Below are positions 1 through 64,000 of a stretch of 64,000 bases of DNA, piece by piece. The DNA is taken from the sequence record PZ386957.1. One strand, 5' to 3'. Position numbers and translations under genes: made by a program. This stretch comes from a phage. A model generated the notes under the pieces. It did not search any database. It worked only from the letters and a program-made list of their open reading frames with translations, and had not been told where the DNA came from. Numbering within the stretch: the stretch's first letter is position 1; every line of letters begins with the position of its first letter.

Positions 1-53
1 CGGAATATAGATTGATTAAGGTATACAATTCTAACTCCGGCTGCGTTACTCTG

Positions 54-1751
54 TCAAATGTTAACATTCATTTCAGTGAATCGCCCACGTTTAACCATCT
101 TGAGATGACGGCTAAAATCATCAGGGTTATGGTCACGATGGCTGATAATATACACGTTATCATCTAACTTGTCAATGATGGAATCAAGTGCTTTTACGCC
201 TTGAACGTCCGTAGCCCCATCATAAATTTCGTCGAGTACCAACAAAGAAATATTAGTACCAGATACTTTACCAGCAACATCACGCCACGTAAAGAGCATC
301 GCAAGATCAATACGTGCTTTTTCGCCTTGACTGAATGATGTATACGAAAACGATTCACGCCCCCGTGATTTAATTGTTTCGTTAAACTCTTCATCTAACG
401 TAAAGATATAATCCGCTTCCATGATATCAAGATAATACGCAATCCGATCATTGAAATATGGAATATATTTCTTGACGATAGACGCCTTAACACCGGAATC
501 CTTCAACATTTCTGTCACAAATCCACGATGATATTTTTCAAGAACTAGCTTTGATTTTTCATTAGTGATCTCTACCAGTTCGTGTTCCAGTTTAGCAAGT
601 TCTTCGGAATTGTCAACCCTTTCTTTTTGCAATTCCTGCATTGCTTTCTGAATCTGTTTAGCACGACCTACAGATGCCGTTAAATTCGCTCTCTGCGACT
701 CTATAGCGCGTTTAATTTCCAAGACCTTAGTTTGTGCTGTCTGGAAAGAATTGGCTTTCTCTGCGTATTCTACGCGTTTCTCGTCAATCAGAGACAGTTT
801 ATGTTCCGCTTGTGCTTTTTGTTCGCGTACAGCTTGATCATTACCTTGAATGATCGGTTGTGTGCACGTAGGACAGACCCCGCCTTTCTCATGCATATGA
901 ATAACACGGTCAAAGTTCTGGATCTGCGCACCAATCTGTGCGATAGCCGTATTAATTTTAGCCAATGCCGCGCTAGGATCTTCCGGCATAACAACAGCCA
1001 ATAGCTCATCGGTCAAGCGAGTTTCTTCGGCTTTAAATGCTTTAGCCGATTCTACCTCTTTATCATACATATTCTGTAAACGCTGGAGATTCTCGGCACT
1101 CGCCTTGCCAGCGTCTTCTATGTACTTTTTATGAGTGTTGATTTGTTGCTGAACGTGATTAGCTTTCATTTCCTGCATTTGGATATTCTGGGTTATCTCG
1201 CGCACATACGCTTTATTCAGTTTATCCATTTCGCCTAGCGTAGCAATATCAAGCAAATCCTCGACCAGTTTACGGCGACCCGCTGCCGGAAGACTCATAA
1301 ACGGAACATAACCAGCAGTGCCTAAAACAACGATCTGTTTAAAGCTGGCTAGGTTCATGCCTATGATACCTTCAAAATATTCCTGAAAGTCTTTGGTGCT
1401 TGCGCTCTCGTCGATCTTTTGACCGTCGCGATGCACTTCGAATACTTCCGGTTTTTGACCACGTTTGATGTAAAACTCTTTCCCGTCCAGTTCAAACCAG
1501 ACTTCGACTAACAGTTTCTTTTTGTTGACGCTGTTAATCAATTGGCCTTTCTTGATACTACGAAACGGTTTACCGAACAACACAAAGCAAAGCGCCTCGA
1601 TCATTGTTGATTTACCAGCACCGTTAACACCAGTGATTAGTGTCTTTTTGAATCCGTCTAGCTGAATCTCAACAGGTTCAGCACCCACGCTCATTATATT
1701 TTGATAGCGCAAGGTTTTAAAATTTAACTTTGCCATTAATCCACTCCGCAA
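54..1751 (-). CDS. 46: Recombination endonuclease subunit gp46 (SbcC/Rad50-like ATPase)
   Basis: 565 aa; N-terminal Walker A GVNGAGKST; long coiled-coil middle with CPTC zinc hook-like motif; adjacent to gp47 as in T4. Confidence 0.9.
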   Translation of the reverse strand: MRSGLMAKLNFKTLRYQNIMSVGAEPVEIQLDGFKKTLITGVNGAGKSTMIEALCFVLFGKPFRSIKKGQLINSVNKKKLLVEVWFELDGKEFYIKRGQKPEVFEVHRDGQKIDESASTKDFQEYFEGIIGMNLASFKQIVVLGTAGYVPFMSLPAAGRRKLVEDLLDIATLGEMDKLNKAYVREITQNIQMQEMKANHVQQQINTHKKYIEDAGKASAENLQRLQNMYDKEVESAKAFKAEETRLTDELLAVVMPEDPSAALAKINTAIAQIGAQIQNFDRVIHMHEKGGVCPTCTQPIIQGNDQAVREQKAQAEHKLSLIDEKRVEYAEKANSFQTAQTKVLEIKRAIESQRANLTASVGRAKQIQKAMQELQKERVDNSEELAKLEHELVEITNEKSKLVLEKYHRGFVTEMLKDSGVKASIVKKYIPYFNDRIAYYLDIMEADYIFTLDEEFNETIKSRGRESFSYTSFSQGEKARIDLAMLFTWRDVAGKVSGTNISLLVLDEIYDGATDVQGVKALDSIIDKLDDNVYIISHRDHNPDDFSRHLKMVKRGRFTEMNVNI

Positions 1752-1980
1752 TCACACATTCCATAATATTAAATGCTAACACATCTTCATCAATGTTGTA
1801 AACACTTGCCGCCTTCACTTTAACTAATGTGTCTCTGCGATCTGGCAGCATGATCACATAATCCAGTGTCGCAGGGTCATATGTCATAAAGGGATCAATG
1901 TAAATCCCTTTATTCAATGCCAGATATTCGCGAAGACCTTCTATAACCCTGTGTCTAAGGTAGGTCATCGATAGAATCAT
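1717..1980 (-). CDS. Hypothetical protein
   Basis: 87-aa minus-strand ORF tiling between flanking genes; no recognisable motif. Confidence 0.45.
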   Translation of the reverse strand: MILSMTYLRHRVIEGLREYLALNKGIYIDPFMTYDPATLDYVIMLPDRRDTLVKVKAASVYNIDEDVLAFNIMECVIAEWINGKVKF

Positions 1981-2561
1981 TTTAGTTTATGTTCCTCTAA
2001 AAATTCTTCAATTTCACCTTGCAGGTCTTCCGCTTGCTGTTCCAGAATATCGCGAAACTCACCTACACTCAAGCGGTAATCACATTTCACCAGTCGATGC
2101 GGGAGAATATACCCTTTATACATCGTCTCTGACGCTTCCAGGAATACCCCGCTATGCATAACAGAGATCCACCCTGTTAACGTCAAAGGTGTATTCGGAA
2201 AATAATATTTGCTGGATTGTTTCCACTGGACGAAAGCACCATATACAATCGGATTATATTCACCGACAACACTCTTAATAATGGATTCTACCCTGTCTTT
2301 TACAAAGTCGCCAATGTCCATAGTCACCATCAACTCTTGTGGGTGAATCACTTTAAGGTAACGACGATAATCATCATCATAGTACAGCTTAACCACTGGT
2401 CCACCCCACATAGACGAAATATTCGCTTTCAGATATCCATAAATCGGATTCTTATCATAGGATTGTTTTAGCGTGTAGTTATGCAACAGCGTAATAAAAT
2501 GTTGCATCACCTCAACCGCGCCCGTAATCGTATTCATAATATGTCCCCCTTTCAATTTCAT
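1977..2561 (-). CDS. Hypothetical protein
   Basis: 194-aa ORF, start overlaps stop of upstream gene (coupled); no motif recognised. Confidence 0.55.
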   Translation of the reverse strand: MKLKGGHIMNTITGAVEVMQHFITLLHNYTLKQSYDKNPIYGYLKANISSMWGGPVVKLYYDDDYRRYLKVIHPQELMVTMDIGDFVKDRVESIIKSVVGEYNPIVYGAFVQWKQSSKYYFPNTPLTLTGWISVMHSGVFLEASETMYKGYILPHRLVKCDYRLSVGEFRDILEQQAEDLQGEIEEFLEEHKLK

Positions 2562-2856
2562 ATTGTTTCAGGTCTTCTAAAAGCTCATCCATTGCTTGTT
2601 TCAGCACATGACGCAGAGTAAAGTAATAGCTTTCATCAAATTCTATTTCCGCGCGAGGGATAGAGCGAATCTTACACTTAACGGTAGTATCAGTGAGTCG
2701 CTTTTCGACCATCATCCGAACTTCTTCATGCTCTTTGGAATACCATACATCAACGGAGATCCCCTTACGTCGAGCAAACATAGGCAAAGCTGCATTAAAT
2801 TCTACTACTTTTTGTGCAAGTGTTTTCATTTTACATACTCCACGATTCACGGGCAA
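2512..2856 (-). CDS. Hypothetical protein
   Basis: 114-aa ORF; true start probably the internal Met (MKTLAQ) near 2832. Confidence 0.5.
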   Translation of the reverse strand: MPVNRGVCKMKTLAQKVVEFNAALPMFARRKGISVDVWYSKEHEEVRMMVEKRLTDTTVKCKIRSIPRAEIEFDESYYFTLRHVLKQAMDELLEDLKQYEIERGTYYEYDYGRG

Positions 2857-3094
2857 TCACATTCTGGGTAATATCAGCAATCTTACGGGATACGATGTTT
2901 GTTAGCCCCTCTTTGGTGATATTTTCACGATCAAATGGGATTTCGTCATGAGTCCATAACCCAGAGTTAGACCGAAATGATAGCATATACTGACCATCTC
3001 GTACAACCTCAAATACATGGATCTTAGTGAACTTCGCTAAACCTTCGTTGATTTTGTTCAGTGCATCAGTAATCATAATATAACCTCCAATCAA
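2831..3094 (-). CDS. Hypothetical protein
   Basis: 87-aa ORF directly downstream of a promoter/stem-loop module at 3104-3132. Confidence 0.5.
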   Translation of the reverse strand: MIGGYIMITDALNKINEGLAKFTKIHVFEVVRDGQYMLSFRSNSGLWTHDEIPFDRENITKEGLTNIVSRKIADITQNVIARESWSM

Positions 3095-3103
3095 TTTTTA
3101 GAG

Positions 3104-3132
3104 AGTATAACGGGGATTTCTCCCCGCGTCAA
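3104..3132 (-). promoter_or_regulatory. Sigma70-like promoter, TTGACG-17-TATACT, spacer is inverted repeat CGGGGAGAAATCCCCG
   Basis: Read on minus strand directly after the gp47 stop; followed by RBS GGAGG and ATG of 2831-3094. Confidence 0.6.
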
Positions 3133-4158
3133 CTAATTTTTTGCGCTATTTACTTCGGCTAAAAGTTCATCAGAAATACGCTTGACCGCCGCAAGTTCTT
3201 CCGGTTCTAGGTTTTGTTCTTCCAGATATTCATAGACCATCTGAATAGTGCTTTTAACCTCAATAACACCAGTTTCCTGTGATGCGCTACTCTCCAGCTT
3301 ATGGACCACTTTTAGCTTGTGTACAACGGCCTCTAACGCGCTTTCTAACTTAGTTAACCCATTATCAGCGACCGTTGCGATAAGACGCACACTAAGCCCC
3401 TTATAGCGTTCTACATCGATTTTATCATCTGACGGGTAAGTGATACGCACATGATAAGTTTTGTCGTTCTGGATAAACTCTTTTTTGTGTGTATCGGTAT
3501 CAAATACCCAAAAACCACGCGGATCATTTTCGTCACCAGCCGTTAGTGTGTATGGTGTACCGATATACGTTACGTTACCGCCATCACTGATAGTATGAAA
3601 GTGACCAGAAAACACTTCACGGTATTTCTTGAGGAAGTCCGCGCTATAACCTTCGGATTTTAACCCTTTATAGAAATAGTAACCGGACAATTCCCAATGA
3701 CCTACACAATATTCGCTAAATGAATTTTGAATAAACTCTAAAACCTCGGATTTATTGTCATCACAAAACCACGGGAACAGGTCGAATGATACCCCGTCAA
3801 AGCTAACGGTTTCCGGCTTATCAATGACCTTAATGCAATCATACTGGCTTAACACTTCACGCGGTGCGTTAGGCTGGATCTTGTTTCGTTTAAACATATC
3901 ATGATTGCCTACCGTGATATAACAGGTGATTCCTGCCTCTTCCAGTAATGGGATGACCTTAGTACGGTTAAATTTCATGGTTTCATGAGTTATCGCCTTG
4001 CGGCAATCAAACCAATCCCCTGTCTGAATCCATGTCTTAATATCATGTTCTTTTGAGTATTCAACCGCTTTCTTGATGGTATCAAGAATATAATCATGTA
4101 CCCACGGATCATCGCCACCGATACCAGTATGCAGATCACCCAAAAGCAAAATTTTCAT
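3133..4158 (-). CDS. 47: Recombination endonuclease subunit gp47 (SbcD/Mre11-like phosphoesterase)
   Basis: 341 aa; calcineurin-like motifs LGDLHTG, TGDWFD, GNHDMF; T4 gp47 is about 339 aa. Confidence 0.9.
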   Translation of the reverse strand: MKILLLGDLHTGIGGDDPWVHDYILDTIKKAVEYSKEHDIKTWIQTGDWFDCRKAITHETMKFNRTKVIPLLEEAGITCYITVGNHDMFKRNKIQPNAPREVLSQYDCIKVIDKPETVSFDGVSFDLFPWFCDDNKSEVLEFIQNSFSEYCVGHWELSGYYFYKGLKSEGYSADFLKKYREVFSGHFHTISDGGNVTYIGTPYTLTAGDENDPRGFWVFDTDTHKKEFIQNDKTYHVRITYPSDDKIDVERYKGLSVRLIATVADNGLTKLESALEAVVHKLKVVHKLESSASQETGVIEVKSTIQMVYEYLEEQNLEPEELAAVKRISDELLAEVNSAKN

Positions 4159-4197
4159 AGTCTCTTCCTCTCTTCGTTTTCGATGCTCTCACTATAT

Positions 4198-4226
4198 CAT
4201 AGAAAAATAAAAAGGGAAACCCCTTT
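4198..4226 (-). terminator. Putative intrinsic terminator (weak stem)
   Basis: Hairpin AAAGGG-GTTT-CCCTTT followed by TTATTTTT on minus strand. Confidence 0.4.
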
Positions 4227-4248
4227 CAGAGTCTCCCTTATAAAGCCA

Positions 4249-4536
4249 TTACAGCATACTTAATACCGTTTGACGTGTACTAACCCACATAGCGGAAAGC
4301 AGTTCTGGAGTGTGTGGCTGTTTGTAGATATCACGTAATTTTCCGATAGCGTAGATATACGCATCACGGTTATCATCGATGATAGCTTGTTCAGCCCACC
4401 GCTTAAGGCGTGCAATCTCTCGCGAGTTCTTACGCAAGATCTTTTCCGCTTTCTTAGCGGCTTTCGCCTCTAGTTCTGCTTGTACTTTGTCTACTTCATT
4501 CACTACAATCTGGTCATGTTGTTCATCGTAAGTCAT
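4249..4536 (-). CDS. Hypothetical protein
   Basis: 95-aa ORF in the slot where T4 carries a-gt; charged/helical composition. Confidence 0.5.
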   Translation of the reverse strand: MTYDEQHDQIVVNEVDKVQAELEAKAAKKAEKILRKNSREIARLKRWAEQAIIDDNRDAYIYAIGKLRDIYKQPHTPELLSAMWVSTRQTVLSML

Positions 4537-4537
4537 A

Positions 4538-4771
4538 TTATTTTCCTTCTGGGATATAGTCGATGATTAAAGAAAATTCATCTTCTGATACATTATAGCT
4601 ATGTGAGATTGTACCCGTCAAGACCTCAAGATCCGGTGACTTGATATTACACGGATCGATAATCACCGGAACGCCGCAATCTCTCAAAAATAATTTGGCG
4701 AAATACGGCACAAGGTCAGTTTCAAACTCTGCTTCTTCCAGCAAACGGGAAATATTAATTTTCAATCTCAT
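4538..4771 (-). CDS. Hypothetical protein
   Basis: 77-aa ORF between previous ORF and gene 55. Confidence 0.45.
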
Positions 4772-5288
4772 AGAATTGGTCCAGGCTAGGCAATTCCTCG
4801 GTCAATACATCTTCAACCTTCGGCGCTTTCGGCTTATTGACCGATTCCTCGTAATTGTTGATCTTATCGTAAATGTCCTGAATGAATGCCTCATCAGCAA
4901 TCTGGCACATATCAGCGTCGCGTTCGTCATATACATGATGCACAAAATACTTATATTTTGCGGCTGTCGCTGTTCTTTCTTTTTTAATGCGCTGTACAAA
5001 GGCATTAAAGCACGCTTGCGTAATGTAAGCATGAGGATTTTTATACTTTGTCTCGTCAAAATTAATCAAACCTTTGACCGCCGCTTCGATTCCATCGTCG
5101 ATCATTTCTTCGCGCCATGTTTGACTATAACCAGAAAAGTTAAAACGCCGTGATAGATTTTTAGAGATTTGCATAATTGCTAGACCGATTTGATCGCTCA
5201 TTGGAACTTGTCGACCTTCGGCTGCAATTCGCTGTTTCCAACGACAAATTTCTTCGTAAAGTTCTTTATTGTTTACATAATCAGACAC
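4755..5288 (-). CDS. 55: Late-transcription sigma factor gp55
   Basis: 177 aa; size, position after 47 and sequence character match T4 gp55 (185 aa). Confidence 0.8.
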
Positions 5289-5328
5289 TTCGCACCCTCG
5301 CTATTATTTAGGAAATAACCCTTTCGGG

Positions 5329-6801
5329 CTATCTCCATTCTCGTTTATATTTGCGGTCTTTATCAATCCACTGTTGCACCATCTCTATTGATTCAGGATC
5401 ATTTTCATCAAGGGTAAACCCTTTCTTCTTCATGCGGTATTTGAAACCATCAAATCTTTTAGCCTCATCACTGGTCATATTATGTTTCTTTTTAAATGAT
5501 TGCTTACTCTTACGTTGACCACAATCAAGCTGAATCATTTTATCAGTGATAATTTTTGCATTAGGGAAAAATTCTTTGATGTATTCAGCCAAAGGCCAAT
5601 CAGGAACATAGAGATTTACTTCCTGTGTTGATTCGTTATCACGCAAATTGCTACGGAGACACAACTGAAAAGCCGAATCAAGATAATCGGTTAAATGACG
5701 CGCATCAACAAAATCATTGACAGGAAGATCACAACTACGTGCTAATCCGCGAAGAATATCAATTTCCCACGGACGAGCGTTATAGCTATACAATACCGCA
5801 ACATTAGTATGATGTATATAATAGTTAAGACCATGTGGACCATATGATAAGCGAACACCTTTACCGCGTGTTGCGTATTCACGGTCTTTGTTTACTGTAT
5901 AGATGAAATTATCACCACATTCATTTATAACCAGGTCAATCATCTTTTCAAATGTACCATTAACCTTAGATTGATTTCGTGACCATCTCTCGGAATCGGT
6001 CATCAAAATGATGTTAACCCGGTGAGTATTCTTATACTCAGTAAAATACAATCTAGATCTTAACTCACTTTCGACAAATTCGCAACCAACATAATGTTTA
6101 AGATACTTCCCGCTATATGTTCGTTCCAGTTCAGCACTTGCTATAGTGACTTTCTTGAAATTTTCCCATACATGATGCTTTGTGTCGTTCAGGAAAATAA
6201 CCCGTGATCCATTTTCTCGATGGCCATCATTATGCTTCACCATAACGCGAATCTTACTATTCAATAACGCTCCATAAAGCGATGTAAGCGCACTATCGAT
6301 ATAATCTAACCCTTTCTTACCCTCATCTAGTTTTTGCTTGATATAGGGCGTTTCAGAAGGTTTTAGAATTAATTCCTGCATATCTTCCGATTTATCGGCT
6401 ATTGGTTCGCAATATTTCAGAATCATACCCAAATTAGATTTAAGTGCGCATTCTTCAAACTCAACCAATTTAGGAACTTCGTCAATATAAAGGCTATAAT
6501 CATTGAATAGCTTAGAAGGTTCCAGCGAGGCAAGCGCGTTATGTGTAATAAACAACACATCAATATCATCTCTAAGAGATTGAATAATAGACGCTTGCAC
6601 TGTCATGTAACTTTTTAGTTTGCTGTCACTATCAATCAAGACAGCACGACCGCCTAACTTCATAAACTTATTGTAAGATTGTTCACTTAAAACACGCGTT
6701 GGTGAAGCAATAACCGCTTTTTCTTTTGTCTCTAGGACGTGGGAAAGAATTGCGTCAGTCTTCCCCGCTGCTGGTAATGCGATTAATGTTTCAATTTTCA
6801 T
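5329..6801 (-). CDS. P-loop NTPase of unknown function (helicase-like N-terminus, basic C-terminal tail)
   Basis: 490 aa; N-terminal Walker A-like LPAAGKTDA, Walker B-like LYIDE; Lys/Arg-rich C-terminus. Confidence 0.6.
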   Translation of the reverse strand: MKIETLIALPAAGKTDAILSHVLETKEKAVIASPTRVLSEQSYNKFMKLGGRAVLIDSDSKLKSYMTVQASIIQSLRDDIDVLFITHNALASLEPSKLFNDYSLYIDEVPKLVEFEECALKSNLGMILKYCEPIADKSEDMQELILKPSETPYIKQKLDEGKKGLDYIDSALTSLYGALLNSKIRVMVKHNDGHRENGSRVIFLNDTKHHVWENFKKVTIASAELERTYSGKYLKHYVGCEFVESELRSRLYFTEYKNTHRVNIILMTDSERWSRNQSKVNGTFEKMIDLVINECGDNFIYTVNKDREYATRGKGVRLSYGPHGLNYYIHHTNVAVLYSYNARPWEIDILRGLARSCDLPVNDFVDARHLTDYLDSAFQLCLRSNLRDNESTQEVNLYVPDWPLAEYIKEFFPNAKIITDKMIQLDCGQRKSKQSFKKKHNMTSDEAKRFDGFKYRMKKKGFTLDENDPESIEMVQQWIDKDRKYKREWR

Positions 6802-7106
6802 TAGAAACCCTTACGTCGTGCTTTCTGGCATTTCTTGATCGCCTTATCCGAAATTTCACGTTTCGGGGCGATCTCTTTAACGCCAAATGCTTTCACTCCA
6901 AATTCAGAAAGAATATATTCTACCATCAATTCACGCACACGCGCTTTACCGATATTCACACCATTATTTTTCAGATATTGCTGGCCTTCTACTTGCATAA
7001 GGTCCAGATCTGCATCAGTGATATTAATCTCTTCCATGCGTCCAAATCGAGAGTAAACCATGTGTGCGATTGCATTGTGTACTAACATAATATATTCCTC
7101 ACTCAA
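6801..7106 (-). CDS. Hypothetical protein
   Basis: 101-aa ORF with basic C-terminal tail. Confidence 0.5.
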   Translation of the reverse strand: MSEEYIMLVHNAIAHMVYSRFGRMEEINITDADLDLMQVEGQQYLKNNGVNIGKARVRELMVEYILSEFGVKAFGVKEIAPKREISDKAIKKCQKARRKGF

Positions 7107-7109
7107 GAA

Positions 7110-7217
7110 TTACTTAATGATACTTACTTTACCAGATCCGTGACAATGAGCGCAACACCCATCACCACGCAATCCTGTTCCGTTACAGTGTTTACACTTC
7201 TTCAAAGGTAAAGCCAT
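7110..7217 (-). CDS. Small zinc-ribbon protein (35 aa)
   Basis: Hand-translated MALPLKKCKHCNGTGLRGDGCCAHCHGSGKVSIIK; CxxC...CxxC pattern; below the 60-aa track cutoff. Confidence 0.45.
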   Translation of the reverse strand: MALPLKKCKHCNGTGLRGDGCCAHCHGSGKVSIIK

Positions 7218-7257
7218 TATGGCAAATAAAGCAATAATGAACACCGAAACTAAATTC

Positions 7258-7527
7258 TCAATAATCATAAATCGCCCTCAGTTCTTTATAGCCTCCAATG
7301 TGCTCGTTGTCAATGAATATCTGGGGGTATACAAATCGGAGGCTGTCTTTACCCAACCTCCCCGCCAGTTCTTCAATCATATCACGGTCGGGAATAATGT
7401 CAACCCCGACCTGCTTGAATACTGGTTTAAGTGTATACGGAATACCCAGATCATCCAGTAGCTTCATTGCACTAATACAACCATAACAATGATAAGCCTC
7501 TTTCGGTATACCGTATATCTCGATCAT
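7258..7527 (-). CDS. nrdH: Glutaredoxin-like protein (NrdH-like)
   Basis: 89 aa; CYGC redox motif near N-terminus; YPQIF...HIGGY glutaredoxin fold signature; T4 nrdH position. Confidence 0.75.
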   Translation of the reverse strand: MIEIYGIPKEAYHCYGCISAMKLLDDLGIPYTLKPVFKQVGVDIIPDRDMIEELAGRLGKDSLRFVYPQIFIDNEHIGGYKELRAIYDY

Positions 7528-8024
7528 TTCTCAGCCTTTAATCTTTCCAGTTCTTCTTCCAGTTCCTTGATGCGTTGTTCTCGTTCAAAATCACGCTGTA
7601 ACTTAGTGGCGAATACTCGTTTAAACTGATTGTAATCATCGATTTTAAACACTTCTTCTTCGCCATAGCGACGTACAGAAACTTCGTAGTTATTGAAGAA
7701 TTGTTGCATCATTGCTTCGGATGATAGTTCTGCTGATACTACTTTAAAATATTGATCTTCTGTAGGCGAAAACCAATTGCAAGCATAAAGATAAACCTTT
7801 TCATTGTCTGGACACTGGTAAGCCTTACCATCGATTTCAATCACAGAAACATATTCAGGTATAGTAGATGAATCAATAGCTAAGACTTTAAACTGACGGT
7901 CCCCGATAAACTCGGAGATCGCACGATTCGCATCACTGATCGCAAATGCTTTACGCGCTTGTTCGTTTTTCCACTGATAGGTCATGCCAACAACAAACAT
8001 ATTACCAACCTCGCTCTTTACCAA
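7524..8024 (-). CDS. Paralog-family protein (GKTY-WK module + C-terminal coiled coil)
   Basis: 166 aa; MTYQWKNEQARKAF module; C-terminal KELEEELERLKAEK. Confidence 0.6.
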   Translation of the reverse strand: MVKSEVGNMFVVGMTYQWKNEQARKAFAISDANRAISEFIGDRQFKVLAIDSSTIPEYVSVIEIDGKAYQCPDNEKVYLYACNWFSPTEDQYFKVVSAELSSEAMMQQFFNNYEVSVRRYGEEEVFKIDDYNQFKRVFATKLQRDFEREQRIKELEEELERLKAEK

Positions 8025-8835
8025 TCAAAAATTCAACTTCACGACGTTTAATGTCTTCTTGAAGGTCTTTAATCTTCTGGCGATCTTGCATGATTTCGTC
8101 CATTTTGTCAAGTGCTGCGATGAAATCATCGAAACGTTCAAAGGTTTTACCTTCATTTGCTTCGCCAAATTTAACCATTGTCAGGCCGTAACGACTACTA
8201 AACAGACGTTTCAACTGTCCAACGACCTTAGAATCATCGTTCACCTTTTCTTCTGGTTCTTTCACTGTTTCAACTTCACGAAAATATTTTCGTTCAAGCC
8301 CAACAAACCACACAGCATCAACATCATCATCAACACCCGCCGAATGAGGATTAAATGTTCCACAAGCATTATCATTATTGACGTCGATCATAGTAACGAA
8401 ACCAACAGAATCAACGGAAGATACCGTAAAAGTCTCATCTCCTATCCAATCAGCAATTTTACGGTTGATATTAGAACAGTGAGAAAACGTCACTTTTGCG
8501 TTTACATCTTTCCAAGTATAAGTTTTACCAACTTCCCATTTAGGAGGAACTTCTTCAACTTCACGAAAGAATTTTCTATCGAATGGACTAAAGAAATATG
8601 TTGATGTCCAAATGTCTTTTCCTGTAGCAGTTTTCGCCGTATGATAAACACCGTCTAGCTCTATTGCATCAATCCAACCGTTACCCTCGATCTCGATGAT
8701 GGTAAATGGCTTGTCACCAATAGCTACACTAATATCGCTGTTAAGTGGAGAAAGACAACCGTCTACGTTAGTAATAAACTCAGTTTTAGCGTTTTCGTCT
8801 TTCCAAGTGTAAGTTTTACCAATTTCCCATTTCAT
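8002..8835 (-). CDS. Paralog-family protein with two tandem GKTYTWKD modules
   Basis: 277 aa; WEIGKTYTWKDENAKTEF and WEVGKTYTWKDVNAKVTF, each followed by ERKFFREVE-type motif; coiled-coil tail. Confidence 0.6.
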   Translation of the reverse strand: MKWEIGKTYTWKDENAKTEFITNVDGCLSPLNSDISVAIGDKPFTIIEIEGNGWIDAIELDGVYHTAKTATGKDIWTSTYFFSPFDRKFFREVEEVPPKWEVGKTYTWKDVNAKVTFSHCSNINRKIADWIGDETFTVSSVDSVGFVTMIDVNNDNACGTFNPHSAGVDDDVDAVWFVGLERKYFREVETVKEPEEKVNDDSKVVGQLKRLFSSRYGLTMVKFGEANEGKTFERFDDFIAALDKMDEIMQDRQKIKDLQEDIKRREVEFLIGKERGW

Positions 8836-8847
8836 AATATAATCCTC

Positions 8848-9327
8848 TTAACCGATTTTATCAAGTTCGTTTAATGCTTTCTCTGCTTCCTGTATAGCTT
8901 GCACCCTTTCCGGCATTTTGTCAAGAAAATCTTTCAACTCTTCAAAACTGGAGATATGACGCAAGGCGTTAGCACCGATAGCCGCATGTGATTTGCATTC
9001 AAAGCGAATTTTATAATTATCCATCGCCAACTTGAGAAGATCAATTAGTTTAGATTCTTCTGGAATAATAATTTCTTCAAATCTGCTACGGTCATGATCC
9101 AGAAACCAACAAGATAGACCTACATCGGTTGAACTCATATAAGTTCCATCATGAAGATATACAGACCGCACGTATCCTTTTTTCGCATCAACCGACGCAA
9201 CTTTAAACGGTAATCTCAGATATTTCAAATAATCAACATCATACCATTTAAAAAATTGGTTTGCATCTTTTACATCTTTCCACGCATAGGTCTTACCAGC
9301 TTCCCATTTCATAATATCATCTCTCAT
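8848..9327 (-). CDS. Paralog-family protein (GKTY-WKD module)
   Basis: 159 aa; KWEAGKTYAWKDVKDANQF; coiled-coil tail. Confidence 0.6.
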   Translation of the reverse strand: MRDDIMKWEAGKTYAWKDVKDANQFFKWYDVDYLKYLRLPFKVASVDAKKGYVRSVYLHDGTYMSSTDVGLSCWFLDHDRSRFEEIIIPEESKLIDLLKLAMDNYKIRFECKSHAAIGANALRHISSFEELKDFLDKMPERVQAIQEAEKALNELDKIG

Positions 9328-9856
9328 TTTTGATACGTGATTCTAATTGGATCATACGGTCGCGCGTTTGCTTGTATTCACGGATAGCACCGATCCGGCT
9401 AGGCATACCATCTAGGACGCTCTTAATCCCTTCTAGGGTAGTGATTTTAGCAATGCTATTATGTAACCCCATCTTATCGATCAACTGAATGTCGTAGGCT
9501 TCCATAAGCAGTCCCAGACGTTCTAAGGTTAAATCTTGTTCTTTATCTTCTTCCGATTCTGGAATCTTAGGTTCAATAGTAACTTCGGTAAAGAAACGAC
9601 GCTCACCACCCCAAAACCACACACCGGAACAGTCAATAGGGGATTCTTTTAAAGTCATGGAGTCGAAATCACTACCAATAATAGTAATTTCTCTAACATC
9701 ACCATCGTCGTCAATGTCTTCTACCTTAAACGGGCGACCAGCCAACAGGTCCATAATACATCTGTTAATACCAGACGAAAATTTAGTCAGTTCGGCTTTC
9801 GACGCTTCGCATTCAATCTTGTAAGTTTTACCAACTTCCCATTCCATAATAATCAC
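9317..9856 (-). CDS. Paralog-family protein (GKTY module)
   Basis: 179 aa; EWEVGKTYKIECEASKAEL; ERRFFTEV motif; coiled-coil tail. Confidence 0.6.
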   Translation of the reverse strand: MIIMEWEVGKTYKIECEASKAELTKFSSGINRCIMDLLAGRPFKVEDIDDDGDVREITIIGSDFDSMTLKESPIDCSGVWFWGGERRFFTEVTIEPKIPESEEDKEQDLTLERLGLLMEAYDIQLIDKMGLHNSIAKITTLEGIKSVLDGMPSRIGAIREYKQTRDRMIQLESRIKNER

Positions 9857-9857
9857 C

Positions 9858-10367
9858 TCAAATAATTTTCACTGGAATACTATTAACAATCTTGTATTGT
9901 ACTTGATTGTCAGACCCCCGCCACGGCTTCTTCGTTGGCATATCTTTAATATAACGCCCATCGATGAACATGTCAACTGATTCTACAATTTTTCTTTGCT
10001 CATCATTCAATTGGTCAAGGGTATAACCGGACCATAGCCAAATATCTTTATTTGGCATCCATGATTTTACTTCATCGATGATCCGCTGTACACCCTTTAA
10101 ATTGCGTTTATACAGTGGATCACCACCTAAGAATGTTAGCCCCTGAATAAAATCAGGTCTAAGCAGATCCAGAATCAATCCCATTGTATCATCGGTGAAT
10201 GGTTCCCCGTTCTTAGGATTGAGTAGGCTAGCATTAAAGCAACCATCACATGCGTGTGAACATCCGGTAACGTAAAGGGAGACTCTCACTCCCTCACCGT
10301 TAACCATATCACAATCTTTAATATCGGCATAGCGTAGTTTGCCGTATGTATCAGAACTCATATTCAA
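9858..10367 (-). CDS. nrdG: Anaerobic ribonucleotide reductase activating protein NrdG (radical SAM)
   Basis: 169 aa; CSHACDGC (CxxxCxxC) radical-SAM cluster motif; adjacent to nrdD. Confidence 0.9.
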   Translation of the reverse strand: MNMSSDTYGKLRYADIKDCDMVNGEGVRVSLYVTGCSHACDGCFNASLLNPKNGEPFTDDTMGLILDLLRPDFIQGLTFLGGDPLYKRNLKGVQRIIDEVKSWMPNKDIWLWSGYTLDQLNDEQRKIVESVDMFIDGRYIKDMPTKKPWRGSDNQVQYKIVNSIPVKII

Positions 10368-10503
10368 TTACCCCGAACTCGTTTACAATCTGCGCTTTAT
10401 AGTAACCACCGCGAGATGCTAATAGATAAGCTGGGCTTAGGTATTCGTATTCACGGATTTCTACTTGTGCGTTTTCAGTTTCCCAAATCAGTAAAGTCCA
10501 CAT
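10351..10503 (-). CDS. Small hypothetical protein (about 50 aa)
   Basis: The track ORF 10351-10578 runs through the promoter at 10546-10574; the ATG at 10503 follows RBS GGAGAA. Confidence 0.35.
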   Translation of the reverse strand: MWTLLIWETENAQVEIREYEYLSPAYLLASRGGYYKAQIVNEFGVIEYEF

Positions 10504-10545
10504 ATTTGATTCTCCTGTAAAGTTGTATCTCGTCTTGATGAATAT

Positions 10546-10574
10546 AGTATAGGGGATCTCGCGATCCCCGTCAA
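10546..10574 (-). promoter_or_regulatory. Promoter TTGACG-17-TATACT, spacer palindrome GGGGATCGCGAGATCCCC
   Basis: Minus-strand read; leader ends in AGGAGAATCAAAT-ATG. Confidence 0.6.
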
Positions 10575-10578
10575 GCAT

Positions 10579-11127
10579 TTATTTTAAATTTTTTCGAATG
10601 TATTCAGACCATTCCTTCCCTGTCAGTTCGGTCCCATTCTGGAAACTGAAATATTCATACGGCATCGAGTCAAGATAAAACAGGATCATACATCGCGCCA
10701 TATAATACCAATCACGATTAAAGTAAACTACGTTATCACCAGTACCATCAACCCCTTTATCATAACCATCGCTGGTACGGGCGACCCATTGAATAGTATC
10801 ATTTTTCTCACGGATAGTCACAGGTTCCCAATATCCAGCACATCCAGCATGACCACACGAACAAGTAAGGAAATATTGCCCTTTTGCTTTGTTGTCATCC
10901 CATTCACGATGGATTGGTTCGATCTCGTGAAACAGTGCCAAACAATCATGATTATGCAACACTGGCTTACCATCAATCAATGCATGGAATGTATACAAAC
11001 GACCCGTAGACAAATAGCTATCCTCACGCTCAACCAGTTCAATAGCAATCTTTTTAGCTCGTTCTTTGTGTCGTTGTGCTTTACGCTTACGGTTTAATGA
11101 TTTCATATTCACCTCACACATTATCAA
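10579..11127 (-). CDS. Hypothetical protein (Cys/His-rich)
   Basis: 182 aa; basic N-terminus; CSCGHAGCAGY cluster. Confidence 0.55.
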   Translation of the reverse strand: MIMCEVNMKSLNRKRKAQRHKERAKKIAIELVEREDSYLSTGRLYTFHALIDGKPVLHNHDCLALFHEIEPIHREWDDNKAKGQYFLTCSCGHAGCAGYWEPVTIREKNDTIQWVARTSDGYDKGVDGTGDNVVYFNRDWYYMARCMILFYLDSMPYEYFSFQNGTELTGKEWSEYIRKNLK

Positions 11128-11665
11128 AGGTCGCGATATAGTACATTATGAAAATGAGAACTTGCATTACCAATATTGTAGATAACAAATTCTTCATCCG
11201 GCGCTTGCGCTACAAATTGAGTATGAGCAACCGCTACGACTTTAAAAATACGATCCGTGATCTTGTGCTTAATTTCTGCCCCTACTTCCATAGGAACATA
11301 TTCATTTGTTTCTGTTTCAGTCGCAAAACAGCCATCTTCTTCATAAGCACGAACAAATCGGTCGCAATCAGTACGCTTAACAAATTCAAGAGTATATAAT
11401 TCTCGTGAATTGTCGGTATAGACCAATACAGAATTATTATGATAGCGAATCACATACAGGTTATTATCATCGTCAATTACGCAAAAGCTACGGATTCCTT
11501 CGCCTTGACTCCAGCAGATATTAACCACCGTTCCTCTAATAAAAAAACTTTCCTTTAAATTAAAACTAGTCAATGTGCTAGCGTGCATTTTAACAACAAC
11601 ACCATCACCAATTTCCAGTTTACGAAGTTTAACTTCTTTGCTCAGTACACAAAACATCATCATAT
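11124..11665 (-). CDS. Hypothetical protein
   Basis: Start reassigned to MMMFCV after the promoter/leader at 11692-11719; about 180 aa. Confidence 0.55.
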
Positions 11666-11691
11666 TGTCCTCTCTTTGTTTCGATGTGAGC

Positions 11692-11719
11692 ATTATACAT
11701 GAGCTAATCATGTTGTCAA
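11692..11719 (-). promoter_or_regulatory. Promoter TTGACA-16-TATAAT with CATCGAAAC leader
   Basis: Minus-strand read; preceded by nrdD terminator. Confidence 0.65.
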
Positions 11720-11725
11720 CACCCC

Positions 11726-11757
11726 AAAACGAAAAAGCCGACCCTTTCGGATCGGCT
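11726..11757 (-). terminator. Intrinsic terminator after nrdD
   Basis: GCCGATCC-GAAA-GGGTCGGC hairpin then TTTTTCGTTTT. Confidence 0.75.
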
Positions 11758-11762
11758 AAAAA

Positions 11763-13625
11763 TTACATGTGCTTAACGCGGTTTACCATCTCGGAGTGTT
11801 TCCCGTGGTTAAATGGACGCAGATCAACAGATCCAAGATATCCACTAACGCGGCGGATAACATTCATCTTTTCCAGATTGTCATTGCCGCAATCAGGGCA
11901 AACAAAACCAGACTCGGTCGCTCTCATTTCCTTATTAGATCCGCATACATGACATACATCAGAAGGAGTATTAACACCGAAGTAGTGCAATTTATCCATT
12001 GCATAGTCTACTACAGTTTCAAGACCTTTCAGGTTGTTTTTCATGTCTGGGAACTCAACATAAGAGATCATGCCACCGGACGCCAGACAGTGATAATCTT
12101 TCTCAAAGTCGATTTTCTCAAACGGTGTAACCTTCCGGTCTACGTCAAGGTGGAATGAGTTGGTGTACCAGTCTTTATCGGTAGCACCCTTAACAATACC
12201 AAATTGCTCTCGGTCCAGTCGATTAAATCGATAGCAAAGGCTCTCGGCTGGCGTACCGTAAAGACTAAAACCAAGTCCGGTTTCGTCCTTCCATTTTTCA
12301 GTATAATGACGCAAGATCTTAAGAATATGTTTACCGTATCGCTGCGCATCTTCCGAATCAAACGGATGAACACCAAACAGGACGCTCAATACCTCATGTA
12401 AACCAATATACCCAAGAGAGATACTAGCGCGACCATCTTTCAGCACTTCCAAAATTTCATCGTTTTGATGAATACGGAAAAATGCACCTTCGGTATACAG
12501 TACAGGGGCAACATTGGCTTTAGCACCTTTTAAAGCGTCTACGCGACTCATGAGAGCATCAAAACAAATAGGCATACGATTAGCTAGCTCTTGTTCGAAT
12601 AGCTCAATTCTGCGCATTACAGACGCTTTACCAGCACGACGCGCGGCAATAAGGGCAATACGCGGAAGATTCAGAGTCACAACACCCAAGTTATTACGTC
12701 CGTCTAATACTTCTTCGCCTTTCTCATTATGCCACACACCCAGGAAGCTACGACAACCCATCGGGCTAACCGGAACACTAGATCCGGTGATACTACGGTT
12801 ATTCTTCGCAGAGATATAATCAGGGTAAAGACGCTTACTAGAACATTCCAATGCAAGTTGCTTAATGTCGTAGTTCGGATCTTCCGGTTTAAGGTTTAAT
12901 CCTTCTTCTAAGAACATCACCAGCTTAGGAAACACCGGAGTTATACCATCTTTACCTAAACCTTTAGTTCGAACTTTCAGGATCGCTTTCTGAATCAGTT
13001 TTTCTTCCCAGCTAGTACCCATACCAAAGGTTAAAGTCACAAAAGGCGTTTGACCGTTGGTGGAGAACAAAGTGTTGATTTCATATTCCAACGCTTGATA
13101 CCCGTCTAAAGTTTCTTTTTCTGTCTTCTCTTGTGCATAGAGAGTATCAGCTTTGATTCCGTAGGTTTCGGCATCAGCAAGGTGTTTATGATATGTTTTC
13201 TCAACATACGGTGCTAACACCTGATCGATGTTTGCAATTGTGGTCCCGCCATATTGATGACTTGCCACCTGTGCGATAATTTGAGCGGTTACAGCACAAG
13301 CAACGCCGATTGATCTCGGACTTTCGATTTGTGCACTACCCAATTTAAAACCATTCTCTAACATGTCCTTGAGATTAACAAGACAGCAGTTAGTAAACGG
13401 CATAGCGGGTGCATAATCCATATCATGATAATGAATATCACCGTCTACATGCGCTTTATAGATGTGCTCAGGTAACACGGTTTTAGCAATCTGTTTAGAC
13501 ACAGCGCCAGCAATCAGATCTCGACGTGTCGGGAATGTTCGCGCGTCTTTGTTCGCGTTCTCTTTGCTTACTTCGTTTTCTTTACCCGTTGCAATCTCTG
13601 TAATGTCTTTGATTAGTTTTTCCAT
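11763..13625 (-). CDS. nrdD: Anaerobic ribonucleoside-triphosphate reductase NrdD (class III, glycyl radical)
   Basis: 620 aa; C-terminal CPDCG zinc motif and glycyl-radical motif RRVSGYLG; uninterrupted ORF. Confidence 0.92.
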   Translation of the reverse strand: MEKLIKDITEIATGKENEVSKENANKDARTFPTRRDLIAGAVSKQIAKTVLPEHIYKAHVDGDIHYHDMDYAPAMPFTNCCLVNLKDMLENGFKLGSAQIESPRSIGVACAVTAQIIAQVASHQYGGTTIANIDQVLAPYVEKTYHKHLADAETYGIKADTLYAQEKTEKETLDGYQALEYEINTLFSTNGQTPFVTLTFGMGTSWEEKLIQKAILKVRTKGLGKDGITPVFPKLVMFLEEGLNLKPEDPNYDIKQLALECSSKRLYPDYISAKNNRSITGSSVPVSPMGCRSFLGVWHNEKGEEVLDGRNNLGVVTLNLPRIALIAARRAGKASVMRRIELFEQELANRMPICFDALMSRVDALKGAKANVAPVLYTEGAFFRIHQNDEILEVLKDGRASISLGYIGLHEVLSVLFGVHPFDSEDAQRYGKHILKILRHYTEKWKDETGLGFSLYGTPAESLCYRFNRLDREQFGIVKGATDKDWYTNSFHLDVDRKVTPFEKIDFEKDYHCLASGGMISYVEFPDMKNNLKGLETVVDYAMDKLHYFGVNTPSDVCHVCGSNKEMRATESGFVCPDCGNDNLEKMNVIRRVSGYLGSVDLRPFNHGKHSEMVNRVKHM

Positions 13626-13635
13626 TGTATCACCT

Positions 13636-13660
13636 ATGAAAAAGCGGGATTTCTCCCGCT
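13636..13660 (-). terminator. Hairpin plus U-tract between 13670-14164 and nrdD (possible attenuating terminator)
   Basis: GCGGGA-GAAA-TCCCGC then TTTTT, 15 nt before the nrdD ATG. Confidence 0.5.
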
Positions 13661-13669
13661 CGTTGATAG

Positions 13670-14164
13670 TTATTTTACCAGTTCTGCTAATTCTTTTTCC
13701 GCCGCTTCCAGTTCAGCTTTCAGTTGTTTGATCTCTTGTCGCTTCTTATTAGCGGCTTCCTGCTTACTATTTCGGATAACCTGATCTAGATACAACTCCC
13801 AATCCTGAATATTTTTGATAATGTAGCCGTCAACATTAATTGGTCGGAGATTCAGTACAGCTTCCAGTTTAGTTGCAAAAACTTTAATTGCTGGGGTGAA
13901 GTATTCATATTCGTTATCTTCAAACCAATAACCTAGACTTGCATTCTCAATACGAAGATGAAGTTTAAGATCAAGGTCTTTATCATCGGTATATAGGTCT
14001 TTTACACACCCCATAGAATTAACAACAACTTTAAAACGAATTTTATCTACACCACCAAAAACATCTTCAAGAATATCAGCAATTGAGCTATTAGCGCAAG
14101 ATTGGTCGCTGAATGCGTCAAGGTTTTCTTTAGTTACAGTATACCAAACATCTTGTACCCACAT
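13670..14164 (-). CDS. Paralog-family protein (related module + coiled-coil tail)
   Basis: 164 aa; ASLGYWFEDNEYEYF motif; C-terminal KQLKAELEAAEKELAELVK. Confidence 0.55.
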   Translation of the reverse strand: MWVQDVWYTVTKENLDAFSDQSCANSSIADILEDVFGGVDKIRFKVVVNSMGCVKDLYTDDKDLDLKLHLRIENASLGYWFEDNEYEYFTPAIKVFATKLEAVLNLRPINVDGYIIKNIQDWELYLDQVIRNSKQEAANKKRQEIKQLKAELEAAEKELAELVK

Positions 14165-14193
14165 AATATAATCCTCTCGTTGTTAAGTGGGAG

Positions 14194-14221
14194 TATTATA
14201 GCATACTCCCTTCGCATGTCA
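14194..14221 (-). promoter_or_regulatory. Promoter TTGACA-16-TATAAT, -10 inside inverted repeat GGGAGTAT...ATACTCCC
   Basis: Minus-strand read upstream of 13670-14164. Confidence 0.65.
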
Positions 14222-15397
14222 AGCACTAACTTTTTTCTTTACTGCTTTCACCTTCTGGCGAATTGCTCGAATCTCTTCGATCTCTTTTTCAGTCTCTTTA
14301 ACAATTTCTTTGCGATTCTGAATATCTGTATCGAGATTATCATCAAGTTTAGGCAGCATGTCAATCAAGAACTTTTTAAAGTCTTTCAGGTTTCGAATAA
14401 CAGCACCTTCGCCCATTACCGCAACACCCACACCATCCGGCAGATCACCAAACAGCTTAACCAGTTCAGACAGATGATCATGATCTTCTAGTGCTTCTTC
14501 CGGTTCAGATGGCAGTTCAACAAAGTTATAACGTTCATCATTGCTGATCAAGTGATACCAGCAAAGCCCGAAAGATTTCGGTGTATATTCTACACCATCA
14601 ATTTCAACCGCGTCAACACTTCCATAATCATCTACTTTAGTTACCTTAAATCCTTGTCCCAGCTTTTGAACAATTTCAACAACATGACTTGATACAGTTT
14701 CAGCGGTAAACCAATATGGCAAATTATGCTGATTTGGCTTGTAGCGTTCACCTACTTTAAATCTCTGACCATCCGCTTGCATAGAATGAAATTGTTGTTT
14801 CGTGATTTCCGCGAAGTATTCAAATTCGCCACCATCAAACACACAAGCCCATTGATCACAAAAACGATCTGCCTTAACAGTTTCACCTTTCGCGGTGATC
14901 ATGGTAGCTGATCCGTGCAATTCTTCTTCAACTAAAAAGCCATATTCGACAAAATCAACAAGTTTCATAGCTTCTTTGTGATCTGGATCATGCTCTCCCC
15001 AGAATCGCTTAAATTCTTGCAAACCTTCTGGGGTAAACGAATAACATTTACCTTTTTCAAAGTAAGTCGGCATTGCATCCTCTTTCTTGTTCATCGCTTC
15101 GTATGCCTCTTTTGAGATGCGTTTAAAGTATTTACGCTCATTGTGCATAATCATAGTAGCCCAATAATCAACAATATCATTAGCGGAATAAACTACATCT
15201 CCAGCTTCAATAGTAATAACATGACCGTGGTCATCTTTTTCTAATACTTTAAAGCCCTTTTCTACGATTTCAGCAACCCGAATATGACCACGGCGCGAAG
15301 CATCGGTCAGAATAATTGAATAGCGAGAAAAGTCTAGAAACTCATCTTTACCGCCTTCACGGAATGCATAGTAATGACCTTCAAAGAATTTAGCCAT
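14219..15397 (-). CDS. Paralog-family protein with multiple tandem modules
   Basis: 392 aa; repeated GFKV..D..G.V..IE.DG..Y units; NERKYFKRISK motif; coiled-coil tail. Confidence 0.6.
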   Translation of the reverse strand: MAKFFEGHYYAFREGGKDEFLDFSRYSIILTDASRRGHIRVAEIVEKGFKVLEKDDHGHVITIEAGDVVYSANDIVDYWATMIMHNERKYFKRISKEAYEAMNKKEDAMPTYFEKGKCYSFTPEGLQEFKRFWGEHDPDHKEAMKLVDFVEYGFLVEEELHGSATMITAKGETVKADRFCDQWACVFDGGEFEYFAEITKQQFHSMQADGQRFKVGERYKPNQHNLPYWFTAETVSSHVVEIVQKLGQGFKVTKVDDYGSVDAVEIDGVEYTPKSFGLCWYHLISNDERYNFVELPSEPEEALEDHDHLSELVKLFGDLPDGVGVAVMGEGAVIRNLKDFKKFLIDMLPKLDDNLDTDIQNRKEIVKETEKEIEEIRAIRQKVKAVKKKVSA

Positions 15398-15428
15398 AAT
15401 ATAATCCTCTCGTTGTTTAGATGGGAGT

Positions 15429-15457
15429 ATCTTACTACTCCCGTTTCATCATGTCAA
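15429..15457 (-). promoter_or_regulatory. Promoter TTGACA-17-TAAGAT, -10 inside inverted repeat GGGAGTAG...TACTCCC
   Basis: Minus-strand read upstream of 14219-15397. Confidence 0.6.
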
Positions 15458-16038
15458 GCGTTAAATGACTTTTGGATCTCTTTCAGTTCAGCTACTTTAT
15501 CGGCGCTATATTTTGCTTGATGTTCCATGCGCTTAAGCTCACCTTTGATATAGGTTTCTAGCTTAGGTTTATTCTCAATCAGAAAATCTTTCAAGTCATC
15601 GGCATTTTTAAAGTATAGCTGATTATCAAAGCTAAAATCTTCCAGCGTCAAGGATACCAAAGAAGATTTCGCAAACAAGTTAATCAGATCTTCCAGAGAT
15701 TCTTCTTTCTTAACTGGTTTCATTTCTTCAAACTGCTTTTTAGTGATGCGTTTAAAGTATTTGCGCTCGTTTGCAGCAATCAGAACAGATGCACCTTCAT
15801 ACCCATGAGTTTCTACCAGATACACACGCCCCATCGCATCAACAGTGAGAACTTTAAAGCCGTTACAAAGCACGTCATACAAGAACTTATTATGTTGCGG
15901 ACATCGTTTGATAAATTCTGCGGCTGTTTCTGCACTACGGAAAGTGTAATAACGACCTCGTTCAAAAGCAGCATCATTTGAAGACTTAGCCGGATACAAT
16001 TTATACGTTTTCTGTACCATAATATAATCCTCTATCAT
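15454..16038 (-). CDS. Paralog-family protein
   Basis: 194 aa; NERKYFKRITK motif shared with 14219-15397; coiled-coil tail. Confidence 0.6.
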   Translation of the reverse strand: MIEDYIMVQKTYKLYPAKSSNDAAFERGRYYTFRSAETAAEFIKRCPQHNKFLYDVLCNGFKVLTVDAMGRVYLVETHGYEGASVLIAANERKYFKRITKKQFEEMKPVKKEESLEDLINLFAKSSLVSLTLEDFSFDNQLYFKNADDLKDFLIENKPKLETYIKGELKRMEHQAKYSADKVAELKEIQKSFNA

Positions 16039-16307
16039 TTCACTAATTGAACAGCACGAAACAGAATGCGGTCACACGGAAGAAGCATAAATTCCCAACG
16101 CGGATCAAAGTCTTTAGCGGTATATGTTTTCCCATCAACCGAGATTTCACTTACATAACCAATAGGTGACACTTTAAGAACAGTAAACCCATTCTTGATG
16201 ACTTCGTAGGTATCTTTCAAACCTTCGTAGTCATCCTCTAGGAAGTCTTTACGTGCTTGCTCAGATTTAAAAACATAGGCCACACCGGATTTAAACATCT
16301 TACGCAT
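16035..16307 (-). CDS. Paralog-family protein (single module)
   Basis: Start reassigned to MRKMFKSGVAYVFKSEQARKDF after promoter at 16339-16368; about 90 aa. Confidence 0.5.
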   Translation of the reverse strand: MRKMFKSGVAYVFKSEQARKDFLEDDYEGLKDTYEVIKNGFTVLKVSPIGYVSEISVDGKTYTAKDFDPRWEFMLLPCDRILFRAVQLVK

Positions 16308-16338
16308 TGTTGATTCTCCTTCTTGATTAGATGGGAGT

Positions 16339-16368
16339 ATTTTACTACTCCCATTTCTTATTGTCAAC
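16339..16368 (-). promoter_or_regulatory. Promoter TTGACA-17-TAAAAT, -10 inside inverted repeat GGGAGTAG...TACTCCC
   Basis: Minus-strand read upstream of 16035-16307. Confidence 0.6.
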
Positions 16369-16370
16369 TA

Positions 16371-16859
16371 CTATCTTAATCTTTGTATAAATTGTTTCTT
16401 ATACTTCTTCGTGATCTCTTCTCTTGTATCAGCGTCACAGTAATCGAAACCTTCTGCGTCCATAATAGCAACCATCTCCGCGCGTGTCAAGCGTGAAAAT
16501 CGTTTTACTTTATCAACAGCATATTGAGGATGTAAATGATTGTTGGTGTAGTCTCCTTTGATGTAATTAACATAGTTTGTAGCCCAAACAACGAAATCAG
16601 CACCTAAAGCACCAACACCAAACCGTTTAAAGTCTCCGGTCAACGATCCTTCTAGGCGGTTGCAACACGAATGAAGCAATCCCCTTACGCGGCCTTGCCC
16701 TTTACCATCTAGATCGTGGTCGTGGTCAAGATGGTTTTTGCTCATATCCTCAAAAAGTGGCAATTGACAAAGGGGGCAAATGCCCCCCTGTTTTTCGAAT
16801 AGTTCTTGTTTGTACTCTTTAGCACTCTTAGCAGTCAGTAACATAAATTCACCCTCCAA
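16371..16859 (-). CDS. 49: Endonuclease VII (Holliday junction resolvase) gp49
   Basis: MLLTAK..CPLC..HLDHDH..VRGLLHSCCN..DYTNNHLHP..RFSRL match T4 endo VII; likely start at internal MLLT (about 16844). Confidence 0.88.
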   Translation of the reverse strand: MEGEFMLLTAKSAKEYKQELFEKQGGICPLCQLPLFEDMSKNHLDHDHDLDGKGQGRVRGLLHSCCNRLEGSLTGDFKRFGVGALGADFVVWATNYVNYIKGDYTNNHLHPQYAVDKVKRFSRLTRAEMVAIMDAEGFDYCDADTREEITKKYKKQFIQRLR

Positions 16860-16868
16860 AGAAGGTAT

Positions 16869-17162
16869 TTAACCATGAATCTTGTTTTTGACTACAAAGG
16901 ATCGGAACTCATCAAAGCCACCAATATAATCACCATCATAGAAAATCTGCGGCATGGTGGCAATAACTTCTACCCCTGCGCGATCCTGAATATCGGCAAT
17001 GATAGAATCAATCTTTACAGGGCGACCGTTTTCGTCCACACCATCATTAACCGGAATGTAGATGTAAGGGATCTTACGCGCTTCACAAAGGCGCTTTGCA
17101 TTCTGGCAATACTTACAGTTGTAACCTTCAAAACCAAAAATTTCTACCATGTTATACCTCAA
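16869..17162 (-). CDS. nrdC: Thioredoxin/glutaredoxin NrdC
   Basis: CKYCQNAKRL active site and MPQIF..IGGFD, matching T4 NrdC pattern. Confidence 0.85.
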   Translation of the reverse strand: MRYNMVEIFGFEGYNCKYCQNAKRLCEARKIPYIYIPVNDGVDENGRPVKIDSIIADIQDRAGVEVIATMPQIFYDGDYIGGFDEFRSFVVKNKIHG

Positions 17163-17971
17163 TCTACGTTAGTTACATAAACTTCTTGCGTATCAGAAGA
17201 CTTGCCACCTGAACGATCTAGGCAATAGGTCTTATTCAACAGGACGCAGTTTAAATCATTCCGCTTGATAAAATCAAGCAAATGGTTGTTAACTTTCCCT
17301 TTGTGGTGAGTAACATTGCTTAATCCAAACTTAGTACCGCTAGACATTAATGATTCTATCCACATGTAGAATTTAATCTCTTCTTCTTCACTCCAGAACT
17401 TATTATATTCTGCCGACGTGATCCAATATGGCGGGTCCAAATAAACGAAATCACCGGGCAAGATCTCGATCTCGTCATAACGACCAGACGTAAAATTGAT
17501 TCGACCGTCTTTGTTTTCTTCTTTAAAATTCAGGACACGCTCTACCGCGTTTTCGTTAAAAGTCCGGCGACCAAAATTAGCATTAAATTCGCCCTTTCGG
17601 TTATGGCGGTTAATGTTGCTAAAACTATGCTGAATCAGAACAAACAGAGATAGCGGATCTGGATTCTCGTTATACTTCTTGCGGAATGCCATATAAGAAT
17701 CTTTATCATCACGAGACAAACCATTCTCGGCAATAATCCGCTTGATCGTAGAAACCGGATCAGGGCACTCGTCAATCGCTTTGTAAGCATCAATTAAGCG
17801 GTGATCATAGTCATTAGCCAGAACATCCCCTTCGACGTACAGAGACACGCTCAAACCGCCACAAAAGGCATCGACAAAGCGGTTATAGTGCTTAGGGAAA
17901 TACTTACTAACACCTGGCAATAACTTTTCCTTATTGCCAGTATAGGGAATTAAACCTAATGCTTTCTTCAT
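17159..17971 (-). CDS. dam: DNA adenine methyltransferase Dam (alpha-class N6-adenine MTase)
   Basis: 270 aa; N-terminal FCGGLSV SAM motif, C-terminal DPPY catalytic motif, YNKFWSEEEE; closely matches T4 Dam. Confidence 0.9.
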   Translation of the reverse strand: MKKALGLIPYTGNKEKLLPGVSKYFPKHYNRFVDAFCGGLSVSLYVEGDVLANDYDHRLIDAYKAIDECPDPVSTIKRIIAENGLSRDDKDSYMAFRKKYNENPDPLSLFVLIQHSFSNINRHNRKGEFNANFGRRTFNENAVERVLNFKEENKDGRINFTSGRYDEIEILPGDFVYLDPPYWITSAEYNKFWSEEEEIKFYMWIESLMSSGTKFGLSNVTHHKGKVNNHLLDFIKRNDLNCVLLNKTYCLDRSGGKSSDTQEVYVTNVD

Positions 17972-18402
17972 TATCCCTTCCTCAAATAAGTTCTTTCAAT
18001 TTCTACCAGTTCGAAAAATTCATCCCAATCACACGGAAAATTGCAGTTTCCGAAATGATCCTCTTTGTAAAGTTCTTTACCGGATGGCAGCTTAATATCT
18101 GTTACGCTGTAGTATCCGCAACAATCGCAATCACCATCTGTATATTCTGTTTTGGTAGGAATATCCATCATTGCCAGATACAAAGGTACATCGTCTTGCT
18201 CAAAGTTCATGTAACCTTCATGGTCGAATGAAACAAAGTTATCATCGCCACCGAAAGGGATATAGTGGTCATAATCGGTTACAGGTTGACCGTGCAATTC
18301 CCATTCTACAATTTTAACATTACCGCTAAACTTGATACCCATAATTTCAACAAGAAAATGAGTATCGTCAATGTAAATCTTACTAGGAGTTGGATAAACC
18401 AT
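17971..18402 (-). CDS. Hypothetical protein (Cys-rich, acidic)
   Basis: 143 aa; DGDCDCCGYY and CNFPCDWDEF clusters. Confidence 0.5.
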   Translation of the reverse strand: MVYPTPSKIYIDDTHFLVEIMGIKFSGNVKIVEWELHGQPVTDYDHYIPFGGDDNFVSFDHEGYMNFEQDDVPLYLAMMDIPTKTEYTDGDCDCCGYYSVTDIKLPSGKELYKEDHFGNCNFPCDWDEFFELVEIERTYLRKG

Positions 18403-18412
18403 TATATAATCC

Positions 18413-18709
18413 TCATATCTCAGAGAATAGAATCTCTGTTAGCTTCACTGACTGCTCTCTGAATGTTAGCGTATACTCGAAAGGAAAGTCAACACCCAAT
18501 TTCAGAAGAGAATAGCCTACCGCCTCTTTATGCTTGTCGGTTAGGGCGATCCTAACCAATTCCCGTTGAATCTCTTTAGGCGGTGAATGGATAGTAACAC
18601 GGGTATCATGCAATGTCCAGTCACCATTACGAATCAAGATTAACGGTTTATCGTCATTGAAGATCACCGACCCCTTTCCGGTCGGTGAGTGTTTTATACT
18701 AATCATCAA
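18413..18709 (-). CDS. Hypothetical protein
   Basis: 98-aa ORF. Confidence 0.5.
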   Translation of the reverse strand: MMISIKHSPTGKGSVIFNDDKPLILIRNGDWTLHDTRVTIHSPPKEIQRELVRIALTDKHKEAVGYSLLKLGVDFPFEYTLTFREQSVKLTEILFSEI

Positions 18710-18920
18710 ATTCTAAGAAATATTCTGGAACGATATAACCGTTAAAGTCATTACACTTATAAAAATGTGGTGCATTTAATGCTGGATGAGCATTAGTAAA
18801 GAGTGTACCCTCTAGAAACAGAATGTAATTAACAGGTCTGATACCGACAGAATCTGGATCTAATCCTTTTTCTCTCAGTTCAGCCAGCGTTAAAACTCGT
18901 CCAGATCGTCCCTTAGTCAT
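18699..18920 (-). CDS. Hypothetical protein
   Basis: 73-aa ORF. Confidence 0.45.
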   Translation of the reverse strand: MTKGRSGRVLTLAELREKGLDPDSVGIRPVNYILFLEGTLFTNAHPALNAPHFYKCNDFNGYIVPEYFLEFDD

Positions 18921-19206
18921 GATTTACCCCAAATTCATCAAGATTATGTCGCAGCATTTCAGAGTATTTTTCTACTTCTTTAATCTTAGTGTGGATCTCC
19001 ACGATCTCATCTCCAATATCAGAAAGTTTAATGGCAATTGCGAGCGTGCTTTTACCAGCTTTCGCAATCTCTTTCAGTTCAACCAATAGATCCGCGTATT
19101 TCAGTAGCAGTTCTTCACGTCGAACATAAGCGACGGTCAAAGCCTCATCAGCGATTTCTAAAGCATTTTCAGCGACACCAACAACCATTTTACGAGTAGA
19201 CAGCAT
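18913..19206 (-). CDS. Hypothetical protein (helical)
   Basis: 97-aa ORF. Confidence 0.5.
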   Translation of the reverse strand: MLSTRKMVVGVAENALEIADEALTVAYVRREELLLKYADLLVELKEIAKAGKSTLAIAIKLSDIGDEIVEIHTKIKEVEKYSEMLRHNLDEFGVNHD

Positions 19207-19220
19207 AAATTCACCTCACA

Positions 19221-19529
19221 TTATTTCACGTTAACGCCGTCATCAATCCAGCCGACGCTATTTGGTTTAACAGTTTTACCATAGGATGCATACTTAATCA
19301 AGCATGGTTTAACATCATTATCAAATCTTCCTAAACGTACTCCCAAATCAGGAATATCCATGTATGCGGCTTTATATCCCCATGTACAATATTCAGCATC
19401 AATCTCAACCGGACGGCCTTTAAAAGCATACACTACACCGTGACGGTCAACGATAACATAGCGATAGCCAGCCGGAAGATACACAGTTTCGCCGTAAACT
19501 TTAACTGGAGTAGCAGAAGAGATAAACAT
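19221..19529 (-). CDS. Hypothetical protein
   Basis: 102-aa ORF preceded by RBS GAGGAT. Confidence 0.5.
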   Translation of the reverse strand: MFISSATPVKVYGETVYLPAGYRYVIVDRHGVVYAFKGRPVEIDAEYCTWGYKAAYMDIPDLGVRLGRFDNDVKPCLIKYASYGKTVKPNSVGWIDDGVNVK

Positions 19530-19564
19530 AATATAATCCTCACATCGTTCATTTGATGCGGTTA

Positions 19565-19592
19565 TTATAGGATAACCGCATTTTCATATCAA
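19565..19592 (-). promoter_or_regulatory. Promoter TTGATA-16-TATAAT, -10 inside inverted repeat GCGGTTAT...ATAACCGC
   Basis: Minus-strand read upstream of 19221-19529. Confidence 0.6.
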
Positions 19593-19599
19593 CAGTTTT

Positions 19600-19974
19600 T
19601 TAAAAATCTTCTTCCGGTTTATATCGACCGTCATCGACTGGTTTTGGACTGAATCCTTTATGCGTGCGCGGCTTCGCTTCCGGTTTACCAGCAATCATCA
19701 AACCAAAACATTTCAGCCCCTTATAACACATAACAATATCAACCACGGTCCACGTTATAGGCCATACGATTGCAGCAATACAAAATGCTCCTGTATCGAC
19801 CTCTTTGGTGTCCTTGTCGAATCTGGCATACAAGCAGAATACTAGATACGAGATCATTGCACCAGTAGTCCAGATATAAAGTACATTAACAATATCTTGT
19901 GTTGTCACATTGTCCTCCTTACATGTCTTGCAGTGCGTAAAAGCATTTTTCTTCGTAGTCATAGAAAATGTCAA
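19600..19974 (-). CDS. Membrane protein (2 TM predicted)
   Basis: 124 aa; hydrophobic segments MISYLVFCLYARF and FCIAAIVWPITWTVVDIVMCY. Confidence 0.5.
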   Translation of the reverse strand: MTFSMTTKKNAFTHCKTCKEDNVTTQDIVNVLYIWTTGAMISYLVFCLYARFDKDTKEVDTGAFCIAAIVWPITWTVVDIVMCYKGLKCFGLMIAGKPEAKPRTHKGFSPKPVDDGRYKPEEDF

Positions 19975-20197
19975 AGTATGCTTTTTCTACATACTCGCCA
20001 TTGATCCAAGAGGCAGTAACAATCATAGTTGTCCAGTTAGATCCACTCTCAACAGCAAAGGTTTTGATGCCCAGCTTCGCTGCTAAGTCGAAAGCAAACC
20101 GGACGCAACCACGGCAGGAAGTGATATTGGAAGTTTTGATTTTGATGCCACCGCGAGTTTTGGAAATTTCTACTTTAGCGAAAGACAAGTTGCTCAT
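19919..20197 (-). CDS. Hypothetical protein
   Basis: 92-aa ORF after promoter/leader at 20240-20268. Confidence 0.5.
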   Translation of the reverse strand: MSNLSFAKVEISKTRGGIKIKTSNITSCRGCVRFAFDLAAKLGIKTFAVESGSNWTTMIVTASWINGEYVEKAYFDIFYDYEEKCFYALQDM

Positions 20198-20239
20198 TTT
20201 GATTCTCCTTAAGAAAGTGTGTTTCGTTTTGATGTGTGT

Positions 20240-20268
20240 AGTATAGGGGATACGTGATCCCCTGTCAA
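20240..20268 (-). promoter_or_regulatory. Promoter TTGACA-17-TATACT, spacer palindrome GGGGAT-CACGT-ATCCCC, CATCAAAACGAAACAC leader
   Basis: Minus-strand read upstream of 19919-20197. Confidence 0.6.
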
Positions 20269-20276
20269 CAACTTTT

Positions 20277-20606
20277 TTATGATTTTAGTGAATTAACCAC
20301 TACATCAAAATGATGTACAGAGCACACCTTACGAAACACATATTCATCATGTTTAGGAATCGCCCCTAACCGCTCTATTTCGCTTGCTGACACGATAAAC
20401 TGTTTATCTGGTGCATATGCCTTGCGTGCTTCAACAACGCACGGGAAACGCGTTTCAGAGAGTTCTGGATAGTTTTCTGAATCCATCAGGACAATGAATA
20501 CCCTGTTACATTGATTGTAGAATCCTGTTTTTGATTTCATCAAGTTTTCTTCTCTGTACAATTCGTGCAATCTTCCTTTCATGATTTCGTTGGTTCTTGT
20601 CTTCAC
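20277..20606 (-). CDS. Hypothetical protein
   Basis: 109-aa ORF; start may be an internal Met. Confidence 0.45.
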   Translation of the reverse strand: MKTRTNEIMKGRLHELYREENLMKSKTGFYNQCNRVFIVLMDSENYPELSETRFPCVVEARKAYAPDKQFIVSASEIERLGAIPKHDEYVFRKVCSVHHFDVVVNSLKS

Positions 20607-20862
20607 AGTTTACCCATTCAACAAGATCTTTACCTAACTCGAAAGCCCATTCTCGGTCTTGCTTTACGTTTTGTAGGTATGGACTTTCTGACACTCTACG
20701 AAGTGATGTTGTCGTAACAAGAATGATCCCAGGAATGGTCGGATGTTCCTTTCCATATACAATAGGACGAGAGTCACGCTCGACACCTTCCAAGAAGGTG
20801 TATCCTGAATCATTTAGAATCATATACATTTTCGGTTCGTTCATCACAGATTCCTCAGCCAA
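20506..20862 (-). CDS. Hypothetical protein
   Basis: 118-aa ORF overlapping the next. Confidence 0.45.
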   Translation of the reverse strand: MAEESVMNEPKMYMILNDSGYTFLEGVERDSRPIVYGKEHPTIPGIILVTTTSLRRVSESPYLQNVKQDREWAFELGKDLVEWVNCEDKNQRNHERKIARIVQRRKLDEIKNRILQSM

Positions 20863-21098
20863 TTGTTAAAACGAGCAAACAATGATGCTTTTCGTGCTTC
20901 TTTTACTCTACTCGCAGATAAGCCACTGAAACACCACTCATAATTATCGTGAAACTCAGGATCAACGGGAACGCCAGCTTTGCGTAATTCTCCGGTTGTT
21001 ACTAAGAATCCCTCATAGTATGGCGTACCTTCAACAATAATTGGAAGGTTAACTTCATCCAAGAATGAATAACGTCGGCAGAAAATTTCAATTTTCAT
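20844..21098 (-). CDS. Hypothetical protein
   Basis: 84-aa ORF. Confidence 0.45.
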   Translation of the reverse strand: MKIEIFCRRYSFLDEVNLPIIVEGTPYYEGFLVTTGELRKAGVPVDPEFHDNYEWCFSGLSASRVKEARKASLFARFNNWLRNL

Positions 21099-21343
21099 TT
21101 TACATTGTCTCCATAGATCTTGCCATCAATATCAATCTCACCAGCACGAACATCTAAGATAAGATGCGGTAGGTGTATGCAGTTTTCCCAACCTACGCGC
21201 TTCATTTCGGCTACAGCAACGTAAGCCCATCCGTTCGCTGTAATAAAGTCTACTTCAACTTTCAGGGGAAAGCAAGACTTTTCTATGTCTTCGAATCCGA
21301 CAATGTGTTTTGTTGTTGAATATGGAATGTATCCGGTAATCAT
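21095..21343 (-). CDS. Hypothetical protein
   Basis: 82-aa ORF, coupled starts and stops. Confidence 0.45.
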   Translation of the reverse strand: MITGYIPYSTTKHIVGFEDIEKSCFPLKVEVDFITANGWAYVAVAEMKRVGWENCIHLPHLILDVRAGEIDIDGKIYGDNVK

Positions 21344-21588
21344 TTTGTGATCTCCTTGTACTCAACACACCATAAGCGAGTAGCCCATGATAAACGCTCG
21401 TAACGCTGGCAGAAATCAGACCATAGGTATTGTGTACCGTCGTCCTGCATGGTTGAAATATGCGTCTTCTCTCCTACTTTCACGAATGAAGTATTCGATT
21501 TTGTGATCTCGACCGGAGTATAGCCAACTAGCGCCGCATGTACTTTAGTCTCGATTTCATCCATATCAGCCAATGTTTTAACCTTCAT
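21340..21588 (-). CDS. Hypothetical protein
   Basis: 82-aa ORF. Confidence 0.45.
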   Translation of the reverse strand: MKVKTLADMDEIETKVHAALVGYTPVEITKSNTSFVKVGEKTHISTMQDDGTQYLWSDFCQRYERLSWATRLWCVEYKEITK

Positions 21589-21598
21589 AATTTAATCC

Positions 21599-21889
21599 TC
21601 AAATGGTAGTTTTGCGAAGATGGTCATTACATGCTTTTAATGCATCAGTCGCGGTGTCATAGCGAGTATTATCATAGCACCAATCACCATCCGTCAACTG
21701 ATAAATTAATCCATCCTTTTTAGCTTCGATGAAAGATAACTCTTTGAAAGTTTCTACTTTCTTTGCTGACACTCCACGGTCACGGCGTTTGTAAAGTTTC
21801 TTTAAAACTCTTTCCGCTTGTTCTTCTTTCTCGCCAGACAGATCCCAGATAATGCTACGGATATGTTTGATCATTTGTTCGGTGTTCAT
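21599..21889 (-). CDS. Hypothetical protein
   Basis: 96-aa ORF after promoter/leader 21919-21946. Confidence 0.5.
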   Translation of the reverse strand: MNTEQMIKHIRSIIWDLSGEKEEQAERVLKKLYKRRDRGVSAKKVETFKELSFIEAKKDGLIYQLTDGDWCYDNTRYDTATDALKACNDHLRKTTI

Positions 21890-21918
21890 CTTTGATTCTC
21901 CTTAGTTGGTATGTGCGC

Positions 21919-21946
21919 ATTATAACATTGGGATTTTCATTGTCAA
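21919..21946 (-). promoter_or_regulatory. Promoter TTGACA-16-TATAAT
   Basis: Minus-strand read; immediately downstream of terminator 21958-21988; RBS AAGGAG. Confidence 0.7.
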
Positions 21947-21957
21947 CACCTAAAAAC

Positions 21958-21988
21958 AAAAAGGCTATCCCGAAGGACAGCCCATAAA
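21958..21988 (-). terminator. Intrinsic terminator after the glycine-rich protein gene
   Basis: GGGCTGTCC-TTCG-GGATAGCC hairpin then TTTTTGTTTTT. Confidence 0.7.
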
Positions 21989-21990
21989 AA

Positions 21991-22809
21991 TTACACGCGA
22001 GCACCGTAGATCGTGCCAACTTTAGTCCATGTTGGGGCATTACCAGTAACAGCTTTACCAGCAGCACCACCAGGCCACGGAACACCAGCGCGACCAGTAC
22101 CATCATACCATGAGTCGTTAGCCTTAGCACCTGCTTGACCAGCGTCACCACCGTTACCAGCATAATATATATTACCGTTATACGATCCTCTACCCGGCGC
22201 GGTATATGTAGCAGCGGTTGACCCTATTTCCATGTTGGAATATGCACCAGCCGCACCATAAGGACGACCACCACCACCACCCATTGACAACCCAATGATC
22301 GGATAATATGAGTAATAAGCACCGCCACCGCCACCGCCACCGCCAGCGATGACACCATTATTTGTGATGCGTAGACGTGTACCGATACCATTATTGATAG
22401 CAGTCCCGCCAGCTTGTCCAGGACCAGTGCTGGAATTAGTACCGCCATCACCACCCTTACCACCACGACCCCAAACATGGACACCTGGGTTAATGTTTAA
22501 TGTAATATACTCATTAGCAAGATCGCTAGGAAAATCGAGACACGGAACACTAGCAGAATGAGAAACAATATCCCCGGTAATGGTAATTACTACCGGAGTA
22601 GACCCGTGTGATCTTAGATAACTAATCAAAGTATCTTTATTGTAACTATGGTTAGACCCAATACTATAATAAACCTCTTTAGAACGTCCCACCATCGCAC
22701 TCATCCAAGCCGGACGACCTAAGCGTACAGCTTCCATTGCGGCACTCATCCACCGTTGGCCTGTTTCATTAACGGCAGATGATCCTACCCATCCAGAAGA
22801 TATTGCCAT
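21991..22809 (-). CDS. Glycine-rich protein (N-terminal globular region + Gly/Tyr-rich low-complexity region)
   Basis: 272 aa; runs GGGGGGGG, GGKGGDGG, MGGGGGRPYGAAG; correct strand and terminator; alt-frame ORFs over it are GC artefacts. Confidence 0.6.
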   Translation of the reverse strand: MAISSGWVGSSAVNETGQRWMSAAMEAVRLGRPAWMSAMVGRSKEVYYSIGSNHSYNKDTLISYLRSHGSTPVVITITGDIVSHSASVPCLDFPSDLANEYITLNINPGVHVWGRGGKGGDGGTNSSTGPGQAGGTAINNGIGTRLRITNNGVIAGGGGGGGGAYYSYYPIIGLSMGGGGGRPYGAAGAYSNMEIGSTAATYTAPGRGSYNGNIYYAGNGGDAGQAGAKANDSWYDGTGRAGVPWPGGAAGKAVTGNAPTWTKVGTIYGARV

Positions 22810-22825
22810 AAAATTTCCTCACAAG

Positions 22826-22850
22826 AAAAGCCCCAATTAAGGGGCATTGA
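22826..22850 (-). terminator. Intrinsic terminator
   Basis: GCCCCTTAATTGGGGC hairpin then TTTTCTTG. Confidence 0.55.
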
Positions 22851-22863
22851 TTAATAATATTAC

Positions 22864-23085
22864 TTAGATGATCTCTGCTTCAACATTCAGGAAGAAAGAC
22901 CATGTTTTGTTTGGGTAACGAAGCGCCCAAGATTCGGCAGTTTTAACACCAACTTCGAACAATTGACGGCTGGTTACTTTAGCCATACCATCTTCGATGA
23001 TAACGTTTTCAATAATCATCGGGTACTTAGCTCCACGCATGAAACCAAAGCCAGCAGATGATTTGATGATTTTAACAGTTGCCAT
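22864..23085 (-). CDS. Hypothetical protein
   Basis: 73-aa ORF after promoter/leader 23125-23152. Confidence 0.5.
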   Translation of the reverse strand: MATVKIIKSSAGFGFMRGAKYPMIIENVIIEDGMAKVTSRQLFEVGVKTAESWALRYPNKTWSFFLNVEAEII

Positions 23086-23124
23086 TTTGATTCTCCTAGA
23101 AAGTGTCGTGTTTCGATGTGTGCA

Positions 23125-23152
23125 TTATGATATATCCAGATCCGGCTGTCAA
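23125..23152 (-). promoter_or_regulatory. Promoter TTGACA-17-CATAAT with GCACACATCGAAACACGAC leader
   Basis: Minus-strand read upstream of 22864-23085. Confidence 0.6.
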
Positions 23153-23171
23153 CACTTTCTAAGAAAAATTT

Positions 23172-23456
23172 TTAAATTAATCGAATGTAGCCCAAAATTT
23201 CAGCACTTTTAGCCAGACCTAAAACTTCCCATTCAAGGTCGCCGTAGTCATAATTTGCAACCATCAGTTCACCGTTTTTCATACAGCAATCATGAGAGAA
23301 AATTTGCCCCGCATAAACCACGATAGTGATAAACTTTCCTGATTCTGGCGGTGTGGAAGACAAAGCGACCATATGACCATTCAGTTTAGTCACAAGTGAT
23401 GGAACAATAAAATTCGGGTTTACCTGAATCCCTTTCAATTCGTTAGTATCTTTCAT
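23172..23456 (-). CDS. Hypothetical protein
   Basis: 94-aa ORF. Confidence 0.5.
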   Translation of the reverse strand: MKDTNELKGIQVNPNFIVPSLVTKLNGHMVALSSTPPESGKFITIVVYAGQIFSHDCCMKNGELMVANYDYGDLEWEVLGLAKSAEILGYIRLI

Positions 23457-23833
23457 GCCATACCTCTTAAAACACTAATAGCATAATCATGCTGGTTATT
23501 CATAATATCGATTGCATTGTGGTAACGAGCTAAACCATCGAGGATAAATTCTTGTTTATCCTGTTTCAGCTTAGTATCACGCGCAGCCATCAGAGCATCA
23601 AGGACAGGTCCAAAGTGATTGTCTAATTCATATTCGGTCGCAATGTTTCCTATGGCCTCATCGATCCGTGATTCCAATGCTTGTTTTTCGTTGATCACTT
23701 GCTGGGTATATTCCAACACATCAAGAATATCGCGGGTAACATCGCCGTGATAAGGTATTCCCGCGTGAAGGTGATCAATTAGTCTTTGAATATCAATGTT
23801 CAATTGTAGCCCTCCTCTGAAAGTACATCCCAA
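23453..23833 (-). CDS. Hypothetical protein
   Basis: 126-aa ORF. Confidence 0.5.
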   Translation of the reverse strand: MGCTFRGGLQLNIDIQRLIDHLHAGIPYHGDVTRDILDVLEYTQQVINEKQALESRIDEAIGNIATEYELDNHFGPVLDALMAARDTKLKQDKQEFILDGLARYHNAIDIMNNQHDYAISVLRGMA

Positions 23834-24138
23834 ATCGTTGCGTCAAGATGCATTAAGTTCCACATAATAGAGTCATAACTACCGAAGCCAGAAGTAAAAA
23901 TTACATCACACTGTCGATAGGTCTTATGAAAATCGGTGGCTGTCTCTGCATCAATCGGCATATCGTCACCGGAAAGCACCAGACATTTAAGAATCATAAC
24001 TCTGTTAGCCGTCGGCGCTTGCTTAGTCTTTTCAGCATATTTTTCGATGATCCGTTTTGCCTTTTCTTCTTTGATACGTCCAGACATAATCCGGTTTTGG
24101 TATTGATTCATAATAACTTCAATTACATCATTTTGCAT
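23800..24138 (-). CDS. Hypothetical protein
   Basis: 112-aa ORF. Confidence 0.5.
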   Translation of the reverse strand: MQNDVIEVIMNQYQNRIMSGRIKEEKAKRIIEKYAEKTKQAPTANRVMILKCLVLSGDDMPIDAETATDFHKTYRQCDVIFTSGFGSYDSIMWNLMHLDATIWDVLSEEGYN

Positions 24139-24337
24139 TCTTCACGGTCTCCATAATTGTTTTGTAAGCCAGTTTAAGATGATCACCGAAAAACTTTGCG
24201 GTATTACCTTTCGGATCGCGAAGCATTGTTTCTACGATCTCGTCAGCAGTAACAATTTCTCCTTTCTTTGCGGCATGTTCTACCATATACTTCAAAGTTT
24301 CTTCGGAAGCAAGTGCTGCGGCTACTGGATTAATCAT
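24128..24337 (-). CDS. Hypothetical protein
   Basis: 69-aa ORF after promoter/leader 24367-24395. Confidence 0.5.
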   Translation of the reverse strand: MINPVAAALASEETLKYMVEHAAKKGEIVTADEIVETMLRDPKGNTAKFFGDHLKLAYKTIMETVKNAK

Positions 24338-24366
24338 TTTGGTTCTCCTTTGTTGTCGATGTGTGC

Positions 24367-24395
24367 ATTATGCTATACCTTATTCTTGTTGTCAA
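24367..24395 (-). promoter_or_regulatory. Promoter TTGACA-17-CATAAT with GCACACATCGACAAC leader
   Basis: Minus-strand read; downstream of terminator 24401-24431. Confidence 0.65.
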
Positions 24396-24400
24396 CACCT

Positions 24401-24431
24401 AAAAACGAAAAAGCCACCCTTTCGGATGGCT
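24401..24431 (-). terminator. Intrinsic terminator after the 715-aa gene
   Basis: AGCCATCC-GAAA-GGGTGGCT then TTTTTCGTTTTT. Confidence 0.75.
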
Positions 24432-24443
24432 TTTGATTACATT

Positions 24444-26591
24444 TTATTCTCGTCCATTTGTATAGTAGTGTTTGAATCGCCCATAGCCAGTTTCAATAGA
24501 CATATCTTTCTGTCGGACAATCGCCCAATAGCCATTGCATGAATCTTGCAAATACAGATCCTTACCTTTTAGGAACTCGTTAAAGATCGTAATCTGCCAA
24601 TCATAATAGACGGCATCAGCGAGACTATCCATCCAACCATGTGGATCATCCATCAGTTCGACAAGCTCATCGATAACCCAATATGGACACGGGCTAAATT
24701 TACCTTTACTAAAATCATTGAACAAGGTAACAAGTTTAACTTCCGGTCGCGGTTCATCCGGCTGCACAGGTCGTTTATTAACCACAACCTGTACATATTT
24801 CGTATACCCGATGATTTCGCCGGAGTCAAGAGTATCGTTATTGTTCTTATCTGCATAAGCCACAAAACGATAAACACCGGAATCATTTATTGTTGCATTA
24901 GCTTTACGGTAAATCGGCACGCGAGAATCAGCAATAGGTAATTTAACACCAGCTTTGCTAAACTCATAGGTAGGTACATAATCAGCCGGAGGCTTCAACA
25001 TGGTAGCCTCAAGAACAAGCGGTTCACCTTCCGTAATCTGTACCGGATGCGGACCATCAAATTCCATATTAGGCACTACCTCAACATGGTAGGTAGCGCG
25101 TGCTGCAATATCGTAATCGGTATGCGCACTATATGGATCTTTACTCGGACTATCGCGGTATTCATGCGACCAGATACCGTTATGGTCTCGGTCTGCGGAA
25201 TCAGTGATCTTATACTCTTTCGCTTCAATAGGCAAATCTGCGACTTTAACATCATTTTTCAGAATTACTAATGAACGCGTTTGAGTCGGATCACCGCTTG
25301 CTGGCGGTTCTGGATCGACGATCTTAATTACAATCGGTTCACCAATCTCAATATTACGATAATCATATTCTTTATCGTAAATGTCAAGCATACGGCGGTC
25401 ATAGAACAAAGGACGTCCGGTCGGTGTTCTCTGCGGATCATCATCACGCGCGGGAGCCACCAACAGTTGAAGTGCTACGCTATCGTCATATTGCAATTCA
25501 TTAAGCGTAATGCGGTCATATCCCGGATCACCGTATTTCTTGCTTTGGAGTTGCTTACCGCCTAGCATCCACGTAAAGTAAACATTATTTGCAAGCATAC
25601 CATAATGGCGGTTCCATGAGTTATCCGCTGGTAATACTGGCATATCAAAGTTTACTTCCGATCCAGAAGGATAACGAAATTCGATTGCTGCAAAGTCATT
25701 ACGGAAAAATTCGTTTTCCTTAACTTTGACAGTAAATCGGTGTCGCTGCCCTTCAATGAATGATTCACCAGCACCAGGTCCATTAACCACTTTATAGGAG
25801 CGAACGCAAGCTACATATTCACCTGCATCATTTTCGGTAGCATGTTTGGTTGCATAGAGTGTTTTGTTGGTAGACTCATAAACAAGAGTACCGTCGCCAC
25901 GCTCTAAGCGATACCTTACAATGGTATGCTCTGCGTCATTAGGCGCATCATCTTCTACCGTGAAATAAGCTGGTGCATATTTCTGGACATTGAATACTGC
26001 GGGATTTTCCTTAATATCGGCAACAAACGGATAAACAAATTTAACGTCGCCGTGTTCGTCGCTCAATTCCATTCGGTAATTACCGGAAAATTCAGGCCAT
26101 GCAAATTTTGCAATTTTAAATTCACGATGGTCTAATCCCAGATCACCATCAATGGAATCAACGAGGCCATTATTATAATACAGGTCAACCGAAATATTAG
26201 CCGGAATATTACTACGGAAAACAATTTTTGCTTTAATTTCATCACCAATATCAAAAGACGTTGGAGGATGAACATATTCGACAAAGACATTATCGAATAA
26301 ACTAAAGGTAAAGTTTTCCGTGCCGATATCTACGGATTCGCCAGAAAAATTTTCATCATCTTGCGCATAACCACGAAGGTTAACAGACCATCCGGTTTTA
26401 TCCTCTTCTTTCACTGAATCCAATACATAGGAAGGAGTTGCAGTAGTCGCAATGACCTTATTGTCTTTCTTCCACGTAAAACCCTTTTTAGGTTTAGTTG
26501 GTTCAGGGGATTCCCCAGCAAGGGAACAAGCGAAAGTATGAGGAAGCCAAATGGTAGTATTAACGCTAGTATCTTTATTTTCTACTGGCAT
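24444..26591 (-). CDS. Large protein with Ig-like repeat signatures
   Basis: 715 aa; repeated D.G.Y.C motifs (DAGEYVACV, DSGVYRFVA) typical of Ig-like beta-sandwich domains. Confidence 0.6.
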   Translation of the reverse strand: MPVENKDTSVNTTIWLPHTFACSLAGESPEPTKPKKGFTWKKDNKVIATTATPSYVLDSVKEEDKTGWSVNLRGYAQDDENFSGESVDIGTENFTFSLFDNVFVEYVHPPTSFDIGDEIKAKIVFRSNIPANISVDLYYNNGLVDSIDGDLGLDHREFKIAKFAWPEFSGNYRMELSDEHGDVKFVYPFVADIKENPAVFNVQKYAPAYFTVEDDAPNDAEHTIVRYRLERGDGTLVYESTNKTLYATKHATENDAGEYVACVRSYKVVNGPGAGESFIEGQRHRFTVKVKENEFFRNDFAAIEFRYPSGSEVNFDMPVLPADNSWNRHYGMLANNVYFTWMLGGKQLQSKKYGDPGYDRITLNELQYDDSVALQLLVAPARDDDPQRTPTGRPLFYDRRMLDIYDKEYDYRNIEIGEPIVIKIVDPEPPASGDPTQTRSLVILKNDVKVADLPIEAKEYKITDSADRDHNGIWSHEYRDSPSKDPYSAHTDYDIAARATYHVEVVPNMEFDGPHPVQITEGEPLVLEATMLKPPADYVPTYEFSKAGVKLPIADSRVPIYRKANATINDSGVYRFVAYADKNNNDTLDSGEIIGYTKYVQVVVNKRPVQPDEPRPEVKLVTLFNDFSKGKFSPCPYWVIDELVELMDDPHGWMDSLADAVYYDWQITIFNEFLKGKDLYLQDSCNGYWAIVRQKDMSIETGYGRFKHYYTNGRE

Positions 26592-26612
26592 ATTATCCCC
26601 TTATTGCTGACA

Positions 26613-27011
26613 CTAAGCCAGCTTAGTGAGTTTATAGATGGTTTTAAAGCATAGAACTTTAATATCGTCTAAAACGCTCTGTAGAGAGCTATCAACATCA
26701 TTATAAATCTCACTTGCCATTTGCGCTAATTCCTGCAAATAGGCAACTTCGCTAATCTCCTTTCGGACGACCAACGTCGGTTGATATCTTCCGGTAATAC
26801 CGATATTAGTTTCCGTGAAAGTATCAACCAATTCTTGCATTTCAAGATAGAACTCTTCTAGCGCCTTATGTTTTGCGTAAGACCCCGGACCAGTTACCCC
26901 AAAATGCGCAGAATGCATATAAGTAACGCTCATTAGGCATTCACCAATAAAGCGGTCCACATTATTAGCCTTTCCTTCATCGGAAGTTTTTCTAAATTCG
27001 CTGAATTTCAA
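26613..27011 (-). CDS. Hypothetical protein
   Basis: 132-aa ORF. Confidence 0.5.
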   Translation of the reverse strand: MKFSEFRKTSDEGKANNVDRFIGECLMSVTYMHSAHFGVTGPGSYAKHKALEEFYLEMQELVDTFTETNIGITGRYQPTLVVRKEISEVAYLQELAQMASEIYNDVDSSLQSVLDDIKVLCFKTIYKLTKLA

Positions 27012-27301
27012 TTTCGTCGATTCTCCACATTATAAGCAACTACAAATTGCTTCGCAGCATATTCGCCCATCATAAAACATTGTCTTGCATCCATACACCT
27101 ACTACGTGCATATGTTTTCATTAAATGCTCATGAAATTTTTGGCTAGTTTCAACGGATGGTTGGATCTTGCTTATATAGACAATCATCGCACCATCAAAA
27201 TAATCGGTAAAATCACCGACTGGATTATTTTGGTCGGCACTTACACTACCGACTGCCATTAGACAAAATGCTGCGGTTAAAGTTTTACGAATAAATGACA
27301 T
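27008..27301 (-). CDS. Secreted/periplasmic protein with N-terminal signal sequence (rI-like position)
   Basis: 97 aa; N-terminal hydrophobic LTAAFCLMAVGSVSA; sits next to tk where T4 carries rI (97 aa); TATAAATA late-type promoter upstream. Confidence 0.5.
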   Translation of the reverse strand: MSFIRKTLTAAFCLMAVGSVSADQNNPVGDFTDYFDGAMIVYISKIQPSVETSQKFHEHLMKTYARSRCMDARQCFMMGEYAAKQFVVAYNVENRRN

Positions 27302-27334
27302 AAGTCATTCCCCCAGATTAAAAAAGTTCAAGTA

Positions 27335-27342
27335 TATTTATA
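27335..27342 (-). promoter_or_regulatory. T4 late-type promoter TATAAATA
   Basis: Exact TATAAATA on minus strand about 34 nt upstream of the 27301 start. Confidence 0.45.
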
Positions 27343-27363
27343 ATCTAGGGTATATTTTAACCC

Positions 27364-27960
27364 TTATTGGGTAGTACCATCAGTAAAATGTTTACGACAA
27401 ACAGAAACATATTTATCCTCGGCACCGACTTCTATTTGAGCACCATCACGGATAACGTTTCCATCTTTATCAACACGAAGGACCATTGTCGCTTTCTTGC
27501 CACAATGACAGATACCCTTCATTTCGACCAGTTTATCAGCCAATGCCATTAATGCCGCAGATCCTTCAAATAAATTTCCCTGAAAGTCGGTGCGAAGTCC
27601 ATAGCACAAAACAGGGATATTGGCATCATCAACCAGTGCACATAAGCCTAAAACATGTTCTTTAGTCATAAATTGGGCTTCATCCACAAATACAGCATCA
27701 GGACGCCAGCGTTCCGGTCTACGCTTACCTAGTGATTCACGGTACACAAGGTCGAAAAGATCATCAGATTTAGTGAATGTGATCGCTGGAGCACTTAGAC
27801 CAATCCGTGAAACAACTTCACTTTCTGAATCTCGATTATCAATCGCTGGTTTAAGAATTAATACTCGCATATCACGTTCTGTATAGTTATAAGCACTTTG
27901 TAACAGGGAAGTAGACTTACCAGCGTTCATAGATGCATAGTAGAAATATAGTTGCGCCAT
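27364..27960 (-). CDS. tk: Thymidine kinase
   Basis: 198 aa; Walker A MNAGKST; FVDEAQF; CHCGKKA zinc motif; matches T4 Tk throughout. Confidence 0.92.
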   Translation of the reverse strand: MAQLYFYYASMNAGKSTSLLQSAYNYTERDMRVLILKPAIDNRDSESEVVSRIGLSAPAITFTKSDDLFDLVYRESLGKRRPERWRPDAVFVDEAQFMTKEHVLGLCALVDDANIPVLCYGLRTDFQGNLFEGSAALMALADKLVEMKGICHCGKKATMVLRVDKDGNVIRDGAQIEVGAEDKYVSVCRKHFTDGTTQ

Positions 27961-28253
27961 TAATTAATCTCCAAAAATCCAGCAAGACCTAAACCGATAT
28001 AAGTCCAGATACCAATGAAAAAGATGTTAATACTCATGGCAAGGATAAACCCTTTTAGCGTTTTAGGATACCCAACCCAATATTCCCGACCATCTTCTAA
28101 CCGGATCAGTTTATTGCCTTGCGAGTCCATATCAACTACAACATGTTTATTTCGAGATTGCAATAGATATTGGTTTACAATCTCTACACCAGCCATAATA
28201 CAAATAACGAAAAGAAAAGTCCACACAACAAGATTAATGATAGTCTCAAGCAT
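27960..28253 (-). CDS. Membrane protein (2 TM)
   Basis: 97 aa; N- and C-terminal hydrophobic helices. Confidence 0.5.
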   Translation of the reverse strand: MLETIINLVVWTFLFVICIMAGVEIVNQYLLQSRNKHVVVDMDSQGNKLIRLEDGREYWVGYPKTLKGFILAMSINIFFIGIWTYIGLGLAGFLEIN

Positions 28254-28500
28254 TTTCTATCACCTCAACCCAATCCGGTAGTTCTTGAAAGACTCCATCG
28301 CCTTCATGATGTTTACAGCCTTTATTGGTGCAATACATCCACCAATCCCACATTCCCCACGGTAAACGCTGCATATCGTCGTTGCAGCAAGTGAAGATAA
28401 TAGGCCAACCACATCTAACACATCGGCAGTTTTCCTTCATGTGAGCGCTATTAGGCTTCATATTCCACCACCACAATATTGATATCCGGCGTAAAATCAT
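28246..28500 (-). CDS. Cys-rich small protein (putative Zn-binding)
   Basis: 84 aa; CRCVRCGWP..FTCCNDD..YCTNKGCKHH. Confidence 0.45.
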   Translation of the reverse strand: MILRRISILWWWNMKPNSAHMKENCRCVRCGWPIIFTCCNDDMQRLPWGMWDWWMYCTNKGCKHHEGDGVFQELPDWVEVIENA

Positions 28501-28906
28501 TAATGATTTCTTCTACGCATTCCCATTCTAGGCCGCCAATCCCACAACCAATTTTAGGAATATAGAACGGCTTAACAGTACCTTCAAATGCGAAGTTAAG
28601 TTGTTCGAATCCACGGATGATAGCGGAATATTCAGCATTTGGTCCTGGACGGAATTGCGTATAAAGATTAATACCCATCCAGTTATAACCATTAACGGTA
28701 TGATGCCAAACATTAAACTCGCCTAGCTTACTAGCCGTTCCTCTCGGTGTCTTTTTGTCAGTAGCCAATGCTTGTGGGAACTCTTTTGCGATCTTTGCAG
28801 CAATACCAGCGCCCATAGTATGAAAACAATTACAACCATGAATCAAATGACCGTTTCCTTGTTTAAACAGGGCGATGAGATCGCCCTTTACAGTATCAAT
28901 AATCAT
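28451..28906 (-). CDS. Macro-domain protein (TARG1/OARD1-like ADP-ribose hydrolase fold)
   Basis: 151 aa; GDLIALFKQGNGHLIHGCNCFHTMGAGIAAKIAKEF fits the TARG1-type macro core (H-C-x-x-x-MGAGIA). Confidence 0.6.
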   Translation of the reverse strand: MIIDTVKGDLIALFKQGNGHLIHGCNCFHTMGAGIAAKIAKEFPQALATDKKTPRGTASKLGEFNVWHHTVNGYNWMGINLYTQFRPGPNAEYSAIIRGFEQLNFAFEGTVKPFYIPKIGCGIGGLEWECVEEIINDFTPDINIVVVEYEA

Positions 28907-28921
28907 AATATAAACCTCTCA

Positions 28922-29281
28922 TTAGTCACGGGAAGACAACCCAGCCATAAAACGGCTTAAAAGCGTGTCACGATAAGCAAAGCATAATTGCTTATCAGGG
29001 GCAGTATCACACAGGTTGCGTTTTGTTTTAGCAAAGCTGGCAATACTCAGATCCCATGCTCGATTTTTTCGTTTTTCGTCTCGGCCTTGTTTGTAGGCTT
29101 CGTCGAGTTCAAGTGCGATAAAATCGCTACACATGTTATCATCATCACAGAAGGTTTTAATGATCTTTTTGTTGATCTCAAATCCTTTGTATTCGAATTT
29201 TGGATAAGGTCGCTCATTACTAGCAAGCGCACCAGCAGAGAACATCATAGCAATCATAGCAATTATTGTCAACTTTTTCAT
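28922..29281 (-). CDS. Secreted protein with signal peptide
   Basis: 119 aa; MKKLTIIAMIAMMFSAGALA signal peptide. Confidence 0.5.
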   Translation of the reverse strand: MKKLTIIAMIAMMFSAGALASNERPYPKFEYKGFEINKKIIKTFCDDDNMCSDFIALELDEAYKQGRDEKRKNRAWDLSIASFAKTKRNLCDTAPDKQLCFAYRDTLLSRFMAGLSSRD

Positions 29282-29288
29282 ATATTCC

Positions 29289-29879
29289 TCAATAGCGTTT
29301 AGTTTTAAGGATGCCTTTACTCTTTAAATGGTTAGCCTTTTTTAGTACATCATCAGCATAACCCAATCCGGCTTTATAGTTCCATCCAGCATTGTAAGAA
29401 GCTAGCGCGAGTCGGATATTACCGTTTCGAACATCCAGCCAGTATGCTAACTCATCCATCGCGTAGAATGCAGAAACCTCGCGATTCATGATAAAGTTAA
29501 TTGTCTGGCGATCACTCATTTTAACACCGCGCTTTGCATTTTTCGCTTTCACCGTTTTAAGGTAATTTTGAAATAATCCATAAGCATGATGATTTTTCTT
29601 TGGTGCTAAGTTTGCACCCGCGCTTGATTCTTGCCATGCGATACCCGCCAGGATGTGACCTAAACCCTTTCCGTTATAGCGAATATTCGGATGGTCATTT
29701 TTCAACTTACCGCTTTTCTCGAATTGTTCGCCGTATTGATAGGCGAAATGTAAATTATCTAGTTGGTGTGCTGTAAAGTTGTCTATCGGCGCTTTTTTGA
29801 TCGGTGCGCTAGTCGATGCGTGTGCAGCACCAACGGCTAGTGACAGACTCAATACTATCGCTTTTAGAACTTTTAACAT
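29289..29879 (-). CDS. Secreted lytic transglycosylase (SLT domain) with signal peptide
   Basis: 196 aa; signal peptide LSLAVGAAHAS; SLT motifs WQESS, GLFQ, SYNAG. Confidence 0.7.
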   Translation of the reverse strand: MLKVLKAIVLSLSLAVGAAHASTSAPIKKAPIDNFTAHQLDNLHFAYQYGEQFEKSGKLKNDHPNIRYNGKGLGHILAGIAWQESSAGANLAPKKNHHAYGLFQNYLKTVKAKNAKRGVKMSDRQTINFIMNREVSAFYAMDELAYWLDVRNGNIRLALASYNAGWNYKAGLGYADDVLKKANHLKSKGILKTKRY

Positions 29880-29913
29880 TAATTTCTCCTGTTTGGCTTA
29901 ACTTTCTGATTCC

Positions 29914-29942
29914 ATAATATAGCCCTATCACCAGAAAGTCAA
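29914..29942 (-). promoter_or_regulatory. Promoter TTGACT-17-TATTAT
   Basis: Minus-strand read upstream of the SLT gene; RBS CAGGAG. Confidence 0.55.
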
Positions 29943-29964
29943 GCATTAATTTAACCAATTTCCA

Positions 29965-30429
29965 TTATTGGTCCACTTTCAAAACAACCGCCGACATTTT
30001 ACCAGCCAGTCGTTTTGGATTCTCTATAATCATTCGGCAGCATAGACCGTGATACGGTTTACCCTCTTCGATTAGATCTACTGTCATCCCGATCCACATG
30101 TTATTGTCAGTGATTTCTAATCGATTAGGTCGGTCTTCCATTTTCAGGAAGTCGAAGATCTCTGGCAAACGAGTTTCAATCTTATTGAATAGTTCCATCG
30201 TTTTATGTTCATCAATATGACGATCTGTTAGTCGATCAATCATGTGTGGACTAAAACGAATGAAAATATATTCACCGTAACCATCATTCAAGCATTTTTC
30301 TTTAATCTGCGCGTTAGTCTTACGCATTTCGGTTTCGAAGAATCTGCGCAGCTTGCTACGGCGAACGTGTACGTTAATTGTTTCCATTTTATTCTCCTTT
30401 CTTAAACAAATTGTGAAGCCAGTATACAA
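29965..30429 (-). CDS. Hypothetical protein
   Basis: 154-aa ORF; likely start at internal METINVHV. Confidence 0.5.
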   Translation of the reverse strand: MYTGFTICLRKENKMETINVHVRRSKLRRFFETEMRKTNAQIKEKCLNDGYGEYIFIRFSPHMIDRLTDRHIDEHKTMELFNKIETRLPEIFDFLKMEDRPNRLEITDNNMWIGMTVDLIEEGKPYHGLCCRMIIENPKRLAGKMSAVVLKVDQ

Positions 30430-30700
30430 ACGGGATTTCTTTAAACTTGAACTTACCCATATTGAGCATATTCACGCCGACACTTAAATCCCATAATTCT
30501 TTTGGGGTGATAATATGCCATTGATGGTCATGAAGATAAACACAACCGTGGCCTTTTGCAATAATAACATCAACCCAAATGCCTTGTTTTGTTCTAACTT
30601 TTGCGGTAATGCCATCCCCATTATCAATGGCAGCATAAGGTTTAAACGCTTCGAAATATCGGCTTCCGTCGTAATTTGTATAAATCAAAATTTCTTTCAT
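30389..30700 (-). CDS. Hypothetical protein
   Basis: 103-aa ORF after promoter/stem-loop 30728-30757. Confidence 0.5.
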   Translation of the reverse strand: MKEILIYTNYDGSRYFEAFKPYAAIDNGDGITAKVRTKQGIWVDVIIAKGHGCVYLHDHQWHIITPKELWDLSVGVNMLNMGKFKFKEIPFVYWLHNLFKKGE

Positions 30701-30727
30701 TTGGTTCTCCCTTGTTTCGATGGGGGT

Positions 30728-30757
30728 ATATTACTACCCCCCGTTTCATGTTGTCAA
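30728..30757 (-). promoter_or_regulatory. Promoter TTGACA-18-TAATAT, -10 inside inverted repeat GGGGGTAG...TACCCCC
   Basis: Minus-strand read upstream of 30389-30700. Confidence 0.55.
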
Positions 30758-31018
30758 CTACTTTTTCAAGAATTTTTTAATTGCGTTCCAAAGACCTTTA
30801 TTCTCAGGTTGTTTTGGTTCTTCGATCAGTGTCCATGTTCGACCGTCTAAGTGTGCACAATTTTTAAGGCAAATAAAAATCTGGTGTCCCTTATCATCAC
30901 GGATATAACCACTATTCGCAAATCTTTCATGTGGTGTATATTCATACAGTGTATTTGGTGTAATATACTTGCGGTTACTATAAGGTGTCATCACATACAT
31001 CATGGTATTAACTCCCAT
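30758..31018 (-). CDS. Small protein, paralog A
   Basis: 86 aa; shares Y.FTP...GYI.DD.G..I.I.L..C.HL.G..W.LI pattern with 31000-31194. Confidence 0.5.
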   Translation of the reverse strand: MGVNTMMYVMTPYSNRKYITPNTLYEYTPHERFANSGYIRDDKGHQIFICLKNCAHLDGRTWTLIEEPKQPENKGLWNAIKKFLKK

Positions 31019-31194
31019 TTATCACCGCGAAGATGAGAACATCCACCATCAAGAAGTATCGTAATACGATAACCTATATCATCTTTGATGTAACCGATTG
31101 TCGGTGGATTTTCGTCGTCTCGTGTCGGGGTAAAATCATACATCTTTCCGGGCGTAATATCTTGTCCTTTATTGCTATTGGTATAAACTTGCAT
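31000..31194 (-). CDS. Small protein, paralog B
   Basis: 64 aa; same pattern as 30758-31018. Confidence 0.5.
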   Translation of the reverse strand: MQVYTNSNKGQDITPGKMYDFTPTRDDENPPTIGYIKDDIGYRITILLDGGCSHLRGDKWELIP

Positions 31195-31215
31195 TTTCTT
31201 AATCTCCTATATTAA

Positions 31216-31914
31216 CTAACCACGTGTATAGTGTTCCAGAACAACGGTCAGATGAATATCTTCTAATAAATCTTTCCAAAAGTCAACATATGGTTCTTCC
31301 GGCATACCGTTTTTCTTTGCCTCTTCACGCGCGAGTTTAACACGCTCGTAGAGATCTTTCAATTCTTCCCGCACATCATCAAAGGTTCTTTCGCCCATCT
31401 TACATGCTAAGATAGAATCACGTTGAGATAGCGGGAATTGTAGATCACCTGTCTGATAGATTTCAAGTAGCTGATAACCAACACGCAGAGCATGAGAAAG
31501 ATCTTTCCAGTTACTGAAATACTTTTCAGATTTGGCTACCTGTTTCTTGAGATAACCAGACAAACCCCACATCCCAACATGATAGAATTTATCGCGATGT
31601 GTTCGGATGTATTCCCATTCTCTGGAGGATTCAATCAACATGTTACTAGGCGCGTGCACCATGTCAATAGCGCCAATATCACCTTTACATGCCAGATTGA
31701 TAAACCGTTTTAGACTGAACATATTAACGTCAATATCGTCTTTGGTGTTCTTGATACCTTGACCGCTAGTGCTTTGGTCATAGTGTTCTTTCATCGATCC
31801 TAAGATAATTTCTTTAGCAGTCGGAACAAAGATACCACGATAATCTTTATCGGAATTTTCAGTATTAAGGCCGTATAAGTGAGATCCGAAGACCATTTTA
31901 ACCATTGTATGCAT
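31216..31914 (-). CDS. Pol-beta superfamily nucleotidyltransferase
   Basis: 232 aa; N-terminal GSHLYGLNTENSDKDYRGIFV (GS-x9-D-x-D nucleotidyltransferase signature). Confidence 0.6.
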   Translation of the reverse strand: MHTMVKMVFGSHLYGLNTENSDKDYRGIFVPTAKEIILGSMKEHYDQSTSGQGIKNTKDDIDVNMFSLKRFINLACKGDIGAIDMVHAPSNMLIESSREWEYIRTHRDKFYHVGMWGLSGYLKKQVAKSEKYFSNWKDLSHALRVGYQLLEIYQTGDLQFPLSQRDSILACKMGERTFDDVREELKDLYERVKLAREEAKKNGMPEEPYVDFWKDLLEDIHLTVVLEHYTRG

Positions 31915-31956
31915 AATTAAACCCTCAGTTGATTAAGAGATTGCATCATATCATCA

Positions 31957-31989
31957 TAAAAAGAAAAAGCCAACCCTTTCGGATTGGCT
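31957..31989 (-). terminator. Intrinsic terminator after the GrcA-like gene
   Basis: AGCCAATCC-GAAA-GGGTTGGCT then TTTTTCTTTTT. Confidence 0.75.
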
Positions 31990-31995
31990 TAGAGT

Positions 31996-32412
31996 TTACA
32001 TTGATTCCGTAAAGGTTCGAGTAATAATATCTAATTGTTGCTCACGAGTTAAGCTATTGAAGCGGCAAGCATAGCCCGAAATTCGTACAGTTAGCGACGG
32101 GTATTTTTCAGGATTTTCCAGCGCATCCAGAAGAAGATCGCGATTCATTACGTTGACATTGATATGTTGAGCACCGCGATTAGTTCCGATCTCACCGTCA
32201 ACCATCACCGAACGGAAGCTAGTTGTGTGCAGTGCCAGCGAATCTACGTCTTCGGCAGTGATCACATGGTCTTCTGCGAAAGTCTTACTAACAATTACTT
32301 TAGCACCGATCAGTGCTTTCGGTTCTGATACCAGAATCATAGGCGCGAAGTGTCCACCAATAACAGTACCTTTATGCTCACCTTTCATGATTTGAATTGC
32401 TTTAAATTCCAT
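31996..32412 (-). CDS. Autonomous glycyl radical cofactor (GrcA/YfiD-like)
   Basis: 138 aa; C-terminal GAQHINVNV..PEKYPSLTVRISGYACRFNSLTREQQLDIITRTFTESM closely parallels E. coli GrcA glycyl-radical motif. Confidence 0.8.
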   Translation of the reverse strand: MEFKAIQIMKGEHKGTVIGGHFAPMILVSEPKALIGAKVIVSKTFAEDHVITAEDVDSLALHTTSFRSVMVDGEIGTNRGAQHINVNVMNRDLLLDALENPEKYPSLTVRISGYACRFNSLTREQQLDIITRTFTESM

Positions 32413-32547
32413 AATTCACCTCTTATAGATCAGGACGTTCGTCATTAATTTTACCAACCAAAACCCCATAGAGTTTATCAGGTTGGACTTTACGATTCTT
32501 TTTAATTGTAGCACGAAATCGACGAGCTACGCTATCTTTATTTTTCA

Positions 32548-33039
32548 TCAGTTGATACCTAAGCCAATGAAAATAGGTTGGTCTTCTACATTACCCATCC
32601 CAACACTAAGTCGATTTACTTCTAAAAACTGCAATACGCTGTCAGTAAATCCGCGCATGGTAGTATCTAGGATAAAAATTGTTTTGTCAAGCCGACGACC
32701 TCGCCATGTAATCGGATTCAGGAAAGTTCGGATAGACGTGCAATCTATATTTGAAATGTTGATATTTTCACCACGACCGCGATCTCGGATCGTTTTGGCA
32801 TGTTCCCGCGTCGTTGAAACGATAAAGACACTATAGCCTTTTCGCGTATAATGGTCATATAACTTGATTGTAGCGTCTGTATGCCCTGTTTGACGTCCTA
32901 AATTGATTGAGACGATGGAATCTAGGTCATCAGCAAAATTGCGCTTCTTACGGCGTTCTATGATGCCATTTACGGAAGAAACACACATAGCATAAATCAA
33001 ATCTTTACTTTCTAATTCTAAATCAATGTCAATATTCAT
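32548..33039 (-). CDS. Hypothetical protein
   Basis: 163-aa ORF. Confidence 0.5.
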   Translation of the reverse strand: MNIDIDLELESKDLIYAMCVSSVNGIIERRKKRNFADDLDSIVSINLGRQTGHTDATIKLYDHYTRKGYSVFIVSTTREHAKTIRDRGRGENINISNIDCTSIRTFLNPITWRGRRLDKTIFILDTTMRGFTDSVLQFLEVNRLSVGMGNVEDQPIFIGLGIN

Positions 33040-33099
33040 AATAAGTCTCCAGTAAACGGGGAGAGATCCTTAGATTGTCTCCCCATTGATGGTTAATAA

Positions 33100-33489
33100 T
33101 TATTTTGGATCTGGGTAAGCAGAACTCAGCAATTCAAAATGCACACCGTCTTTGAATGCCAAAAAATCCCCGCCCCATTTAATCGGAATATTCAATTCCT
33201 TACTAGCTTGTTTAAATGCATCAGCGATCATTCGGTAATATTTCATGTTCCATGTATCCTTATCTTTCGGATACGCTACAACATCAACCGCGAAGCCATG
33301 AAGATGGCGAGATTTCATAGTCTTAGACTTACCTTCCGCAAAATATTTCTTCTGCGTTTCCAGACTGCGCACACCTTCCGTAATGCCAAAATCTACAGGA
33401 GTTAATTCAAGTGCGCGAGTCGCCACCTTAACCAGATCTGGATGCACACCAACAAGTCGGTCTTTACTTCTTTGAGATAATTTAAACAT
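33100..33489 (-). CDS. Peptidase M15-type cell-wall hydrolase (putative endolysin, L-Ala-D-Glu peptidase-like)
   Basis: 129 aa; zinc-peptidase motifs SRHLHGFAVD and DGVHFE. Confidence 0.7.
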   Translation of the reverse strand: MFKLSQRSKDRLVGVHPDLVKVATRALELTPVDFGITEGVRSLETQKKYFAEGKSKTMKSRHLHGFAVDVVAYPKDKDTWNMKYYRMIADAFKQASKELNIPIKWGGDFLAFKDGVHFELLSSAYPDPK

Positions 33490-33517
33490 TATTCACCCCC
33501 TTTGTGAGTGATAATAT

Positions 33518-33709
33518 TTAGATTCCGGTGATCCTGCATAGAGTTCTTGTATTAGCACCAATCAGGATAGCATTAACGACAACCATTCCCCAATCAACCC
33601 ACGGATTATTATAAATGCTGAATCCGTTTGCAAGGCCAAATACAAGCATTCCGGTACACATACTCAGAGCAATAATCAACATCACGGTAAAACCAAATGC
33701 AAATTTCAT
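33518..33709 (-). CDS. Small membrane protein (2 TM)
   Basis: 63 aa, almost entirely hydrophobic. Confidence 0.5.
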   Translation of the reverse strand: MKFAFGFTVMLIIALSMCTGMLVFGLANGFSIYNNPWVDWGMVVVNAILIGANTRTLCRITGI

Positions 33710-33710
33710 A

Positions 33711-33941
33711 TTATTTTCCTTTTCTCTGTTTACGTTTATAAAAGTAATACATTACCTCATCGCGTCCGGTGATCCAACATGCTAGGGCAGTAAACAAGTT
33801 TACAATTCCCAACACACCTACGGATGCGGCGCTATCAACGGACATAGGAACAGTAAAGGCCATAGCTAGCATCGCAACGCCACAAATGATATTAAGCACC
33901 ATTATAATAAGACCGAAGAAAACCATTGTCAATCCTCCCAA
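33711..33941 (-). CDS. Small membrane protein (2 TM)
   Basis: 76 aa hydrophobic with basic C-terminus. Confidence 0.5.
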   Translation of the reverse strand: MGGLTMVFFGLIIMVLNIICGVAMLAMAFTVPMSVDSAASVGVLGIVNLFTALACWITGRDEVMYYFYKRKQRKGK

Positions 33942-34120
33942 ATAAGAAAACCAACAATCACACCCATAATAAGAGAGGATGCACCACTAATCAAGCAACC
34001 CGCGCCAAGTGATTCCCACCAGATCAGGGAAGCGACAATAACGCAAAATCCCCAGACTACCGCAATTATAACATAGACAAACATAATCCAAAATAGATAC
34101 TTGTTCATAATAAATCCCAT
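33929..34120 (-). CDS. Small membrane protein (2 TM)
   Basis: 63 aa hydrophobic. Confidence 0.5.
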   Translation of the reverse strand: MGFIMNKYLFWIMFVYVIIAVVWGFCVIVASLIWWESLGAGCLISGASSLIMGVIVGFLIWED

Positions 34121-34293
34121 TCACCAATCAAATATGAAAATAGCCAAATAAACAGAAACGAGACAATTGATCCAGCAAGCAAAATAATATTAGAGAATCC
34201 GCCGTTTATCCAGTCGATCAAACAGAATATTCCAGTATAGAAACACAACCCAATTACAAAACAGACGATAAGCAACCATAGGTAAAACGCCAT
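34105..34293 (-). CDS. Small membrane protein (2 TM)
   Basis: 62 aa hydrophobic. Confidence 0.5.
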   Translation of the reverse strand: MAFYLWLLIVCFVIGLCFYTGIFCLIDWINGGFSNIILLAGSIVSFLFIWLFSYLIGEWDLL

Positions 34294-34515
34294 AGAAAGC
34301 CCTCCAGTGAGCTAAATTAGTGCGGGTAGTACATTCTCCTACCCGCGTTGTTAATCATCGTATAGCGTGTTCTATGGCGACTCCTACAAGGCCACTAACA
34401 ACACCAGTACAGAAAGCAACTAGAGCATTCATTCGGTCTTTAGGGATCATTGCAAACAGTACAACACCCACACAGAAAGCCATCACCATTGAAGTTAACA
34501 TTTGTTCCATCATTA

Positions 34516-34854
34516 TTACACCTTTAAAGTCATAGACGCATAAACATTAATACCAGGCCAATTGGGATCACAATTATACTCAACATCCCACAAATAAAGC
34601 GGTTTGGATGTATCAGCCAAGTTTTTAAAATCTTCTACCCACATTTCAAGGCTATAGGATGGATAAACTAGGCTATCATATCCACCGTAACGTTGGCCTA
34701 CTGGTCTGTCAGTAAAAACTACCTCAAGATCCGGTAATTCTTTTTCTAGGATAACCGCCAGCGCATAAATCAGGCGGTCTTCCTTGTTACGCTGCCGTAG
34801 GACCGTTGTCAGTTGGTTCTTCTGGTTCACTAGCAAGTACCTCCACATTTTCAC
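34516..34854 (-). CDS. Hypothetical protein
   Basis: 112-aa soluble ORF. Confidence 0.45.
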   Translation of the reverse strand: MKMWRYLLVNQKNQLTTVLRQRNKEDRLIYALAVILEKELPDLEVVFTDRPVGQRYGGYDSLVYPSYSLEMWVEDFKNLADTSKPLYLWDVEYNCDPNWPGINVYASMTLKV

Positions 34855-35125
34855 AGAATGAAATTTTCACGGACACAATTTTACCATAAGTGAAGAATGA
34901 ATATACATTATCGAGATATTCAACATCACCTACAATCACATCAAACTGCGGGTCAGCCACTGCCGCAACATATTCTACCAGTTCATCAAGAGAATGCAAC
35001 TTAATTTCATCAATTCGGCTATATTTGGTTGCATCTTTAATTTTAAAACCACGTTCTTTCAGCTTATCAATCAGAATTTCACGCGGAGTTTCAAACAGTT
35101 TGCTCATAATATAATCCTCACACAA
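34787..35125 (-). CDS. Hypothetical protein
   Basis: 112-aa ORF; start likely the internal MSKLFETP. Confidence 0.45.
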   Translation of the reverse strand: MCEDYIMSKLFETPREILIDKLKERGFKIKDATKYSRIDEIKLHSLDELVEYVAAVADPQFDVIVGDVEYLDNVYSFFTYGKIVSVKISFCENVEVLASEPEEPTDNGPTAA

Positions 35126-35129
35126 TTAA

Positions 35130-35324
35130 TCAATGGTCAATAATCTTACACATTACAATTGAAAGAACAAAGACAGCAACCCACATATAGATCCCAGCAA
35201 TCAGGGCAATTTCAATCTCACAGTATCCAAGAAGTACAACAGGAATAAAAACAAACATACAGACCAGCGCAAAGAAACTAGCAAAGGCGCTCGAAAATCC
35301 GATGGCAGTATTAGTAATCTTCAT
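35130..35324 (-). CDS. Small membrane protein (2 TM)
   Basis: 64 aa hydrophobic. Confidence 0.5.
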   Translation of the reverse strand: MKITNTAIGFSSAFASFFALVCMFVFIPVVLLGYCEIEIALIAGIYMWVAVFVLSIVMCKIIDH

Positions 35325-35330
35325 ATTAAG

Positions 35331-35528
35331 TCATCTCACAGTTTTATAAATGAAAACAATAAAATCCCAGACAAAAAAGACAGTGAAAATAATCATCGTC
35401 AAGACAGTAAACACTGTCAGATTTTCATCGTTAGTTAATTCATAGTCGCCCATCCATACAATCACAAGATATAGCATTGAAAGAACGGAAGCACCTACGA
35501 AGTTGAAAAACATATTCTTGAGCGTCAT
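35331..35528 (-). CDS. Small membrane protein (2 TM)
   Basis: 65 aa hydrophobic. Confidence 0.5.
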   Translation of the reverse strand: MTLKNMFFNFVGASVLSMLYLVIVWMGDYELTNDENLTVFTVLTMIIFTVFFVWDFIVFIYKTVR

Positions 35529-35529
35529 A

Positions 35530-35712
35530 TTAACAATCCTCGCGGCTTAAGTCAACTGCAATTGCATACAGCATAATGAATATGCTAGCAGATCCTAGAA
35601 TCAATGCACCTTCACATGTTGTAACCCGCTCGTCAAAGTATAGCATCAGCCATCCGAGGATGTTAAAGGCGCATACAGCGCCTATGTTGGCTAACCAATT
35701 AATCTTTTTCAT
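35530..35712 (-). CDS. Small membrane protein
   Basis: 60 aa hydrophobic. Confidence 0.5.
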   Translation of the reverse strand: MKKINWLANIGAVCAFNILGWLMLYFDERVTTCEGALILGSASIFIMLYAIAVDLSREDC

Positions 35713-35720
35713 ATTGTACC

Positions 35721-36048
35721 TTAGAAAGAAACTGTTTTCAAGAAATCCAGATTTTCAGTGCCGAAAGTAGAAAAGTAGTGTTTTCCTTTTTCGGTTTTAG
35801 AGAAAGCGATTGTCTTCTCTACATGGTGACGGAAGCCAGACAGACGATCACCCAGATCAAGGCGGCAAGCGTAAGTAGTGCCGTTTTCGAAAGTAACCTC
35901 GATTTGAGTTTTGTCATATTCGCCTTCATAGGCTTTTGCTGCGGCGTCCTGTGCTTTACGCTCGAAGTCTTCGAAGTGGAATACTTCGTTTGCGTTAGCG
36001 AATACGGAAGATTCAGAGAAGATAACTTTAACAGATACTGGTTTCATT
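35721..36048 (-). CDS. Hypothetical protein
   Basis: Start reassigned to MKPVSVKV after promoter/leader 36085-36113; about 109 aa. Confidence 0.5.
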
Positions 36049-36084
36049 TTGATACTCCTTTGTGTGTTTCGTTTCGATGGGTGT

Positions 36085-36113
36085 ATTATGCTATACACCC
36101 TATCGTATGTCAA
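36085..36113 (-). promoter_or_regulatory. Promoter TTGACA-17-CATAAT, -10 inside inverted repeat GGGTGTAT...ATACACCC, CATCGAAACGAAACAC leader
   Basis: Minus-strand read upstream of 35721-36048. Confidence 0.65.
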
Positions 36114-36120
36114 CAACTTT

Positions 36121-36309
36121 TTAGTCTTTTTTCATAATTTCTAGGGCAGCTTCTACCGCACCTTTCCAACCTTCCCACATGATGGACATGGTAAGGAAGT
36201 TAAAGCACCCGCAGGAATCGGCCTTTTTAGAAATAAACCATTCTACAAACTCTGTGCTAATGCCATTCTCTTTAGCAGATTCGCGCAGTTGTTCAATCTG
36301 GTCTTCCAT
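36121..36309 (-). CDS. Hypothetical protein
   Basis: 62-aa ORF. Confidence 0.45.
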   Translation of the reverse strand: MEDQIEQLRESAKENGISTEFVEWFISKKADSCGCFNFLTMSIMWEGWKGAVEAALEIMKKD

Positions 36310-36318
36310 AGTATCACC

Positions 36319-36507
36319 TCAACACTTAACGTTATTCAAACGGTTTTGAAAATAAACATAACATGCATAATTCTGTTTTGGCTGTACCGTATCAGATAAG
36401 CACGCTTTTACCGCTTCGCGATCCGATGGATCTACACCCTCAGCTTTAAGTAGTGCTAAGATCTGGTAGTAGCGTTCTCTCAGTTGCGCTAATGGTTTCT
36501 CTCCCAT
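36319..36507 (-). CDS. Hypothetical protein
   Basis: 62-aa ORF. Confidence 0.45.
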   Translation of the reverse strand: MGEKPLAQLRERYYQILALLKAEGVDPSDREAVKACLSDTVQPKQNYACYVYFQNRLNNVKC

Positions 36508-36516
36508 AATACCCCC

Positions 36517-36738
36517 TTACAGTTGATCAGCAATGTAAGCATGACAAGCTCGAAGTTTCATTAATGCACTACCTTTCACTTCGCCTACGATGTTCATAAC
36601 TTCTAAGCGGTCAGATGGATTCATTTTAGAGCACCAGATCTGGTTAGCCAGTTCCAGCTTGCTCATATTAGGTTCCATCTCAAACAGTTCACGCTCAAAG
36701 TCGATAATTTCTTTTGCTGCTTCTTTAAAGTTGATCAT
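36517..36738 (-). CDS. Hypothetical protein
   Basis: 73-aa ORF after promoter 36768-36796. Confidence 0.5.
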   Translation of the reverse strand: MINFKEAAKEIIDFERELFEMEPNMSKLELANQIWCSKMNPSDRLEVMNIVGEVKGSALMKLRACHAYIADQL

Positions 36739-36767
36739 TTTGATTCTCCCGTTCAGTTGATGGGTGT

Positions 36768-36796
36768 ATTGTAGGGGAGTTGTCCTCCCCTGTCAA
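36768..36796 (-). promoter_or_regulatory. Promoter TTGACA-17-TACAAT, spacer palindrome GGGGAG-GACAA-CTCCCC
   Basis: Minus-strand read upstream of 36517-36738. Confidence 0.6.
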
Positions 36797-36806
36797 CACT
36801 TTTTTA

Positions 36807-36992
36807 TTAGAAATATGCAATATAGTTTGCCAGTCCTACAGAGTCATCATTCGGCATTGCTTTTACTGCCAGTTCAAATCCTGCTTCAACTTTCTGTTTA
36901 GCGGATTCTTCGTTATAACCCCAGATCACCAGAATAGCTACTACGTTTTCTTTGCTTACTGCTTTCAGTGCTTTAGTGATGCGACGTGCCAT
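36807..36992 (-). CDS. Hypothetical protein
   Basis: 61-aa ORF after promoter/leader 37039-37068. Confidence 0.45.
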   Translation of the reverse strand: MARRITKALKAVSKENVVAILVIWGYNEESAKQKVEAGFELAVKAMPNDDSVGLANYIAYF

Positions 36993-37038
36993 AATTTGAT
37001 TCTCCTAGTTAGAAAGTGTATCTCGTTTCGATGGGTGT

Positions 37039-37068
37039 ATTATGCTATAGACCGGATCTGGTGTCAAC
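37039..37068 (-). promoter_or_regulatory. Promoter TTGACA-18-CATAAT with CATCGAAACGAGA leader
   Basis: Minus-strand read upstream of 36807-36992. Confidence 0.55.
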
Positions 37069-37091
37069 AACTTTTTTAAAAAAATTTAGGT

Positions 37092-37120
37092 AATAAAAAA
37101 GCCACTCCGAAGAGTGGCTT
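37092..37120 (-). terminator. Intrinsic terminator capping the ORF-free region
   Basis: AAGCCACTC-TTCG-GAGTGGCTT then TTTTTTATT. Confidence 0.7.
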
Positions 37121-37269
37121 ATAGGGAAGGTAGCGAATCTTCCTTGTCTCCAACCTGCTAGCGGCCTAGCAAGTGAATGCTTTAGCGTACCGGATTACCC
37201 CCATACGCTGTAATAAATGCGGCTAGGTGACGTCCAAATCATTCTAACCGCGCTGTTTTTAGTTCACTA
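37121..37269 (-). ncRNA. Putative structured small RNA (ORF-free, terminator-capped)
   Basis: About 150 nt with no ORF on the coding strand; several local hairpins; ends in intrinsic terminator 37092-37120; T4 carries stable RNAs in the analogous region. Confidence 0.25.
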
Positions 37270-37488
37270 TTATTTATATAGCTTTCTATCGCTACGTTTC
37301 CGGTCTTCTTCCTTGATACAATTAAATGCATCAAACAGACACATACCGCTGATAGTGAACATGATCAGGTTTTCGACGATATCCCACGTTTTAGCCCCTG
37401 TGCAGATATTCCAAACAGTCATAAAAGCAAATAGTGCAGAAGAGATCACAAGCATGATACTTGCTAAGATATAAAAAGTCATTTTCAT
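37270..37488 (-). CDS. Small membrane protein (2 TM)
   Basis: 72 aa hydrophobic. Confidence 0.5.
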   Translation of the reverse strand: MKMTFYILASIMLVISSALFAFMTVWNICTGAKTWDIVENLIMFTISGMCLFDAFNCIKEEDRKRSDRKLYK

Positions 37489-37679
37489 GGTTTTACCTCA
37501 ATTCTTCGATATTCATCACACATCCACGCAGTAAGCAAGAATCCCATCACATAAGCAACAAAATACGTTAATGCTTCTTCTGGTTCGGTGCTATGCGCCA
37601 TCATCAGACCAGCGAGAAAGGTCTTAACAATTACATTTAAAATAATTAGCCACGCAAATAATTTCATCGTTTGCCCCAT
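37485..37679 (-). CDS. Small membrane protein (2 TM)
   Basis: 64 aa hydrophobic. Confidence 0.5.
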   Translation of the reverse strand: MGQTMKLFAWLIILNVIVKTFLAGLMMAHSTEPEEALTYFVAYVMGFLLTAWMCDEYRRIEVKP

Positions 37680-37906
37680 TTCGGACGAGATTTTTCAAAT
37701 TTATACATTCCGTAACAATCTCGGATCATCCACGTAACAAGAGCACCAGTCAATACAGAAAGTACACAGAAAAAGTAAAACGGTCCAGTTGCATTGTCAA
37801 CATGAGCAAGCCAGGTAAAGAAAGCACATGCTAAGAACGTAAAGAACATCATAAAACACAGGAAAGCGAAATATTTTATGCTACTCATAGCGCCACCATA
37901 CAACAA
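37664..37906 (-). CDS. Small membrane protein (2 TM)
   Basis: 80 aa hydrophobic. Confidence 0.5.
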   Translation of the reverse strand: MLYGGAMSSIKYFAFLCFMMFFTFLACAFFTWLAHVDNATGPFYFFCVLSVLTGALVTWMIRDCYGMYKFEKSRPKWGKR

Positions 37907-37991
37907 ATCATAAGAAAGCCCAACGCAATAAGAATTGCATCAAATTTAGTGAACTCCGGTCCACCTATCAACATCATTCGTTCTATCTCGT

Positions 37992-38237
37992 TCATAGCGT
38001 ACATACCCATCTGAAAGCTCCACATAAAGCGATCAGTAGACTAGGTATAAACGAGACTAAAACAAGATAACAAAAATCATCTAAGGTAACACCGGAATAG
38101 CTACCAACTGTAATCACACCGATGATCAGACACAGAAAGAAAACAAATGCAATCAGAAACAAAGTATTGCTAAACAGTTTAGTGATCATTAGACACCCCA
38201 CGACGGTCAATTTCAAAAACTTTCTTATCACCAACAA
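37992..38237 (-). CDS. Small membrane protein
   Basis: 81 aa hydrophobic; start may be internal. Confidence 0.45.
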   Translation of the reverse strand: MLVIRKFLKLTVVGCLMITKLFSNTLFLIAFVFFLCLIIGVITVGSYSGVTLDDFCYLVLVSFIPSLLIALCGAFRWVCTL

Positions 38238-38388
38238 AGCAGGTCACTACCGCCTCGTTGACTTCCGCAAATTGTTGTGTTACCCACTTAAGGTCATTGC
38301 GCATCAATGTTTTATTAATAACAAATGTTGTGCCTTTCTTATCCTTACCCATAAATTTTGCTTTAACCACATCAAAATCATATTCCAT
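38179..38388 (-). CDS. Hypothetical protein
   Basis: 69-aa ORF. Confidence 0.45.
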   Translation of the reverse strand: MEYDFDVVKAKFMGKDKKGTTFVINKTLMRNDLKWVTQQFAEVNEAVVTCFVGDKKVFEIDRRGVSNDH

Positions 38389-38397
38389 ATTATCACC

Positions 38398-38568
38398 TTA
38401 TTTGCTAATCGCTAAACCCAATCCAAAGAGAGCACCCGATGCTACAGTATATCCGAAAGTTTCAAGGGCAGTAAAGATATCGAAGCCACCAGCTAACAGA
38501 GTTGCAGCAAACATAGAGCCACCTGCGAACATAAACACATTTCCAAAAGTTTTAGCAATAATTTTCAT
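38398..38568 (-). CDS. Small hydrophobic Gly-rich peptide (56 aa), unannotated in track
   Basis: Hand-translated MKIIAKTFGNVFMFAGGSMFAATLLAGGFDIFTALETFGYTVASGALFGLGLAISK; RBS AGGAGAA 6 nt upstream; promoter 38600-38628. Confidence 0.55.
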   Translation of the reverse strand: MKIIAKTFGNVFMFAGGSMFAATLLAGGFDIFTALETFGYTVASGALFGLGLAISK

Positions 38569-38599
38569 GTTGATTCTCCTCTCGTTTGTTTGTGGGGGT

Positions 38600-38628
38600 A
38601 TCTTACTACCCCCGTTTCATGTTGTCAA
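38600..38628 (-). promoter_or_regulatory. Promoter TTGACA-17-TAAGAT, -10 inside inverted repeat GGGGGTAG...TACCCCC
   Basis: Minus-strand read upstream of the 56-aa peptide gene. Confidence 0.6.
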
Positions 38629-38634
38629 TTGTTT

Positions 38635-39012
38635 TTAAGAAAATTTTACTTCGTCTACAATGTCTTTCATGACATTGATTTCCATTCCGGTCAGAACACG
38701 TTGGAACATGTGCTGCACATACGCTTTCAGGTATCCATTTGATGGCTTGCTATCAAAAGTCTTTTTAGTGTAGTAGTCATCACCGAAAGCTACTGTAATT
38801 ACATTTTCGTCGTCGTTCCAAGCGATATAAGCAAATTTGCCGTTATCCCAGAAGCGAGCACTAATTGCTACTTTTGTTGAATCGAATCCTACTTCGCTGT
38901 GAGATTCAAGAACTACTTGCGTGCCAGTTTCTTTATGAATGTAGTAGCGGGATACTAAGTCAAAGTTACGGGTGTAGTGACATTCGAAGTTATCTTTAAA
39001 CATCATCATCAT
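38635..39012 (-). CDS. Hypothetical protein
   Basis: 125-aa ORF starting MMMMFKD after promoter/leader 39051-39079. Confidence 0.55.
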   Translation of the reverse strand: MMMMFKDNFECHYTRNFDLVSRYYIHKETGTQVVLESHSEVGFDSTKVAISARFWDNGKFAYIAWNDDENVITVAFGDDYYTKKTFDSKPSNGYLKAYVQHMFQRVLTGMEINVMKDIVDEVKFS

Positions 39013-39050
39013 TTTTGATTCTCCTAAGTGTGTTTCGTTTCGATGTGTGC

Positions 39051-39079
39051 ATTATGCTATAGTCGTTTATGGTTGTCAA
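39051..39079 (-). promoter_or_regulatory. Promoter TTGACA-17-CATAAT with GCACACATCGAAACGAAACACAC leader
   Basis: Minus-strand read; downstream of terminator 39085-39115. Confidence 0.65.
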
Positions 39080-39084
39080 CACCT

Positions 39085-39115
39085 AAAAACAAAAAACCCC
39101 GAAAAAATTCGGGGT
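39085..39115 (-). terminator. Intrinsic terminator after 57B
   Basis: ACCCCGAA-TTTTTT-CGGGGT then TTTTTTGTTTTT. Confidence 0.7.
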
Positions 39116-39121
39116 ATAGAA

Positions 39122-39592
39122 TTACAGTTTGGTCGTCCACTCCAGATCTAGATCTTCGACATACTCATGAGATCGGACAATCTCTAAATCGAACTCTAGG
39201 TCAGTGCCAAATTTACGCGCACCAACATCATAAGAAAGCGTGATATGCGGTACATATTCAGGATAATCCCACGTCGCACCTAAAGCAGTTCCGATATCGT
39301 GTCTGAATTGCATGTAGTCGCTTTCAAATGCCAGCACAAGTGCATTAGTACCGGATTGAGTTTCAAACACTTTCAGATGGCATAGAGAGCCTAAGAACTT
39401 CTCCCCTTCTTCTGGGATAAACGGAACATAAACACGAGAATATAAGATAGTGCTATGCAGTTTATCACGAGGAACGGCATTAGGAAGATCGTAGAACTCT
39501 TGCAATTTTTCAATGCGGTCTAGTGTATCCTCAGTGAATTTAACCGCCGCATATGTACCTTTAACGGATTCTTTGAACGGGGTCATAATCAA
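39122..39592 (-). CDS. 57B: 2H phosphoesterase (gene 57B position; Acb1-like)
   Basis: 156 aa; two H-x-T/S-x motifs (LHSTIL, PHITLS) diagnostic of the 2H superfamily; located upstream of 57A/1 as in T4. Confidence 0.7.
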   Translation of the reverse strand: MIMTPFKESVKGTYAAVKFTEDTLDRIEKLQEFYDLPNAVPRDKLHSTILYSRVYVPFIPEEGEKFLGSLCHLKVFETQSGTNALVLAFESDYMQFRHDIGTALGATWDYPEYVPHITLSYDVGARKFGTDLEFDLEIVRSHEYVEDLDLEWTTKL

Positions 39593-39855
39593 GCCTCCGT
39601 GATCAGTTCTACTTCCTCTTTAGCGTCTTCCGCTGCTTCGTCTTTAGAGAGAAGTGCTTTTACTTCTTCAACAATTGCATCAAGGGAAACAGTGCCATTT
39701 TCATCTGGCTGAATACCCAGAATACGCACCAATTCCATCAAGACGCGCTCACGATCTTTCAGTTGGCCTTCTAAGAATGCGGCTTTTTCTTGAGTGTCAA
39801 ACAGACGTACTTTCAGGACATTAATCATTTGTTCATGCTGATTGGACATATTCAC
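39589..39855 (-). CDS. 57A: Tail-fiber assembly chaperone gp57A
   Basis: 88-aa coiled-coil acidic protein; KVRLFDTQEKAAFLEGQL resembles T4 gp57A; conserved position. Confidence 0.7.
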   Translation of the reverse strand: MNMSNQHEQMINVLKVRLFDTQEKAAFLEGQLKDRERVLMELVRILGIQPDENGTVSLDAIVEEVKALLSKDEAAEDAKEEVELITEA

Positions 39856-39881
39856 ATCTCCTACTTGTTGATAACTTTTTA

Positions 39882-40538
39882 TTAAATGTTCGCGAGAATC
39901 GCGCTTTCAAATTCTTCTAATGTACCATTATTTATGATAATGGTTTCACCGTCAATAGGCAAAATTCCTTTTTCGGTGGAGTGAGTCGATACAATACCAG
40001 TATCACGCTGAATATGCAACACCTTAGCACCCATAGCACGCATGAGAGCAATTTCAATAGGCTGACGAACATCAACCACTACAAAATACCCTTCTTCATT
40101 TTTGCGCTTCATAAACTCATTCACGAAGAGATTACACCAGTAAAGCGGATTAATCAAGTTAACCATTATATCAGTACCGAGAGTGGTTAACATGAGACGA
40201 ATAGACCAGACGTTATTATGTTTTTCGCCGATCTCATTAACGACCTTGTAAATCTCAACCAGACGGTCACACGTAAAGGAACTACCGCCACACTTCGAAT
40301 CTAGCATAAGAAGACACTGGATAAACCATTTATGCGCTGTGTAGGTATCAATACCTAGATCGGCTTCTCTGTCACGCCCTAGCCCATCAAAATCAAGATA
40401 CGTTAGACCTAAATCCGGTTGACATTCACATAAGACTTCTTTGATCGGTGCTGCTAGTTGATAACTATGACCATCAATGATTAACGCGGCAGTATCTTTC
40501 CCCACTCGTTTTTTACCACAAAGTGCAATCAATTTCAT
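39882..40538 (-). CDS. 1: Deoxynucleoside monophosphate kinase gp1
   Basis: 218 aa; MKLIALCGKKRVGKDT P-loop; LAAPIK, RLMLTTLGTD, LYWCNLF, MRAMGAKVLH match T4 gp1. Confidence 0.9.
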   Translation of the reverse strand: MKLIALCGKKRVGKDTAALIIDGHSYQLAAPIKEVLCECQPDLGLTYLDFDGLGRDREADLGIDTYTAHKWFIQCLLMLDSKCGGSSFTCDRLVEIYKVVNEIGEKHNNVWSIRLMLTTLGTDIMVNLINPLYWCNLFVNEFMKRKNEEGYFVVVDVRQPIEIALMRAMGAKVLHIQRDTGIVSTHSTEKGILPIDGETIIINNGTLEEFESAILANI

Positions 40539-40553
40539 AATATAATCCTCGTA

Positions 40554-41144
40554 TTACTTTCTAAAAGCTGGATGCATTGCTTTGATACCCTCAACCCTCT
40601 GGCGGTCAGCCGCCTGAATTGCCGGACGAGGAACGATCAATTGTCCATCCCGTTCAATGCTCATTGTTTTAAATGGAAGAATTGCAGTACATACCAGAGA
40701 TTCATGCATATCATCGGTGTATGTTAACTCAAGTTCTCCTAATTGGGAACACCAACAACCATAAAAGTTAAATGTGCATACAATGTTACGGCGTTCATTG
40801 TCCATCATGTGAACTTGAACGGCTTCCGGCATTGAATCCTTCCACGCAGTGGAGTTCCCGTTATTGTAGTCTACTATAGAAAGCATCCAGGTGTAAAGGT
40901 TTAGATAGCTTTCTAGATGTTCATCGACAATAAACCGGACTACCAACGGATCAAACTCTACATGACTAGAAGGATAGTCTGCCATAGCCAAACCATATTG
41001 ACCAGCAACTTGTTTAGTCGGTGGAATTGTTATAGCAGGAAGTGTAACACCTTGACAGTTTAAAGTAAAGCCTTTTGTTAGTTGACCATCTGGAATGGTT
41101 ATTTGCCAGTTACTAGGATTAGCATAGTTAAAGAGATTAGACAT
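40554..41144 (-). CDS. 3: Tail completion/sheath stabiliser gp3 (by position)
   Basis: 196 aa; occupies the T4 gene 3 slot between 1 and 2; no motif check possible. Confidence 0.55.
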   Translation of the reverse strand: MSNLFNYANPSNWQITIPDGQLTKGFTLNCQGVTLPAITIPPTKQVAGQYGLAMADYPSSHVEFDPLVVRFIVDEHLESYLNLYTWMLSIVDYNNGNSTAWKDSMPEAVQVHMMDNERRNIVCTFNFYGCWCSQLGELELTYTDDMHESLVCTAILPFKTMSIERDGQLIVPRPAIQAADRQRVEGIKAMHPAFRK

Positions 41145-41349
41145 GTTAATACCTTCTTAAATGAAAATATTTATCAAATAGTATCGCTTCGCGAGTGCCG
41201 GAGGCACTATTTTTGTTATTATTTTTGATGATTAATTATTAATCAAACGTGTATCTTTCAGGATAATAAAGATCACCGTTTTGGTGCTTTTTTAATCACT
41301 ACCTGTAAATTTATACAGTAATAAATAAAAGGGATAAACCGTTAGAGTA

Positions 41350-41610
41350 TTGCTTATGTCAGAAGATATTTTGTTAAAACTCTATGATCGATTAGATAAC
41401 GAGTTAGCAACATTACGTGGTGAAGTTCTCTATTTGTCTAAATGTAATCAGGATCTGCTTAAGCAGATTGCAGAAAGGGATGACCAAATAAAATCCCTTT
41501 CCGGTGCATTACGTGATCGTGACAAGGCATTAGAGATTTTACAGCGTGTAACCAATAAAGAAGAATTGAAAGATTTTCTACATGGTTATGCTCACGCCAT
41601 CGATCTATAA
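41350..41610 (+). CDS. Small coiled-coil protein (opposite strand to neighbours)
   Basis: 86 aa, heptad-rich; followed by hairpin terminator 41610-41636. Confidence 0.5.
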   Translation: MLMSEDILLKLYDRLDNELATLRGEVLYLSKCNQDLLKQIAERDDQIKSLSGALRDRDKALEILQRVTNKEELKDFLHGYAHAIDL

Positions 41611-41636
41611 TAAAAAAGCCCGTCAATGACGGGCTT
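41610..41636. terminator. Bidirectional hairpin terminator between the plus-strand small ORF and gp2
   Basis: AAGCCCGTCA-ATGACGGGCTT flanked by A-run upstream and T-run (minus read) downstream. Confidence 0.65.
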
Positions 41637-41649
41637 AATTGTATGTAGT

Positions 41650-42477
41650 TTAAAACAGTTTCCAGACTTTTCGAGCGTCGTAATTTTTTCCTTTGGACAA
41701 AAATTTATAGGTCGGAAGATATACTGCCCTAGCCCAATCTTTTGGCGATATCTCTATCAGTTTTGTCCTGATATGTCCTGGCAAATATGCTTTGATCATG
41801 TGATCACTTCCACGCATACCCTTTACGTCGCTCCATTTGATTTTTAAGCGAGTTTTATTGCTTAGACTAGGGGTAGATGCGTATTGCTTTAAAAGTGCTT
41901 CTAAGAACTGTTGACGCGCTTTAGGAGGCGCATAGTGCAAGTTCAAGCCTAACATGATCGTATTACCCGCTTTACTGGTTCCTTCACCTAGACAGATGAT
42001 CAACGGAAAAGCATCGTAAAATTCAAGAGTATTCTTATATTTTGGGTCATATGCATAAGTATAGATCCGGCCTACTTGTGGTTTTACTACCTGGTGACCT
42101 TTTACTCCTGCTTTGATAGTCTTCATAAACCATTCTTGCGACTTCTCTTTAGGTCGGGATACTTTAGCCATATCCCGGAGGGACGCACGAAAATCATTAA
42201 TAAGCATCATAGCACGTTGTTGCTTATTCAAACCTTTAGCACTTTTACCCTTTAATCGTGCAATCTCAATTGCTTGTTTAATCTCTCCTGAATAACGAGA
42301 CATACTCTTAGTGAATGTGGTATAGGGTATTCCTTTTTCTTGAGCAAATGCTTTAGCTGTAATGCCTTTTGCTTTCGCTTTAGCGAACTCTATACCCAGG
42401 TCAATCCACTGTTTAGCCTTTCTTTGTTGTGGCGTTTGCTTAACGTCTTCTTCTGTGATTATTTCAAATACGCTCAT
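41650..42477 (-). CDS. 2: DNA end-protector protein gp2
   Basis: 275 aa (T4 gp2 is 274 aa); conserved position between 3 and 4; basic DNA-binding character. Confidence 0.75.
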   Translation of the reverse strand: MSVFEIITEEDVKQTPQQRKAKQWIDLGIEFAKAKAKGITAKAFAQEKGIPYTTFTKSMSRYSGEIKQAIEIARLKGKSAKGLNKQQRAMMLINDFRASLRDMAKVSRPKEKSQEWFMKTIKAGVKGHQVVKPQVGRIYTYAYDPKYKNTLEFYDAFPLIICLGEGTSKAGNTIMLGLNLHYAPPKARQQFLEALLKQYASTPSLSNKTRLKIKWSDVKGMRGSDHMIKAYLPGHIRTKLIEISPKDWARAVYLPTYKFLSKGKNYDARKVWKLF

Positions 42478-42488
42478 AATATTATCCT

Positions 42489-42965
42489 CTATTTGTTAAG
42501 CCCTTTAAACCCGAATACTTTCTTTAATGCATGTTCGGTGATGATCTTAAACTCCATGTTATTTTTCTTACATAGTTCCACCGCCGCAGCCCATTTTTCT
42601 GTATTCACTGTGTATGTGTAACATTCTTGCATATATCTTTGCTTAGTCTTTGCCGTTATTCGTTTTGGTTTTTGTGGTGGCATTGTTTCTTTTGCTGGTT
42701 TTATTTCCCATAGATACTCCTTACCATCATCAAATTTAACTGCGATATCCATATAATAACGGCGTTTCTTGTTATCGGCGCTGGACCAGTATGGAATTAC
42801 TACCGTCTCAGATCCCCACCTAACCACATGTGGATTGCGGTCGAGCCAACGGAAAATGTGCAGCTCCCAAGATGACCGATACGTGATTTTATGAATGTTG
42901 GGACCGCGATACTTCTCAGGATTTTCTGGCTTAAATTTGCCCTTGTAAGTGTTAGATCCTCCCAT
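42489..42965 (-). CDS. 4: Head completion protein gp4
   Basis: 158 aa (T4 gp4 is 150 aa); divergent from gene 53 as in T4. Confidence 0.75.
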   Translation of the reverse strand: MGGSNTYKGKFKPENPEKYRGPNIHKITYRSSWELHIFRWLDRNPHVVRWGSETVVIPYWSSADNKKRRYYMDIAVKFDDGKEYLWEIKPAKETMPPQKPKRITAKTKQRYMQECYTYTVNTEKWAAAVELCKKNNMEFKIITEHALKKVFGFKGLNK

Positions 42966-42980
42966 TTTAGCACCCTTTCT

Positions 42981-42988
42981 TATAAATA
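42981..42988 (+). promoter_or_regulatory. T4 late-type promoter TATAAATA (gene 53)
   Basis: Exact TATAAATA about 24 nt upstream of the gene 53 ATG. Confidence 0.6.
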
Positions 42989-43011
42989 CATAATACTATT
43001 TATTAATTGGA

Positions 43012-43575
43012 GTGCGAAAAATGCTCTTTTCTTTCTTCCCAGCCGTAGAATACAATGGCAAGATGATTACTGACATTGTGCGAAATTATCGCGCCTACTT
43101 TAATTCTATCATCTCAGATTATAATATTCAAACTTATTACATTCAGGGTAGCCCACGACCGGAACAAGTTGCATATGAAGTATACGGAAATCAGCAATTA
43201 TATTGGATCTTGTTGATGTTAAATGACGTATATGATCCGTTCCATGACTGGATCACCGATCAGGAGACTGCCTATGAATCAGCCGAACAGCGTTACTCCC
43301 GCGTAGGAGGAAATCAGGTATTATATCACGTTGACATTGACGGAAACAAGTATTGGAACTTAACAGAATATCCGAAGGGATCAGAGAACTGGTATGATAA
43401 AGGCGATATTCATCACCGTCATTTGCAGTTTCATGGTGCATTGTCGGCAGTCGATACACTAGAAGATGCAATTCTTCGTAATGAGGAACGACGCAAGATT
43501 AAAATTATCGATCCGACTCAAATTAAACAATTCATTAACGCGTTTATTCGTGAAATGGAAAAGGCTGATGTGTAA
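43012..43575 (+). CDS. 53: Baseplate wedge protein gp53
   Basis: 187 aa; TATAAATA late promoter at 42981-42988; position before gene 5. Confidence 0.7.
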   Translation: MRKMLFSFFPAVEYNGKMITDIVRNYRAYFNSIISDYNIQTYYIQGSPRPEQVAYEVYGNQQLYWILLMLNDVYDPFHDWITDQETAYESAEQRYSRVGGNQVLYHVDIDGNKYWNLTEYPKGSENWYDKGDIHHRHLQFHGALSAVDTLEDAILRNEERRKIKIIDPTQIKQFINAFIREMEKADV

Positions 43576-43584
43576 GGTGATAAC

Positions 43585-45384
43585 ATGTTAATGATTAATA
43601 ACTCCGTTAAATGGTTTACCGGGATTGTGGAAAACAGGGAAGATCCATTGATGTTAGGACGGTTACAGGTCCGTATTCATGGTGTACACCCTTCATTATC
43701 CGCTCACGGTGATATACAAGGTTTACCGACCGAAGACCTGATATGGATTACTCCAGTACAAGATATTACAAGCGCGGCGATCTCCGGTATAGGCCAAAGT
43801 CCTACTGGTATTGTTGAAGGTTCAATGGTATTTGGTTTAGCCTTAGATGAACGTTATTTGAATTGCCTTATTCTGGGGACAATTGCAGGACAATATACAG
43901 AGCAACCATTAACAACCGAGGGATTTTGTGATCCGTCCGGTGCATATCCTCGCTATATCGGCAACGATGTTAATATTCTTGCTCGCGGCGGGGTTAATCC
44001 ATCAACGGGACAAACAACAAAACCTGATAGTGTCTATATTCGAGATGAAAACACTGGAGTTGCCGTAAATCCAGACGACGAGCCATTAGACCAAATTCCG
44101 GTTGACGATAACCCAGAATACACAATAGAAAAAATGTTGCGGGGCGATGAGGGATATCGCGAGAAATGGTATCTTGATTCAGAAGGATATCCGACAATAG
44201 GCATCGGGCATTTGATCATTTATAAGAAAACCAGTGATCTGGGTATTATCAATAATGAACTTTCTAAGCTGGTAGGGCGTGAAGTTACAAACGGAAGACT
44301 TACCGCCGAAGAAGTTAGTAAAGTATTTGCTGACGATATAGAAAAGACTCGTCGTGATATGCGCAAACATCCACGAATTGCACCTGTCTATAATAAATGT
44401 AATGCCTCACGTCGTATGGCATTAGAAAATATGGCGTTTCAAATGGGTGTTGGTGGATTGGGTAAATTTAAGAATAGTCTTGCTGCAATGCTGGCGGAAG
44501 AATGGAAACAAGCCTATGATGGATTACGTCAATCTGTATGGGCTAATCAAACTCCAGGACGCTCCAGCCGTGTTTCTAAAATTATTTTAACTGGTAACTT
44601 AGAATCATATGGCGTAATTGCTCCAAAGAAAGAGGAATCAATTTCGGATGATCCGCGAGCACGTTTAAGAAATGCCCGTATTGCTGCCTATAAGACACAG
44701 AGAGCAGAAGAAGACCCAGAAGCACCGTTTACCCCACAAGACACACGAATCATGTTTAAAGAGCCTAAGAGTTCGTATTCTGCAAGGTATCCTTATAACC
44801 ATGTGTACGAGTCAGAGAGCGGTCATATTATCGAGATTGATGATACTCCTTCTCATGAGCGATATCATCGTAAACATCCTTCTGGTACATTTGAAGAAAC
44901 CAGACCGGACGGAACGAGGGTAGAAAAGATTGAAGGCGATGACTATTTGATCGTTAAACAAGGCCGGAAAGTAAACGTTAAGGGTAATTTGCAAGTTGTT
45001 GTTGAAGGTGACGCGCAAGTTTATTATATGGGTAATGTTATGCAAACCGTTGATGGTAACGTCACTGAATTTATTCGTGGCAATGTTAATCAGACCGTTG
45101 AAGGCACTGCTAACATGCATGTTGTCGGTGATGTTATCGCACAGCTTGACGCTAATTTGACGGCTAATGTCAAGGGTAATGCTGAATTAATGATCGAGGG
45201 TAACACTACAGAGACAATTAAAGGTAACTATGATTTAACCGTTGAGGGTAATTTTAATATGACCGTCAATGGCACTAAATCAGATCAGGTTAATGGTGAC
45301 TGGTCCCGTAATTGTGGTGCAAGCGTTAAAGATATTGCATCTGGTACAGTTAAAATTGATGGTAGCCGTATTGATCTTGGGTGA
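43585..45384 (+). CDS. 5: Baseplate hub/cell-puncturing protein gp5 with lysozyme domain
   Basis: 599 aa; lysozyme motif GYPTIGIGHL; C-terminal beta-helix VxGxxxxx octapeptide repeats. Confidence 0.9.
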   Translation: MLMINNSVKWFTGIVENREDPLMLGRLQVRIHGVHPSLSAHGDIQGLPTEDLIWITPVQDITSAAISGIGQSPTGIVEGSMVFGLALDERYLNCLILGTIAGQYTEQPLTTEGFCDPSGAYPRYIGNDVNILARGGVNPSTGQTTKPDSVYIRDENTGVAVNPDDEPLDQIPVDDNPEYTIEKMLRGDEGYREKWYLDSEGYPTIGIGHLIIYKKTSDLGIINNELSKLVGREVTNGRLTAEEVSKVFADDIEKTRRDMRKHPRIAPVYNKCNASRRMALENMAFQMGVGGLGKFKNSLAAMLAEEWKQAYDGLRQSVWANQTPGRSSRVSKIILTGNLESYGVIAPKKEESISDDPRARLRNARIAAYKTQRAEEDPEAPFTPQDTRIMFKEPKSSYSARYPYNHVYESESGHIIEIDDTPSHERYHRKHPSGTFEETRPDGTRVEKIEGDDYLIVKQGRKVNVKGNLQVVVEGDAQVYYMGNVMQTVDGNVTEFIRGNVNQTVEGTANMHVVGDVIAQLDANLTANVKGNAELMIEGNTTETIKGNYDLTVEGNFNMTVNGTKSDQVNGDWSRNCGASVKDIASGTVKIDGSRIDLG

Positions 45385-45392
45385 GGTAACTA

Positions 45393-45959
45393 ATGGTTGA
45401 AATTCTTCCGATGAGTTCAAAATTGGAGGATATCAGCGAGCGAGAACTCTTTGAGGTGGTGTTCTCTTATAAAGCAACGCCACCGGATGCAAATACCACA
45501 TACACGATTAAAGAGTTTAAGATCAGCGAGTATCGCCCTAATAAGGGCGTTACCGTTGAAGAAACTAAAATATCTGGTGAGTATCTGGATAGTTTTTCGC
45601 TTGGCGCGGATTCTCTTAAATATATAACGAAAGATCGAATTAAAAAATCTGCCGGAAGTTTTGATGATTTACCAGATCCAACTACCGCAGATCTATATTA
45701 TTTTAACGCTCCTACACGTCTACAGGAGGTTTATACTTATAAAGTAACCCTAACCTATATCCAATCTGTTTCAGAGTCTTCTGGGGGTTCTGGTGAAGGA
45801 AATAGTGGTGGTTCCAATAGCCGAGAGGGTGCTGGTGAAACTAATCCGCCTCCGGTAGTAACAGAGCACACAATAGAGAAAGTTTATACTCAAACCGTTT
45901 TTGGAAATTGGGATGTGTGGGCGCAACAACTAAGAGACTATGTACATAGGGGTGTTTAA
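45393..45959 (+). CDS. Hypothetical protein (5.1 position), Ser/Gly-rich C-terminal region
   Basis: 188-aa ORF between gp5 and the PAAR protein. Confidence 0.45.
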
Positions 45960-46252
45960 TGGCTGGATTATCATATGACAAAGCACGAACAACCGGACAT
46001 GAACAATTTCCACCCACGATAATTAATGCATCACAATCTAAGGTATTCGTTGAAGGTATTCCGGTATTAGTGGAAGGTGATTCTATAATTCCACATACAC
46101 GAACAGTTAAGCCCTATGATACACACGGAGGAACTACCGTAGCCAGTACCCCGAAAGTATTTGTTACCGGAAAGAAAGCAATTCAAATGGCAGATCGTAT
46201 TAGCTGTGGCGATACCGTCGCTATGGCATCTTCTAAGGTTTATATAAGGTAG
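45959..46252 (+). CDS. 5.4: PAAR-repeat spike tip protein gp5.4
   Basis: 97 aa (same as T4 gp5.4); PAAR-like repeats [15 protein letters not shown] and [19 protein letters not shown]. Confidence 0.8.
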
Positions 46253-46256
46253 TAAC

Positions 46257-46811
46257 ATGAAAGAAAACGTCATTCATTACACAGAAGAAGACCGTAATTT
46301 TTATAACGAACTTCATAATGCTTTCGTCTATGATGATGGTATTCTTTATTGGAAACATACAAGATCGAATCGTATAAAACCCGGCGACATTGCAGGTGTG
46401 TTATGGACAAACAATAAAACCGGATATTCTAGTTGGAAGATCGGATTTAATGGCAAGAAATATCATCGGTCATTACTGGTTTATGTTATGCACTATGGAC
46501 ATATACCAACGGCTTCTCAAGTTATCGACCATATAAACAACACATCAACGAATGACAGAATAGAAAATTTGCGGGTCACAACCCAGCATCAAAATACTCA
46601 GAATAAGTCGAAGGCGAGAAATAAAACCAATGGAAAATACAAGGGTGTGTTTTTAACCAAAAACGGAAGATGGAAAACCCAGATTGTCGTGAATGGTCGA
46701 TGTGTTTACTTAGGAACATTTGACTGTGAAGAAACCGCCGCAAAAGAATACAACAAAGCTGCAACTCATTATTTTGGTGAGTATGCGAAATTGAACGAAT
46801 TAAGGGTATAA
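46257..46811 (+). CDS. HNH homing endonuclease with AP2 DNA-binding domain
   Basis: 184 aa; HNH motif IDHINNTSTNDRIENLRVTTQHQN; AP2-like YKGVF..GRWKTQIVVNGRCVYLGTFDCEETAAKEYNKAA; inserted between 5.4 and 6. Confidence 0.8.
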   Translation: MKENVIHYTEEDRNFYNELHNAFVYDDGILYWKHTRSNRIKPGDIAGVLWTNNKTGYSSWKIGFNGKKYHRSLLVYVMHYGHIPTASQVIDHINNTSTNDRIENLRVTTQHQNTQNKSKARNKTNGKYKGVFLTKNGRWKTQIVVNGRCVYLGTFDCEETAAKEYNKAATHYFGEYAKLNELRV

Positions 46812-46812
46812 A

Positions 46813-48717
46813 ATGACAAAGCAAAAGATTACACAAATTCCTGATATTTTTAATGCTGCTACATTCGATGAAATTAAAAGCGCATTAACAGACTGGATGA
46901 GAAACCAGGAAGAATTTAAAGATTTTGATTTTAATGGTGCTGGTATTAACGTATTGATGGACTTGCTTGCATATAACACTCTGTATATTCAGCAATTCGC
47001 TAACGCCGCTCTATATGAATCTTTTATCAGAACGGCAATTAAGCGTAGTTCAGTTGTTCAAGCCGCGCAAGATTTAGGATATTTGCCAGCGAGTAAAACT
47101 AGTGCATCAACTACTATTATGTTGCACGTATCACATCCGCGAAATCCGGCAAGTATTCGAATCCCACGAGGAACTAAATTTATTGCAAGTGTGGATCGCC
47201 AGACTTCTTACCCATTTGTTACTACAGAAGACGTTGTGAGCGTTTTAGGTTCAAATGGTTTATATACGCCTATGCTTAAAGTCGCACAAGGTCGTATCGT
47301 TAGAACAGAAATGTTATTCGATCCTAAAAAGCAAATTCTGATCCGCGATCCAGATATTGACCGCGCTCAGGTTAAATTGTGGGTGGATGGTGCTGAATGG
47401 AAAGACTGGACACGAGAAAGTATTGTTAATGCAACTGGCGCTAGTAATATTTTCTATATGCGCGAAACCGTAGACGGACATACAGAAATTTTCTTTGGTG
47501 AAGGTGAATCAACTTTATCTGCTGCTGGCGGTGCACTGGAAGCAAATTATATTGGTGGACTTAAGCCGTCAACTGGTGCTAATATTGTTATCGAATATAT
47601 CAGCACTAAAGGCGCGGAAGCTAACGGATCTGTCAATTTCACATACGCGGATACATTGTCATCTATCTCTATTGTTAAAATTATTGAGAATCCGACAAAT
47701 GATCGTGATTATGTCGGTGCTGATGGTGGCGGTGATCCTGAATCAATCGAACGTATTCGTGAACTTGCTCCGGTAATGCGTGAATCTCAGCGTCGTTGTG
47801 TAACTGCTTCCGACTATGAGGCTTTTGTTTCAAGCCGATTTGGTAGTATTGTTCAGGCGGTACAATGTTTCACCGATCGAGAAAAACCTGGTTATGCTTT
47901 TGTTGCTGTTAAGCCTAAATCTGGTTTGCGCTTGACAACTGTTCAAAAAGAAGATATGCGGGATTATCTGGCAAAATATAATCTTGCTCCTATCACGCCG
48001 AGCATCATTGACCCTAACTATCTGTATATTAAACAGAATATTAAAGTTTCCTATTCAATCAATGACTTGTCAGAATCAGAGCAGTGGTTGCGCGGTGCGG
48101 TTATTGATCAGATTGATGCATACTATACCGATGAAGTGGAAATTTTTAACCAGACCTTTAGTAAGTCTAAAATGCTTGCGCGTATTGACAAAGCCGATGT
48201 TTCTGTGATAGGTTCTAGTGCAGAGATTGAAATGGTGCGTGAAATTGACAATTTCTATAAAGCGCCTATGGCTGGCATCAAATTTTTAAACCAGTATAAG
48301 AGCGGTGTTAAATCAAGTTCGTTTAACTTTGAGAAAGACGGGAAGCAATATCCGATCCACTATGTGAGCACCGAAATGGACACCGAAAGCGGATTGGCTA
48401 AAATGCTGGTTGGACCATTCCCTGTAGGGGCAACAATAGCATTACCTCATTATGACGGCACTGATTTTGATAAAGAGACTATCGAAGGTGCGGATCTTTA
48501 CTTTGTGGTAGGTGAAGTTGACCATTACAATGATTTAATCTCATGGGATCTGGGTAGACTTAACATTCATTCCGATTTCTTCACTGGTTCTTATATTGAG
48601 TTGACAGCGAAGCCAATCGCTGATAACATCTTTACAAGAGACGGGTCATTGATTGTATTCGAAAATGATCTTCGTCCGCAGTATACAACTATTAGTCTGG
48701 AGGCAATTGCTCAATGA
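46813..48717 (+). CDS. 6: Baseplate wedge protein gp6
   Basis: 634 aa (T4 gp6 is 660 aa); conserved order. Confidence 0.85.
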   Translation: MTKQKITQIPDIFNAATFDEIKSALTDWMRNQEEFKDFDFNGAGINVLMDLLAYNTLYIQQFANAALYESFIRTAIKRSSVVQAAQDLGYLPASKTSASTTIMLHVSHPRNPASIRIPRGTKFIASVDRQTSYPFVTTEDVVSVLGSNGLYTPMLKVAQGRIVRTEMLFDPKKQILIRDPDIDRAQVKLWVDGAEWKDWTRESIVNATGASNIFYMRETVDGHTEIFFGEGESTLSAAGGALEANYIGGLKPSTGANIVIEYISTKGAEANGSVNFTYADTLSSISIVKIIENPTNDRDYVGADGGGDPESIERIRELAPVMRESQRRCVTASDYEAFVSSRFGSIVQAVQCFTDREKPGYAFVAVKPKSGLRLTTVQKEDMRDYLAKYNLAPITPSIIDPNYLYIKQNIKVSYSINDLSESEQWLRGAVIDQIDAYYTDEVEIFNQTFSKSKMLARIDKADVSVIGSSAEIEMVREIDNFYKAPMAGIKFLNQYKSGVKSSSFNFEKDGKQYPIHYVSTEMDTESGLAKMLVGPFPVGATIALPHYDGTDFDKETIEGADLYFVVGEVDHYNDLISWDLGRLNIHSDFFTGSYIELTAKPIADNIFTRDGSLIVFENDLRPQYTTISLEAIAQ

Positions 48718-51700
48718 TTAAAGCGCCTAGTGTTACCAGCTTGACAATTGAAAAATTGTCTGCAAATCAGGCGTATATCACATGGGATGACGTAGGCGAA
48801 AACTTCTTTTATTTTGTGGAGTTAGCCGAAACCAGAACTCAAGACGGGGAGGAAATCCCCGTCGAGGAATTGACATGGGTCAATCTGGGATATACAGCCG
48901 ATAATAACTGGTTTGAAGATAAAAACTTATTCCCTGAATATTTTTACAAGTTCAGGGTAGCTGTTGCCGCAGAAGGGTTTGAACAAAGCAAATGGATCGA
49001 AACAGAAGAATTTCAGACATTTGCGACCAATGCTTATAACTTCTCTATGATGCGTGAATTTAATCTCGCGAATGAGTTTGTTAAACAAAAATTTACTTTG
49101 GATAATCGGGATTATATCAAGTTTAATACTGACTTGATTCAAGCGTCATTGATGAAAGAAGATTTTATCTTTAGTCCAGAATATGCGAATATTACAAATA
49201 TCGCCGATAAAATCATTGTAGATGAGAACTTTCATGAGATCCAAGATCACATAGAAAAAGTCTGTACAGACATTAACCGCACTATGTTAGCGGAAATGAA
49301 CGGCGTGCTATATCTCTTCGAACGTTTTCAGCCGATTGTCAAAGTATCCAATGACAAAGGTCAGACATGGAAAGCATATAAGGCATTCAATGACCGTGTA
49401 GGCAATCCAGTTTCCAGAACATGCGTTTATCAGTCTAAGACGACTACTTACGTGCTAGGGTATGACCGTATATTTTATGGACGACAAGCAAGCGATACTC
49501 GCTGGAGTGCCGACGATGTGCGGTTTAGTGATGATACTATCACATTTGCTAAAATTGGCGATGAGAATGACTTAGGCTTTGATGTTGAAGTCTTTGGTGT
49601 GTTTGCTCGATTGACTGGCGATACCACGAAATACGCCGAAGCAATGGCGTGTAATGACGCTTATTTGTGGGTTGGTGCTAAAGACATTATCCGTCGTATT
49701 CGTCTTACTAATACCCCGGTCGATACCGTGCAAGGATCACCGACTTTCGGGGAGAAGATATTCGATCCTGATGTTATTCGTGTTACTGGTAATGATAAAG
49801 CAGTAATTCAGAAAATGGATGTGGTAGACGGGCAATTATTGGTCTTTGTTACTGGTGAAGTAAAACAGAGATATCAAGATCCGACTAAACCGGAAAACGT
49901 GATTCCGTCCGAGGATGCTGGTGTATATCTTATGGTTGAAGATGGTCTGTCTTTTATTCGTGTATTCGGGAATACCCCAGAAGAACGTGAATACATTCAG
50001 CACGGATTTAGTAACATGTCAACCAATGGTGATGAGGCGTTTATTAGCCATTATAATCATCATTTCGGGGCAATATTACCTGATCCAGAAACTGCCGCAA
50101 AATATGACGGGTTAAGTGCTGCTGTAAAATATTCTCAGGAGCCAACTTATCTAACTGATAAGAAAATTCATCAAACGACATTCCGCGCAAGCTACGATGA
50201 CCTGCGTATGTGGCAATTAGGACCGCAATCCTATTACAATGAGGCCGATTATACATGGATGCGTCGAAATGGTGTGCGAGTATGGATCACTAATGATAAT
50301 AGACCACTGGTTGTTTATCCAGAGGTAGTGTACACTCAGGAAGTAGATCCAACTGGTATTGCTGATGAAAACAGAATTAATAAAGAAGTTTACGATAAAG
50401 GAACAGTCACCTGCTACCTGAATAATGTTAAATTTGAAGGATTCAAACAATATGCATCCGGTGTAATGTTCCATAAGAACACAGGGGAGATCATAGGATT
50501 CTATCAATTTAACTATCGTGTTCGCGACCAAGTTGGTGTATACTGGAAGCCTACTAATGTTGCATTCATCGCAGAATTGCAAAATCAGGTTCGTGAAGTT
50601 CCGTGGGTTCCCGTTCACTATGAGCGTGAATTAGATCCAGATTTACGACCTTTATTGAATAAAATGTCACCGGATAGTTTCTTGCTGGATAATGACGGAT
50701 TCAGAAAATTCTCTGAATATTATCTGCAATTCTTAAGTGATGGTTCCGGCACATATTATAATAAATTAAAAAATCTGATTAAGAACAAATACCCGCGCGA
50801 GCAAGATGCATATGAGTATCTTTGGTCAGAGATGAATAAACGAAATATCTATGCAGATAAAAACAAGCGAGATGCGGTAGTAAGATTCTTTGAATCCCGT
50901 AAATCAGATTTTTATTCCACTAAAGGTGTGGAGGCTTCTTATAAGTTCCTGTTTAAGCTACTTTATAACGAAGATGTAGAAATTGAGGTTGAATCTCAAG
51001 CCGGATTAGAATATGATATTGTGGTTAGTTCGACAAACATTGATGAGGATATTGTAGGCCGCACGATCTATACCCCAACCGGACGGGCTAATGTCACTTA
51101 TCTTGAAAGGGAATATGAAGGAGGTCGCTTGCGTTGGCGAATTACTATTCATAACCTGATTGGACGATTCGAAGAAGGACAGGAGATCAAGTCAGAAAAG
51201 ACTGGTTTTGAGGGTATGATCCTTGTTGGTGTACGTGGTAAAGAGTTGTTGAGTAGTTCAATTGACTATATCAACCGTTCACGCAGCCAATACACCATGA
51301 AGATTAAAAGTGCATTACCAGTTTCGCGCTATGCGAATGATGTAATGCGATTCGTTCATCCGGTAGGTTTTGGATTCATCGGTGTTACCCTGCTTACGAT
51401 GTTCATTAACAGCGGGTTAAGTTTGAAACATACAGAGACGATTATTAATACTCTGAAAAACTATAAATTTGACAGCGGATTGCCTAGCGTGTATCCTGAT
51501 CGAGTTGCTGATCTTGATGTTGATGGAAATATCAAGAAAGATCCTTTGACTGGTAAATCGCTGTATCTTGACGCACCAAATGCAGGACAAGATTTTCCGG
51601 TTCCGGCAAGTTATGATAAAGAGAATAGCGAATTGTTCTATGGACGAAAAGCAAGCGAACGACGATTTGCAATGAGTCCTCTTTTTGATCAATCTGCTGT

Positions 51701-51803
51701 ATCGTTCTCTATGTTCCGTGAACTGGTAGATAAGCGACTAAAAGATAATGTAGGGAATCCGCGAGATCCGAAGAATCCGACACAGAGGAAAGTTAATGGC
51801 TAA
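48714..51803 (+). CDS. 7: Baseplate wedge protein gp7
   Basis: 1029 aa (T4 gp7 is 1032 aa); conserved order. Confidence 0.85.
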   Translation: MIKAPSVTSLTIEKLSANQAYITWDDVGENFFYFVELAETRTQDGEEIPVEELTWVNLGYTADNNWFEDKNLFPEYFYKFRVAVAAEGFEQSKWIETEEFQTFATNAYNFSMMREFNLANEFVKQKFTLDNRDYIKFNTDLIQASLMKEDFIFSPEYANITNIADKIIVDENFHEIQDHIEKVCTDINRTMLAEMNGVLYLFERFQPIVKVSNDKGQTWKAYKAFNDRVGNPVSRTCVYQSKTTTYVLGYDRIFYGRQASDTRWSADDVRFSDDTITFAKIGDENDLGFDVEVFGVFARLTGDTTKYAEAMACNDAYLWVGAKDIIRRIRLTNTPVDTVQGSPTFGEKIFDPDVIRVTGNDKAVIQKMDVVDGQLLVFVTGEVKQRYQDPTKPENVIPSEDAGVYLMVEDGLSFIRVFGNTPEEREYIQHGFSNMSTNGDEAFISHYNHHFGAILPDPETAAKYDGLSAAVKYSQEPTYLTDKKIHQTTFRASYDDLRMWQLGPQSYYNEADYTWMRRNGVRVWITNDNRPLVVYPEVVYTQEVDPTGIADENRINKEVYDKGTVTCYLNNVKFEGFKQYASGVMFHKNTGEIIGFYQFNYRVRDQVGVYWKPTNVAFIAELQNQVREVPWVPVHYERELDPDLRPLLNKMSPDSFLLDNDGFRKFSEYYLQFLSDGSGTYYNKLKNLIKNKYPREQDAYEYLWSEMNKRNIYADKNKRDAVVRFFESRKSDFYSTKGVEASYKFLFKLLYNEDVEIEVESQAGLEYDIVVSSTNIDEDIVGRTIYTPTGRANVTYLEREYEGGRLRWRITIHNLIGRFEEGQEIKSEKTGFEGMILVGVRGKELLSSSIDYINRSRSQYTMKIKSALPVSRYANDVMRFVHPVGFGFIGVTLLTMFINSGLSLKHTETIINTLKNYKFDSGLPSVYPDRVADLDVDGNIKKDPLTGKSLYLDAPNAGQDFPVPASYDKENSELFYGRKASERRFAMSPLFDQSAVSFSMFRELVDKRLKDNVGNPRDPKNPTQRKVNG

Positions 51804-52791
51804 TGAAAATAGTGTGATCTATCGCTCAATCATTACTAGCAAATTCAGGACAGAAAAACTTCTGAATTTCTATAATTCAGTGGGTGATGCATCCAATCAA
51901 ATTACAATCTATGGAACGTTCGGACGTTCTACGCCGTGGTCGGAAAACGAAAAAGAGGTGGGCTTCGCGCCCCCTTTCCCAACTGATTCAACGGCTGGTG
52001 TTGTTGACATGTGGTCACATATGATGGGTGTGGTTAAAATTAATAAATCTCTTCTTGATGCGGTTATCCCTCGTAAAGATTGGGGAGATACCGGACAAGA
52101 TAACCCGCGCACATTCTTTATCAATGATATTGTGGTAGTAAACTCAGCGCCATATAACCGTACAGATGTTGGTAGCGGTTGGATGGTTTATCGTGTGACC
52201 GATGTTCCTGATCGCGGTTACTGCTCGATTTCAAGCATTGACGCTAAAGTAGAGTGTTTGAAGCTGGGCGGAAAGTGGACACCTACCCATGAATCAATTG
52301 CGCCACCTGTAGGAAAGGGAGATTCTATTGATATGGGTGATGGATATCGTTGGGAATATCTGTACACAATTCCGCCTGATGCGGCGATCAACCGTTGCAC
52401 CAATGAGCATATTGTTGTACCGTTCCCTGATGAACTGCGACAAGATCCGGCGCGTTGGGGCTATGACAATGTGATCACCTGGTATAATGACTATAATCTG
52501 CTTTATCGGCTGAAAGTAGTAACTTTGCGTTTTCAGGCTTATATGGACTCTGCGCAATTCCCAACTTCCGCGTTAGTTGGTAACACTGGTTTCCGTCAGT
52601 TAAGCATTATCCTTAACCCATTGGAAAAGAAAGCGCGACCTAGTGATCCAGATGTTAAAGCTGTTAAAGATAAGTACCGTCCGCAAGACTTAGAGCCACA
52701 CTCAGGCGAAATGATCTACATGGAAAACCGACAACCTATCGTTCGTTCACTCGATCAAACAGAACTTGTTTCTGTATTGTTTGAGTTCTAA
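51796..52791 (+). CDS. 8: Baseplate wedge protein gp8
   Basis: 331 aa (T4 gp8 is 334 aa); conserved order. Confidence 0.85.
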   Translation: MANENSVIYRSIITSKFRTEKLLNFYNSVGDASNQITIYGTFGRSTPWSENEKEVGFAPPFPTDSTAGVVDMWSHMMGVVKINKSLLDAVIPRKDWGDTGQDNPRTFFINDIVVVNSAPYNRTDVGSGWMVYRVTDVPDRGYCSISSIDAKVECLKLGGKWTPTHESIAPPVGKGDSIDMGDGYRWEYLYTIPPDAAINRCTNEHIVVPFPDELRQDPARWGYDNVITWYNDYNLLYRLKVVTLRFQAYMDSAQFPTSALVGNTGFRQLSIILNPLEKKARPSDPDVKAVKDKYRPQDLEPHSGEMIYMENRQPIVRSLDQTELVSVLFEF

Positions 52792-52803
52792 GTATATGAT
52801 TTT

Positions 52804-52838
52804 AAAAGCCAATTCGTAAGAGTTGGCTTTTTCTATTT
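52804..52838 (+). terminator. Intrinsic terminator after gene 8
   Basis: GCCAA...TTGGC hairpin then TTTTTCTATTTTG. Confidence 0.6.
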
Positions 52839-52844
52839 TGGGTG

Positions 52845-52872
52845 TTGACAATCTTATCTGGCAAGGTATAAT
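52845..52872 (+). promoter_or_regulatory. Consensus sigma70 promoter TTGACA-16-TATAAT driving the methyltransferase cassette
   Basis: Perfect hexamers between the gp8 terminator and the 52902 ATG; RBS GGAGG. Confidence 0.7.
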
Positions 52873-52901
52873 GCTAGCATCTAAACAACGGAGGATAAAT
52901 T

Positions 52902-53159
52902 ATGGCACGTCGTAAATTTACAGATAATTGTGAAGCAATTCAGGTATCCCCTTGTGGTTGGGAGGTGATCGCGAACGGTGAAAAGATCGGAGAGATCATC
53001 GATCATACTCATTCATCACTAGCCGATTACACCGATGAACTATGGGAGGGTATTAATTGCGCTAACGTAACCAAACGATTCAAGACTATTGATGAAGCTA
53101 TACATTTTGTGTATAATCCAACTTTCGGTATGTGGAGTGATAGAAAATGGCACGCGTAA
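52902..53159 (+). CDS. Hypothetical protein (cassette gene 1, MAR start)
   Basis: 85 aa; first gene after promoter 52845-52872; overlaps next gene. Confidence 0.55.
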   Translation: MARRKFTDNCEAIQVSPCGWEVIANGEKIGEIIDHTHSSLADYTDELWEGINCANVTKRFKTIDEAIHFVYNPTFGMWSDRKWHA

Positions 53160-53476
53160 ATATTAAACTGCATTACACAATGAGTAAACCAAAACATCCA
53201 ATGCATAAAGTGTTTTGGGGCTTGCATCTTCAAGAAAAATGGCATGATAACTATTGGTTTTGTGACCATGATAAGAAGTGGCATTCTCAAGATGAAGTTA
53301 ATGCGATGATGGAACAGGGTATCAAATTTAATTACTCTAATTATGACCATAACATTACTTGTATTCGAAAATTGAAACGGTTTATTCGAAAGAATCCGCA
53401 ATTTAAAAACTTTGTGTTCTTTATGTCTCATGTTTATTTGGGGCATAGCGTTACCATCACTGCAAAGGTTAAATAA
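53147..53476 (+). CDS. Hypothetical protein (cassette gene 2, His/Trp-rich)
   Basis: 109 aa; coupled to flanking genes. Confidence 0.55.
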   Translation: MARVNIKLHYTMSKPKHPMHKVFWGLHLQEKWHDNYWFCDHDKKWHSQDEVNAMMEQGIKFNYSNYDHNITCIRKLKRFIRKNPQFKNFVFFMSHVYLGHSVTITAKVK

Positions 53477-54315
53477 TGGCACGACTTTCTAAACAAGAAC
53501 AAAAATTACACGACCGAGCAATGGAGTTGATCAATTCAGATCGTCAATTGACATATGAAGAAAAAGAATTTTGCTATAACAACTATCAGGGCGATGGTCT
53601 AGGCGGTTCAGGTGCATTCTTTACACCAGAAGGGCTTGCCTGGGATTTTACCATTGATGCACATTGTACAGGAAAGGTATTAGATCTTTGTGCTGGGATC
53701 GGTCGATTGTCTTTCTGTATGTTACATCGTTGCAAACCAGAAAAGATCGTATGCGTCGAACTCAATCCAGAATTTGCGCGGATCGGTAAACGACTATTAC
53801 CGGAAGCAGAATGGATCACAAGCGATGTATTCGAATTCGAATCAAGTGAAAAGTTTGATGTTGTGATCAGCAATCCACCTTTCGGAAAAATCAATACAAC
53901 CGACACAAAGGATGTATTCGAATACACTGGCGGTGAGTTTGAATTTAAGGTTATGACATTAGGCCAGAAGTTTGCCGATGTAGGTTATTTTATTGTTCCT
54001 GCTGGTTCCGCTGGTTTTGCCTATTCCGGTCGGCCTTATTATGATGGTACAGTAAAATCTAATAAATACCTAAAGTGGAGTAAGCAAACTGGTTTAGTGA
54101 CTTATGCCGGATGTGGGATTGATACTTCAATATATCGTGACGAATGGCATAGCACAAATGTACTAACGGAAGTCGTCGAAGTCAGATATTACGAAAAAGA
54201 AGCCGTAGAAGCAACTAAATCACAACCTAACGAACAAATAGAAGAAAGTAAGGCAATCACCTTACCTGATACAGAGAACGCGTCAGTGACGCTCTCAGAC
54301 TTGTTTGACATTTAA
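53476..54315 (+). CDS. Gamma-class SAM-dependent methyltransferase (probable N6-adenine DNA MTase)
   Basis: 279 aa; motif X GAFFTPEGLA, motif I VLDLCAGIGRLS, motif IV ISNPPFG in gamma order; terminator at 54322-54347. Confidence 0.75.
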   Translation: MARLSKQEQKLHDRAMELINSDRQLTYEEKEFCYNNYQGDGLGGSGAFFTPEGLAWDFTIDAHCTGKVLDLCAGIGRLSFCMLHRCKPEKIVCVELNPEFARIGKRLLPEAEWITSDVFEFESSEKFDVVISNPPFGKINTTDTKDVFEYTGGEFEFKVMTLGQKFADVGYFIVPAGSAGFAYSGRPYYDGTVKSNKYLKWSKQTGLVTYAGCGIDTSIYRDEWHSTNVLTEVVEVRYYEKEAVEATKSQPNEQIEESKAITLPDTENASVTLSDLFDI

Positions 54316-54321
54316 TATTGA

Positions 54322-54347
54322 TAGCCGTCCTTGTGGGCGGCTTTTTT
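54322..54347 (+). terminator. Intrinsic terminator after the methyltransferase gene
   Basis: AGCCGTCC-TTGT-GGGCGGCT then TTTTTTG. Confidence 0.6.
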
Positions 54348-54355
54348 GTATGTAT
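54348..54355 (+). promoter_or_regulatory. T4 late-type promoter TATAAATA (gene 9)
   Basis: Exact TATAAATA about 37 nt upstream of the gene 9 ATG. Confidence 0.6.
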
Positions 54356-54391
54356 TTTATAAATAACATATCATAACAAGAGGATTTAATA

Positions 54392-55246
54392 ATGGCACAG
54401 ATTCCAAAGAAAAGAATATCGACCGGTATTATCGGAAATCCATCAACGGGTGATATTCTGTACGATGGCGGTATTAAAATAAATGATAACTTTGATTCAA
54501 TTTATGATGCATTTGCCGATCAACGTTTTAATGATATCGACAACGGCGTAGGTAGAATGGTTATTCACGCTACAGGATATTATCAGAAACATACACGACA
54601 AAGTTATGCAGGGTCGGCAGTAGAGATTGGTAGTTTACATGATATTGATACTACTCAAGGCGCATTAGTAGTTATTCTCCCGAAAGCTAAGGTTGGCGAA
54701 GGTGTTGTTTTCATAAATAGTAACGGTAGCTTTTCTACAACCACACCACTAAACATTCGAGCACAAGCAGGTGATGCTATTGTTGGTTATTCTGGCGATG
54801 CAGCTATTACCCAACCTTACAGCAAAGTTACGGTATGGTGTACGGCAGTTGAAGGTAACAGAATGACGTGGCGCGTTGGTATTGAAAGTATGTTCACCGA
54901 CACAACTACACCAGTAGATAAAACGGTTAACGTAACTGGCGTGGCTACCAACGTAGCAATTGCTTCAAAGACAGAATACAACACAATTAAACTTTTGACA
55001 ACCGCTACAAATACGTCTGGCACTAAAATGCGGTCCAGCGAAACGCTGTTACTAATTGACGCGAAAGCAGGACAAGTTTATGCCACAGAATATGGCGTAC
55101 TACAGAAAACCGAAGATGAACTATACACGGTTCGTTATTTTATCGGTTCCGGTGATAAGGTATATGCAGAATATAAAGCCGTAGGTGAAAACATTCGATT
55201 AGCAATTAAGGCTACGGACACAGTTAAAATCGGGGTTGCTACATGA
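54392..55246 (+). CDS. 9: Baseplate wedge/tail-fibre socket protein gp9
   Basis: 284 aa (T4 gp9 is 288 aa); TATAAATA late promoter at 54348-54355. Confidence 0.8.
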   Translation: MAQIPKKRISTGIIGNPSTGDILYDGGIKINDNFDSIYDAFADQRFNDIDNGVGRMVIHATGYYQKHTRQSYAGSAVEIGSLHDIDTTQGALVVILPKAKVGEGVVFINSNGSFSTTTPLNIRAQAGDAIVGYSGDAAITQPYSKVTVWCTAVEGNRMTWRVGIESMFTDTTTPVDKTVNVTGVATNVAIASKTEYNTIKLLTTATNTSGTKMRSSETLLLIDAKAGQVYATEYGVLQKTEDELYTVRYFIGSGDKVYAEYKAVGENIRLAIKATDTVKIGVAT

Positions 55247-57045
55247 AACAATTAATTAATATCGGGAATGTCGTCGACGATGGCACTGGCGATTATCTAA
55301 GAAAAGGTGGGGAAAAGATCAACTCCAACTTTTCTGAAATTTATACTAAGCTGGGGGATGGTAGTATCCCTCATGCGTCCGGTGCATGGAAAACACACAC
55401 AAAAACACTTTTAAAACCTGCGTTTGGTGACGCGTGGGCTATCAATACTACGAATAATGCTGTAACGGTGGAACTACCTAAAGGTAAAACTGCCGATTAC
55501 AACAAAACAATTAAACTTCGCGATGTTTGGCGTTCATGGGCTGCACATAACGTAACGTTGAAACCAGCGCAAGGTGATACTATTAAGGGTTCACCGAACG
55601 ATCGTGAATTGTATAAAGACTTCATGGATGTTGAATTGGTATATTGTGCACCTGGACGCTGGGAATTTGTCGAAAACAAACGCATCGATACTATCACAAC
55701 TTCCGATTTAAGTACAGTAGCAAAAGAAGTTTATCTAGCTACGGAAGGACAAACTGACTTCCCTAATGTTTTTGGTTCAAATACCTATAATATCAACAAC
55801 GTAGAAGTTTATTATCGAGGAAACTTGCTGTACTATGGTAAAGATTTAACCGCAGATTCTAACTATGGTTCGATCGGCGAGAATGGGACTATTGTACCAC
55901 TTGACGGAAAGAGTATCAAATTACGTTTTCCGTGTTCCGCTGGTGATACTGTCCAGATTATTACCTATATGGACGGTATTGCTTCTTTCCGTTCCAGTTA
56001 CACTACCCACACGATCCGAGTTTATGAAACCGGAATGACTGCTCTTGAATCAATTCCCGGTGAAGTTTGGGTCGGTGAACTTGCTAATAAGAAAGAATTT
56101 ACTAATGCTGAATTAGGTGTGAGTAAACGAGATCTTATTAACCCAAATTCATTTGAATTGCTGATAAACGGCACACAAATGATTAAAGCGGGTGATGCGG
56201 ATTTACCTTCCTTTATTTGTGAAGGTGCTGACGGCGAAACAGAAGAAACGTGCGCACTTGCTGGTGGTCAATGGGTTCAATCTGGTGAAGATTATTCCTT
56301 GCTATTTGATGAAAACAGTGTTGTTACTGGCGTTAAATTGGCTAAACCACTGGATAACCGCGATACTCTTACTATTCGCTGGTTTAATAATGATATTGGT
56401 ACTTTGCTTGATTGGGATGGTGTTGGCGGTATTAAGGAAAAAGCAGATTTAATTTATCTGAATAACGAAGATGAAGTTAATCTGACTAATCAGATCGAAT
56501 ATACCGATTTTCAGAATCCTAGCCAGAAAAACACACGTCCAGTGGAAGAATATTCCGGTCGAATTATGGATATCTATTCCATGTTCGATATTTTCCATCC
56601 GGTAGGAACAATTTACGAAAACGCACATAACCCAGCTAACCCAGCAACATATATGGGATTCGGTATGTGGGTTAGGTATGGTGAAGGTGAATTTTTGGCT
56701 GGGTGGTCTTCCGATGCGGGTAATAAAAATTTTGCATTAAACAACAATGATCTTGATTCACAGGGACAACCGACACACACCGCTGGTGGTAATGGTGGTG
56801 AAATTGCATATCAAATCAAGAAAGATATGATTCCTGAATTACAGACCACTGATAAAGTTTTAGTGAAGGATGAAAACGGGACAGTTATTATCGGTGGTTG
56901 TCAGGTTGATCCTGATGCAACGGGTCCGGCATTTACAAAATACCGTGAGGATATTGTAAAAGTTAATGCAGGGAACACCGATCCATCAATGATGGGTATT
57001 CTTCCTCCATACAGAACTGTTTATCGCTGGTTAAGGGTGGCTTAA
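55243..57045 (+). CDS. 10: Baseplate wedge protein gp10
   Basis: 600 aa (T4 gp10 is 602 aa). Confidence 0.85.
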   Translation: MKQLINIGNVVDDGTGDYLRKGGEKINSNFSEIYTKLGDGSIPHASGAWKTHTKTLLKPAFGDAWAINTTNNAVTVELPKGKTADYNKTIKLRDVWRSWAAHNVTLKPAQGDTIKGSPNDRELYKDFMDVELVYCAPGRWEFVENKRIDTITTSDLSTVAKEVYLATEGQTDFPNVFGSNTYNINNVEVYYRGNLLYYGKDLTADSNYGSIGENGTIVPLDGKSIKLRFPCSAGDTVQIITYMDGIASFRSSYTTHTIRVYETGMTALESIPGEVWVGELANKKEFTNAELGVSKRDLINPNSFELLINGTQMIKAGDADLPSFICEGADGETEETCALAGGQWVQSGEDYSLLFDENSVVTGVKLAKPLDNRDTLTIRWFNNDIGTLLDWDGVGGIKEKADLIYLNNEDEVNLTNQIEYTDFQNPSQKNTRPVEEYSGRIMDIYSMFDIFHPVGTIYENAHNPANPATYMGFGMWVRYGEGEFLAGWSSDAGNKNFALNNNDLDSQGQPTHTAGGNGGEIAYQIKKDMIPELQTTDKVLVKDENGTVIIGGCQVDPDATGPAFTKYREDIVKVNAGNTDPSMMGILPPYRTVYRWLRVA

Positions 57046-57046
57046 T

Positions 57047-57691
57047 ATGATTTCTAAAACACGGTCTAAAGCTAGTGCATTTTCTAATGACGCAGCATTT
57101 ATTTCATATGATCCGGGATCGAAAGATCCCGTTATCGGCAACTCTCGTCCGATTGGTGGTGTGAGTGTTGACCAATCCCGCAAGGGTTCTTATATCAATA
57201 ACGTACAATCGGCTATTGATGACCTGTATTCTTTATCCATGATCCGAATCGGTGATGTGCTGGTAACAACCAATTCAACTCCACCGCAAGCAGCCGGACA
57301 GATTGAAACATTATCTTTTACGGGTACAGTTAATAACCAACATGATCCAGAAGCAAAGAAAGTTCAAATTGATGTATTGGGATATCCGTTTATTGTTGAT
57401 GTTGGTACATCCGGCGTTGCTCTATGTGAGAAAGTTACGGCTAAATTTACTGAATTGATGGGTCAAAATACTATATTTAAAACAGTAAAACGTAAAGGTT
57501 CCGGTAACGACCAGATTGAAATCCATTATATTGATTCAATGGATCATCCAGCGACTAATATTAACAAATATGGAATTTCTATCACCGGGGAAATTAATTC
57601 CCCAGCCAGAACTGGCTATGGTTCATGGTCGCGTATGGGAACAGAAGAAAAGTTTAATACGACGCTTTATTATTTTAAACGCATTGCATAA
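57047..57691 (+). CDS. 11: Baseplate wedge protein gp11
   Basis: 214 aa (T4 gp11 is 219 aa). Confidence 0.8.
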   Translation: MISKTRSKASAFSNDAAFISYDPGSKDPVIGNSRPIGGVSVDQSRKGSYINNVQSAIDDLYSLSMIRIGDVLVTTNSTPPQAAGQIETLSFTGTVNNQHDPEAKKVQIDVLGYPFIVDVGTSGVALCEKVTAKFTELMGQNTIFKTVKRKGSGNDQIEIHYIDSMDHPATNINKYGISITGEINSPARTGYGSWSRMGTEEKFNTTLYYFKRIA

Positions 57692-57698
57692 GGTGTGA

Positions 57699-59105
57699 AT
57701 GATGGCAAACAATACTATTAACCACGTAAAAGACGATGCTCAATATGTCAAATTTAATCCTACAGGGTCATGGCCTACAAATATTAAAAACGTGCAAGCG
57801 GCATTAGCCGCTATTCAGGGCTTTGCTGTAGCTGGTTTACCCGCCGCAACCGAATCTGTTGCTGGCATCGCTGAAATTGCAACTCAGGAAGAAGTTAACG
57901 CAGGGACAGTAGATAATAAAATTGTAACGCCAAAAACGCTGGCAGTTAAAATGTCTCGTCCTGATGCGACTAAACTCGTTAAGGGTATTACCCGTTTTGC
58001 AAATAATCAGGAAGCATTATCGAAAGCCGAAAACATCGCAATTGGTCCTGATACCCTAGACCATTATTTTAATTCTAAAAAATCGACCGAAACCGTTCAG
58101 GGTACTATTAAACTATGTACTATGGAAGCTGCGAAAATCGGTAGCGATGATACGATGGCTGTTACTCCGAAGAAAATGCACGCGGCTATTTCTCAGATCG
58201 TGCCAGGTTTAATTCCAGACCAGAATACTGCATCTGAAAGCACTCAGGGTTTAGTACAATTAGCAACAAACGCGCAAGTATTACAAGGAACAATCCGAGA
58301 AGGATTTGCAATTAGCCCGTATTCGTTCGCTAATGCCCGTGCTAATGAAAATCAGGCTGGTACTGTCAAGATCGCATCCCAATCTCAGATGAACGCAGGG
58401 ACAGATGATACAGTCGCGGTATCAGCTAAAAAATTTGCTAACACAAGAGCAACGACAAGTCAATATGGTATAGTTAAATTGCGCGATACTTTAGGTAGTG
58501 AGGCTAACGCAGCATTATCCTCAAATGCTCGCGTATTATCTTCCGATGGTGGTGTAGTTAACGGTGACGTTTATCGGCATGGACGATCAGACGGAAACCA
58601 GTTTACAACTAAAAACGAGATGGATGCATGGTCTATGCCTATTGGTGCAATTATCTTAACTGCATTCAATAGCAACGACCACGGTGCATTTAAAATCTGT
58701 AATGGACAATGGTTAGAAAAAGATCGTTACCCAACGCTATTTGCTCGTATCGGGTATACTTACGGTGGTAACGGTGGTAGTCATTTTGCGGTTCCAGATA
58801 TGCGCGGCCTTGTTGCTCGTGGATGTGACTGGGGTCGTGGTTTAGATCCAGGCCGTGGATTTGGCACGTATCAAGATGACACTATGCAGCAGATGACAGG
58901 ACATTTCCCGTCTGCTAACAGATGGCGTGGTTGGACAGGTGGTGCATTTACCATTTCAGGTGGTCAATGGAGCACGAACTATAAAAGCGGGGGCGGTGAC
59001 GATTGGGGTAGTACAGTATATTTTGATAGCGCACGTCAAGTCAGAACATCGGGTGAGACACGAGTTAAAAGCCTTGCATTAAACTACGTTATAAGGGTAC
59101 AATAA
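57699..59105 (+). CDS. 12: Short tail fibre protein gp12
   Basis: 468 aa; repetitive N-terminal region and Gly-rich C-terminal receptor-binding region; conserved order. Confidence 0.75.
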   Translation: MMANNTINHVKDDAQYVKFNPTGSWPTNIKNVQAALAAIQGFAVAGLPAATESVAGIAEIATQEEVNAGTVDNKIVTPKTLAVKMSRPDATKLVKGITRFANNQEALSKAENIAIGPDTLDHYFNSKKSTETVQGTIKLCTMEAAKIGSDDTMAVTPKKMHAAISQIVPGLIPDQNTASESTQGLVQLATNAQVLQGTIREGFAISPYSFANARANENQAGTVKIASQSQMNAGTDDTVAVSAKKFANTRATTSQYGIVKLRDTLGSEANAALSSNARVLSSDGGVVNGDVYRHGRSDGNQFTTKNEMDAWSMPIGAIILTAFNSNDHGAFKICNGQWLEKDRYPTLFARIGYTYGGNGGSHFAVPDMRGLVARGCDWGRGLDPGRGFGTYQDDTMQQMTGHFPSANRWRGWTGGAFTISGGQWSTNYKSGGGDDWGSTVYFDSARQVRTSGETRVKSLALNYVIRVQ

Positions 59106-60874
59106 TGATTGAACAGCTAAACATTCGTAACATTCCTAACGTTGATGGTGTTCCGGGCGAAGGTCAACACACTATCATGTGGATGAAAAATGGCGAATGT
59201 TTAAGCGCAGCAACTACCCAGACTGGTCATGATGGTACGCTTAACCGCGTACCTTATGCTATTCAGGAAAACGTTGTTCGCTTAGACGAAAACGCCAAAA
59301 CAACCAAGACAAAAGTTAACGAGATTGTAACGGCAGTAAATGACATTAAAGCAACGCTGGGTGCAGTCGGTGACGGTAGCGTTATTGACATTGTAAACCA
59401 GACTATCGAGCATGTAAAGGTCGTAGAAAATAATGTCGGGGAAACTGCACGGACAGTGCAAACTGCCGTTGATGAACTCGCTCAGGTTAAAATCAAGATC
59501 GGTGAACGTCCGGCGGCAGATCCGAGCACCCGCTCGATCTATGATGACATTTCTTTCATCAAACAGGAAATGGGTGCTTTCCCTAGCTTTAATATCAATG
59601 GCGCACCTGATGCGGGTAGTTCCGGTTCCGGTCTGAAATATCGTGTAATGCAGAATACCGCAGCACTCAATGATCACGGGCAGCGAATCGTCCAGCTTGA
59701 AAGCGATTGGCAGGATTCAGACGTAGGCGAACTGACTACACAGGTTAACAAACTTCGTCTAGAATTAGGTGATTCTGGTCTGGCAACACAGGATAATGTG
59801 TATCTCCGTTTGCGCACCAATACCCGCAATATTGCTAACTTATCAAATGAGATTGTAGAAGTCAAGAAAGCAATTTTGTTTGATGCGGTTCCTGATCTGG
59901 GAACTAAAGTTACTACCCTGCAATCTGATTATGAACGTCTGAATAATGAGGTTAACGGGGTAAGTTCCGGTATTCGTCCACGATTAACTACACTGGAAAC
60001 TAAGATCGGCAATGCTCAAGCCGCAGGAAGTATTGATTATCGTTTAACCAACCAAGAACGTGAATTTGCCACGCTGCAAACTACTGTCGGTGTTAGTGGT
60101 GCTGATGGCCTACGTGGTGAAGTTGCACGCCTTGCTAATCAGATCGGGACCGATGTTGATCGTCATACTCTCGCGGGTCGTATCAAGATTGTAGAGAACA
60201 CACAAGGCCGATTAGAAGCAAGTATTCAGGATATTGAGGATATCATGGGAAACCATGAAGCTGGTATGGTCGCGGGGATGATGAAAATTTCTACCGACTT
60301 ATACGGCGATCCACAAGGTACTGATCAATTTGCACAAGATGGTATTGTGAAAACTGTCAAGGCGATCCAGAAATCTGATGCGGGTAAAGTATCCGATGTT
60401 CCTGATGACGGATTCCATTATCTCCGTAAACACGGCGAATGGGTGCAAGTGGCATATGCGGCAGGGGCATTCAAAAATACCGCTGACATTACAGTAGAAC
60501 TTGATGCACAAGATGCTTATAAGGGCATTCCTTTGACTGATATGACCGCAGAAGTTCCGGTGCGCCAGATGGTTAAAAGTGAATCTCTTGTTACGGTTCA
60601 GGACAAAGGTTTATTCCGTTGTGTATTCCGTACATCAATTCACGCGCAACATAACGCAACCTTCATTGTTGGTATTTTCAAAAACGGACAATTGGCACAC
60701 GAGGTCAAAAATGGTCACTATGGCACTGATGAATTAATTAGCTATTCTACCAGTGCGTTTCTAAATATTGAAAAAGGTGACAATATTGATATTCGTATTA
60801 AGGGTGTTTCTGCCGAGGCAGTAGCCCAGCCAGTACAAATTAAAGAGTTCCTCTTTGGGATTTCTCCGGTTTAA
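59105..60874 (+). CDS. wac: Fibritin (whisker) Wac
   Basis: 589-aa largely coiled-coil protein between 12 and 13. Confidence 0.75.
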
Positions 60875-60883
60875 GAAATATTA

Positions 60884-60908
60884 AAGGGGCGAAAGCCCCT
60901 TTTTCGTT
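60884..60908 (+). terminator. Intrinsic terminator after wac
   Basis: AGGGGC-GAAA-GCCCCT then TTTTTCGTTT. Confidence 0.7.
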
Positions 60909-60921
60909 TATAGGTGATAAT

Positions 60922-61854
60922 ATGTCAGGATATGTAACAAATAATCCGCGTGAATTAAAAGATGCTATTCTCCGTCGATTGGGTGCACCTGTAATTAATA
61001 TCGAGGTGACAGAAGACCAGATTTATGATTGTATTCAACGGGCATTAGAACTCTATGGAGAATATCATTTTGATGGTGTGAATAAAGGTTATAAGGTATT
61101 TCATGTTAGCGCAGAACAAGCACAACACGGGGTATTTGATTTAAGCGATTCCGGTGTGTATGCAGTGACTAAAATCATTCGAACTAACGTAGGCAGCGCG
61201 GCGACGATGGATGGTACTGCCGTTTATCCGTGGTTTACTGACTTCCTGTTAGGTTTAGCGGGTGTAAACGGTGGATTGGGATCTGGTTGCAGTAAATTCT
61301 ATGGTCCAAATGCAATGGGCGGTGATTTGGGTTACTTCGCCCAGCTTATGAGCTATCGCGCTACTATGCAAAATATGCTTAATCCACTTCCAGATTACTG
61401 GTATAATAGTGCAAACGGACAATTAAAAATTACTGGTAACTTCCGTGCGGGTGATCTGATTGTAGCGGAAGTATATGTGAAAAGCTATATTGATGTTCCT
61501 GATATGATGGGGTCGGTGGCTGGTTATGCTCGCGCTGGCGGGTGTGCTACTATCGGTGACATTGATGCAATATATGATAATCCTACCGCTGGATTAAATG
61601 GCATTGTTGCTGGCATGGGTTCTATGCGTGAAAATAATCAAGGTGCATATAATAACCGTTGGGTGAAAGATTGCGCAACGGCGTTTGTTAAGGAATGTTG
61701 GGGTAATATCATGGCTAAACATCAAGGGCTACAATTGCCAGGTGGTGTCACTGTTGATGGTATCAGAATCATAGAAGAAGCGAGAGTAGAAATAGAACGA
61801 CTGCGAGAAGAATTAATGGATCTCGATCCTCCATTTGGTATCCTCATGATTTGA
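60922..61854 (+). CDS. 13: Neck protein gp13
   Basis: 310 aa (T4 gp13 is 309 aa). Confidence 0.8.
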
Positions 61855-61889
61855 TTAATACGGGGAGAAATCCCCGTTTGGAGTAACAC

Positions 61890-62630
61890 ATGTTCAATAA
61901 TACTCTCTTTGCCCGTTTAGAATCCCAAAAGGACTACGAGCATACACGACAAACAGAGATTCTCAATCCCTACGTAAACTTCAATCGACATACTAATACC
62001 CAGACATTAGCCGATGTGATGGTCGCTGAATCTATTCAGATGCGCGGGGTAGAATTATATTATATTCCTCGTGAATTTGTCAAGCCCGATATGATCTTTG
62101 GTGAGGATGTTCAAAGCAAATTTACTAAAGCATGGAAATTTGCTGCATATATCAATTCATTTGATGGATATGAAGGGGCGGGTAATTTCTTCCAATCTTT
62201 CGGTTATACTGCAAACGACGAATTAACTTTTACGGTTAACCCCAACCTATTCAAACATCAAGTAGATGGTCAAGAGCCGAAAGCTGGTGACTTGATTTAT
62301 ATACCAATGAGCAATGATCTCTTTGAAATCAATTACTTAGAGCCGTTCCAGCCGTTTTTTCAGAACGGAAAGAACGCCATGCGTAAAATTATTGCAGAGA
62401 AATTTGTGTATAGCGGTGAAGAACTACGACCAGAATTACAGCGTAATGATGGAATTAATATCGACGAGTTCGCGGATCTGGACCTTGCACCAATCACTAA
62501 TCTGGATGGATTGACAGACATTAATCTTGACCAATATAAAGAAGATAAGCAATTCAGAAGCGAAGGACAGGATTTTATTCAACCGTTCGATCCGATTAAT
62601 GGTGTCGGTTCTCCTTTTGCTGATTTTTGA
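61890..62630 (+). CDS. 14: Neck protein gp14
   Basis: 246 aa (T4 gp14 is 256 aa). Confidence 0.8.
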
Positions 62631-62656
62631 TAAATACTCATAAAAGGAGGTATATT

Positions 62657-63490
62657 TTGTTCGCATGGTCATATAATTCGTCGATTCGACGATATATTGT
62701 ATTGCTAGGTAATTTATTCTCCGGCGTACAGATTAAAAGGGTGCGTAGTGATGGTGAGCGTTATATTAAAGTTCCTATCACCTATGCGAAGAAAGAAAAA
62801 TTCATGATGAGTCTGGACAAATACAACAATATTGCAAGCGAAGAAGATGTTGCAAAGGTAGAAACAATTCTACCGCGTATGTGTCTTTCTTTGATCGATA
62901 TGTCTTACGCTCAGAACTTTAAAACCAATATTGCTAATAAAACAACTCCACGTTATACAGAAAATGGAATAAAGAGCATAACTCAATATAATCCGGTTCC
63001 GTATAAGTTTACGTTTGAGTTAGGGATTTATACTAGACATGAAGATGATATGTTTCAGATAATTGAACAGATTCTTCCTTATTTCCAGCCTCATTTCAAC
63101 TGTAAGATTAAAGAACTACACGGTAATGATGTATGGATCGACCGAGATATTCAGGTCACTATTAGCTCTATTACTCCAGATGAACAGGTAGGCGAAGATA
63201 AGTTTTCTCGTCGCCGTCTTGAGTGGACCATTATGTTTGAGTTTATCGGGTTTATATATCCTCCTGCAACCGACGTTAAAGGAGAGATCAGGACGATTTA
63301 TCTTGATTTTCATGCTAATTCCCGTGAATTAAATCCTAGCGGTAATTTTGAATCGGTGGACCATGAGGTGGTGAGTCGAAATGTAGATCAGAGCAAATGG
63401 GATGGAAATAGCCGAGAATCATATTCTAGTGATATTCCTGTACCAGTTGCACCGACTCCACCGGGTCCACGTATTGTAAGAGAATTTTAA
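62657..63490 (+). CDS. 15: Tail sheath stabiliser/completion protein gp15
   Basis: FAWSYNSSIRRY..PITYAKKEKFMM..VAKVETILPRM..DDMFQIIEQILPYFQPHF match T4 gp15; probable TTG start at 62657 after RBS GGAGG. Confidence 0.85.
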   Translation: MFAWSYNSSIRRYIVLLGNLFSGVQIKRVRSDGERYIKVPITYAKKEKFMMSLDKYNNIASEEDVAKVETILPRMCLSLIDMSYAQNFKTNIANKTTPRYTENGIKSITQYNPVPYKFTFELGIYTRHEDDMFQIIEQILPYFQPHFNCKIKELHGNDVWIDRDIQVTISSITPDEQVGEDKFSRRRLEWTIMFEFIGFIYPPATDVKGEIRTIYLDFHANSRELNPSGNFESVDHEVVSRNVDQSKWDGNSRESYSSDIPVPVAPTPPGPRIVREF

Positions 63491-63503
63491 GAGGTAATTT
63501 ATT

Positions 63504-64000
63504 ATGTCAGATCTAGGCTTAGATATGAAGCAATTAATGAATTTCGAAAGTCTAGGTCTTCCGGGGTCATTCGACGCGGAAGAAGATCGAGTGAGTTATG
63601 ATCCGCTCGTCTTGACTCCGGTCGAAAGTCATCCAGAAGATCGCACAATTGACTTACAACGAGATTATAATGAGGCACGCCAGAACATTCATTTTCAGAA
63701 TCAGATGATGATGGACGCCGCAAAGATTTATCTTGAACTTGCTAAAAATAGCGAGTCTCCACGATTCTTACAAGCATTTAACGGTCTCATGCAGCAAATG
63801 AGCAACAACAATAAAGAATTGCTGAATATCCATAAGGATATGAAGAAAATCACCGAGGAAGCAGGTGCTAAGAAAAAAGATAATAATGTACCCGCCGCAC
63901 CAGTTAATATCCAGAATGCGACTGTCTTTATGGGTTCTCCTAGTGATTTAATGGATGAAATCGAAGACGAAGAAGCGCGAGTTATTGAAGGTGAGACAGT
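63504..64000 (+). CDS. 16: Terminase small subunit gp16 (3' end truncated by window)
   Basis: ATG at 63504; NIQNATVFMGSPSDLMDEI and HFQNQMMMDAAKIYLELAKN match T4 gp16. Confidence 0.85.
   Translation, partial: MSDLGLDMKQLMNFESLGLPGSFDAEEDRVSYDPLVLTPVESHPEDRTIDLQRDYNEARQNIHFQNQMMMDAAKIYLELAKNSESPRFLQAFNGLMQQMSNNNKELLNIHKDMKKITEEAGAKKKDNNVPAAPVNIQNATVFMGSPSDLMDEIEDEEARVIEGET

Follow-up and report, generated by a model that had tools for sequence, protein, structure and literature searches.

PeSL-type promoter and hairpin cassettes in an RB49-like T4-type phage genome

The 64-kb stretch of phage DNA analysed here (the window) carries a family of promoter cassettes whose sequence and positions support their assignment to the PeSLs (promoter-early stem-loops) of the RB49/phi1 type, a finding that is already published. 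With a probability of roughly 85%, we read them as compact intergenic expression cassettes in which the hairpin insulates the unit in read-through RNA and between which recombination takes place. Each cassette would be driven by a host sigma-70 early promoter of near-consensus sequence (TTGACA, 16-18 nt, TATAAT-like hexamer, A/T-rich upstream), and a short, A/C-rich and structure-poor leader lies between the CAT start and the ribosome-binding site (RBS). With the predicted start located 3' of it, the hairpin would be absent from the cassette's own transcript and exist only in RNA reading through from the upstream gene. There it would probably act in the sense-strand RNA, as a terminator, an attenuator or a 3'-end barrier, and thus isolate each promoter-plus-gene unit from its neighbours.

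Cassette family and its published relatives

The window phage is approximately 92% identical to RB49, Phi1 and JSE, and judged by this comparison it is an RB49-like T4-type coliphage, Krischvirus. PeSLs were defined in 2010 in coliphages RB49 and phi1 (Arbiol, Comeau, Kutateladze, Adamia and Krisch, Genome Biol Evol 2:140, PMC2839356), a study that brings up Aeromonas phages only in connection with 'PeSL-like' sequences close to gene 43. The original prediction had named the PeSL identity correctly, as positional orthologues are present in RB49 and Phi1, but had placed the elements in Aeromonas phages rather than in coliphages.

An nhmmer profile made from the cassette copies and run on the whole 64 kb recovered 18 strong cassettes (E <= 2e-3) and a weak one at 29942 (E 0.16), and no further members (Table 1). 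Seventeen of the strong cassettes are spread over 3074-39125 of the minus strand, congruent with the range of 3100-39120 anticipated for the early cassettes, while the plus-strand copy is outside this range, in the virion module and within the baseplate gene block; a few PeSLs in the virion module are likewise found in Arbiol et al. (PMC2839356). The order of elements is an AT-rich or terminator upstream part, the sigma-70 promoter, a C-rich discriminator, the CAT start, an A/C-rich leader, the RBS and ATG. In alignments the upstream parts are of the AAAAAGTTG or TTTTTAGGTG type and directly follow the upstream ORF, and at the 3' end every copy has a Shine-Dalgarno sequence (SD) and an ATG that is the start of an ORF; the genes 3' of the cassettes are mostly annotated 'hypothetical protein' in RB49 and Phi1. 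The predicted TTGAC(A/G)-16/18-TA(T/A)AAT-like hexamers are borne out by the profile members, as the promoters match TTGACA-N17-TATAAT at 10-12 of 12 positions in 18 copies, with spacers of 16-18 nt, and the strict pattern TTGACR-N15-19-TAWAAT occurs 8 times in the 64-kb window versus 0.68 expected. The claim that nearly every monocistronic unit starts in this manner does not hold, considering that there are 17-18 cassettes for some 87 minus-strand genes and that several cassettes lead runs of 3 to about 17 ORFs.

Table 1. Cassettes in the window, with the start of the -35 hexamer used as a name in the text.
Type	Coordinates	Strand	-35	-10	Hairpin	Leader and RBS	ATG
PeSL class C	39010..39125	-	TTGACA 39079-39074	CATAAT 39056-39051	terminator, 39115-39096, T-run	predicted start 39044; long leader ATCGAAACGAAACACAC; RBS GGAGAATCAAA	39012
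PeSL class A	38566..38642	-	38628	TAAGAT	GGGGGTA/TACCCCC, 38613-38594, loop holds -10		38568
PeSL class C	36990..37125	-	37067	CATAAT	terminator, 37120-37099	leader ATCGAAACGAGATACAC	36992
PeSL class B	36736..36806	-	36796	TACAAT	spacer, AGGGGAG/CTCCCCT, 36791-36773		36738
PeSL class A	36045..36124	-	36113	CATAAT	GGGTGTAT/ATACACCC, 36100-36079, around -10	exact 16-mer leader	36047
PeSL class A	30698..30769	-	30757	TAATAT	GGGGGTA/TACCCCC, 30741-30722, loop holds -10		30700
weak, doubtful cassette-like promoter (E 0.16)	29902..29953	-	TTGACT	TATTAT (spacing 17)	none	no conserved leader	
PeSL class C	24335..24440	-	24395	CATAAT	terminator, 24434-24409, T-run		24337
PeSL without hairpin	23083..23165	-	23152		none; spacer and discriminator replaced in this phage		23085
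PeSL class C	21887..21990	-	21946	TATAAT	terminator, 21983-21962		21889
PeSL class B	20195..20279	-	20268	TATACT	spacer, AGGGGAT/ATCCCCT, 20263-20245	long leader	20197
PeSL class A	19527..19605	-	TTGATA 19592	TATAAT	ATGCGGTTAT/ATAACCGCAT, 19581-19556, around -10		19529
PeSL class A	16305..16378	-	16367	TAAAAT	(AT)GGGAGTA/TACTCCC(AT), 16354-16331, loop holds -10		16307
PeSL class A	15395..15466	-	15457	TAAGAT	GGGAGTA/TACTCCC, 15442-15423, loop holds -10	second-type RBS GAGGATTATATTATG	15397
PeSL class A	14162..14231	-	14222	TATAAT	GGGAGTAT/ATACTCCC, 14210-14189, around -10		14164
PeSL class C	11661..11762	-	11719	TATAAT	terminator, 11757-11736, T-run		11663
PeSL class B	10501..10587	-	TTGACG 10574		spacer, GGGGATC/GATCCCC, 10569-10552	leader ATCAAGACGAGATAC	10503
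PeSL class B, weakest strong member (E 2e-3)	3074..3143	-	TTGACG 3132		spacer, GCGGGGA/TCCCCGT, 3127-3110	no conserved leader	3076
PeSL, terminator upstream	52804..52904	+	52845	TATAAT	terminator, 52804-52831		52902 (85-aa ORF)

The cassettes are one-to-one positional orthologues of those of RB49 and Phi1, with the same genus, genome positions, AT-rich upstream part, sigma-70 promoter, Gn-loop-Cn stem-loop, SD and start codon. The position of the stem-loop varies in the same way, between the spacer, the -10 and the region upstream. Published PeSLs are described as intergenic, mostly preceding ORFans of hyperplastic regions, and their stem-loop, often Gn...Cn, may be in the spacer, cover the -10 or the -35, or lie upstream of the -35 or downstream of the -10. 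Nothing essential differs, although the window phage has variants of its own; for example, the hairpin of 23152 is lost and the leader of 37067 is that of a distant RB49 PeSL. Cassette 20268 is near-identical to RB49 PeSL211/210, with close similarity also to 206/205 and 192/191. In lacZ assays, promoter activity was detected for RB49/phi1 PeSL206/205 and terminator activity for the PeSL211/210 stem-loop (PMC2839356). By analogy with such near-identical elements in the literature, promoter and terminator activity as well as mini-circle formation would be expected here, bearing in mind that the published terminator test covers one promoter-embedded element only and may reflect another effect. 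Covariation, the leader and RegB are not discussed by Arbiol et al. 2010 (PMC2839356).

Other systems are more distant. The PeSLs and PmSLs of T4/PST and KVP40/nt-1 share the composite promoter-terminator idea and the tie to hyperplastic regions, but differ in promoter consensus (TTTACW...TAYWAT; TTGYVH...TAWWAT) and in stem type (AGNA/TCNT; A3-4G3/C3T3-4) (Comeau, Arbiol and Krisch 2014, PMC4122927), whereas the window is of the RB49 type. The features reported for mapped RB49 early promoters (PMC1524935) all recur in the window cassettes: a G at -33, T or C as the base at -12, C-richness from -3 to -1 and an UP region rich in A. Those descriptions (Nolan et al. 2006, PMC1524935; Desplats et al. 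2002, cited there) consist of promoter logos only and say nothing of embedded stem-loops or a transcribed leader. Among T7 early promoters, A1 starts ATCGAG and A3 starts ATGAAACGACAG, A2 and A3 begin TTGACAACATGAAGTAA and the A2 -10 region is AGTAAGATAC; cassettes 38628 and 30757, reading TTGACAACATGAAAC...AGTAAGATAC, closely resemble these. The T7 promoters differ in lacking an embedded G+C hairpin and in being three tandem promoters before one long early operon, not a dispersed family.

Hairpins within and upstream of the promoters

A stable hairpin is found in 17 of the 18 cassettes, with the -10 in the loop in seven (class A), filling the spacer in four (class B) and upstream in six (class C). 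All of the stem pairs that had been listed in advance (GGGAGTA/TACTCCC, GGGGGTA/TACCCCC, GGGTGTA/TACACCC, GCGGTTA/TAACCGC and GGGGAT/ATCCCC) are indeed present, but the -10 or spacer lies inside the repeat in only 11/18, so the anticipated embedding is not general: the six class C copies instead have an upstream hairpin, and 23152 alone among the 18 has none. Thus the hairpin is not obligatory. The RB49 and Phi1 orthologues of 23152 carry GGTGT...ACACC. Hairpins with a stem of 7 bp or more that includes 4 or more G-C pairs occur in 11/18 promoter cores versus 0.75% of random 34-nt windows (P ~1e-19) and in 15/18 whole cassettes versus 4.15% of random windows. The enrichment over background is about 100-fold, with P values of about 1e-18 to 1e-19, and all 17 hairpins fold at -10 to -16.6 kcal/mol (z -2.7 to -7.0).

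The prediction that complementarity is kept while the stems vary was sustained. Across the window, RB49 and Phi1, 9 distinct stems of the -10 type have 98.4% of their cells paired versus 82.6% in shuffles (0/500), in a test conditioned on stems that had been picked because they pair, and both-sided changes are seen at 3/7 stem pairs. Together, these data support selection on hairpin structure. A dimeric phage or host protein that binds the palindrome as an operator and shuts off early transcription is very improbable as an explanation. Repressor operators typically lie over the -10 or spacer, early transcription needs switching off, and RB49-type phages are without a clear MotA-type middle mode (PMC1524935), yet the half-sites differ (GGGAGTA, GGGGGTA, GGGTGTA, GCGGTTA, GGGGATA) while remaining complementary, which points to pairing, and not a recognition sequence, as the selected property. 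Moreover, the loops range from 3 to 8 nt, the promoter core has no such repeat in 7/18 cassettes, and only one orientation tolerates G.T wobbles. In a small tally of one-sided changes within stems, about 8 produce G.U on the sense strand and 1 produces A.C, a bias that fits an RNA or single-strand structure of the transcribed sense strand, not a symmetric duplex protein site.

How the sense-strand hairpin would function appears to depend on its class. In class C, a G+C-rich hairpin on the transcribed strand is directly followed by a U-run just 5' of the -35, the canonical definition of an intrinsic terminator, and these six copies would serve as such. No U-run follows the class A and B hairpins (11 copies), where the stems instead continue with ATCGAAAC, ATCTAAAC or TATACTACAC; they are thus not canonical intrinsic terminators and may work like attenuators, with promoter and attenuator sharing bases as the hairpin occupies the spacer or surrounds the -10. 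On the antisense strand, class A hairpins look terminator-like.

Direct tuning of the promoter, with the hairpin extruded in supercoiled or transiently single-stranded DNA so that the -10 is exposed in the loop or the -35/-10 spacing altered, can be given hardly any credence, despite 4-5 bases of the -10 being inside the 6-nt loop of class A and despite a similar arrangement in the T1-like phage ESCO41, in which a palindromic upstream box (TTGCTA) is about 22 nt from the -10. For a cruciform to be extruded from duplex DNA, 7-8 bp make a short stem, the 16-18 bp between -35 and -10 are already an optimal distance with nothing extruded, and the class C copies as well as the hairpin-less copy have equally good promoters. 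The ESCO41 box containing TTGCTA is itself a candidate only for a -35 or activator site.

Exchange between cassettes

Homology of up to approximately 100 bp between copies allows them to recombine with one another, the published basis of 'modular shuffling' (PMC2839356), and such recombination would swap segments, with occasional indels ending within a cassette. Congruent with this, segment swaps between paralogous cassettes are clear for 23152, 37067 and the G2494 copy of 21946. At 30757, the segment that differs from RB49 starts about 34 nt into the downstream ORF. A comparison with RB49, Phi1, ELT4, SSG23, G2494 and kaaroe yielded some 9 indel events, of which one has its breakpoint inside a cassette, a gp38 deletion in G2494 that ends 8 nt 5' of the 21946 -35, and two more have breakpoints within ~35-90 nt of cassettes. 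The indels away from cassettes include three homing-endonuclease insertions and one internal ORF deletion. Modular shuffling as originally proposed is therefore visible in the swapped segments and the single breakpoint, but weakly, as most indels are elsewhere, and few indel breakpoints coincide with a cassette (1/~9).

The same observations bear on a DNA-level role, in which the GGGG...CCCC inverted repeats are targets of a recombination protein or a structure-specific protein, for example through cruciform cutting by endonuclease VII or through a site-specific factor, that drives cassette excision and insertion, and any effect on transcription is secondary. This idea was raised by Arbiol et al., who detected PeSL mini-circles, while the published crossover is between the SD and the -10 and not in the stem (PMC2839356). 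We consider it unlikely, even though the spacer/hairpin segments diverge faster than synonymous sites (0.137 versus 0.091) and are swapped among copies, the G2494 deletion joins so close to a -35, and gp49 endonuclease VII is encoded in the window as in RB49. The stems are variable, with five types in the -10 class alone, and take three positions relative to the promoter; one-sided changes give G.U only in the sense orientation, which a duplex or cruciform site would not favor; six copies are plain terminators; and most indels are unrelated to cassettes.

The cassettes resemble the morons of Hendrix et al. 2000 and the cassettes of integrons in that a gene moves with its own promoter and terminator, and they resemble attC sites, where the recombination site is kept as a folded inverted repeat and not as sequence; the parallels to morons and attC were drawn by Arbiol et al. 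(PMC2839356). Unlike in these systems, no integrase or dedicated recombinase is known for PeSLs, and the stems are RNA-like in their G.U tolerance. Recombination of the cassettes appears to use ordinary homology.

Leader and ribosome-binding site

The leader had been predicted to be shared by many copies. The long form is present in only about 5-6 of the 18, with the exact 16-mer CATCGAAACGAAACAC occurring twice in the window and five times with at most 3 mismatches, while a general start consensus is common to the family, C at -1 and ATC at +1 to +3 followed by an A/C-rich stretch. Among the orthologues of 8 cassettes in 7 Krischvirus genomes, diversity is 0.006 in the -35, 0.000 in the -10, 0.021 in the leader (+1 to +15) and 0.015 from SD to ATG, compared to 0.091 at third codon positions and 0.137 in the spacer. 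Hence the -35, -10, leader and RBS are under purifying selection, with constraint on the leader equal to that on first and second codon positions. Opening the RBS is also predicted to cost less behind the native leaders (3.32 kcal/mol) than behind random ones (4.38 kcal/mol; P 0.0009, n = 15).

Outside the genus, the exact 16-mer is in a promoter-like context in 48 of 73 IMG/VR matches versus 2.8% of random positions, and in 47 of these 48 the -10 hexamer ends exactly 5 nt before the C. As a control, in bacterial genomes it adjoins a promoter in 10 of 124 matches, 8 of which are one Vibrio locus. Carriers among contigs and GenBank entries include Drexlerviridae (the T1-like ESCO41 and a T1-like Klebsiella phage of ~50 kb), Straboviridae of Slopekvirus and Pseudotevenvirus, T4-type contigs of 222-235 kb that, judged solely by size, may be of the Aeromonas-phage (Aeh1/PX29) kind, Erwinia phage Pistou (Ounavirinae), Vibrio phages of 41, 136 and 247 kb and a 366-kb jumbo contig. 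Together with the low orthologue diversity, this recurrence after the -10 upholds the proposal of the leader as a shared, constrained site. More tentatively, and with the balance somewhat against it, the leader could be a functional module of its own, formed by the initial transcribed sequence and 5' UTR, (A)TCGAAACGAAACAC with the core RAAACGA, that strong sigma-70-type promoters of many unrelated gamma-proteobacterial phages have in common. Possible roles are an escape-optimised start, a structure-free 'insulating' 5' UTR, a conserved host-factor site or a linker for cassette transfer between phage families. If true, a structure-free leader would let any ORF be expressed, and a shared linker would let promoter-gene cassettes move between families. 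We found no paper containing the leader sequence, and its recurrence at the same position in unrelated phages is possibly a new point, the one beyond published work.

The conserved RBS is mostly GGAGAATCAAA, and 12 of the 13 GGAGAATCAAA-like sites of the window are within cassettes. It matches 10 of 11 positions of the T4 RegB/S1 strong cleavage consensus GG*AGRAYARAA (PMC3014915), hinting at a putative RegB target, and the regB gene is present in RB49-type phages.

Cassette family and its published counterparts

Megablast of positions 30000-40000 and 14000-24500 against GenBank phages returned 61-64 records, all RB49-like T4-type coliphages of the genus Krischvirus (RB49, Phi1, JSE, GEC-3S and others), mostly at 90-95% identity and with one partial match at 95.6%, and on this comparison the phage appears to be a distinct lineage inside the genus rather than an already-sequenced isolate. 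Up to ~43,000 the genes are encoded on the minus strand, thereafter on the plus strand, and the span leads, by RB49 annotation, from gene 46 through a long early/'hypothetical' gene block to the baseplate genes. The cassette family was called by a hexamer scan, alignment of the candidates and an nhmmer profile made from them, which in the 64 kb matches 18 strong members (E 6e-11 to 2e-3), one weak copy (29942, E 0.16; cassettes are named by the position of their -35 start) and nothing else. Seventeen members lie on the minus strand within 3074-39125, exactly the range and count of the original prediction. The strict pattern TTGACR-N15-19-TAWAAT occurs 8 times in the window against 0.68 expected, and the cassette observation is genuine, far beyond chance. 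All cassette ATGs are ORF starts or, if the automatic ORF call begins further upstream, agree with the gene length in RB49; describing the genes as monocistronic units was an overstatement.

Anchored on the -10, the consensus reads TATAAT-ACaCcC-ATC-AAAC, where the C closing the discriminator and the A 7 nt past the -10 are as informative as the invariant A and T within the -10. The hexamer itself is TATAAT or CATAAT (five copies each), TATACT (three), TAAGAT (two), or TAAAAT, TAATAT and TACAAT (one each). This -10/discriminator consensus agrees with the published RB49 early-promoter logo, with T or C at -12 and a C-rich -3 to -1 (PMC1524935). The leader that follows, the A/C-rich stretch from the transcription start to the ribosome-binding site (RBS), spans 21-40 nt. 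The predicted long leader is present, yet only about six copies carry the long form, ATC(G/A)A(A/G)AC(G/A)A(A/G)A(C/T)AC, the remaining ones passing from ATC.AAAC almost at once to the Shine-Dalgarno (SD) sequence. Its exact 16-mer, CATCGAAACGAAACAC, has two copies in the window (39030-39045 and 36064-36079), and five with at most three mismatches.

The cassettes are promoter-early stem-loops (PeSLs), a reading that is correct and already published for the same phage group, and the finding therefore counts as known. Arbiol et al. (2010, PMC2839356) described 52 and 51 such elements in phi1 and RB49, each combining a sigma-70-consensus promoter with an AT-rich stretch upstream and a stem-loop, frequently polyG...polyC, in the spacer between -35 and -10, over one of these boxes, or up- or downstream; at the 3' end come the SD and start codon of the following gene, in most cases a hyperplastic-region ORFan. 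The same study measured high promoter activity for PeSL206/205, found that the PeSL211/210 stem-loop cuts lacZ expression as much as rrnB T1, and showed that PeSL-PeSL recombination produces mini-circles, one crossover being placed between SD and -10, i.e. in the leader (PMC2839356). The concept was later widened to T4/PST and KVP40/nt-1 (Comeau et al. 2014, PMC4122927). The sequence features of PeSLs that can be tested in silico were all found in the window cassettes. All minus-strand cassettes but one have positional orthologues in both RB49 and Phi1 at E <= 1e-2, that of 3132, the weakest copy, being recovered at a looser threshold only. The RB49 region with the tested elements holds 21 more cassette copies, and PeSL211/210 itself (TTGACAGGGGATCACGTATCCCCTATACTACACACATCAAAACGAAACACACTTTCTTAAACGGAGAATC) is in essence window cassette 20268. 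The PeSL identification in the original prediction was thus borne out in substance by the published RB49/phi1 elements, but its assignment to Aeromonas phages was wrong, the latter being named in PMC2839356 solely for PeSL-like sequences near gene 43. The value of the analysis here is confirmation: PeSLs were recognised from raw sequence without tools, and the analysis bears out the cassette family in a new Krischvirus genome, together with its hairpins and constraints.

Hairpins within and upstream of the promoters

Hairpins were located by exhaustive stem search and ViennaRNA folding, with z-scores computed against dinucleotide shuffles, and fall into three classes (see table). Cassette 23152 has no hairpin by stem search or ViennaRNA (z +1.05), while fold energies of the others range from -10.1 to -16.6 kcal/mol, with z from -2.7 to -7.0. 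Stems of >= 7 bp that include >= 4 G-C pairs are present in 11 of the 18 promoter cores as against 0.75% of random 34-nt windows from this genome (binomial P ~1e-19), so that the promoter-embedded inverted repeat is real but its claimed share was too high; by the same criterion 15/18 full cassettes qualify, against 4.15% of random windows (binomial P ~1e-18). An Rfam search of the window at gathering thresholds gave no matches.

Covariation was assessed on class A stems of the window, RB49 and Phi1, nine different ones in all, aligned by their arms only with a fixed AAAA linker, as MAFFT on whole class A hairpins set a 2-nt length difference 5' and broke the stem register. The predicted retention of complementarity is seen: 98.4% of cells are paired in the real alignment and 82.6% in column shuffles (0/500), with covariation scores of 0.512 and 0.170, respectively, and three of the seven pairs have changed on both sides (G-C/C-G; G-C/A-U/U-A; G-C/U-A/A-U), with pairing falling to 41-60% when the partner column is slid. 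Since these stems were picked for pairing, the enrichment test is the unbiased part of the argument; what the covariation count adds is that the hairpins are not copies of a single conserved palindrome. Furthermore, one-sided stem changes among orthologues in seven Krischvirus genomes yielded about eight G.U on the sense strand versus one A.C, a tally that kept only mismatches with at least two Watson-Crick pairs on either side; spurious outer extensions, for instance A-C-GGGAGTA...TACTCCC-A-T, had raised the automatic G.U and A.C count and were removed. Among the G.U cases, the 3' arm of 19592 changed from A to G twice independently and Phi1 has one such change in 16367; 20268 has a C-to-T in phage G2494, and the terminators add further wobbles. 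Although the sample is small, this speaks for a structure read from the sense strand, with RNA as the simplest case. Beyond the PeSL papers, the data hence offer quantitative evidence that pairing, not sequence, is kept, with wobble nearly confined to the sense strand, and together these two properties favour an RNA-level role on read-through transcripts.

With transcription predicted to start 3' of the class A and B stems, a cassette's own mRNA would be free of the hairpin, which would be present only in RNA reading through from upstream. There it could act as a terminator, attenuator or 3'-end barrier, isolating each unit transcriptionally. Confinement to read-through RNA, the sense-strand wobble and the published reporter result all support such an isolating role, which we regard as the most likely one. 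The inverted repeat could instead be the target of a recombination protein, an operator, or a switch in promoter structure; we disfavour all three, considering that the sequence and position of the stem vary and that the wobble is orientation-specific. For a role as terminator, attenuator or 3'-end barrier the classes differ in form. Class C hairpins are, by prediction, ordinary intrinsic terminators; for classes A and B the stem search detected no U-run after any of the 11 stems, and they therefore fail the canonical-terminator definition. Read on the antisense strand, class A hairpins are followed by a T-richer tail and score as terminator-like, and they might also halt antisense transcription.

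Coordinates of the features discussed (window positions unless another genome is named)
Feature	Coordinates	Strand	Remarks
Class A cassettes	38628, 36113, 30757, 19592, 16367, 15457, 14222		7-10-bp stem, 6-nt loop with most of the -10
Class B cassettes	36796, 20268, 10574, 3132		7-bp stem filling the spacer
Class C cassettes	39079, 37067, 24395, 21946, 11719, 52845 (+)		canonical terminator hairpin and T-run just before -35
Plus-strand PeSL	52804-52904	+	baseplate region
Antisense terminator-like class A hairpins	38592-38615, 30722-30741, 16329-16356	+ reading	terminator-like score
GGAGAATCAAA RBS	e.g. 39014-39024, 36739-36749, 20198-20208	-	13 sites
GAGGATTATATTATG RBS	e.g. 8833-8847, 16018-16032, 35105-35119, 40536-40550	-	12 sites
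gp38 adhesin gene region	21955-22863; 8869-8874 in G2494 (locus L006)		absent in G2494
715-aa ORF	24444-26591	-	weak Ig_2 immunoglobulin-domain match below Pfam cut-off
HNH_3 + AP2 homing-endonuclease-like ORF, 184 aa	46257-46811	+	between gp5.4 and gp6; absent from Phi1
ESCO41 cassettes (positions in NC_047820)	e.g. 1886, 2183, 5275, 32466, 42383 (+); 48677, 30211 (-)		

Constraint, segment exchange and indels

Pairwise differences across eight cassettes in seven Krischvirus genomes amount to 0.000 in the -10, 0.006 in the -35, 0.015 from SD to ATG and 0.021 in leader positions +1..+15, next to 0.029 and 0.016 at first and second codon positions. The constraint on leader and RBS is thus that of first and second codon positions. 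The upstream part (0.064) and the discriminator (0.072) differ more, and the spacer, at 0.137, exceeds third codon positions (0.091); the spacer/hairpin segment outpaces synonymous sites because whole segments get replaced. Window cassette 23152 has the hairpin-less CATAATGCACAC, with GGTGT...ACACC in 6/6 relatives, and the leader and RBS of 37067 are those of a distant RB49 PeSL (at ~120 kb in that record), not those of its positional orthologue (~59 kb). The G2494 copy of 21946 is likewise chimeric. Such replacements amount to recombination or gene conversion between the copies, an outcome expected under the PeSL model.

Collinearity with RB49/Phi1 breaks at 8236-8505, ~21100-21525, 24482-26509, 28458 and 30454-30666, as well as at 4157, where RB49 carries a different HNH gene inserted beside gene 47, at 41643 (a Phi1 endonuclease gene) and at 46247-46808 (a window-specific HNH-AP2 gene). 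The suggested coincidence of cassette boundaries with indel breakpoints holds to a modest degree: in the clearest case gp38 has been lost in G2494 with the junction 8 nt upstream of the 21946 -35, but the 2-kb difference by 24395 is unrelated. At its opposite end in the window, gp38 is flanked by a small hairpin with a T-run (22845-22830). The 24482-26509 difference was considered as a PeSL-flanked insertion and rejected: in the alignment both ends of the 715-aa ORF (~110 nt 5' and ~45 nt 3') are still present in RB49 and Phi1, and the difference is therefore an internal ORF deletion in these two phages, beside PeSL 24395, and no PeSL event. Shigella phage SSG23 has an equal-length (715-aa) ORF annotated at the corresponding position. 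A copy-number change of tandem paralogues at 21100-21525 was also discarded, the three 82-84-aa ORFs there being mutually dissimilar.

Ribosome-binding sites and the leader beyond Krischvirus

Twelve of the 18 cassettes end 3' in GGAGAATCAAA (at most one mismatch), and only one of the 13 such sites in the window lies outside a cassette. GGAGAATCAAA agrees at 10/11 positions with GGAGRAYARAA, the T4 RegB/S1 strong-site consensus, and on account of this likeness the early mRNAs driven by cassettes may be RegB targets. If the likeness is real, each cassette would be a full early-expression unit that switches on, insulates and allows later inactivation. A second, highly conserved RBS block without GGAG, GAGGATTATATTATG, occurs 12 times in the window as against 0.27 expected; three cassettes use it exactly and intra-operon genes use it elsewhere, and the RBS of cassette 3132, GGAGGTTATATTATG, is related to it.

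The residual interest lies in the leader, the part that the PeSL papers leave uncovered. Beyond Krischvirus the motif recurs at a fixed distance from the -10, and does so in several unrelated phage families. An exact scan of IMG/VR for the 16-mer gave 71 loci. A promoter scoring at least 8/12 lies near 48 of 73 matches, whereas 2.8% of random positions score so; the -10 ends exactly 5 nt before the C in 47 of these 48, and SD and start codon follow the 16-mer in 38 matches. The contigs are highly diverse, with ~45-52-kb T1-like phages (one being Escherichia phage ESCO41, Drexlerviridae), T4-type phages of 174-183 kb and, judging by size, of 222-235 kb, a 366-kb jumbo contig, and others of 36, 64, 128 and 257 kb. 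As control for the chance level, in place of an exact expectation, 185,579 bacterial/archaeal genomes were scanned, with scattered matches in unrelated taxa and a promoter-like site near 10/124, eight of these ten being a single Vibrio locus. This orthologous Vibrio chromosomal promoter (L093, L100, L109, L115, L119, L153 and L175 among our comparison loci) has the 16-mer 5-6 nt after TATACT, and upstream a TGATAATTTCAT-type sequence that resembles a Fur box. A 42-nt leader-plus-RBS query matched 816 GenBank phage records, some spuriously through the RBS half, with hosts including Klebsiella, Escherichia, Vibrio, Enterobacter, Aeromonas, Cronobacter, Citrobacter, Erwinia and Yersinia; all six records inspected (a Slopekvirus, a Pseudotevenvirus, the Ounavirinae phage Pistou, two Vibrio phages and a Klebsiella T1-like phage) show the -10, 5 nt and then CATCGAAACGAAAC.

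The strict position and the spread over phage families look like those of a real, possibly undescribed, shared promoter-proximal module, and the leader sequence was not found in any paper of the searchable library. That it is a functionally meaningful, not yet described element is a tentative proposal, to which we give somewhat less than even odds. The predicted cost of opening the RBS is 3.32 kcal/mol for native leaders, rising to 3.87 when these are shuffled and to 4.38 for random sequence that matches the genome in composition (n = 15; Wilcoxon P 0.0009), which fits a structure-free, portable 5' UTR but leaves the conservation of the exact sequence unexplained. Several further candidate roles were dropped: pairing with 16S rRNA was unsupported, a 7-nt match to UUCGAUG in helix 31 being probably due to chance and probably inaccessible; a lambda PR'-type sigma-dependent pause did not suit a leader without the T ending a -10-like hexamer; and Hfq A-R-N repeats and an NAD-capping consensus were both unsupported. 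Should the sharing reflect function or cassette transfer, it would bear on context-independent high expression in phages and on Botstein-type 'linker' models of modular exchange.

ESCO41 (NC_047820), a T1-like siphovirus, holds about nine dispersed cassettes of a family of its own, and the PeSL-like design thus extends past T4-type phages. These have a palindromic box, TAGCAC-N5-TGCTA, centred near -42, whose position suggests an activator or regulator site, then a variable G+C hairpin within ~22 nt (sometimes with the -10 in the loop, sometimes with TTTT after it), a TATAGT-like -10, and the same leader or a CACACCAAACGA variant. In T7, compared over 440-800 with window 38586-38628 and 30714-30757, promoter A1 starts ATCGAG and A3 ATGAAACGACAG; window cassettes 38628 and 30757 have TTGACAACATGAA in common with A2 and A3, and AGTAAGATAC with A2. 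Across very different coliphages, early promoters look related or convergent.

Follow-up and report, generated by a model that had tools for sequence, protein, structure and literature searches.

The 490-amino-acid protein encoded beside gene 55 in the phage DNA that we analyzed (sequence record PZ386957.1; the window is the whole stretch of 64,000 nucleotides) is a divergent SF2 helicase, very probably of a family already predicted computationally. We put at about 0.6 the probability that it is a DNA-dependent ATPase which moves along single-stranded DNA, unwinds duplex, is held on or targeted to DNA by its basic C-terminal tail, and serves replication or recombination; that it is an active SF2 motor ATPase appears very likely. 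A first-pass annotation of the window had described a P-loop NTPase, perhaps a helicase/translocase or a nucleic-acid-binding ATPase, and the SF2 motifs, the fold and the basic tail reported below all support that description.

Replication and recombination of the T4 type, long a textbook subject, involve three helicases known so far: gp41, Dda and UvsW. The gene described here would add a fourth helicase-type motor, conserved in hundreds of non-T-even T4-like phages and missing from T4, and its absence from T4 suggests that the non-T-even T4-like phages carry out some DNA transaction in another way. The finding is unlikely to surprise specialists; it provides a sound and useful annotation, for which 'SF2 family DNA helicase, XPD/DinG-like fold' is a defensible wording, and a good target for experiments.

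Gene organization and neighborhood

The open reading frame is initiated by ATG, carries the sequence features quoted in the first-pass annotation and follows gene 55 as stated there. The local arrangement is as follows:

6801..7106, minus strand: upstream gene, homolog of T4 55.2, whose stop codon overlaps the helicase start codon (ORF list, BLAST-type comparison)
5329..6801, minus strand: complete coding sequence, stop codon included, of the 490-aa SF2 helicase-like ATPase (ORF list, PHROG 2467, RB49p044 identity, AF2)
4755..5288, minus strand: downstream gene 55 (late sigma factor), GTG start (ORF list)

The upstream product is 44% identical to T4 55.2 (E 3e-21), and its stop codon shares the sequence TAATG with the ATG of the helicase gene, whose start is translationally coupled to 55.2. 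Forty nucleotides separate the helicase stop codon from the start of gene 55, and the gene lies in the nrd-55-47-46 cluster of early/middle DNA-metabolism genes. A scan for promoters and terminators around the helicase gene returned signals no stronger than those in shuffled controls, so the gene is probably co-transcribed with its neighbors.

The gene order in T4 is 55 - 55.1 (87 aa) - 55.2 (108 aa) - 55.3 and so on, which agrees with the earlier remark that T4 has only small ORFs at this site. A sequence relationship to T4 gp55.1 was considered and rejected (BLASTP best E 0.15 over 19 residues). The window is related to RB49 (Krischvirus) but divergent from it; the DNA of the locus is ~83% identical to 59 Krischvirus records. 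The RB49 counterpart, RB49p044, is 67% identical to the 490-aa protein and is annotated 'hypothetical protein'. The observation of this gene is far beyond chance.

Conserved motifs of an SF2 motor

We compared the protein with three sets of homologs: 27 from T4-like phages, down to 34% identity (alignment A1); 22 long forms (A2); and 19 distant short forms at ~20% identity (A4). The LPAAGKTDA and LYIDE segments (residues 9-17 and 104-108), which the first-pass annotation had called Walker A-like and Walker B-like, fall in motifs I and II of the following list, in which all entries are on the minus strand:

6754..6780, minus strand: motif I / Walker A, residues 8-16 (ALPAAGKTD); P10, G13, K14 and T15 invariant (A1, A4, A2)
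6676..6711, minus strand: motif Ia, residues 31-42 (IASPTRVLSEQS); S33, L38 and S42 invariant (A1)
6532..6552, minus strand: 'F-I-T-H-x-A-L' strand/helix, residues 84-90; T86 and H87 invariant (A1)
6472..6495, minus strand: motif II / Walker B, residues 103-110 (SLYIDEVP); D107, E108 and V109 invariant (A1, A2, A4)
6130..6153, minus strand: motif III-like strand, residues 217-224 (VTIASAEL); T219 and N224 nearly invariant (A1)
5824..5844, minus strand: motif V-like, residues 320-326 (YGPHGLN); G324 and N326 invariant (A1, A4, A2)
5641..5670, minus strand: motif VI, residues 378-387 (FQLCLRSNLR); Q379, R383 and R387 invariant, the arginines being the arginine fingers (A1, A4, A2)

Loss of the Walker lysine on alignment, which had been named beforehand as evidence against the assignment, was looked for; K14 is invariant in all 27 + 19 + 22 sequences, as is the D107/E108 pair. 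Within the T4-like homologs motif VI is invariant at F378, Q379, L380, C381, R383 and R387, and the 'F-I-T-H-x-A-L' element sits ~20 residues ahead of Walker B. In the 19 relatives at ~20% identity the invariant positions are reduced to G-K, D-E, G-x-N (G324 and N326), Q-x3-R-x3-R, the initiator Met and one Asn; the 22 long forms retain the same G-K, D-E, G-x-N and Q-x3-R-x3-R set. Judged from these alignments, the invariant catalytic residues form the pattern expected of an SF2 motor that is under selection to bind and hydrolyze ATP.

The same conservation bears on whether the protein might be a degenerate or non-catalytic SF2 fold, retained for regulation or as a structural part. Its activity is so far a prediction, and the single Pfam match, to the DEAD/DEAH box helicase family (PF00270, residues 11-111, a span that includes motif Ia), scores barely over the threshold (28.7 bits against a cut-off of 26), as such a fold might. 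However, a Walker A Lys, a Walker B Asp-Glu, motif V and the Gln and two Arg of motif VI that are kept down to ~20% identity make this extremely unlikely.

Relationship to characterized SF2 helicases

Profile evidence places the protein in SF2. Twelve of the 19 distant short forms match Pfam DEAD and seven match ResIII (PF04851; best E 7e-8). A family profile of 215 sequences (Neff 7) was compared by hhalign with ten SF2 helicases as a control, and the probabilities were 94% for PriA, 89% for Mfd, 85% for RecG, 75% for RhlE, 73% for UvrB, 65% for YoaA, 42% for T4 UvsW (332 columns aligned), 7% for DinG, 3% for RecQ and 1% for RapA; P values for the first six ranged from 2e-7 to 6e-5. Sequence searches of the PDB with the protein and with the profile of the 27 T4-like homologs returned nothing at E<=10, and NCBIfam and PADLOC searches of the 490-aa protein gave no match. 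On motifs and profiles taken together, SF2 membership is firmly established. The earlier statement that the protein does not resemble T4 helicases or kinases needs one correction: it is a distant SF2 relative of UvsW, which belongs to the same superfamily and is likewise phage-encoded and involved in DNA metabolism.

Assignment to the DinG family from sequence was tried and dropped, as the ten-helicase control shows no preference for XPD/DinG. The profile of the T4-like homologs matched E. coli DinG with a probability of 0.8%; the 215-sequence profile brought all motifs into register with DinG, the FeS domain appearing as a gap, at a probability of only 7-8.5%, and the register that it gives for FITHNAL and VVANHAL is likewise of low probability. 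By eye, the motifs compare as follows:

Pre-II: E. coli DinG VVANHAL, target FITHNAL
II: E. coli DinG LVLDEGH, target LYIDEVP
III: E. coli DinG VTSATL, target TIASAEL
V: E. coli DinG SFAEGLD...KIAFPP, target YGPHGLN...YSYNARP
VI: E. coli DinG QQVGRLIRS, target FQLCLRSNLR

True DinG proteins contain both Pfam DEAD_2 (PF06733) and Helicase_C_2 (PF13307), and neither was matched by the target, by 10 long forms or by the 19 short forms. The 4-Cys FeS domain, which in XPD/DinG is inserted after motif Ia and ahead of motif II, is absent: this interval is only ~60 residues long and contains no conserved Cys, and the only Cys conserved in the 27 T4-like homologs are C131 and C381. The homologs gathered for DinG itself were sequences of only 87-94% identity.

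We also considered an RNA or RNA-DNA hybrid helicase, either an RNA chaperone of DEAD-box type or a remover of R-loops on transcripts or at origins. The DEAD-box hallmarks are missing from the target: only ~8 residues precede the P-loop segment, which leaves no room for a Q motif, and D-E-A-D, S-A-T and H-R-I-G-R are replaced by DEVP, TIASA and QLCLRSNLR (QLCxRxxxR). DEAD-box matches are confined to single domains (130-185 residues aligned) or to the N-terminal domain, and the fusion partners found in the family are DNA primase and DNA-binding HTH modules. This makes action on RNA quite unlikely.

Predicted structure

A confident AlphaFold2 model built on the homolog alignment (mean pLDDT 87.8, pTM 0.76) has two tandem RecA-like domains, of which the following parts were delimited:

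6157..6471, minus strand: insertion of ~105 aa, residues 111-215, in RecA-like domain 1 between motifs II and III (model secondary structure)
5527..6036, minus strand: RecA-like domain 2, residues 256-425

The insertion is found in the model of a long form too. In XPD/DinG the Arch domain occupies this site, a likeness of position. A fold comparison of the predicted structure, which the first-pass annotation had suggested, was run, and among solved structures the nearest overall fold was that of the XPD/Rad3/DinG family. According to the model, the protein is thus a two-RecA SF2 fold nearest to XPD/DinG. Because the sequence profiles show no such preference, the XPD/DinG likeness is a statement on the fold only. 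The phage protein is also much shorter, at 490 aa against 550-740 aa for XPD/Rad3/DinG.

In canonical XPD/DinG enzymes the FeS domain is essential for unwinding; DinG-like proteins such as CasDinG and S. aureus DinG also do without it. Some SF2 proteins translocate without unwinding, and the phage protein could be of this kind: a double-stranded DNA translocase or remodeller that displaces proteins or RNA polymerase, perhaps to resolve transcription-replication conflicts or in counter-defence. The missing FeS wedge and the profile matches to Mfd and PriA fit such an activity. However, the best full-length structural neighbors are the XPD/DinG-type single-stranded DNA helicases, which score 3-4 Z units above remodellers; Swi2/Snf2-specific inserts and a Pfam SNF2 match are lacking, and the RapA profile reaches 1%. 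Relatives are, moreover, fused to primases, which are enzymes of single-stranded DNA, and PADLOC returned no match to defence-related families. We consider the remodeller unlikely, and prefer a helicase that acts on single-stranded DNA.

Distribution and earlier predictions

The protein matches PHROG family phrog_2467, whose function is unassigned, over nearly its full length (E 1.1e-148): its residues 1-487 align with positions 8-499 of a 502-position profile. The check for presence in related phages found full-length homologs in 244 phage records by tblastn, including RB49, RB43/RB16, Aeromonas 44RR/31/25/Aeh1/65 and phages of Proteus, Morganella, Providencia, Serratia, Cronobacter, Citrobacter, Klebsiella and Enterobacter; none of the 244 is a T4-type phage. 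The gene adjoins gene 55 in every annotated example examined, and this synteny is kept from RB49 to the Aeromonas phages. In Aeromonas phage 31 a 'DprA-like' upstream gene replaces 55.2 and overlaps the helicase gene. The gene context in Pseudoalteromonas phage J2-1 is poorly annotated.

An exhaustive profile search enlarged the family to 1384 or more clusters of 50% identity (E<=1e-3; 820 at E<=1e-10), and with the 244 phage records this contradicts the suggestion that the protein is specific to its lineage. Structural relatives in BFVD come from phiRSL1, Fusobacterium Fnu1, Achromobacter Motura, Pseudoalteromonas H101 and a fusellovirus. Many relatives are ~800 aa long; their hosts include alphaproteobacterial genomes and jumbo phage Atu_ph07. 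These long forms lie in mobile islands, with integrases, resolvases, methyltransferases and defence-type genes as neighbors. Nearly all records are labelled 'hypothetical', with a stray 'putative helicase' and 'DNA primase'.

A literature search for experimental work on the gene returned two items. Nolan et al. (2006) listed RB49ORF044c with a sub-threshold Pfam match to DEAD/DEAH (E 0.069; PMC1524935). Kazlauskas et al. (2018, J Mol Biol 430:737; PMC5862659) described a domain, 'only remotely similar' to SF2 helicases, to which some All3500-family AEP primases are joined. They pointed out a likeness of pVOG9714 to herpesvirus UL9 and put forward, as a prediction, a new family of virus and plasmid helicases (pVOG1685/pVOG9714). 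When our family HMM was run against the SPbeta genome, YonV was the one significant match (E 6.5e-15); the alignment ran from end to end and kept Walker A, T-H-A-L, Walker B, motif VI and also the strand after motif VI in register. As YonV was the sole match, the 490-aa gene very probably belongs, on profile evidence, to the family predicted in 2018 (PHROG 2467 / 31024). The present family likewise has members in T4-like phages, a member in the Bacillus phage SPbeta, and relatives fused to primases.

There are differences. In the 2018 fusions the primase is N-terminal and the helicase C-terminal (PMC5862659), whereas most of the fusions seen here have the reverse order, with the helicase N-terminal and a primase-like domain C-terminal. 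The 490-aa protein stands alone, with nothing but a short basic tail after the helicase core. New here are the structural model and the fold-level affinity to XPD/DinG that it predicts for a protein lacking the FeS domain; the negative control, by which this affinity appears invisible in sequence; the modular C-terminus (basic hairpin, HTH or primase) with reverse-order helicase-primase fusions; and the placing of SPbeta YonV in the family by profile.

The C-terminal tail and the end modules of relatives

The tail was delimited from the alignment of T4-like homologs, the AF2 model and a charge calculation:

5332..5526, minus strand: basic C-terminal tail, residues 426-490

It reads KKKHNMTSDEAKRFDGFKYRMKKKGF...KYKREWR and in the model consists of a disordered basic linker (427-436; pLDDT <50 at 427-432) followed by helices at 444-459 and 469-489, with W478 invariant in the 27 T4-like homologs. 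Its description as highly basic is well founded: in 27/27 T4-like homologs the tail has a pI of 9.4-11.1 and a net charge of +4 to +13, and the core is mostly acidic. A search of the tail for a DNA-binding domain gave no recognisable Pfam match, HTH included.

Among relatives the same position is occupied by various modules. Three of the 19 distant short forms carry a canonical HTH there (Pfam HTH_23/28/29; e.g. 'FNVSEISRRTGFSRSTINRII'), and in many of the others the tail opens with a GRP-type basic segment. The long forms have at this position a ~330-aa domain with the conserved acidic motifs GIWLDNDGG and HGFDxSKR, which matched PHROG 'DNA primase' families in 11/14 cases (best E 1e-9) and, weakly, Pfam PriCT_1 or RepB_primase_C in 5/14; a profile search of the PDB with this domain found nothing meaningful. 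The PHROG and Pfam matches suggest that the long forms are helicase-primase fusions. Since a conserved basic tail stands where relatives have an HTH or a primase, it is probably the local version of a variable nucleic-acid-targeting module. The 490-aa phage protein itself has neither the primase nor the HTH module. The N-terminal extensions of two relatives (P0121 and P0116) have no Pfam match, and AEP-like motifs were spotted by eye in P0121.

A special case of the helicase reading is an origin-recognising initiator like herpesvirus UL9 (PF02399), which likewise has an SF2 core followed by a C-terminal DNA-binding module. In that case the tail would recognize a particular sequence of the phage, and the motor would melt the DNA so that replication can start, in T4-like phages without the origin functions of T4. 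The family plan of a helicase core with a variable DNA-targeting or priming module (HTH, primase) agrees with this, as do the match of one of the 19 distant relatives to Pfam Herpes_ori_bp (PF02399; E 0.0014), the UL9 similarity noted for part of the family (PMC5862659) and the occurrence of long forms next to integrases in mobile islands, a setting in which one expects replication initiators. However, the target has no PF02399 match at E<=10 and no HTH match, its tail is modelled as a short helical hairpin with no sign of sequence specificity, and UL9 itself has ~850 aa with a defined origin-binding domain. Inspection of the sequence adjoining the gene showed no repeats or origin-like features, and RB49-type phages have no known origin. 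UL9 was also absent from the top structural matches, although it may lack a solved structure in the libraries searched. On balance an initiator of the UL9 type is very unlikely.

Proposed function

The mechanism that we favor, single-stranded DNA translocation with unwinding, is as follows. The protein would be a two-RecA SF2 motor with an architecture closest to the XPD/Rad3/DinG helicases and no iron-sulfur domain. As a DNA-dependent ATPase it would move along single-stranded DNA and separate the duplex, presumably 5'->3' by analogy with its structural neighbors, a polarity suggested by the fold ranking. The conserved basic, helical tail most likely serves to hold the enzyme on nucleic acid or to target it there. 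Expressed alongside the early/middle DNA-metabolism genes, the helicase would probably be accessory to phage replication or recombination, in initiation, in restart or in clearing structures and proteins ahead of forks.

We infer the DNA (rather than RNA) substrate, the unwinding, the polarity and the replication role. The last of these follows from the primase and HTH fusions of relatives (a Rosetta-stone argument), from the early/middle neighborhood (nrd genes, 55, 47 and 46) and from the prediction of Kazlauskas et al. (PMC5862659). T4-like phages already have gp41/gp61, Dda and UvsW (PMC2993671), so a replication role for the protein is not required by gene content.

A broader and speculative proposal, which we hold to be rather unlikely, is that the family is a distinct branch of SF2 specific to viruses and mobile elements, with an FeS-free XPD/DinG-like fold, whose members are replication-initiation motors: the core would open the DNA, and an interchangeable C-terminal module (basic hairpin, HTH or primase) would provide targeting or priming. 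If this were true, the RB49-, RB43- and Aeromonas-type phages could begin or resume replication by means of a helicase, a route missing from T4, and one of the best-studied replication systems would have a new component. The modular ends (HTH, primase) of this large family make it a candidate new class of mobile-element replication proteins. As a small FeS-free XPD-like enzyme, the phage protein may also offer a useful minimal model for strand separation without an FeS wedge.

A further idea, that the gene substitutes for missing hydroxymethyl-cytosine, was rejected: Aeromonas phages 44RR, 31 and 25 carry both gene 42 (PMC2993671 Table 4) and the helicase gene.

Relatives of the helicase-like ATPase

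We found that the family of the 490-aa SF2 helicase-like ATPase extends to one annotated gene of a Bacillus phage (coordinates in this and the other phages and the island are local to each locus):

SPbeta, 17250-18482, yonV, annotated hypothetical; family HMM match

YonV matched the family HMM with an E-value of 6.5e-15 and with every motif aligned, although this match is visible only with HMMER --max, as the default bias filter masks it. Judged by its sequence, YonV is a full-length member of the helicase family.

Longer relatives carry additional domains. In the ~800-aa proteins P0060, P0085 and P0136 the helicase is followed by a C-terminal stretch of ~330 aa, consisting of a primase-like domain and a PriCT-like helical end, an order opposite to the usual primase-then-helicase arrangement. 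The relative P0121 has instead a 365-aa extension on its N-terminal side, in which the AEP-like motifs IIVFDFDEDED and GSGHVYVKV were spotted by eye; this extension had no Pfam match.

Gene neighbourhoods

Immediately upstream of the helicase homolog of Aeromonas phages 31 and 44RR2.8t lies a gene with the annotation "DprA-like DNA recombination-mediator", which overlaps the homolog by 4 nt (the locus spans 2941-4940 in phage 31); in the window this upstream position is held by the 55.2 homolog. The Aeromonas arrangement may reflect a functional pairing with recombination. Furthermore, DNA methyltransferase genes adjoin helicase relatives in three unrelated contexts:

metagenome island, 12592-14777, DNA methyltransferase gene
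jumbo phage Atu_ph07, 2639-3616, DNA methyltransferase gene
Pseudoalteromonas phage J2-1, 8591-9112, DNA methyltransferase gene

This adjacency could be either a recurrent association or a coincidence.

Place of the phage and local differences from RB49

For window 4700-7600 and the whole window, the closest DNA in the phage collection was only ~83% identical (59 Krischvirus records), and the closest protein, at 79%, was metagenome-derived. The source of the window is probably a relative of RB49 that belongs to a species or genus not yet described. In RB49, the HNH-AP2 homing endonuclease gene RB49p040 (6641-7195) is flanked by a-gt.4 and gene 47; the gap at the matching site in the window (4159-4248) is just 90 nt, and this mobile gene is therefore absent.

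Other ORFs near the helicase gene

window 7110-7268, minus, 52-aa ORF; hydrophobic helix and CxxCxGxG repeats

In this ORF the hydrophobic helix is N-terminal. The CxxCxGxG repeat, of the kind found in the cysteine-rich part of DnaJ, occurs twice, and NCBIfam DnaJ models match at E ~1e-3. The ORF may encode a small zinc-finger protein anchored in a membrane.

Four adjacent ORFs between nrdH and nrdG have a common N-terminal motif:

window 7524-8024, minus
window 8002-8835, minus
window 8848-9327, minus
window 9317-9856, minus

The motif, W-E-x-G-K-T-Y-x-W-K-D, is present twice in the 277-aa ORF of the group. These ORFs, whose RB49 counterparts are RB49p048-051, make up one uncharacterised family of tandem paralogs.

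Follow-up and report, generated by a model that had tools for sequence, protein, structure and literature searches.

The four genes that lie back to back on the minus strand between nrdH and nrdG of this phage very probably encode conserved paralogues of the T4 GoF/Frd.2 family, a family of early accessory proteins of the T-even phages. (The window, i.e., the whole stretch of DNA that we analyzed, is 64,000 nucleotides from a Krischvirus, an RB49-like T-even phage of E. coli.) All four proteins combine an N-terminal module of ~90 amino acids, or head, with a C-terminal domain of ~65 amino acids, or tail, that ends in a long helix. As judged from aligned genomes, purifying selection on the tail is strong while that on the heads is relaxed, and the heads behave as discrete cassettes that can be exchanged, duplicated, or deleted, apparently via recombination at repeated sequences at the module boundaries. 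Taken as a whole (the identity of the family, its mode of evolution, and the mechanism that we propose below), this explanation seems to us probable, on balance.

A preliminary description of this DNA gave the lengths of the four proteins as 166, 277, 159, and 179 amino acids. These values are correct for the longest open reading frames (7524-8024, 8002-8835, 8848-9327, and 9317-9856). If start codons are chosen as ATGs with a Shine-Dalgarno sequence upstream, in agreement with the RB49 annotation, then the likely starts are at 8000, 8835, 9312, and 9847 and the proteins have 158, 277, 154, and 176 amino acids; a Shine-Dalgarno sequence precedes the ATG in each of the four genes. With the corrected starts, the module forms the N-terminus of each protein (MFVVGMTY, MKWEIGKTY, MKWEAGKTY, and MEWEVGKTY). 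We will term the genes g158 (7524..8000, the orthologue of RB49p048, with the N-terminal module at 7725-8000 and the C-terminal domain at 7527-7724), g277 (8002..8835, RB49p049, with a first module at 8548-8835, a second module at 8263-8547, and a linker and C-terminal domain at 8005-8262), g154 (8848..9312, RB49p050, module at 9061-9312 and C-terminal domain at 8851-9060), and g176 (9317..9847, RB49p051, module at 9572-9847 and an acidic linker and C-terminal domain at 9320-9571), all on the minus strand. In the RB49 annotation, all four are only "hypothetical." The downstream flank is nrdH (7258-7527, minus strand), a glutaredoxin gene that is recognized by Pfam Glutaredoxin, by phrog_22, and by the RB49 annotation, and the upstream flank is nrdG (9858-10367, minus strand), the anaerobic ribonucleotide reductase activase (Pfam Fer4_12, E = 2e-43; phrog_626, E = 2e-60). 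The array is found in about 59 Krischvirus genomes, nearly all of which carry the four genes intact. In T4, the interval between nrdH and nrdG contains gp55.8 alone, which supports the view that this location is a plastic site.

The preliminary description was right that these genes are a genuine tandem family of paralogues. Single-sequence phmmer comparisons against all 599 open reading frames of the window linked the four genes at E values of 1e-7 to 1e-16, which confirms, in a non-circular way and at the level of sequence, that their homology is far beyond chance. Also, all four proteins match phrog_5347 over their full length (E values of 1e-59 to 1e-70; 3e-59 for g158, 2e-59 for g154, and 1e-65 for g176). 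The presence of the module twice in one gene was borne out as well: an HMM finds two domains in the 277-amino-acid protein (E = 6e-40 and 4e-38), and the predicted secondary structure repeats itself (see below). An ERK(Y/F)F-type motif had been reported after the module, and it is carried C-terminally by five out of five modules. The starting motifs need more care. The four near-identical motifs that had been quoted come from only three genes, as two of them belong to the two modules of g277; the remaining gene, g158, has a degenerate version, VGMTYQWKNEQARKAF. The exact GKTY-x-WKD pattern is present in only three of the five modules.

The window had been said to contain eight members of the family, and an HMM derived from the window and a family-wide HMM agree on eight genes with 11 modules. 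The other four genes form a second array on the minus strand, between nrdD and gene 49 (13670..16367). These encode proteins of 164 amino acids (13670-14164), 392 amino acids with three modules (14219-15397; annotated as frd.2/goF in the RefSeq entry for RB49), 188 amino acids (15454-16020), and 90 amino acids (16035-16307), the last being a module without a tail; all were identified as open reading frames with HMM hits. Three of the four second-array proteins have the same C-terminal domain as the first array, and the PHROG matches of the second array are to phrog_8944 ("goF mRNA metabolism modulator"), phrog_15067, and phrog_16115. Scans of the eight family proteins against Pfam, NCBIfam, and PADLOC gave nothing meaningful. 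When homologues were sought with the family alignment in a word-indexed search, most of the matches were orthologues of two paralogues. A search of 1.84 billion proteins also returned about 12 long proteins (476-4352 amino acids), which we rejected as members of the family: their matches were partial and spread over multiple stretches throughout, and Pfam scans of four of them showed Fn3, cadherin-like, or other repeat proteins. Such long repeat proteins score because many partial hairpin matches add up.

The link to T4 rests on several profile comparisons. The module HMM that we built from the window aligns end to end with residues 4-91 of T4 GoF (26.3 bits, E = 4e-10; GoF is also known as ComC-alpha, NP_049624, and belongs to PHROG 622). 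In hhalign, the window family matches GoF with 95.5% probability (E = 1.6e-8) and, more weakly, Frd.2 (72%, E = 3e-5). The four proteins match phrog_622, which contains both T4 GoF and Frd.2, at E values of 5e-21 to 2e-3, and reciprocally, GoF matches phrog_5347 at 6.5e-7. So, the array is not "unexplained by the T4 backbone," as had been proposed: its module corresponds to GoF's N-terminal domain in T4, and GoF and Frd.2 as well as MotB.1 were described in 2025 as an "LSm-like/SH3-like" family of early proteins (Kim et al., 2025, PMC12152347). The preliminary description was to be refuted if the family mapped to a well-characterized T4 protein, and this is only half the case: the T4 relative is named and genetically known, but it is not well characterized. 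The homology is confined to the head. Because GoF aligns to positions 2-136 of phrog_5347, we considered that the C-terminal domains of GoF and Frd.2 might match the first half of the tail, and we rejected this, as direct hhalign comparisons of the tails to both of these domains gave nothing. The C-terminal domain of ~65 amino acids is specific to the Krischvirus paralogues. A C-terminal domain of another type than those of GoF and Frd.2 still falls within the definition of the family (PMC12152347).

In structure predictions, the module is a small SH3-like beta-barrel ("LSm-like" in the literature) in which strand 1 is followed by an insertion of two helices. It is modeled as a bent, five-stranded antiparallel beta-sheet whose nearest solved folds are of the FeoA/IdeR type, as in the GoF family. 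For g176 (modeled as the 179-amino-acid version), AF2 gave a mean pLDDT of 78.8, with the barrel and its two inserted helices at 85-94. A low-confidence acidic linker (residues 97-107) is followed by a separate alpha/beta domain, with an alpha-beta-beta-alpha pattern and then a helix at residues 151-178. The layout of g277 is the same, except that a beta-alpha-alpha-beta-beta-beta-alpha-beta pattern occurs twice (residues 8-93 and 105-188), with the long helix at residues 235-274. The tail is thus predicted to be an alpha/beta domain of ~65 amino acids ending in an amphipathic helix of 20-40 residues, joined to the head by a linker that is predicted to be short, acidic, and disordered; confidence in the models of the tail is moderate to low (pLDDT of 50-80 in g176 and lower in g277). 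The tails had been described as coiled coils, for which support is partial. The tail is indeed shared and a long terminal helix is predicted, and the fraction of hydrophobic residues at the a and d positions of that helix is 0.55-0.71, as compared to 0.19-0.32 elsewhere, but this heptad pattern extends over only 3-4 heptads. Weak profile matches to coiled coils in the PDB (such as GCN4, HEXIM1, and CtIP) had E values of 0.004-5, and searches of the PDB with profiles of the module or of the full-length alignments gave only matches that reflect chance or coiled-coil composition. Most heads are acidic (pI of 4.4-4.7). Among the four genes, only g154 has a near-neutral module (pI of 7.8), and the 188-amino-acid protein of the second array has a basic one (pI of 9.6).

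We estimated dN/dS across six genomes by the Nei-Gojobori method, both gene-wide and domain-wide. Whole genes gave values of 0.07-0.42, heads 0.23-0.38, and tails just 0.01-0.10 (with dS of 0.10-0.21 for the C-terminal domain), and none was above 1. The array had been called diversifying, and in the sense of positive selection the gene-wide and domain-wide values do not support this. In another sense the term fits: in three of the four genes, the N-terminal module either is missing or comes in deeply divergent alleles with sharp boundaries (44-67% amino acid identity between types), while tails are 89-100% identical. DNA identity falls from 96-100% to 30-78% exactly over the head of g158 (~7690-8000) and the second head of g277 (~8200-8540). 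Within g158, identity is 58-78% in the head vs. 96-100% in the flanks; allele types share 58-67% of the amino acids of the module, and dN/dS is 0.26 for the module and 0.10 for the C-terminal domain. Orthologues of g277 come as 277-278 amino acids (second module of type A), as 274 amino acids (type B, which is 44-46% identical to type A), as 174-185 amino acids with a single module, or with the second module only, and the second head is deleted in phage ELT4. In an alignment of 30 sequences of g277, all 59 invariant columns are in the tail, for which dN/dS is 0.045. The divergent 162-amino-acid alleles of g176 are 47-51% identical in the module and 99% identical in the C-terminal domain. Across the six genomes, dN/dS for g176 is 0.37 for the module and 0.013 for the C-terminal domain, and its linker has an indel polymorphism at 9501-9545. 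The most conserved member is g154, with a mean amino acid identity of 98.9% across the six genomes and a gene-wide dN/dS of 0.07. (Among natural isolates, g158 is split in ELT4 and g176 is absent from KFS-EC.)

How did the head alleles arise? The array had been described as locally amplified, and if this means recently, then it is not supported: the paralogues are only 23-40% identical to each other and their orthologues have been kept across the ~59 Krischvirus genomes. We considered gene conversion between the paralogous loci as the source of the alleles and rejected it, as alleles cluster by locus. Because the divergent heads are synonymously saturated (dS > 1), old divergence followed by cassette exchange fits better than DGR-type hypermutation in place. 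The DNA itself contains repeats at the module boundaries. A 73-nt direct repeat is present at four of the five module starts (8481-8553, 8772-8844, 9249-9321, and 9784-9856; 66-74% identity to the reference copy), with g158 as the exception. Also, in g277, copies of a separate 28-nt repeat are located at the ends of the modules (8264-8291 and 8549-8576; 86% identity). These copies are 285 bp apart and bracket the segment that is missing in ELT4 and in the single-module orthologues, so they fit with module loss by recombination between repeats.

The likeliest candidate for an early promoter feeding the transcription unit of the array is a PeSL-like element just downstream of nrdD (11692..11757, minus strand). 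Its terminator-like stem occupies 11757-11736 and is followed by a sigma-70 promoter with a perfect consensus, TTGACA-16-TATAAT, at 11719-11692; PeSL motifs associated with nrdD have been described in RB49 and phi1 (PMC2839356). A second sigma-70 consensus promoter lies upstream of the array at 9976-9948, and the array genes are co-oriented and tightly packed with the nrd genes. The late promoter TATAAATA does not occur on the strand of the array nearer than 27342, i.e., within 17 kb. From this genomic context and from T4 GoF, we infer that the array genes are expressed early and play a role in host interaction.

Our proposal for a mechanism is tentative, and as a whole we rate it as possible rather than probable. 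Early promoters of the sigma-70 type would drive synthesis of the proteins ahead of DNA replication. The variable head would be a recognition surface for RNA or, more likely, for protein of the RNA-handling machinery of the host or the phage (we judge a protein to be the likelier target because the heads are acidic), and the constant tail would provide dimerization or oligomerization, or contact with a common partner. The net effect would be to tune the fate of mRNA while the host is taken over, in a manner that is non-essential and depends on conditions. We propose this effect because the suppressor genetics of T4 goF suggest it: GoF(D25Y) stabilizes the gene 41 mRNA post-transcriptionally, with a longer half-life (Kim et al., 2025, PMC12152347). 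Also, the other rho-suppressor site of GoF, G84 (mutated in G84R), corresponds in the alignment to the K/R of the ERKYF motif, a position that is basic in three of the five array modules. Dimerization would fit with the partial migration of GoF and MotB.1 as dimers (PMC12152347) and with the terminal amphipathic helix that is predicted in the array proteins. On the other side, neither wild-type GoF nor wild-type MotB.1 had a clear effect in a reporter assay, and deletions of the T4 family members had no phenotype in the laboratory (PMC12152347). GoF was the only protein recovered from GoF pull-downs in uninfected cells (PMC12152347), which speaks against a host partner that is both abundant and stable. 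A more specific version of the mechanism is that the seven paralogues that share the tail use it to form homo- or hetero-oligomers that display combinations of swappable SH3-like heads, so as to retarget a constant activity to host factors that vary between strains. We consider this to be a long shot. If it were true, then the exchange of head cassettes would be a mechanism of host adaptation, and the constant activity might be sequestration, or protection of RNA or protein.

A rather unlikely alternative is that the modules are LSm/Hfq-like RNA chaperones that contact RNA directly and stabilize or remodel particular transcripts of the phage or the host, with the array supplying several RNA specificities. 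The LSm-like fold that has been proposed for the family and the increase in mRNA half-life with GoF(D25Y) (PMC12152347) are consistent with this, as are the K/R at the position equivalent to G84R in several modules and the neutral or basic modules of g154 and the 188-amino-acid protein. However, the strong acidity of most modules speaks against their binding RNA directly. The modules also begin with a strand and have two inserted helices instead of the N-terminal helix and Sm motifs of LSm proteins, and they have no match to Pfam LSM/Hfq at E ≤ 1. Furthermore, wild-type GoF did not show an effect on RNA, and neither ring oligomers nor other multimers of GoF or MotB.1 were predicted confidently by AF3 (PMC12152347).

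The heads could instead be decoys or inhibitors of polymorphic host immunity proteins, so that these would be anti-defense or host-range factors and the swapping of heads would reflect an arms race. This could account for the sharp cassette polymorphism, with gain and loss of modules in the heads only and in genomes that are otherwise 96-100% identical; also, single members are dispensable in nature (as in ELT4 and KFS-EC) and the array lies within a plastic early region. We think that it is improbable because dN/dS is below 0.42 everywhere, with no gene-wide or domain-wide signal of positive selection, and because g154 is 99% conserved. (The proteins are not similar to any defense-related model in PADLOC either, although PADLOC excludes anti-defense genes.) As to whether the array might be a chance cluster of junk reading frames, or the decaying remnant of a duplication with no current function, some natural isolates do have disrupted or deleted members and the T4 family members are non-essential (PMC12152347). 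Nevertheless, almost every genome has the four genes intact, each ATG has its Shine-Dalgarno sequence, and the N-terminal domains fold confidently in AF2. The purifying selection on the C-terminal domains (dN/dS of 0.013-0.10 at dS of 0.10-0.21) effectively refutes this idea, and we give it hardly any weight.

Returning to the GoF family, it is among the many abundant T-even early proteins that are unexplained some 50 years after the goF/rho genetics. Our results turn four "hypothetical proteins" into GoF-family proteins and overturn nothing that was known. Krischvirus is a natural experiment that is absent in T4, with nine paralogues, twelve heads, and a common tail, and it includes naturally occurring variants in which heads have been swapped or deleted, or genes lost, while the genomes are otherwise isogenic. 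The constant tail vs. the variable head, and the basic residue at the G84R site, provide reagents and hypotheses for finding the binding target of the family.

It is useful to compare the array to known systems. The SH3-like domains of FeoA and DtxR/IdeR (CATH 2.30.30.90) are the nearest solved folds but have no sequence relationship to the module: there is no Pfam FeoA match, all scores are under the usual significance, and the metal-binding histidines are absent from the modules, as they are from GoF. Hfq and the other Sm (LSm) proteins are alike in having a five-stranded, bent antiparallel sheet, in the broad sense of a small beta-barrel, and in the genetic link between GoF and mRNA stability, but in our modules a strand comes first and two helices lie between strands 1 and 2. 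Frd.2 and MotB.1 of T4 differ in being single-copy, single-module proteins with a different C-terminal domain. T4 GoF has an N-terminal domain of ~90 amino acids that is homologous over its whole length and is predicted to be an SH3-like barrel with the same structural neighbors. GoF also has the same order of N-terminal domain, acidic linker, and small C-terminal domain, and both are small acidic proteins encoded in a pre-replicative gene region. In contrast to GoF, the Krischvirus proteins have a C-terminal domain without detectable homology to that of GoF (hhalign probability of ~1% or lower) and an extra long terminal helix, and they include a two-head protein (g277) and a three-head paralogue. 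Also, in T4, goF adjoins gene 39, while RB49 has no goF at that position and the Krischvirus members form tandem arrays next to the nrd genes of the anaerobic pathway. What appears to be new is the expansion of the family (nine genes in Krischvirus vs. three in T4), a distinct C-terminal domain that is common to seven paralogues, and the strongly asymmetric evolution of heads and tails.

Four minus-strand ORFs between nrdH and nrdG (166, 277, 159, and 179 aa) have the coordinates and lengths reported in a preliminary description. The starts judged most plausible are ATGs at 8000, 8835, 9312, and 9847, since a Shine-Dalgarno sequence precedes each of them and since they agree with the annotation of phage RB49. 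The resulting proteins (158, 277, 154, and 176 aa; hereafter g158, g277, g154, and g176) all start exactly at a shared motif, which is degenerate in g158 (VGMTYQWKN). The preliminary description listed four such motifs, one per gene, but two of them belong to one gene, g277, whose module is doubled. The region 7200–10400 has 93–97% identity to some 59 genomes of Krischvirus, a genus of Straboviridae phages (RB49, JSE, phi1, JK32, and others); Shigella phage JK32 is the closest relative. The RB49 counterparts, RB49p048–p051, lie between nrdH and nrdG and are each annotated as "hypothetical protein."

That these genes form a paralogous tandem family was described correctly: the family is real and conserved. 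Judged by sequence comparison, the homology of the four genes is well beyond chance. Single-sequence phmmer searches of all 599 ORFs in the window linked them at E values of 1e-7 to 1e-16, and all four proteins match phrog_5347 end to end (E = 1e-59 to 1e-70). Pairwise identity is 23–40% among the five heads (N-terminal modules of about 90 aa, N1 and N2 in g277) and 14–28% among the four tails (C-terminal domains of about 65 aa). A 73-nt DNA repeat is present at four of the five module starts (the exception is g158).

The family's identity was suggested by PHROG cross-matches to "goF mRNA metabolism modulator." Residues 4–91 of T4 GoF (141 aa) align to an HMM of the window's heads (26.3 bits, E = 4e-10); Frd.2 and MotB.1 match it more weakly. 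With hhalign, the window family matches GoF at 95.5% probability (E = 1.6e-8) and Frd.2 at 72%, and the four proteins match phrog_622, whose core is T4 GoF and Frd.2 (E down to 5e-21). The four genes belong to the family that Kim et al. (2025, PMC12152347) described. Thus, the array, which had been called unexplained, adds new members to a family that was already known. RB49, Krischvirus, paralogues, and tandem gene arrays go unmentioned in the main text of that paper; the paper reports that GoF(D25Y) stabilizes gene 41 mRNA post-transcriptionally. In three of the five heads, the residue aligned with the GoF G84R suppressor position (the K/R of the ERKYF motif) is basic already, which is possibly a useful detail. 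The tail has no relation to the C-terminal domains of GoF and Frd.2 that hhalign could detect.

An AF2 model of g176, made from the 179-aa ORF (pLDDT 78.8), has a confident N-terminal barrel (pLDDT 85–94) with two helices inserted after strand 1, followed by a disordered acidic linker and a C-terminal alpha-beta-beta-alpha unit with a helix at 151–178. The model of g277 repeats the head pattern twice and has a terminal helix at 235–274. Foldseek found nothing in the PDB below E = 0.5, and the sole matches in a viral structure library were uncharacterized proteins from large myoviruses, T4-like ones and a few others. Given both outcomes, we file the head as a predicted GoF-type, SH3-like small beta-barrel. 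As modelled, it lacks the N-terminal helix of LSm proteins, and it has no Sm motifs. The coiled-coil character proposed for the tails is plausible but is drawn from three to four heptads and from weak, composition-type PDB matches.

Heads and tails evolve very differently. Across six Krischvirus genomes (Nei-Gojobori method), dN/dS was 0.25 for g158 (head 0.26, tail 0.10), 0.42 for g277 (N1 0.31, N2 0.38, tail 0.045), 0.07 for g154 (head 0.23, tail 0.018), and 0.17 for g176 (head 0.37, tail 0.013). The tails are very strongly constrained, although their dS (0.10–0.21) is not low. Among 30 orthologues of g277, all 59 invariant columns are in the tail. There was no evidence of dN/dS above 1 in any of the four genes in these comparisons, so "diversifying," in the sense of positive selection, is not demonstrated; what is seen is an exchange of head cassettes on a tail that stays constant.

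Three of the genes (g158, g277, and g176) have deeply divergent head alleles with saturated dS. The allele types are 58–67% identical (amino acids) in g158, 44–46% in the second head of g277 (type A vs. type B), and 47–51% in g176, whose tails are 99% identical. The divergent heads are sharply bounded DNA cassettes (about 7690–8000 and 8200–8540) with flanks that are 96–100% identical. Conversion between paralogues was ruled out as their source, as the alleles cluster by locus. Many g277 orthologues (174–185 aa) lack the second head; in another form, it is the first head that is missing. Because the 174–185-aa forms include both type A and type B downstream junctions, the second head was apparently lost repeatedly and independently. 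Modules were likely lost by recombination between repeats at module boundaries, as a 28-nt repeat at module ends brackets the deleted g277 segment. Individual members can be lost in nature as well: phage ELT4 (1825–2321) has g158 broken into two ORFs, and in KFS-EC there is no close orthologue of g176 (best tblastn match 30%). These loss-of-function variants could be ready-made knock-outs. Separately, the acidic linker of g176 (9501–9545) is an indel hotspot (orthologues of 174–182 aa), with 65–80% DNA identity over 45 nt and flanks at 95–100%.

We propose that the variable head is the specificity element. The D25Y/G84R genetics of GoF point to RNA, and a pull-down with GoF from uninfected cells found no partner. 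However, most heads are acidic (pI 4.4–4.7), and their SH3-like, FeoA, Tudor, and KOW neighbors are mostly protein-binding modules, so we lean towards a protein in RNA handling as the target, not towards direct binding of RNA. The constant tail, with its terminal amphipathic helix, would mediate dimerization or contact a common partner, which also fits the behavior of GoF and MotB.1 as dimers on gels (PMC12152347).

The array genes run in the same direction as the nrd genes and are closely packed with them; each has its own Shine-Dalgarno sequence, and there is no late promoter near the array. Just downstream of nrdD and 1.8 kb upstream of the array, a GC-rich, terminator-like stem-loop (AGCCGATCCGAAAGGGTCGGCT) and its T-rich tail lead straight into a perfect sigma-70 promoter (TTGACA-16-TATAAT; 11692–11757, minus strand). 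This element matches the "promoter-early stem-loop" (PeSL) cassettes of RB49 and phi1 (PMC2839356). By it lies a 178-aa minus-strand ORF (11124–11660, phrog_14838), which looks like another allele-exchanged gene: among Krischvirus its mean amino-acid identity is 86% (dS 0.56, dN/dS 0.19), a divergence equal to that of the variable family genes, while its neighbors are about 97–99% identical. Between gene 55 and the nrdH cluster is a conserved 490-aa minus-strand ORF (5329–6801, RB49ORF044c) with a P-loop-like N-terminus (ALPAAGKT), for which the 2006 RB49 genome paper gives a weak DEAD/DEAH-helicase hint.

Two HMMs, one built from the five heads and a broader one from 100 family modules, each found exactly four further family genes in the window, a second minus-strand tandem array between nrdD and gene 49 (13670–16367). 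This bears out the preliminary count of eight members (8 genes with 11 modules). The second array encodes proteins of 164 aa, 392 aa (three heads; frd.2/goF in the RB49 annotation), 188 aa, and 90 aa (head only), and three of the four carry the tail of the nrdH–nrdG array. Another perfect sigma-70 consensus promoter, with an extended −10 TG (14195–14222, minus strand), lies just upstream of the 164-aa gene (start 14164). Outside the region equivalent to the window, the sole extra member is Dc2 (211 aa; RB49 11993–12628), encoded immediately upstream of the helicase gene 41. Dc2 matches the family HMM (E = 2e-8) and, by Foldseek, ECD7 Dc2 (E = 6e-6). Because T4 GoF(D25Y) acts on the leader of the gene 41 mRNA, the position of Dc2 may be meaningful, or it may be a coincidence. 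When 1.84 billion representative proteins were searched with a profile, 98 clusters were found at E ≤ 1e-3; nearly all are proteins of 75–390 aa that have one to three modules, starting at residue 1, along with C-terminal domains of various kinds. About 12 long matches (476–4352 aa) were judged spurious; the four scanned with Pfam were Fn3, cadherin-like, and other repeat proteins.

Three modest observations are new and make the family more tractable: its expansion in Krischvirus, the tail that its members there share, and the polymorphism of the head cassettes. With Dc2, Krischvirus has 9 genes with 12 heads, whereas T4 has three single-head genes. In T4, gp55.8 alone separates nrdH from nrdG, and mobC lies between nrdG and nrdD; thus, the Krischvirus arrays sit at known plastic junctions.
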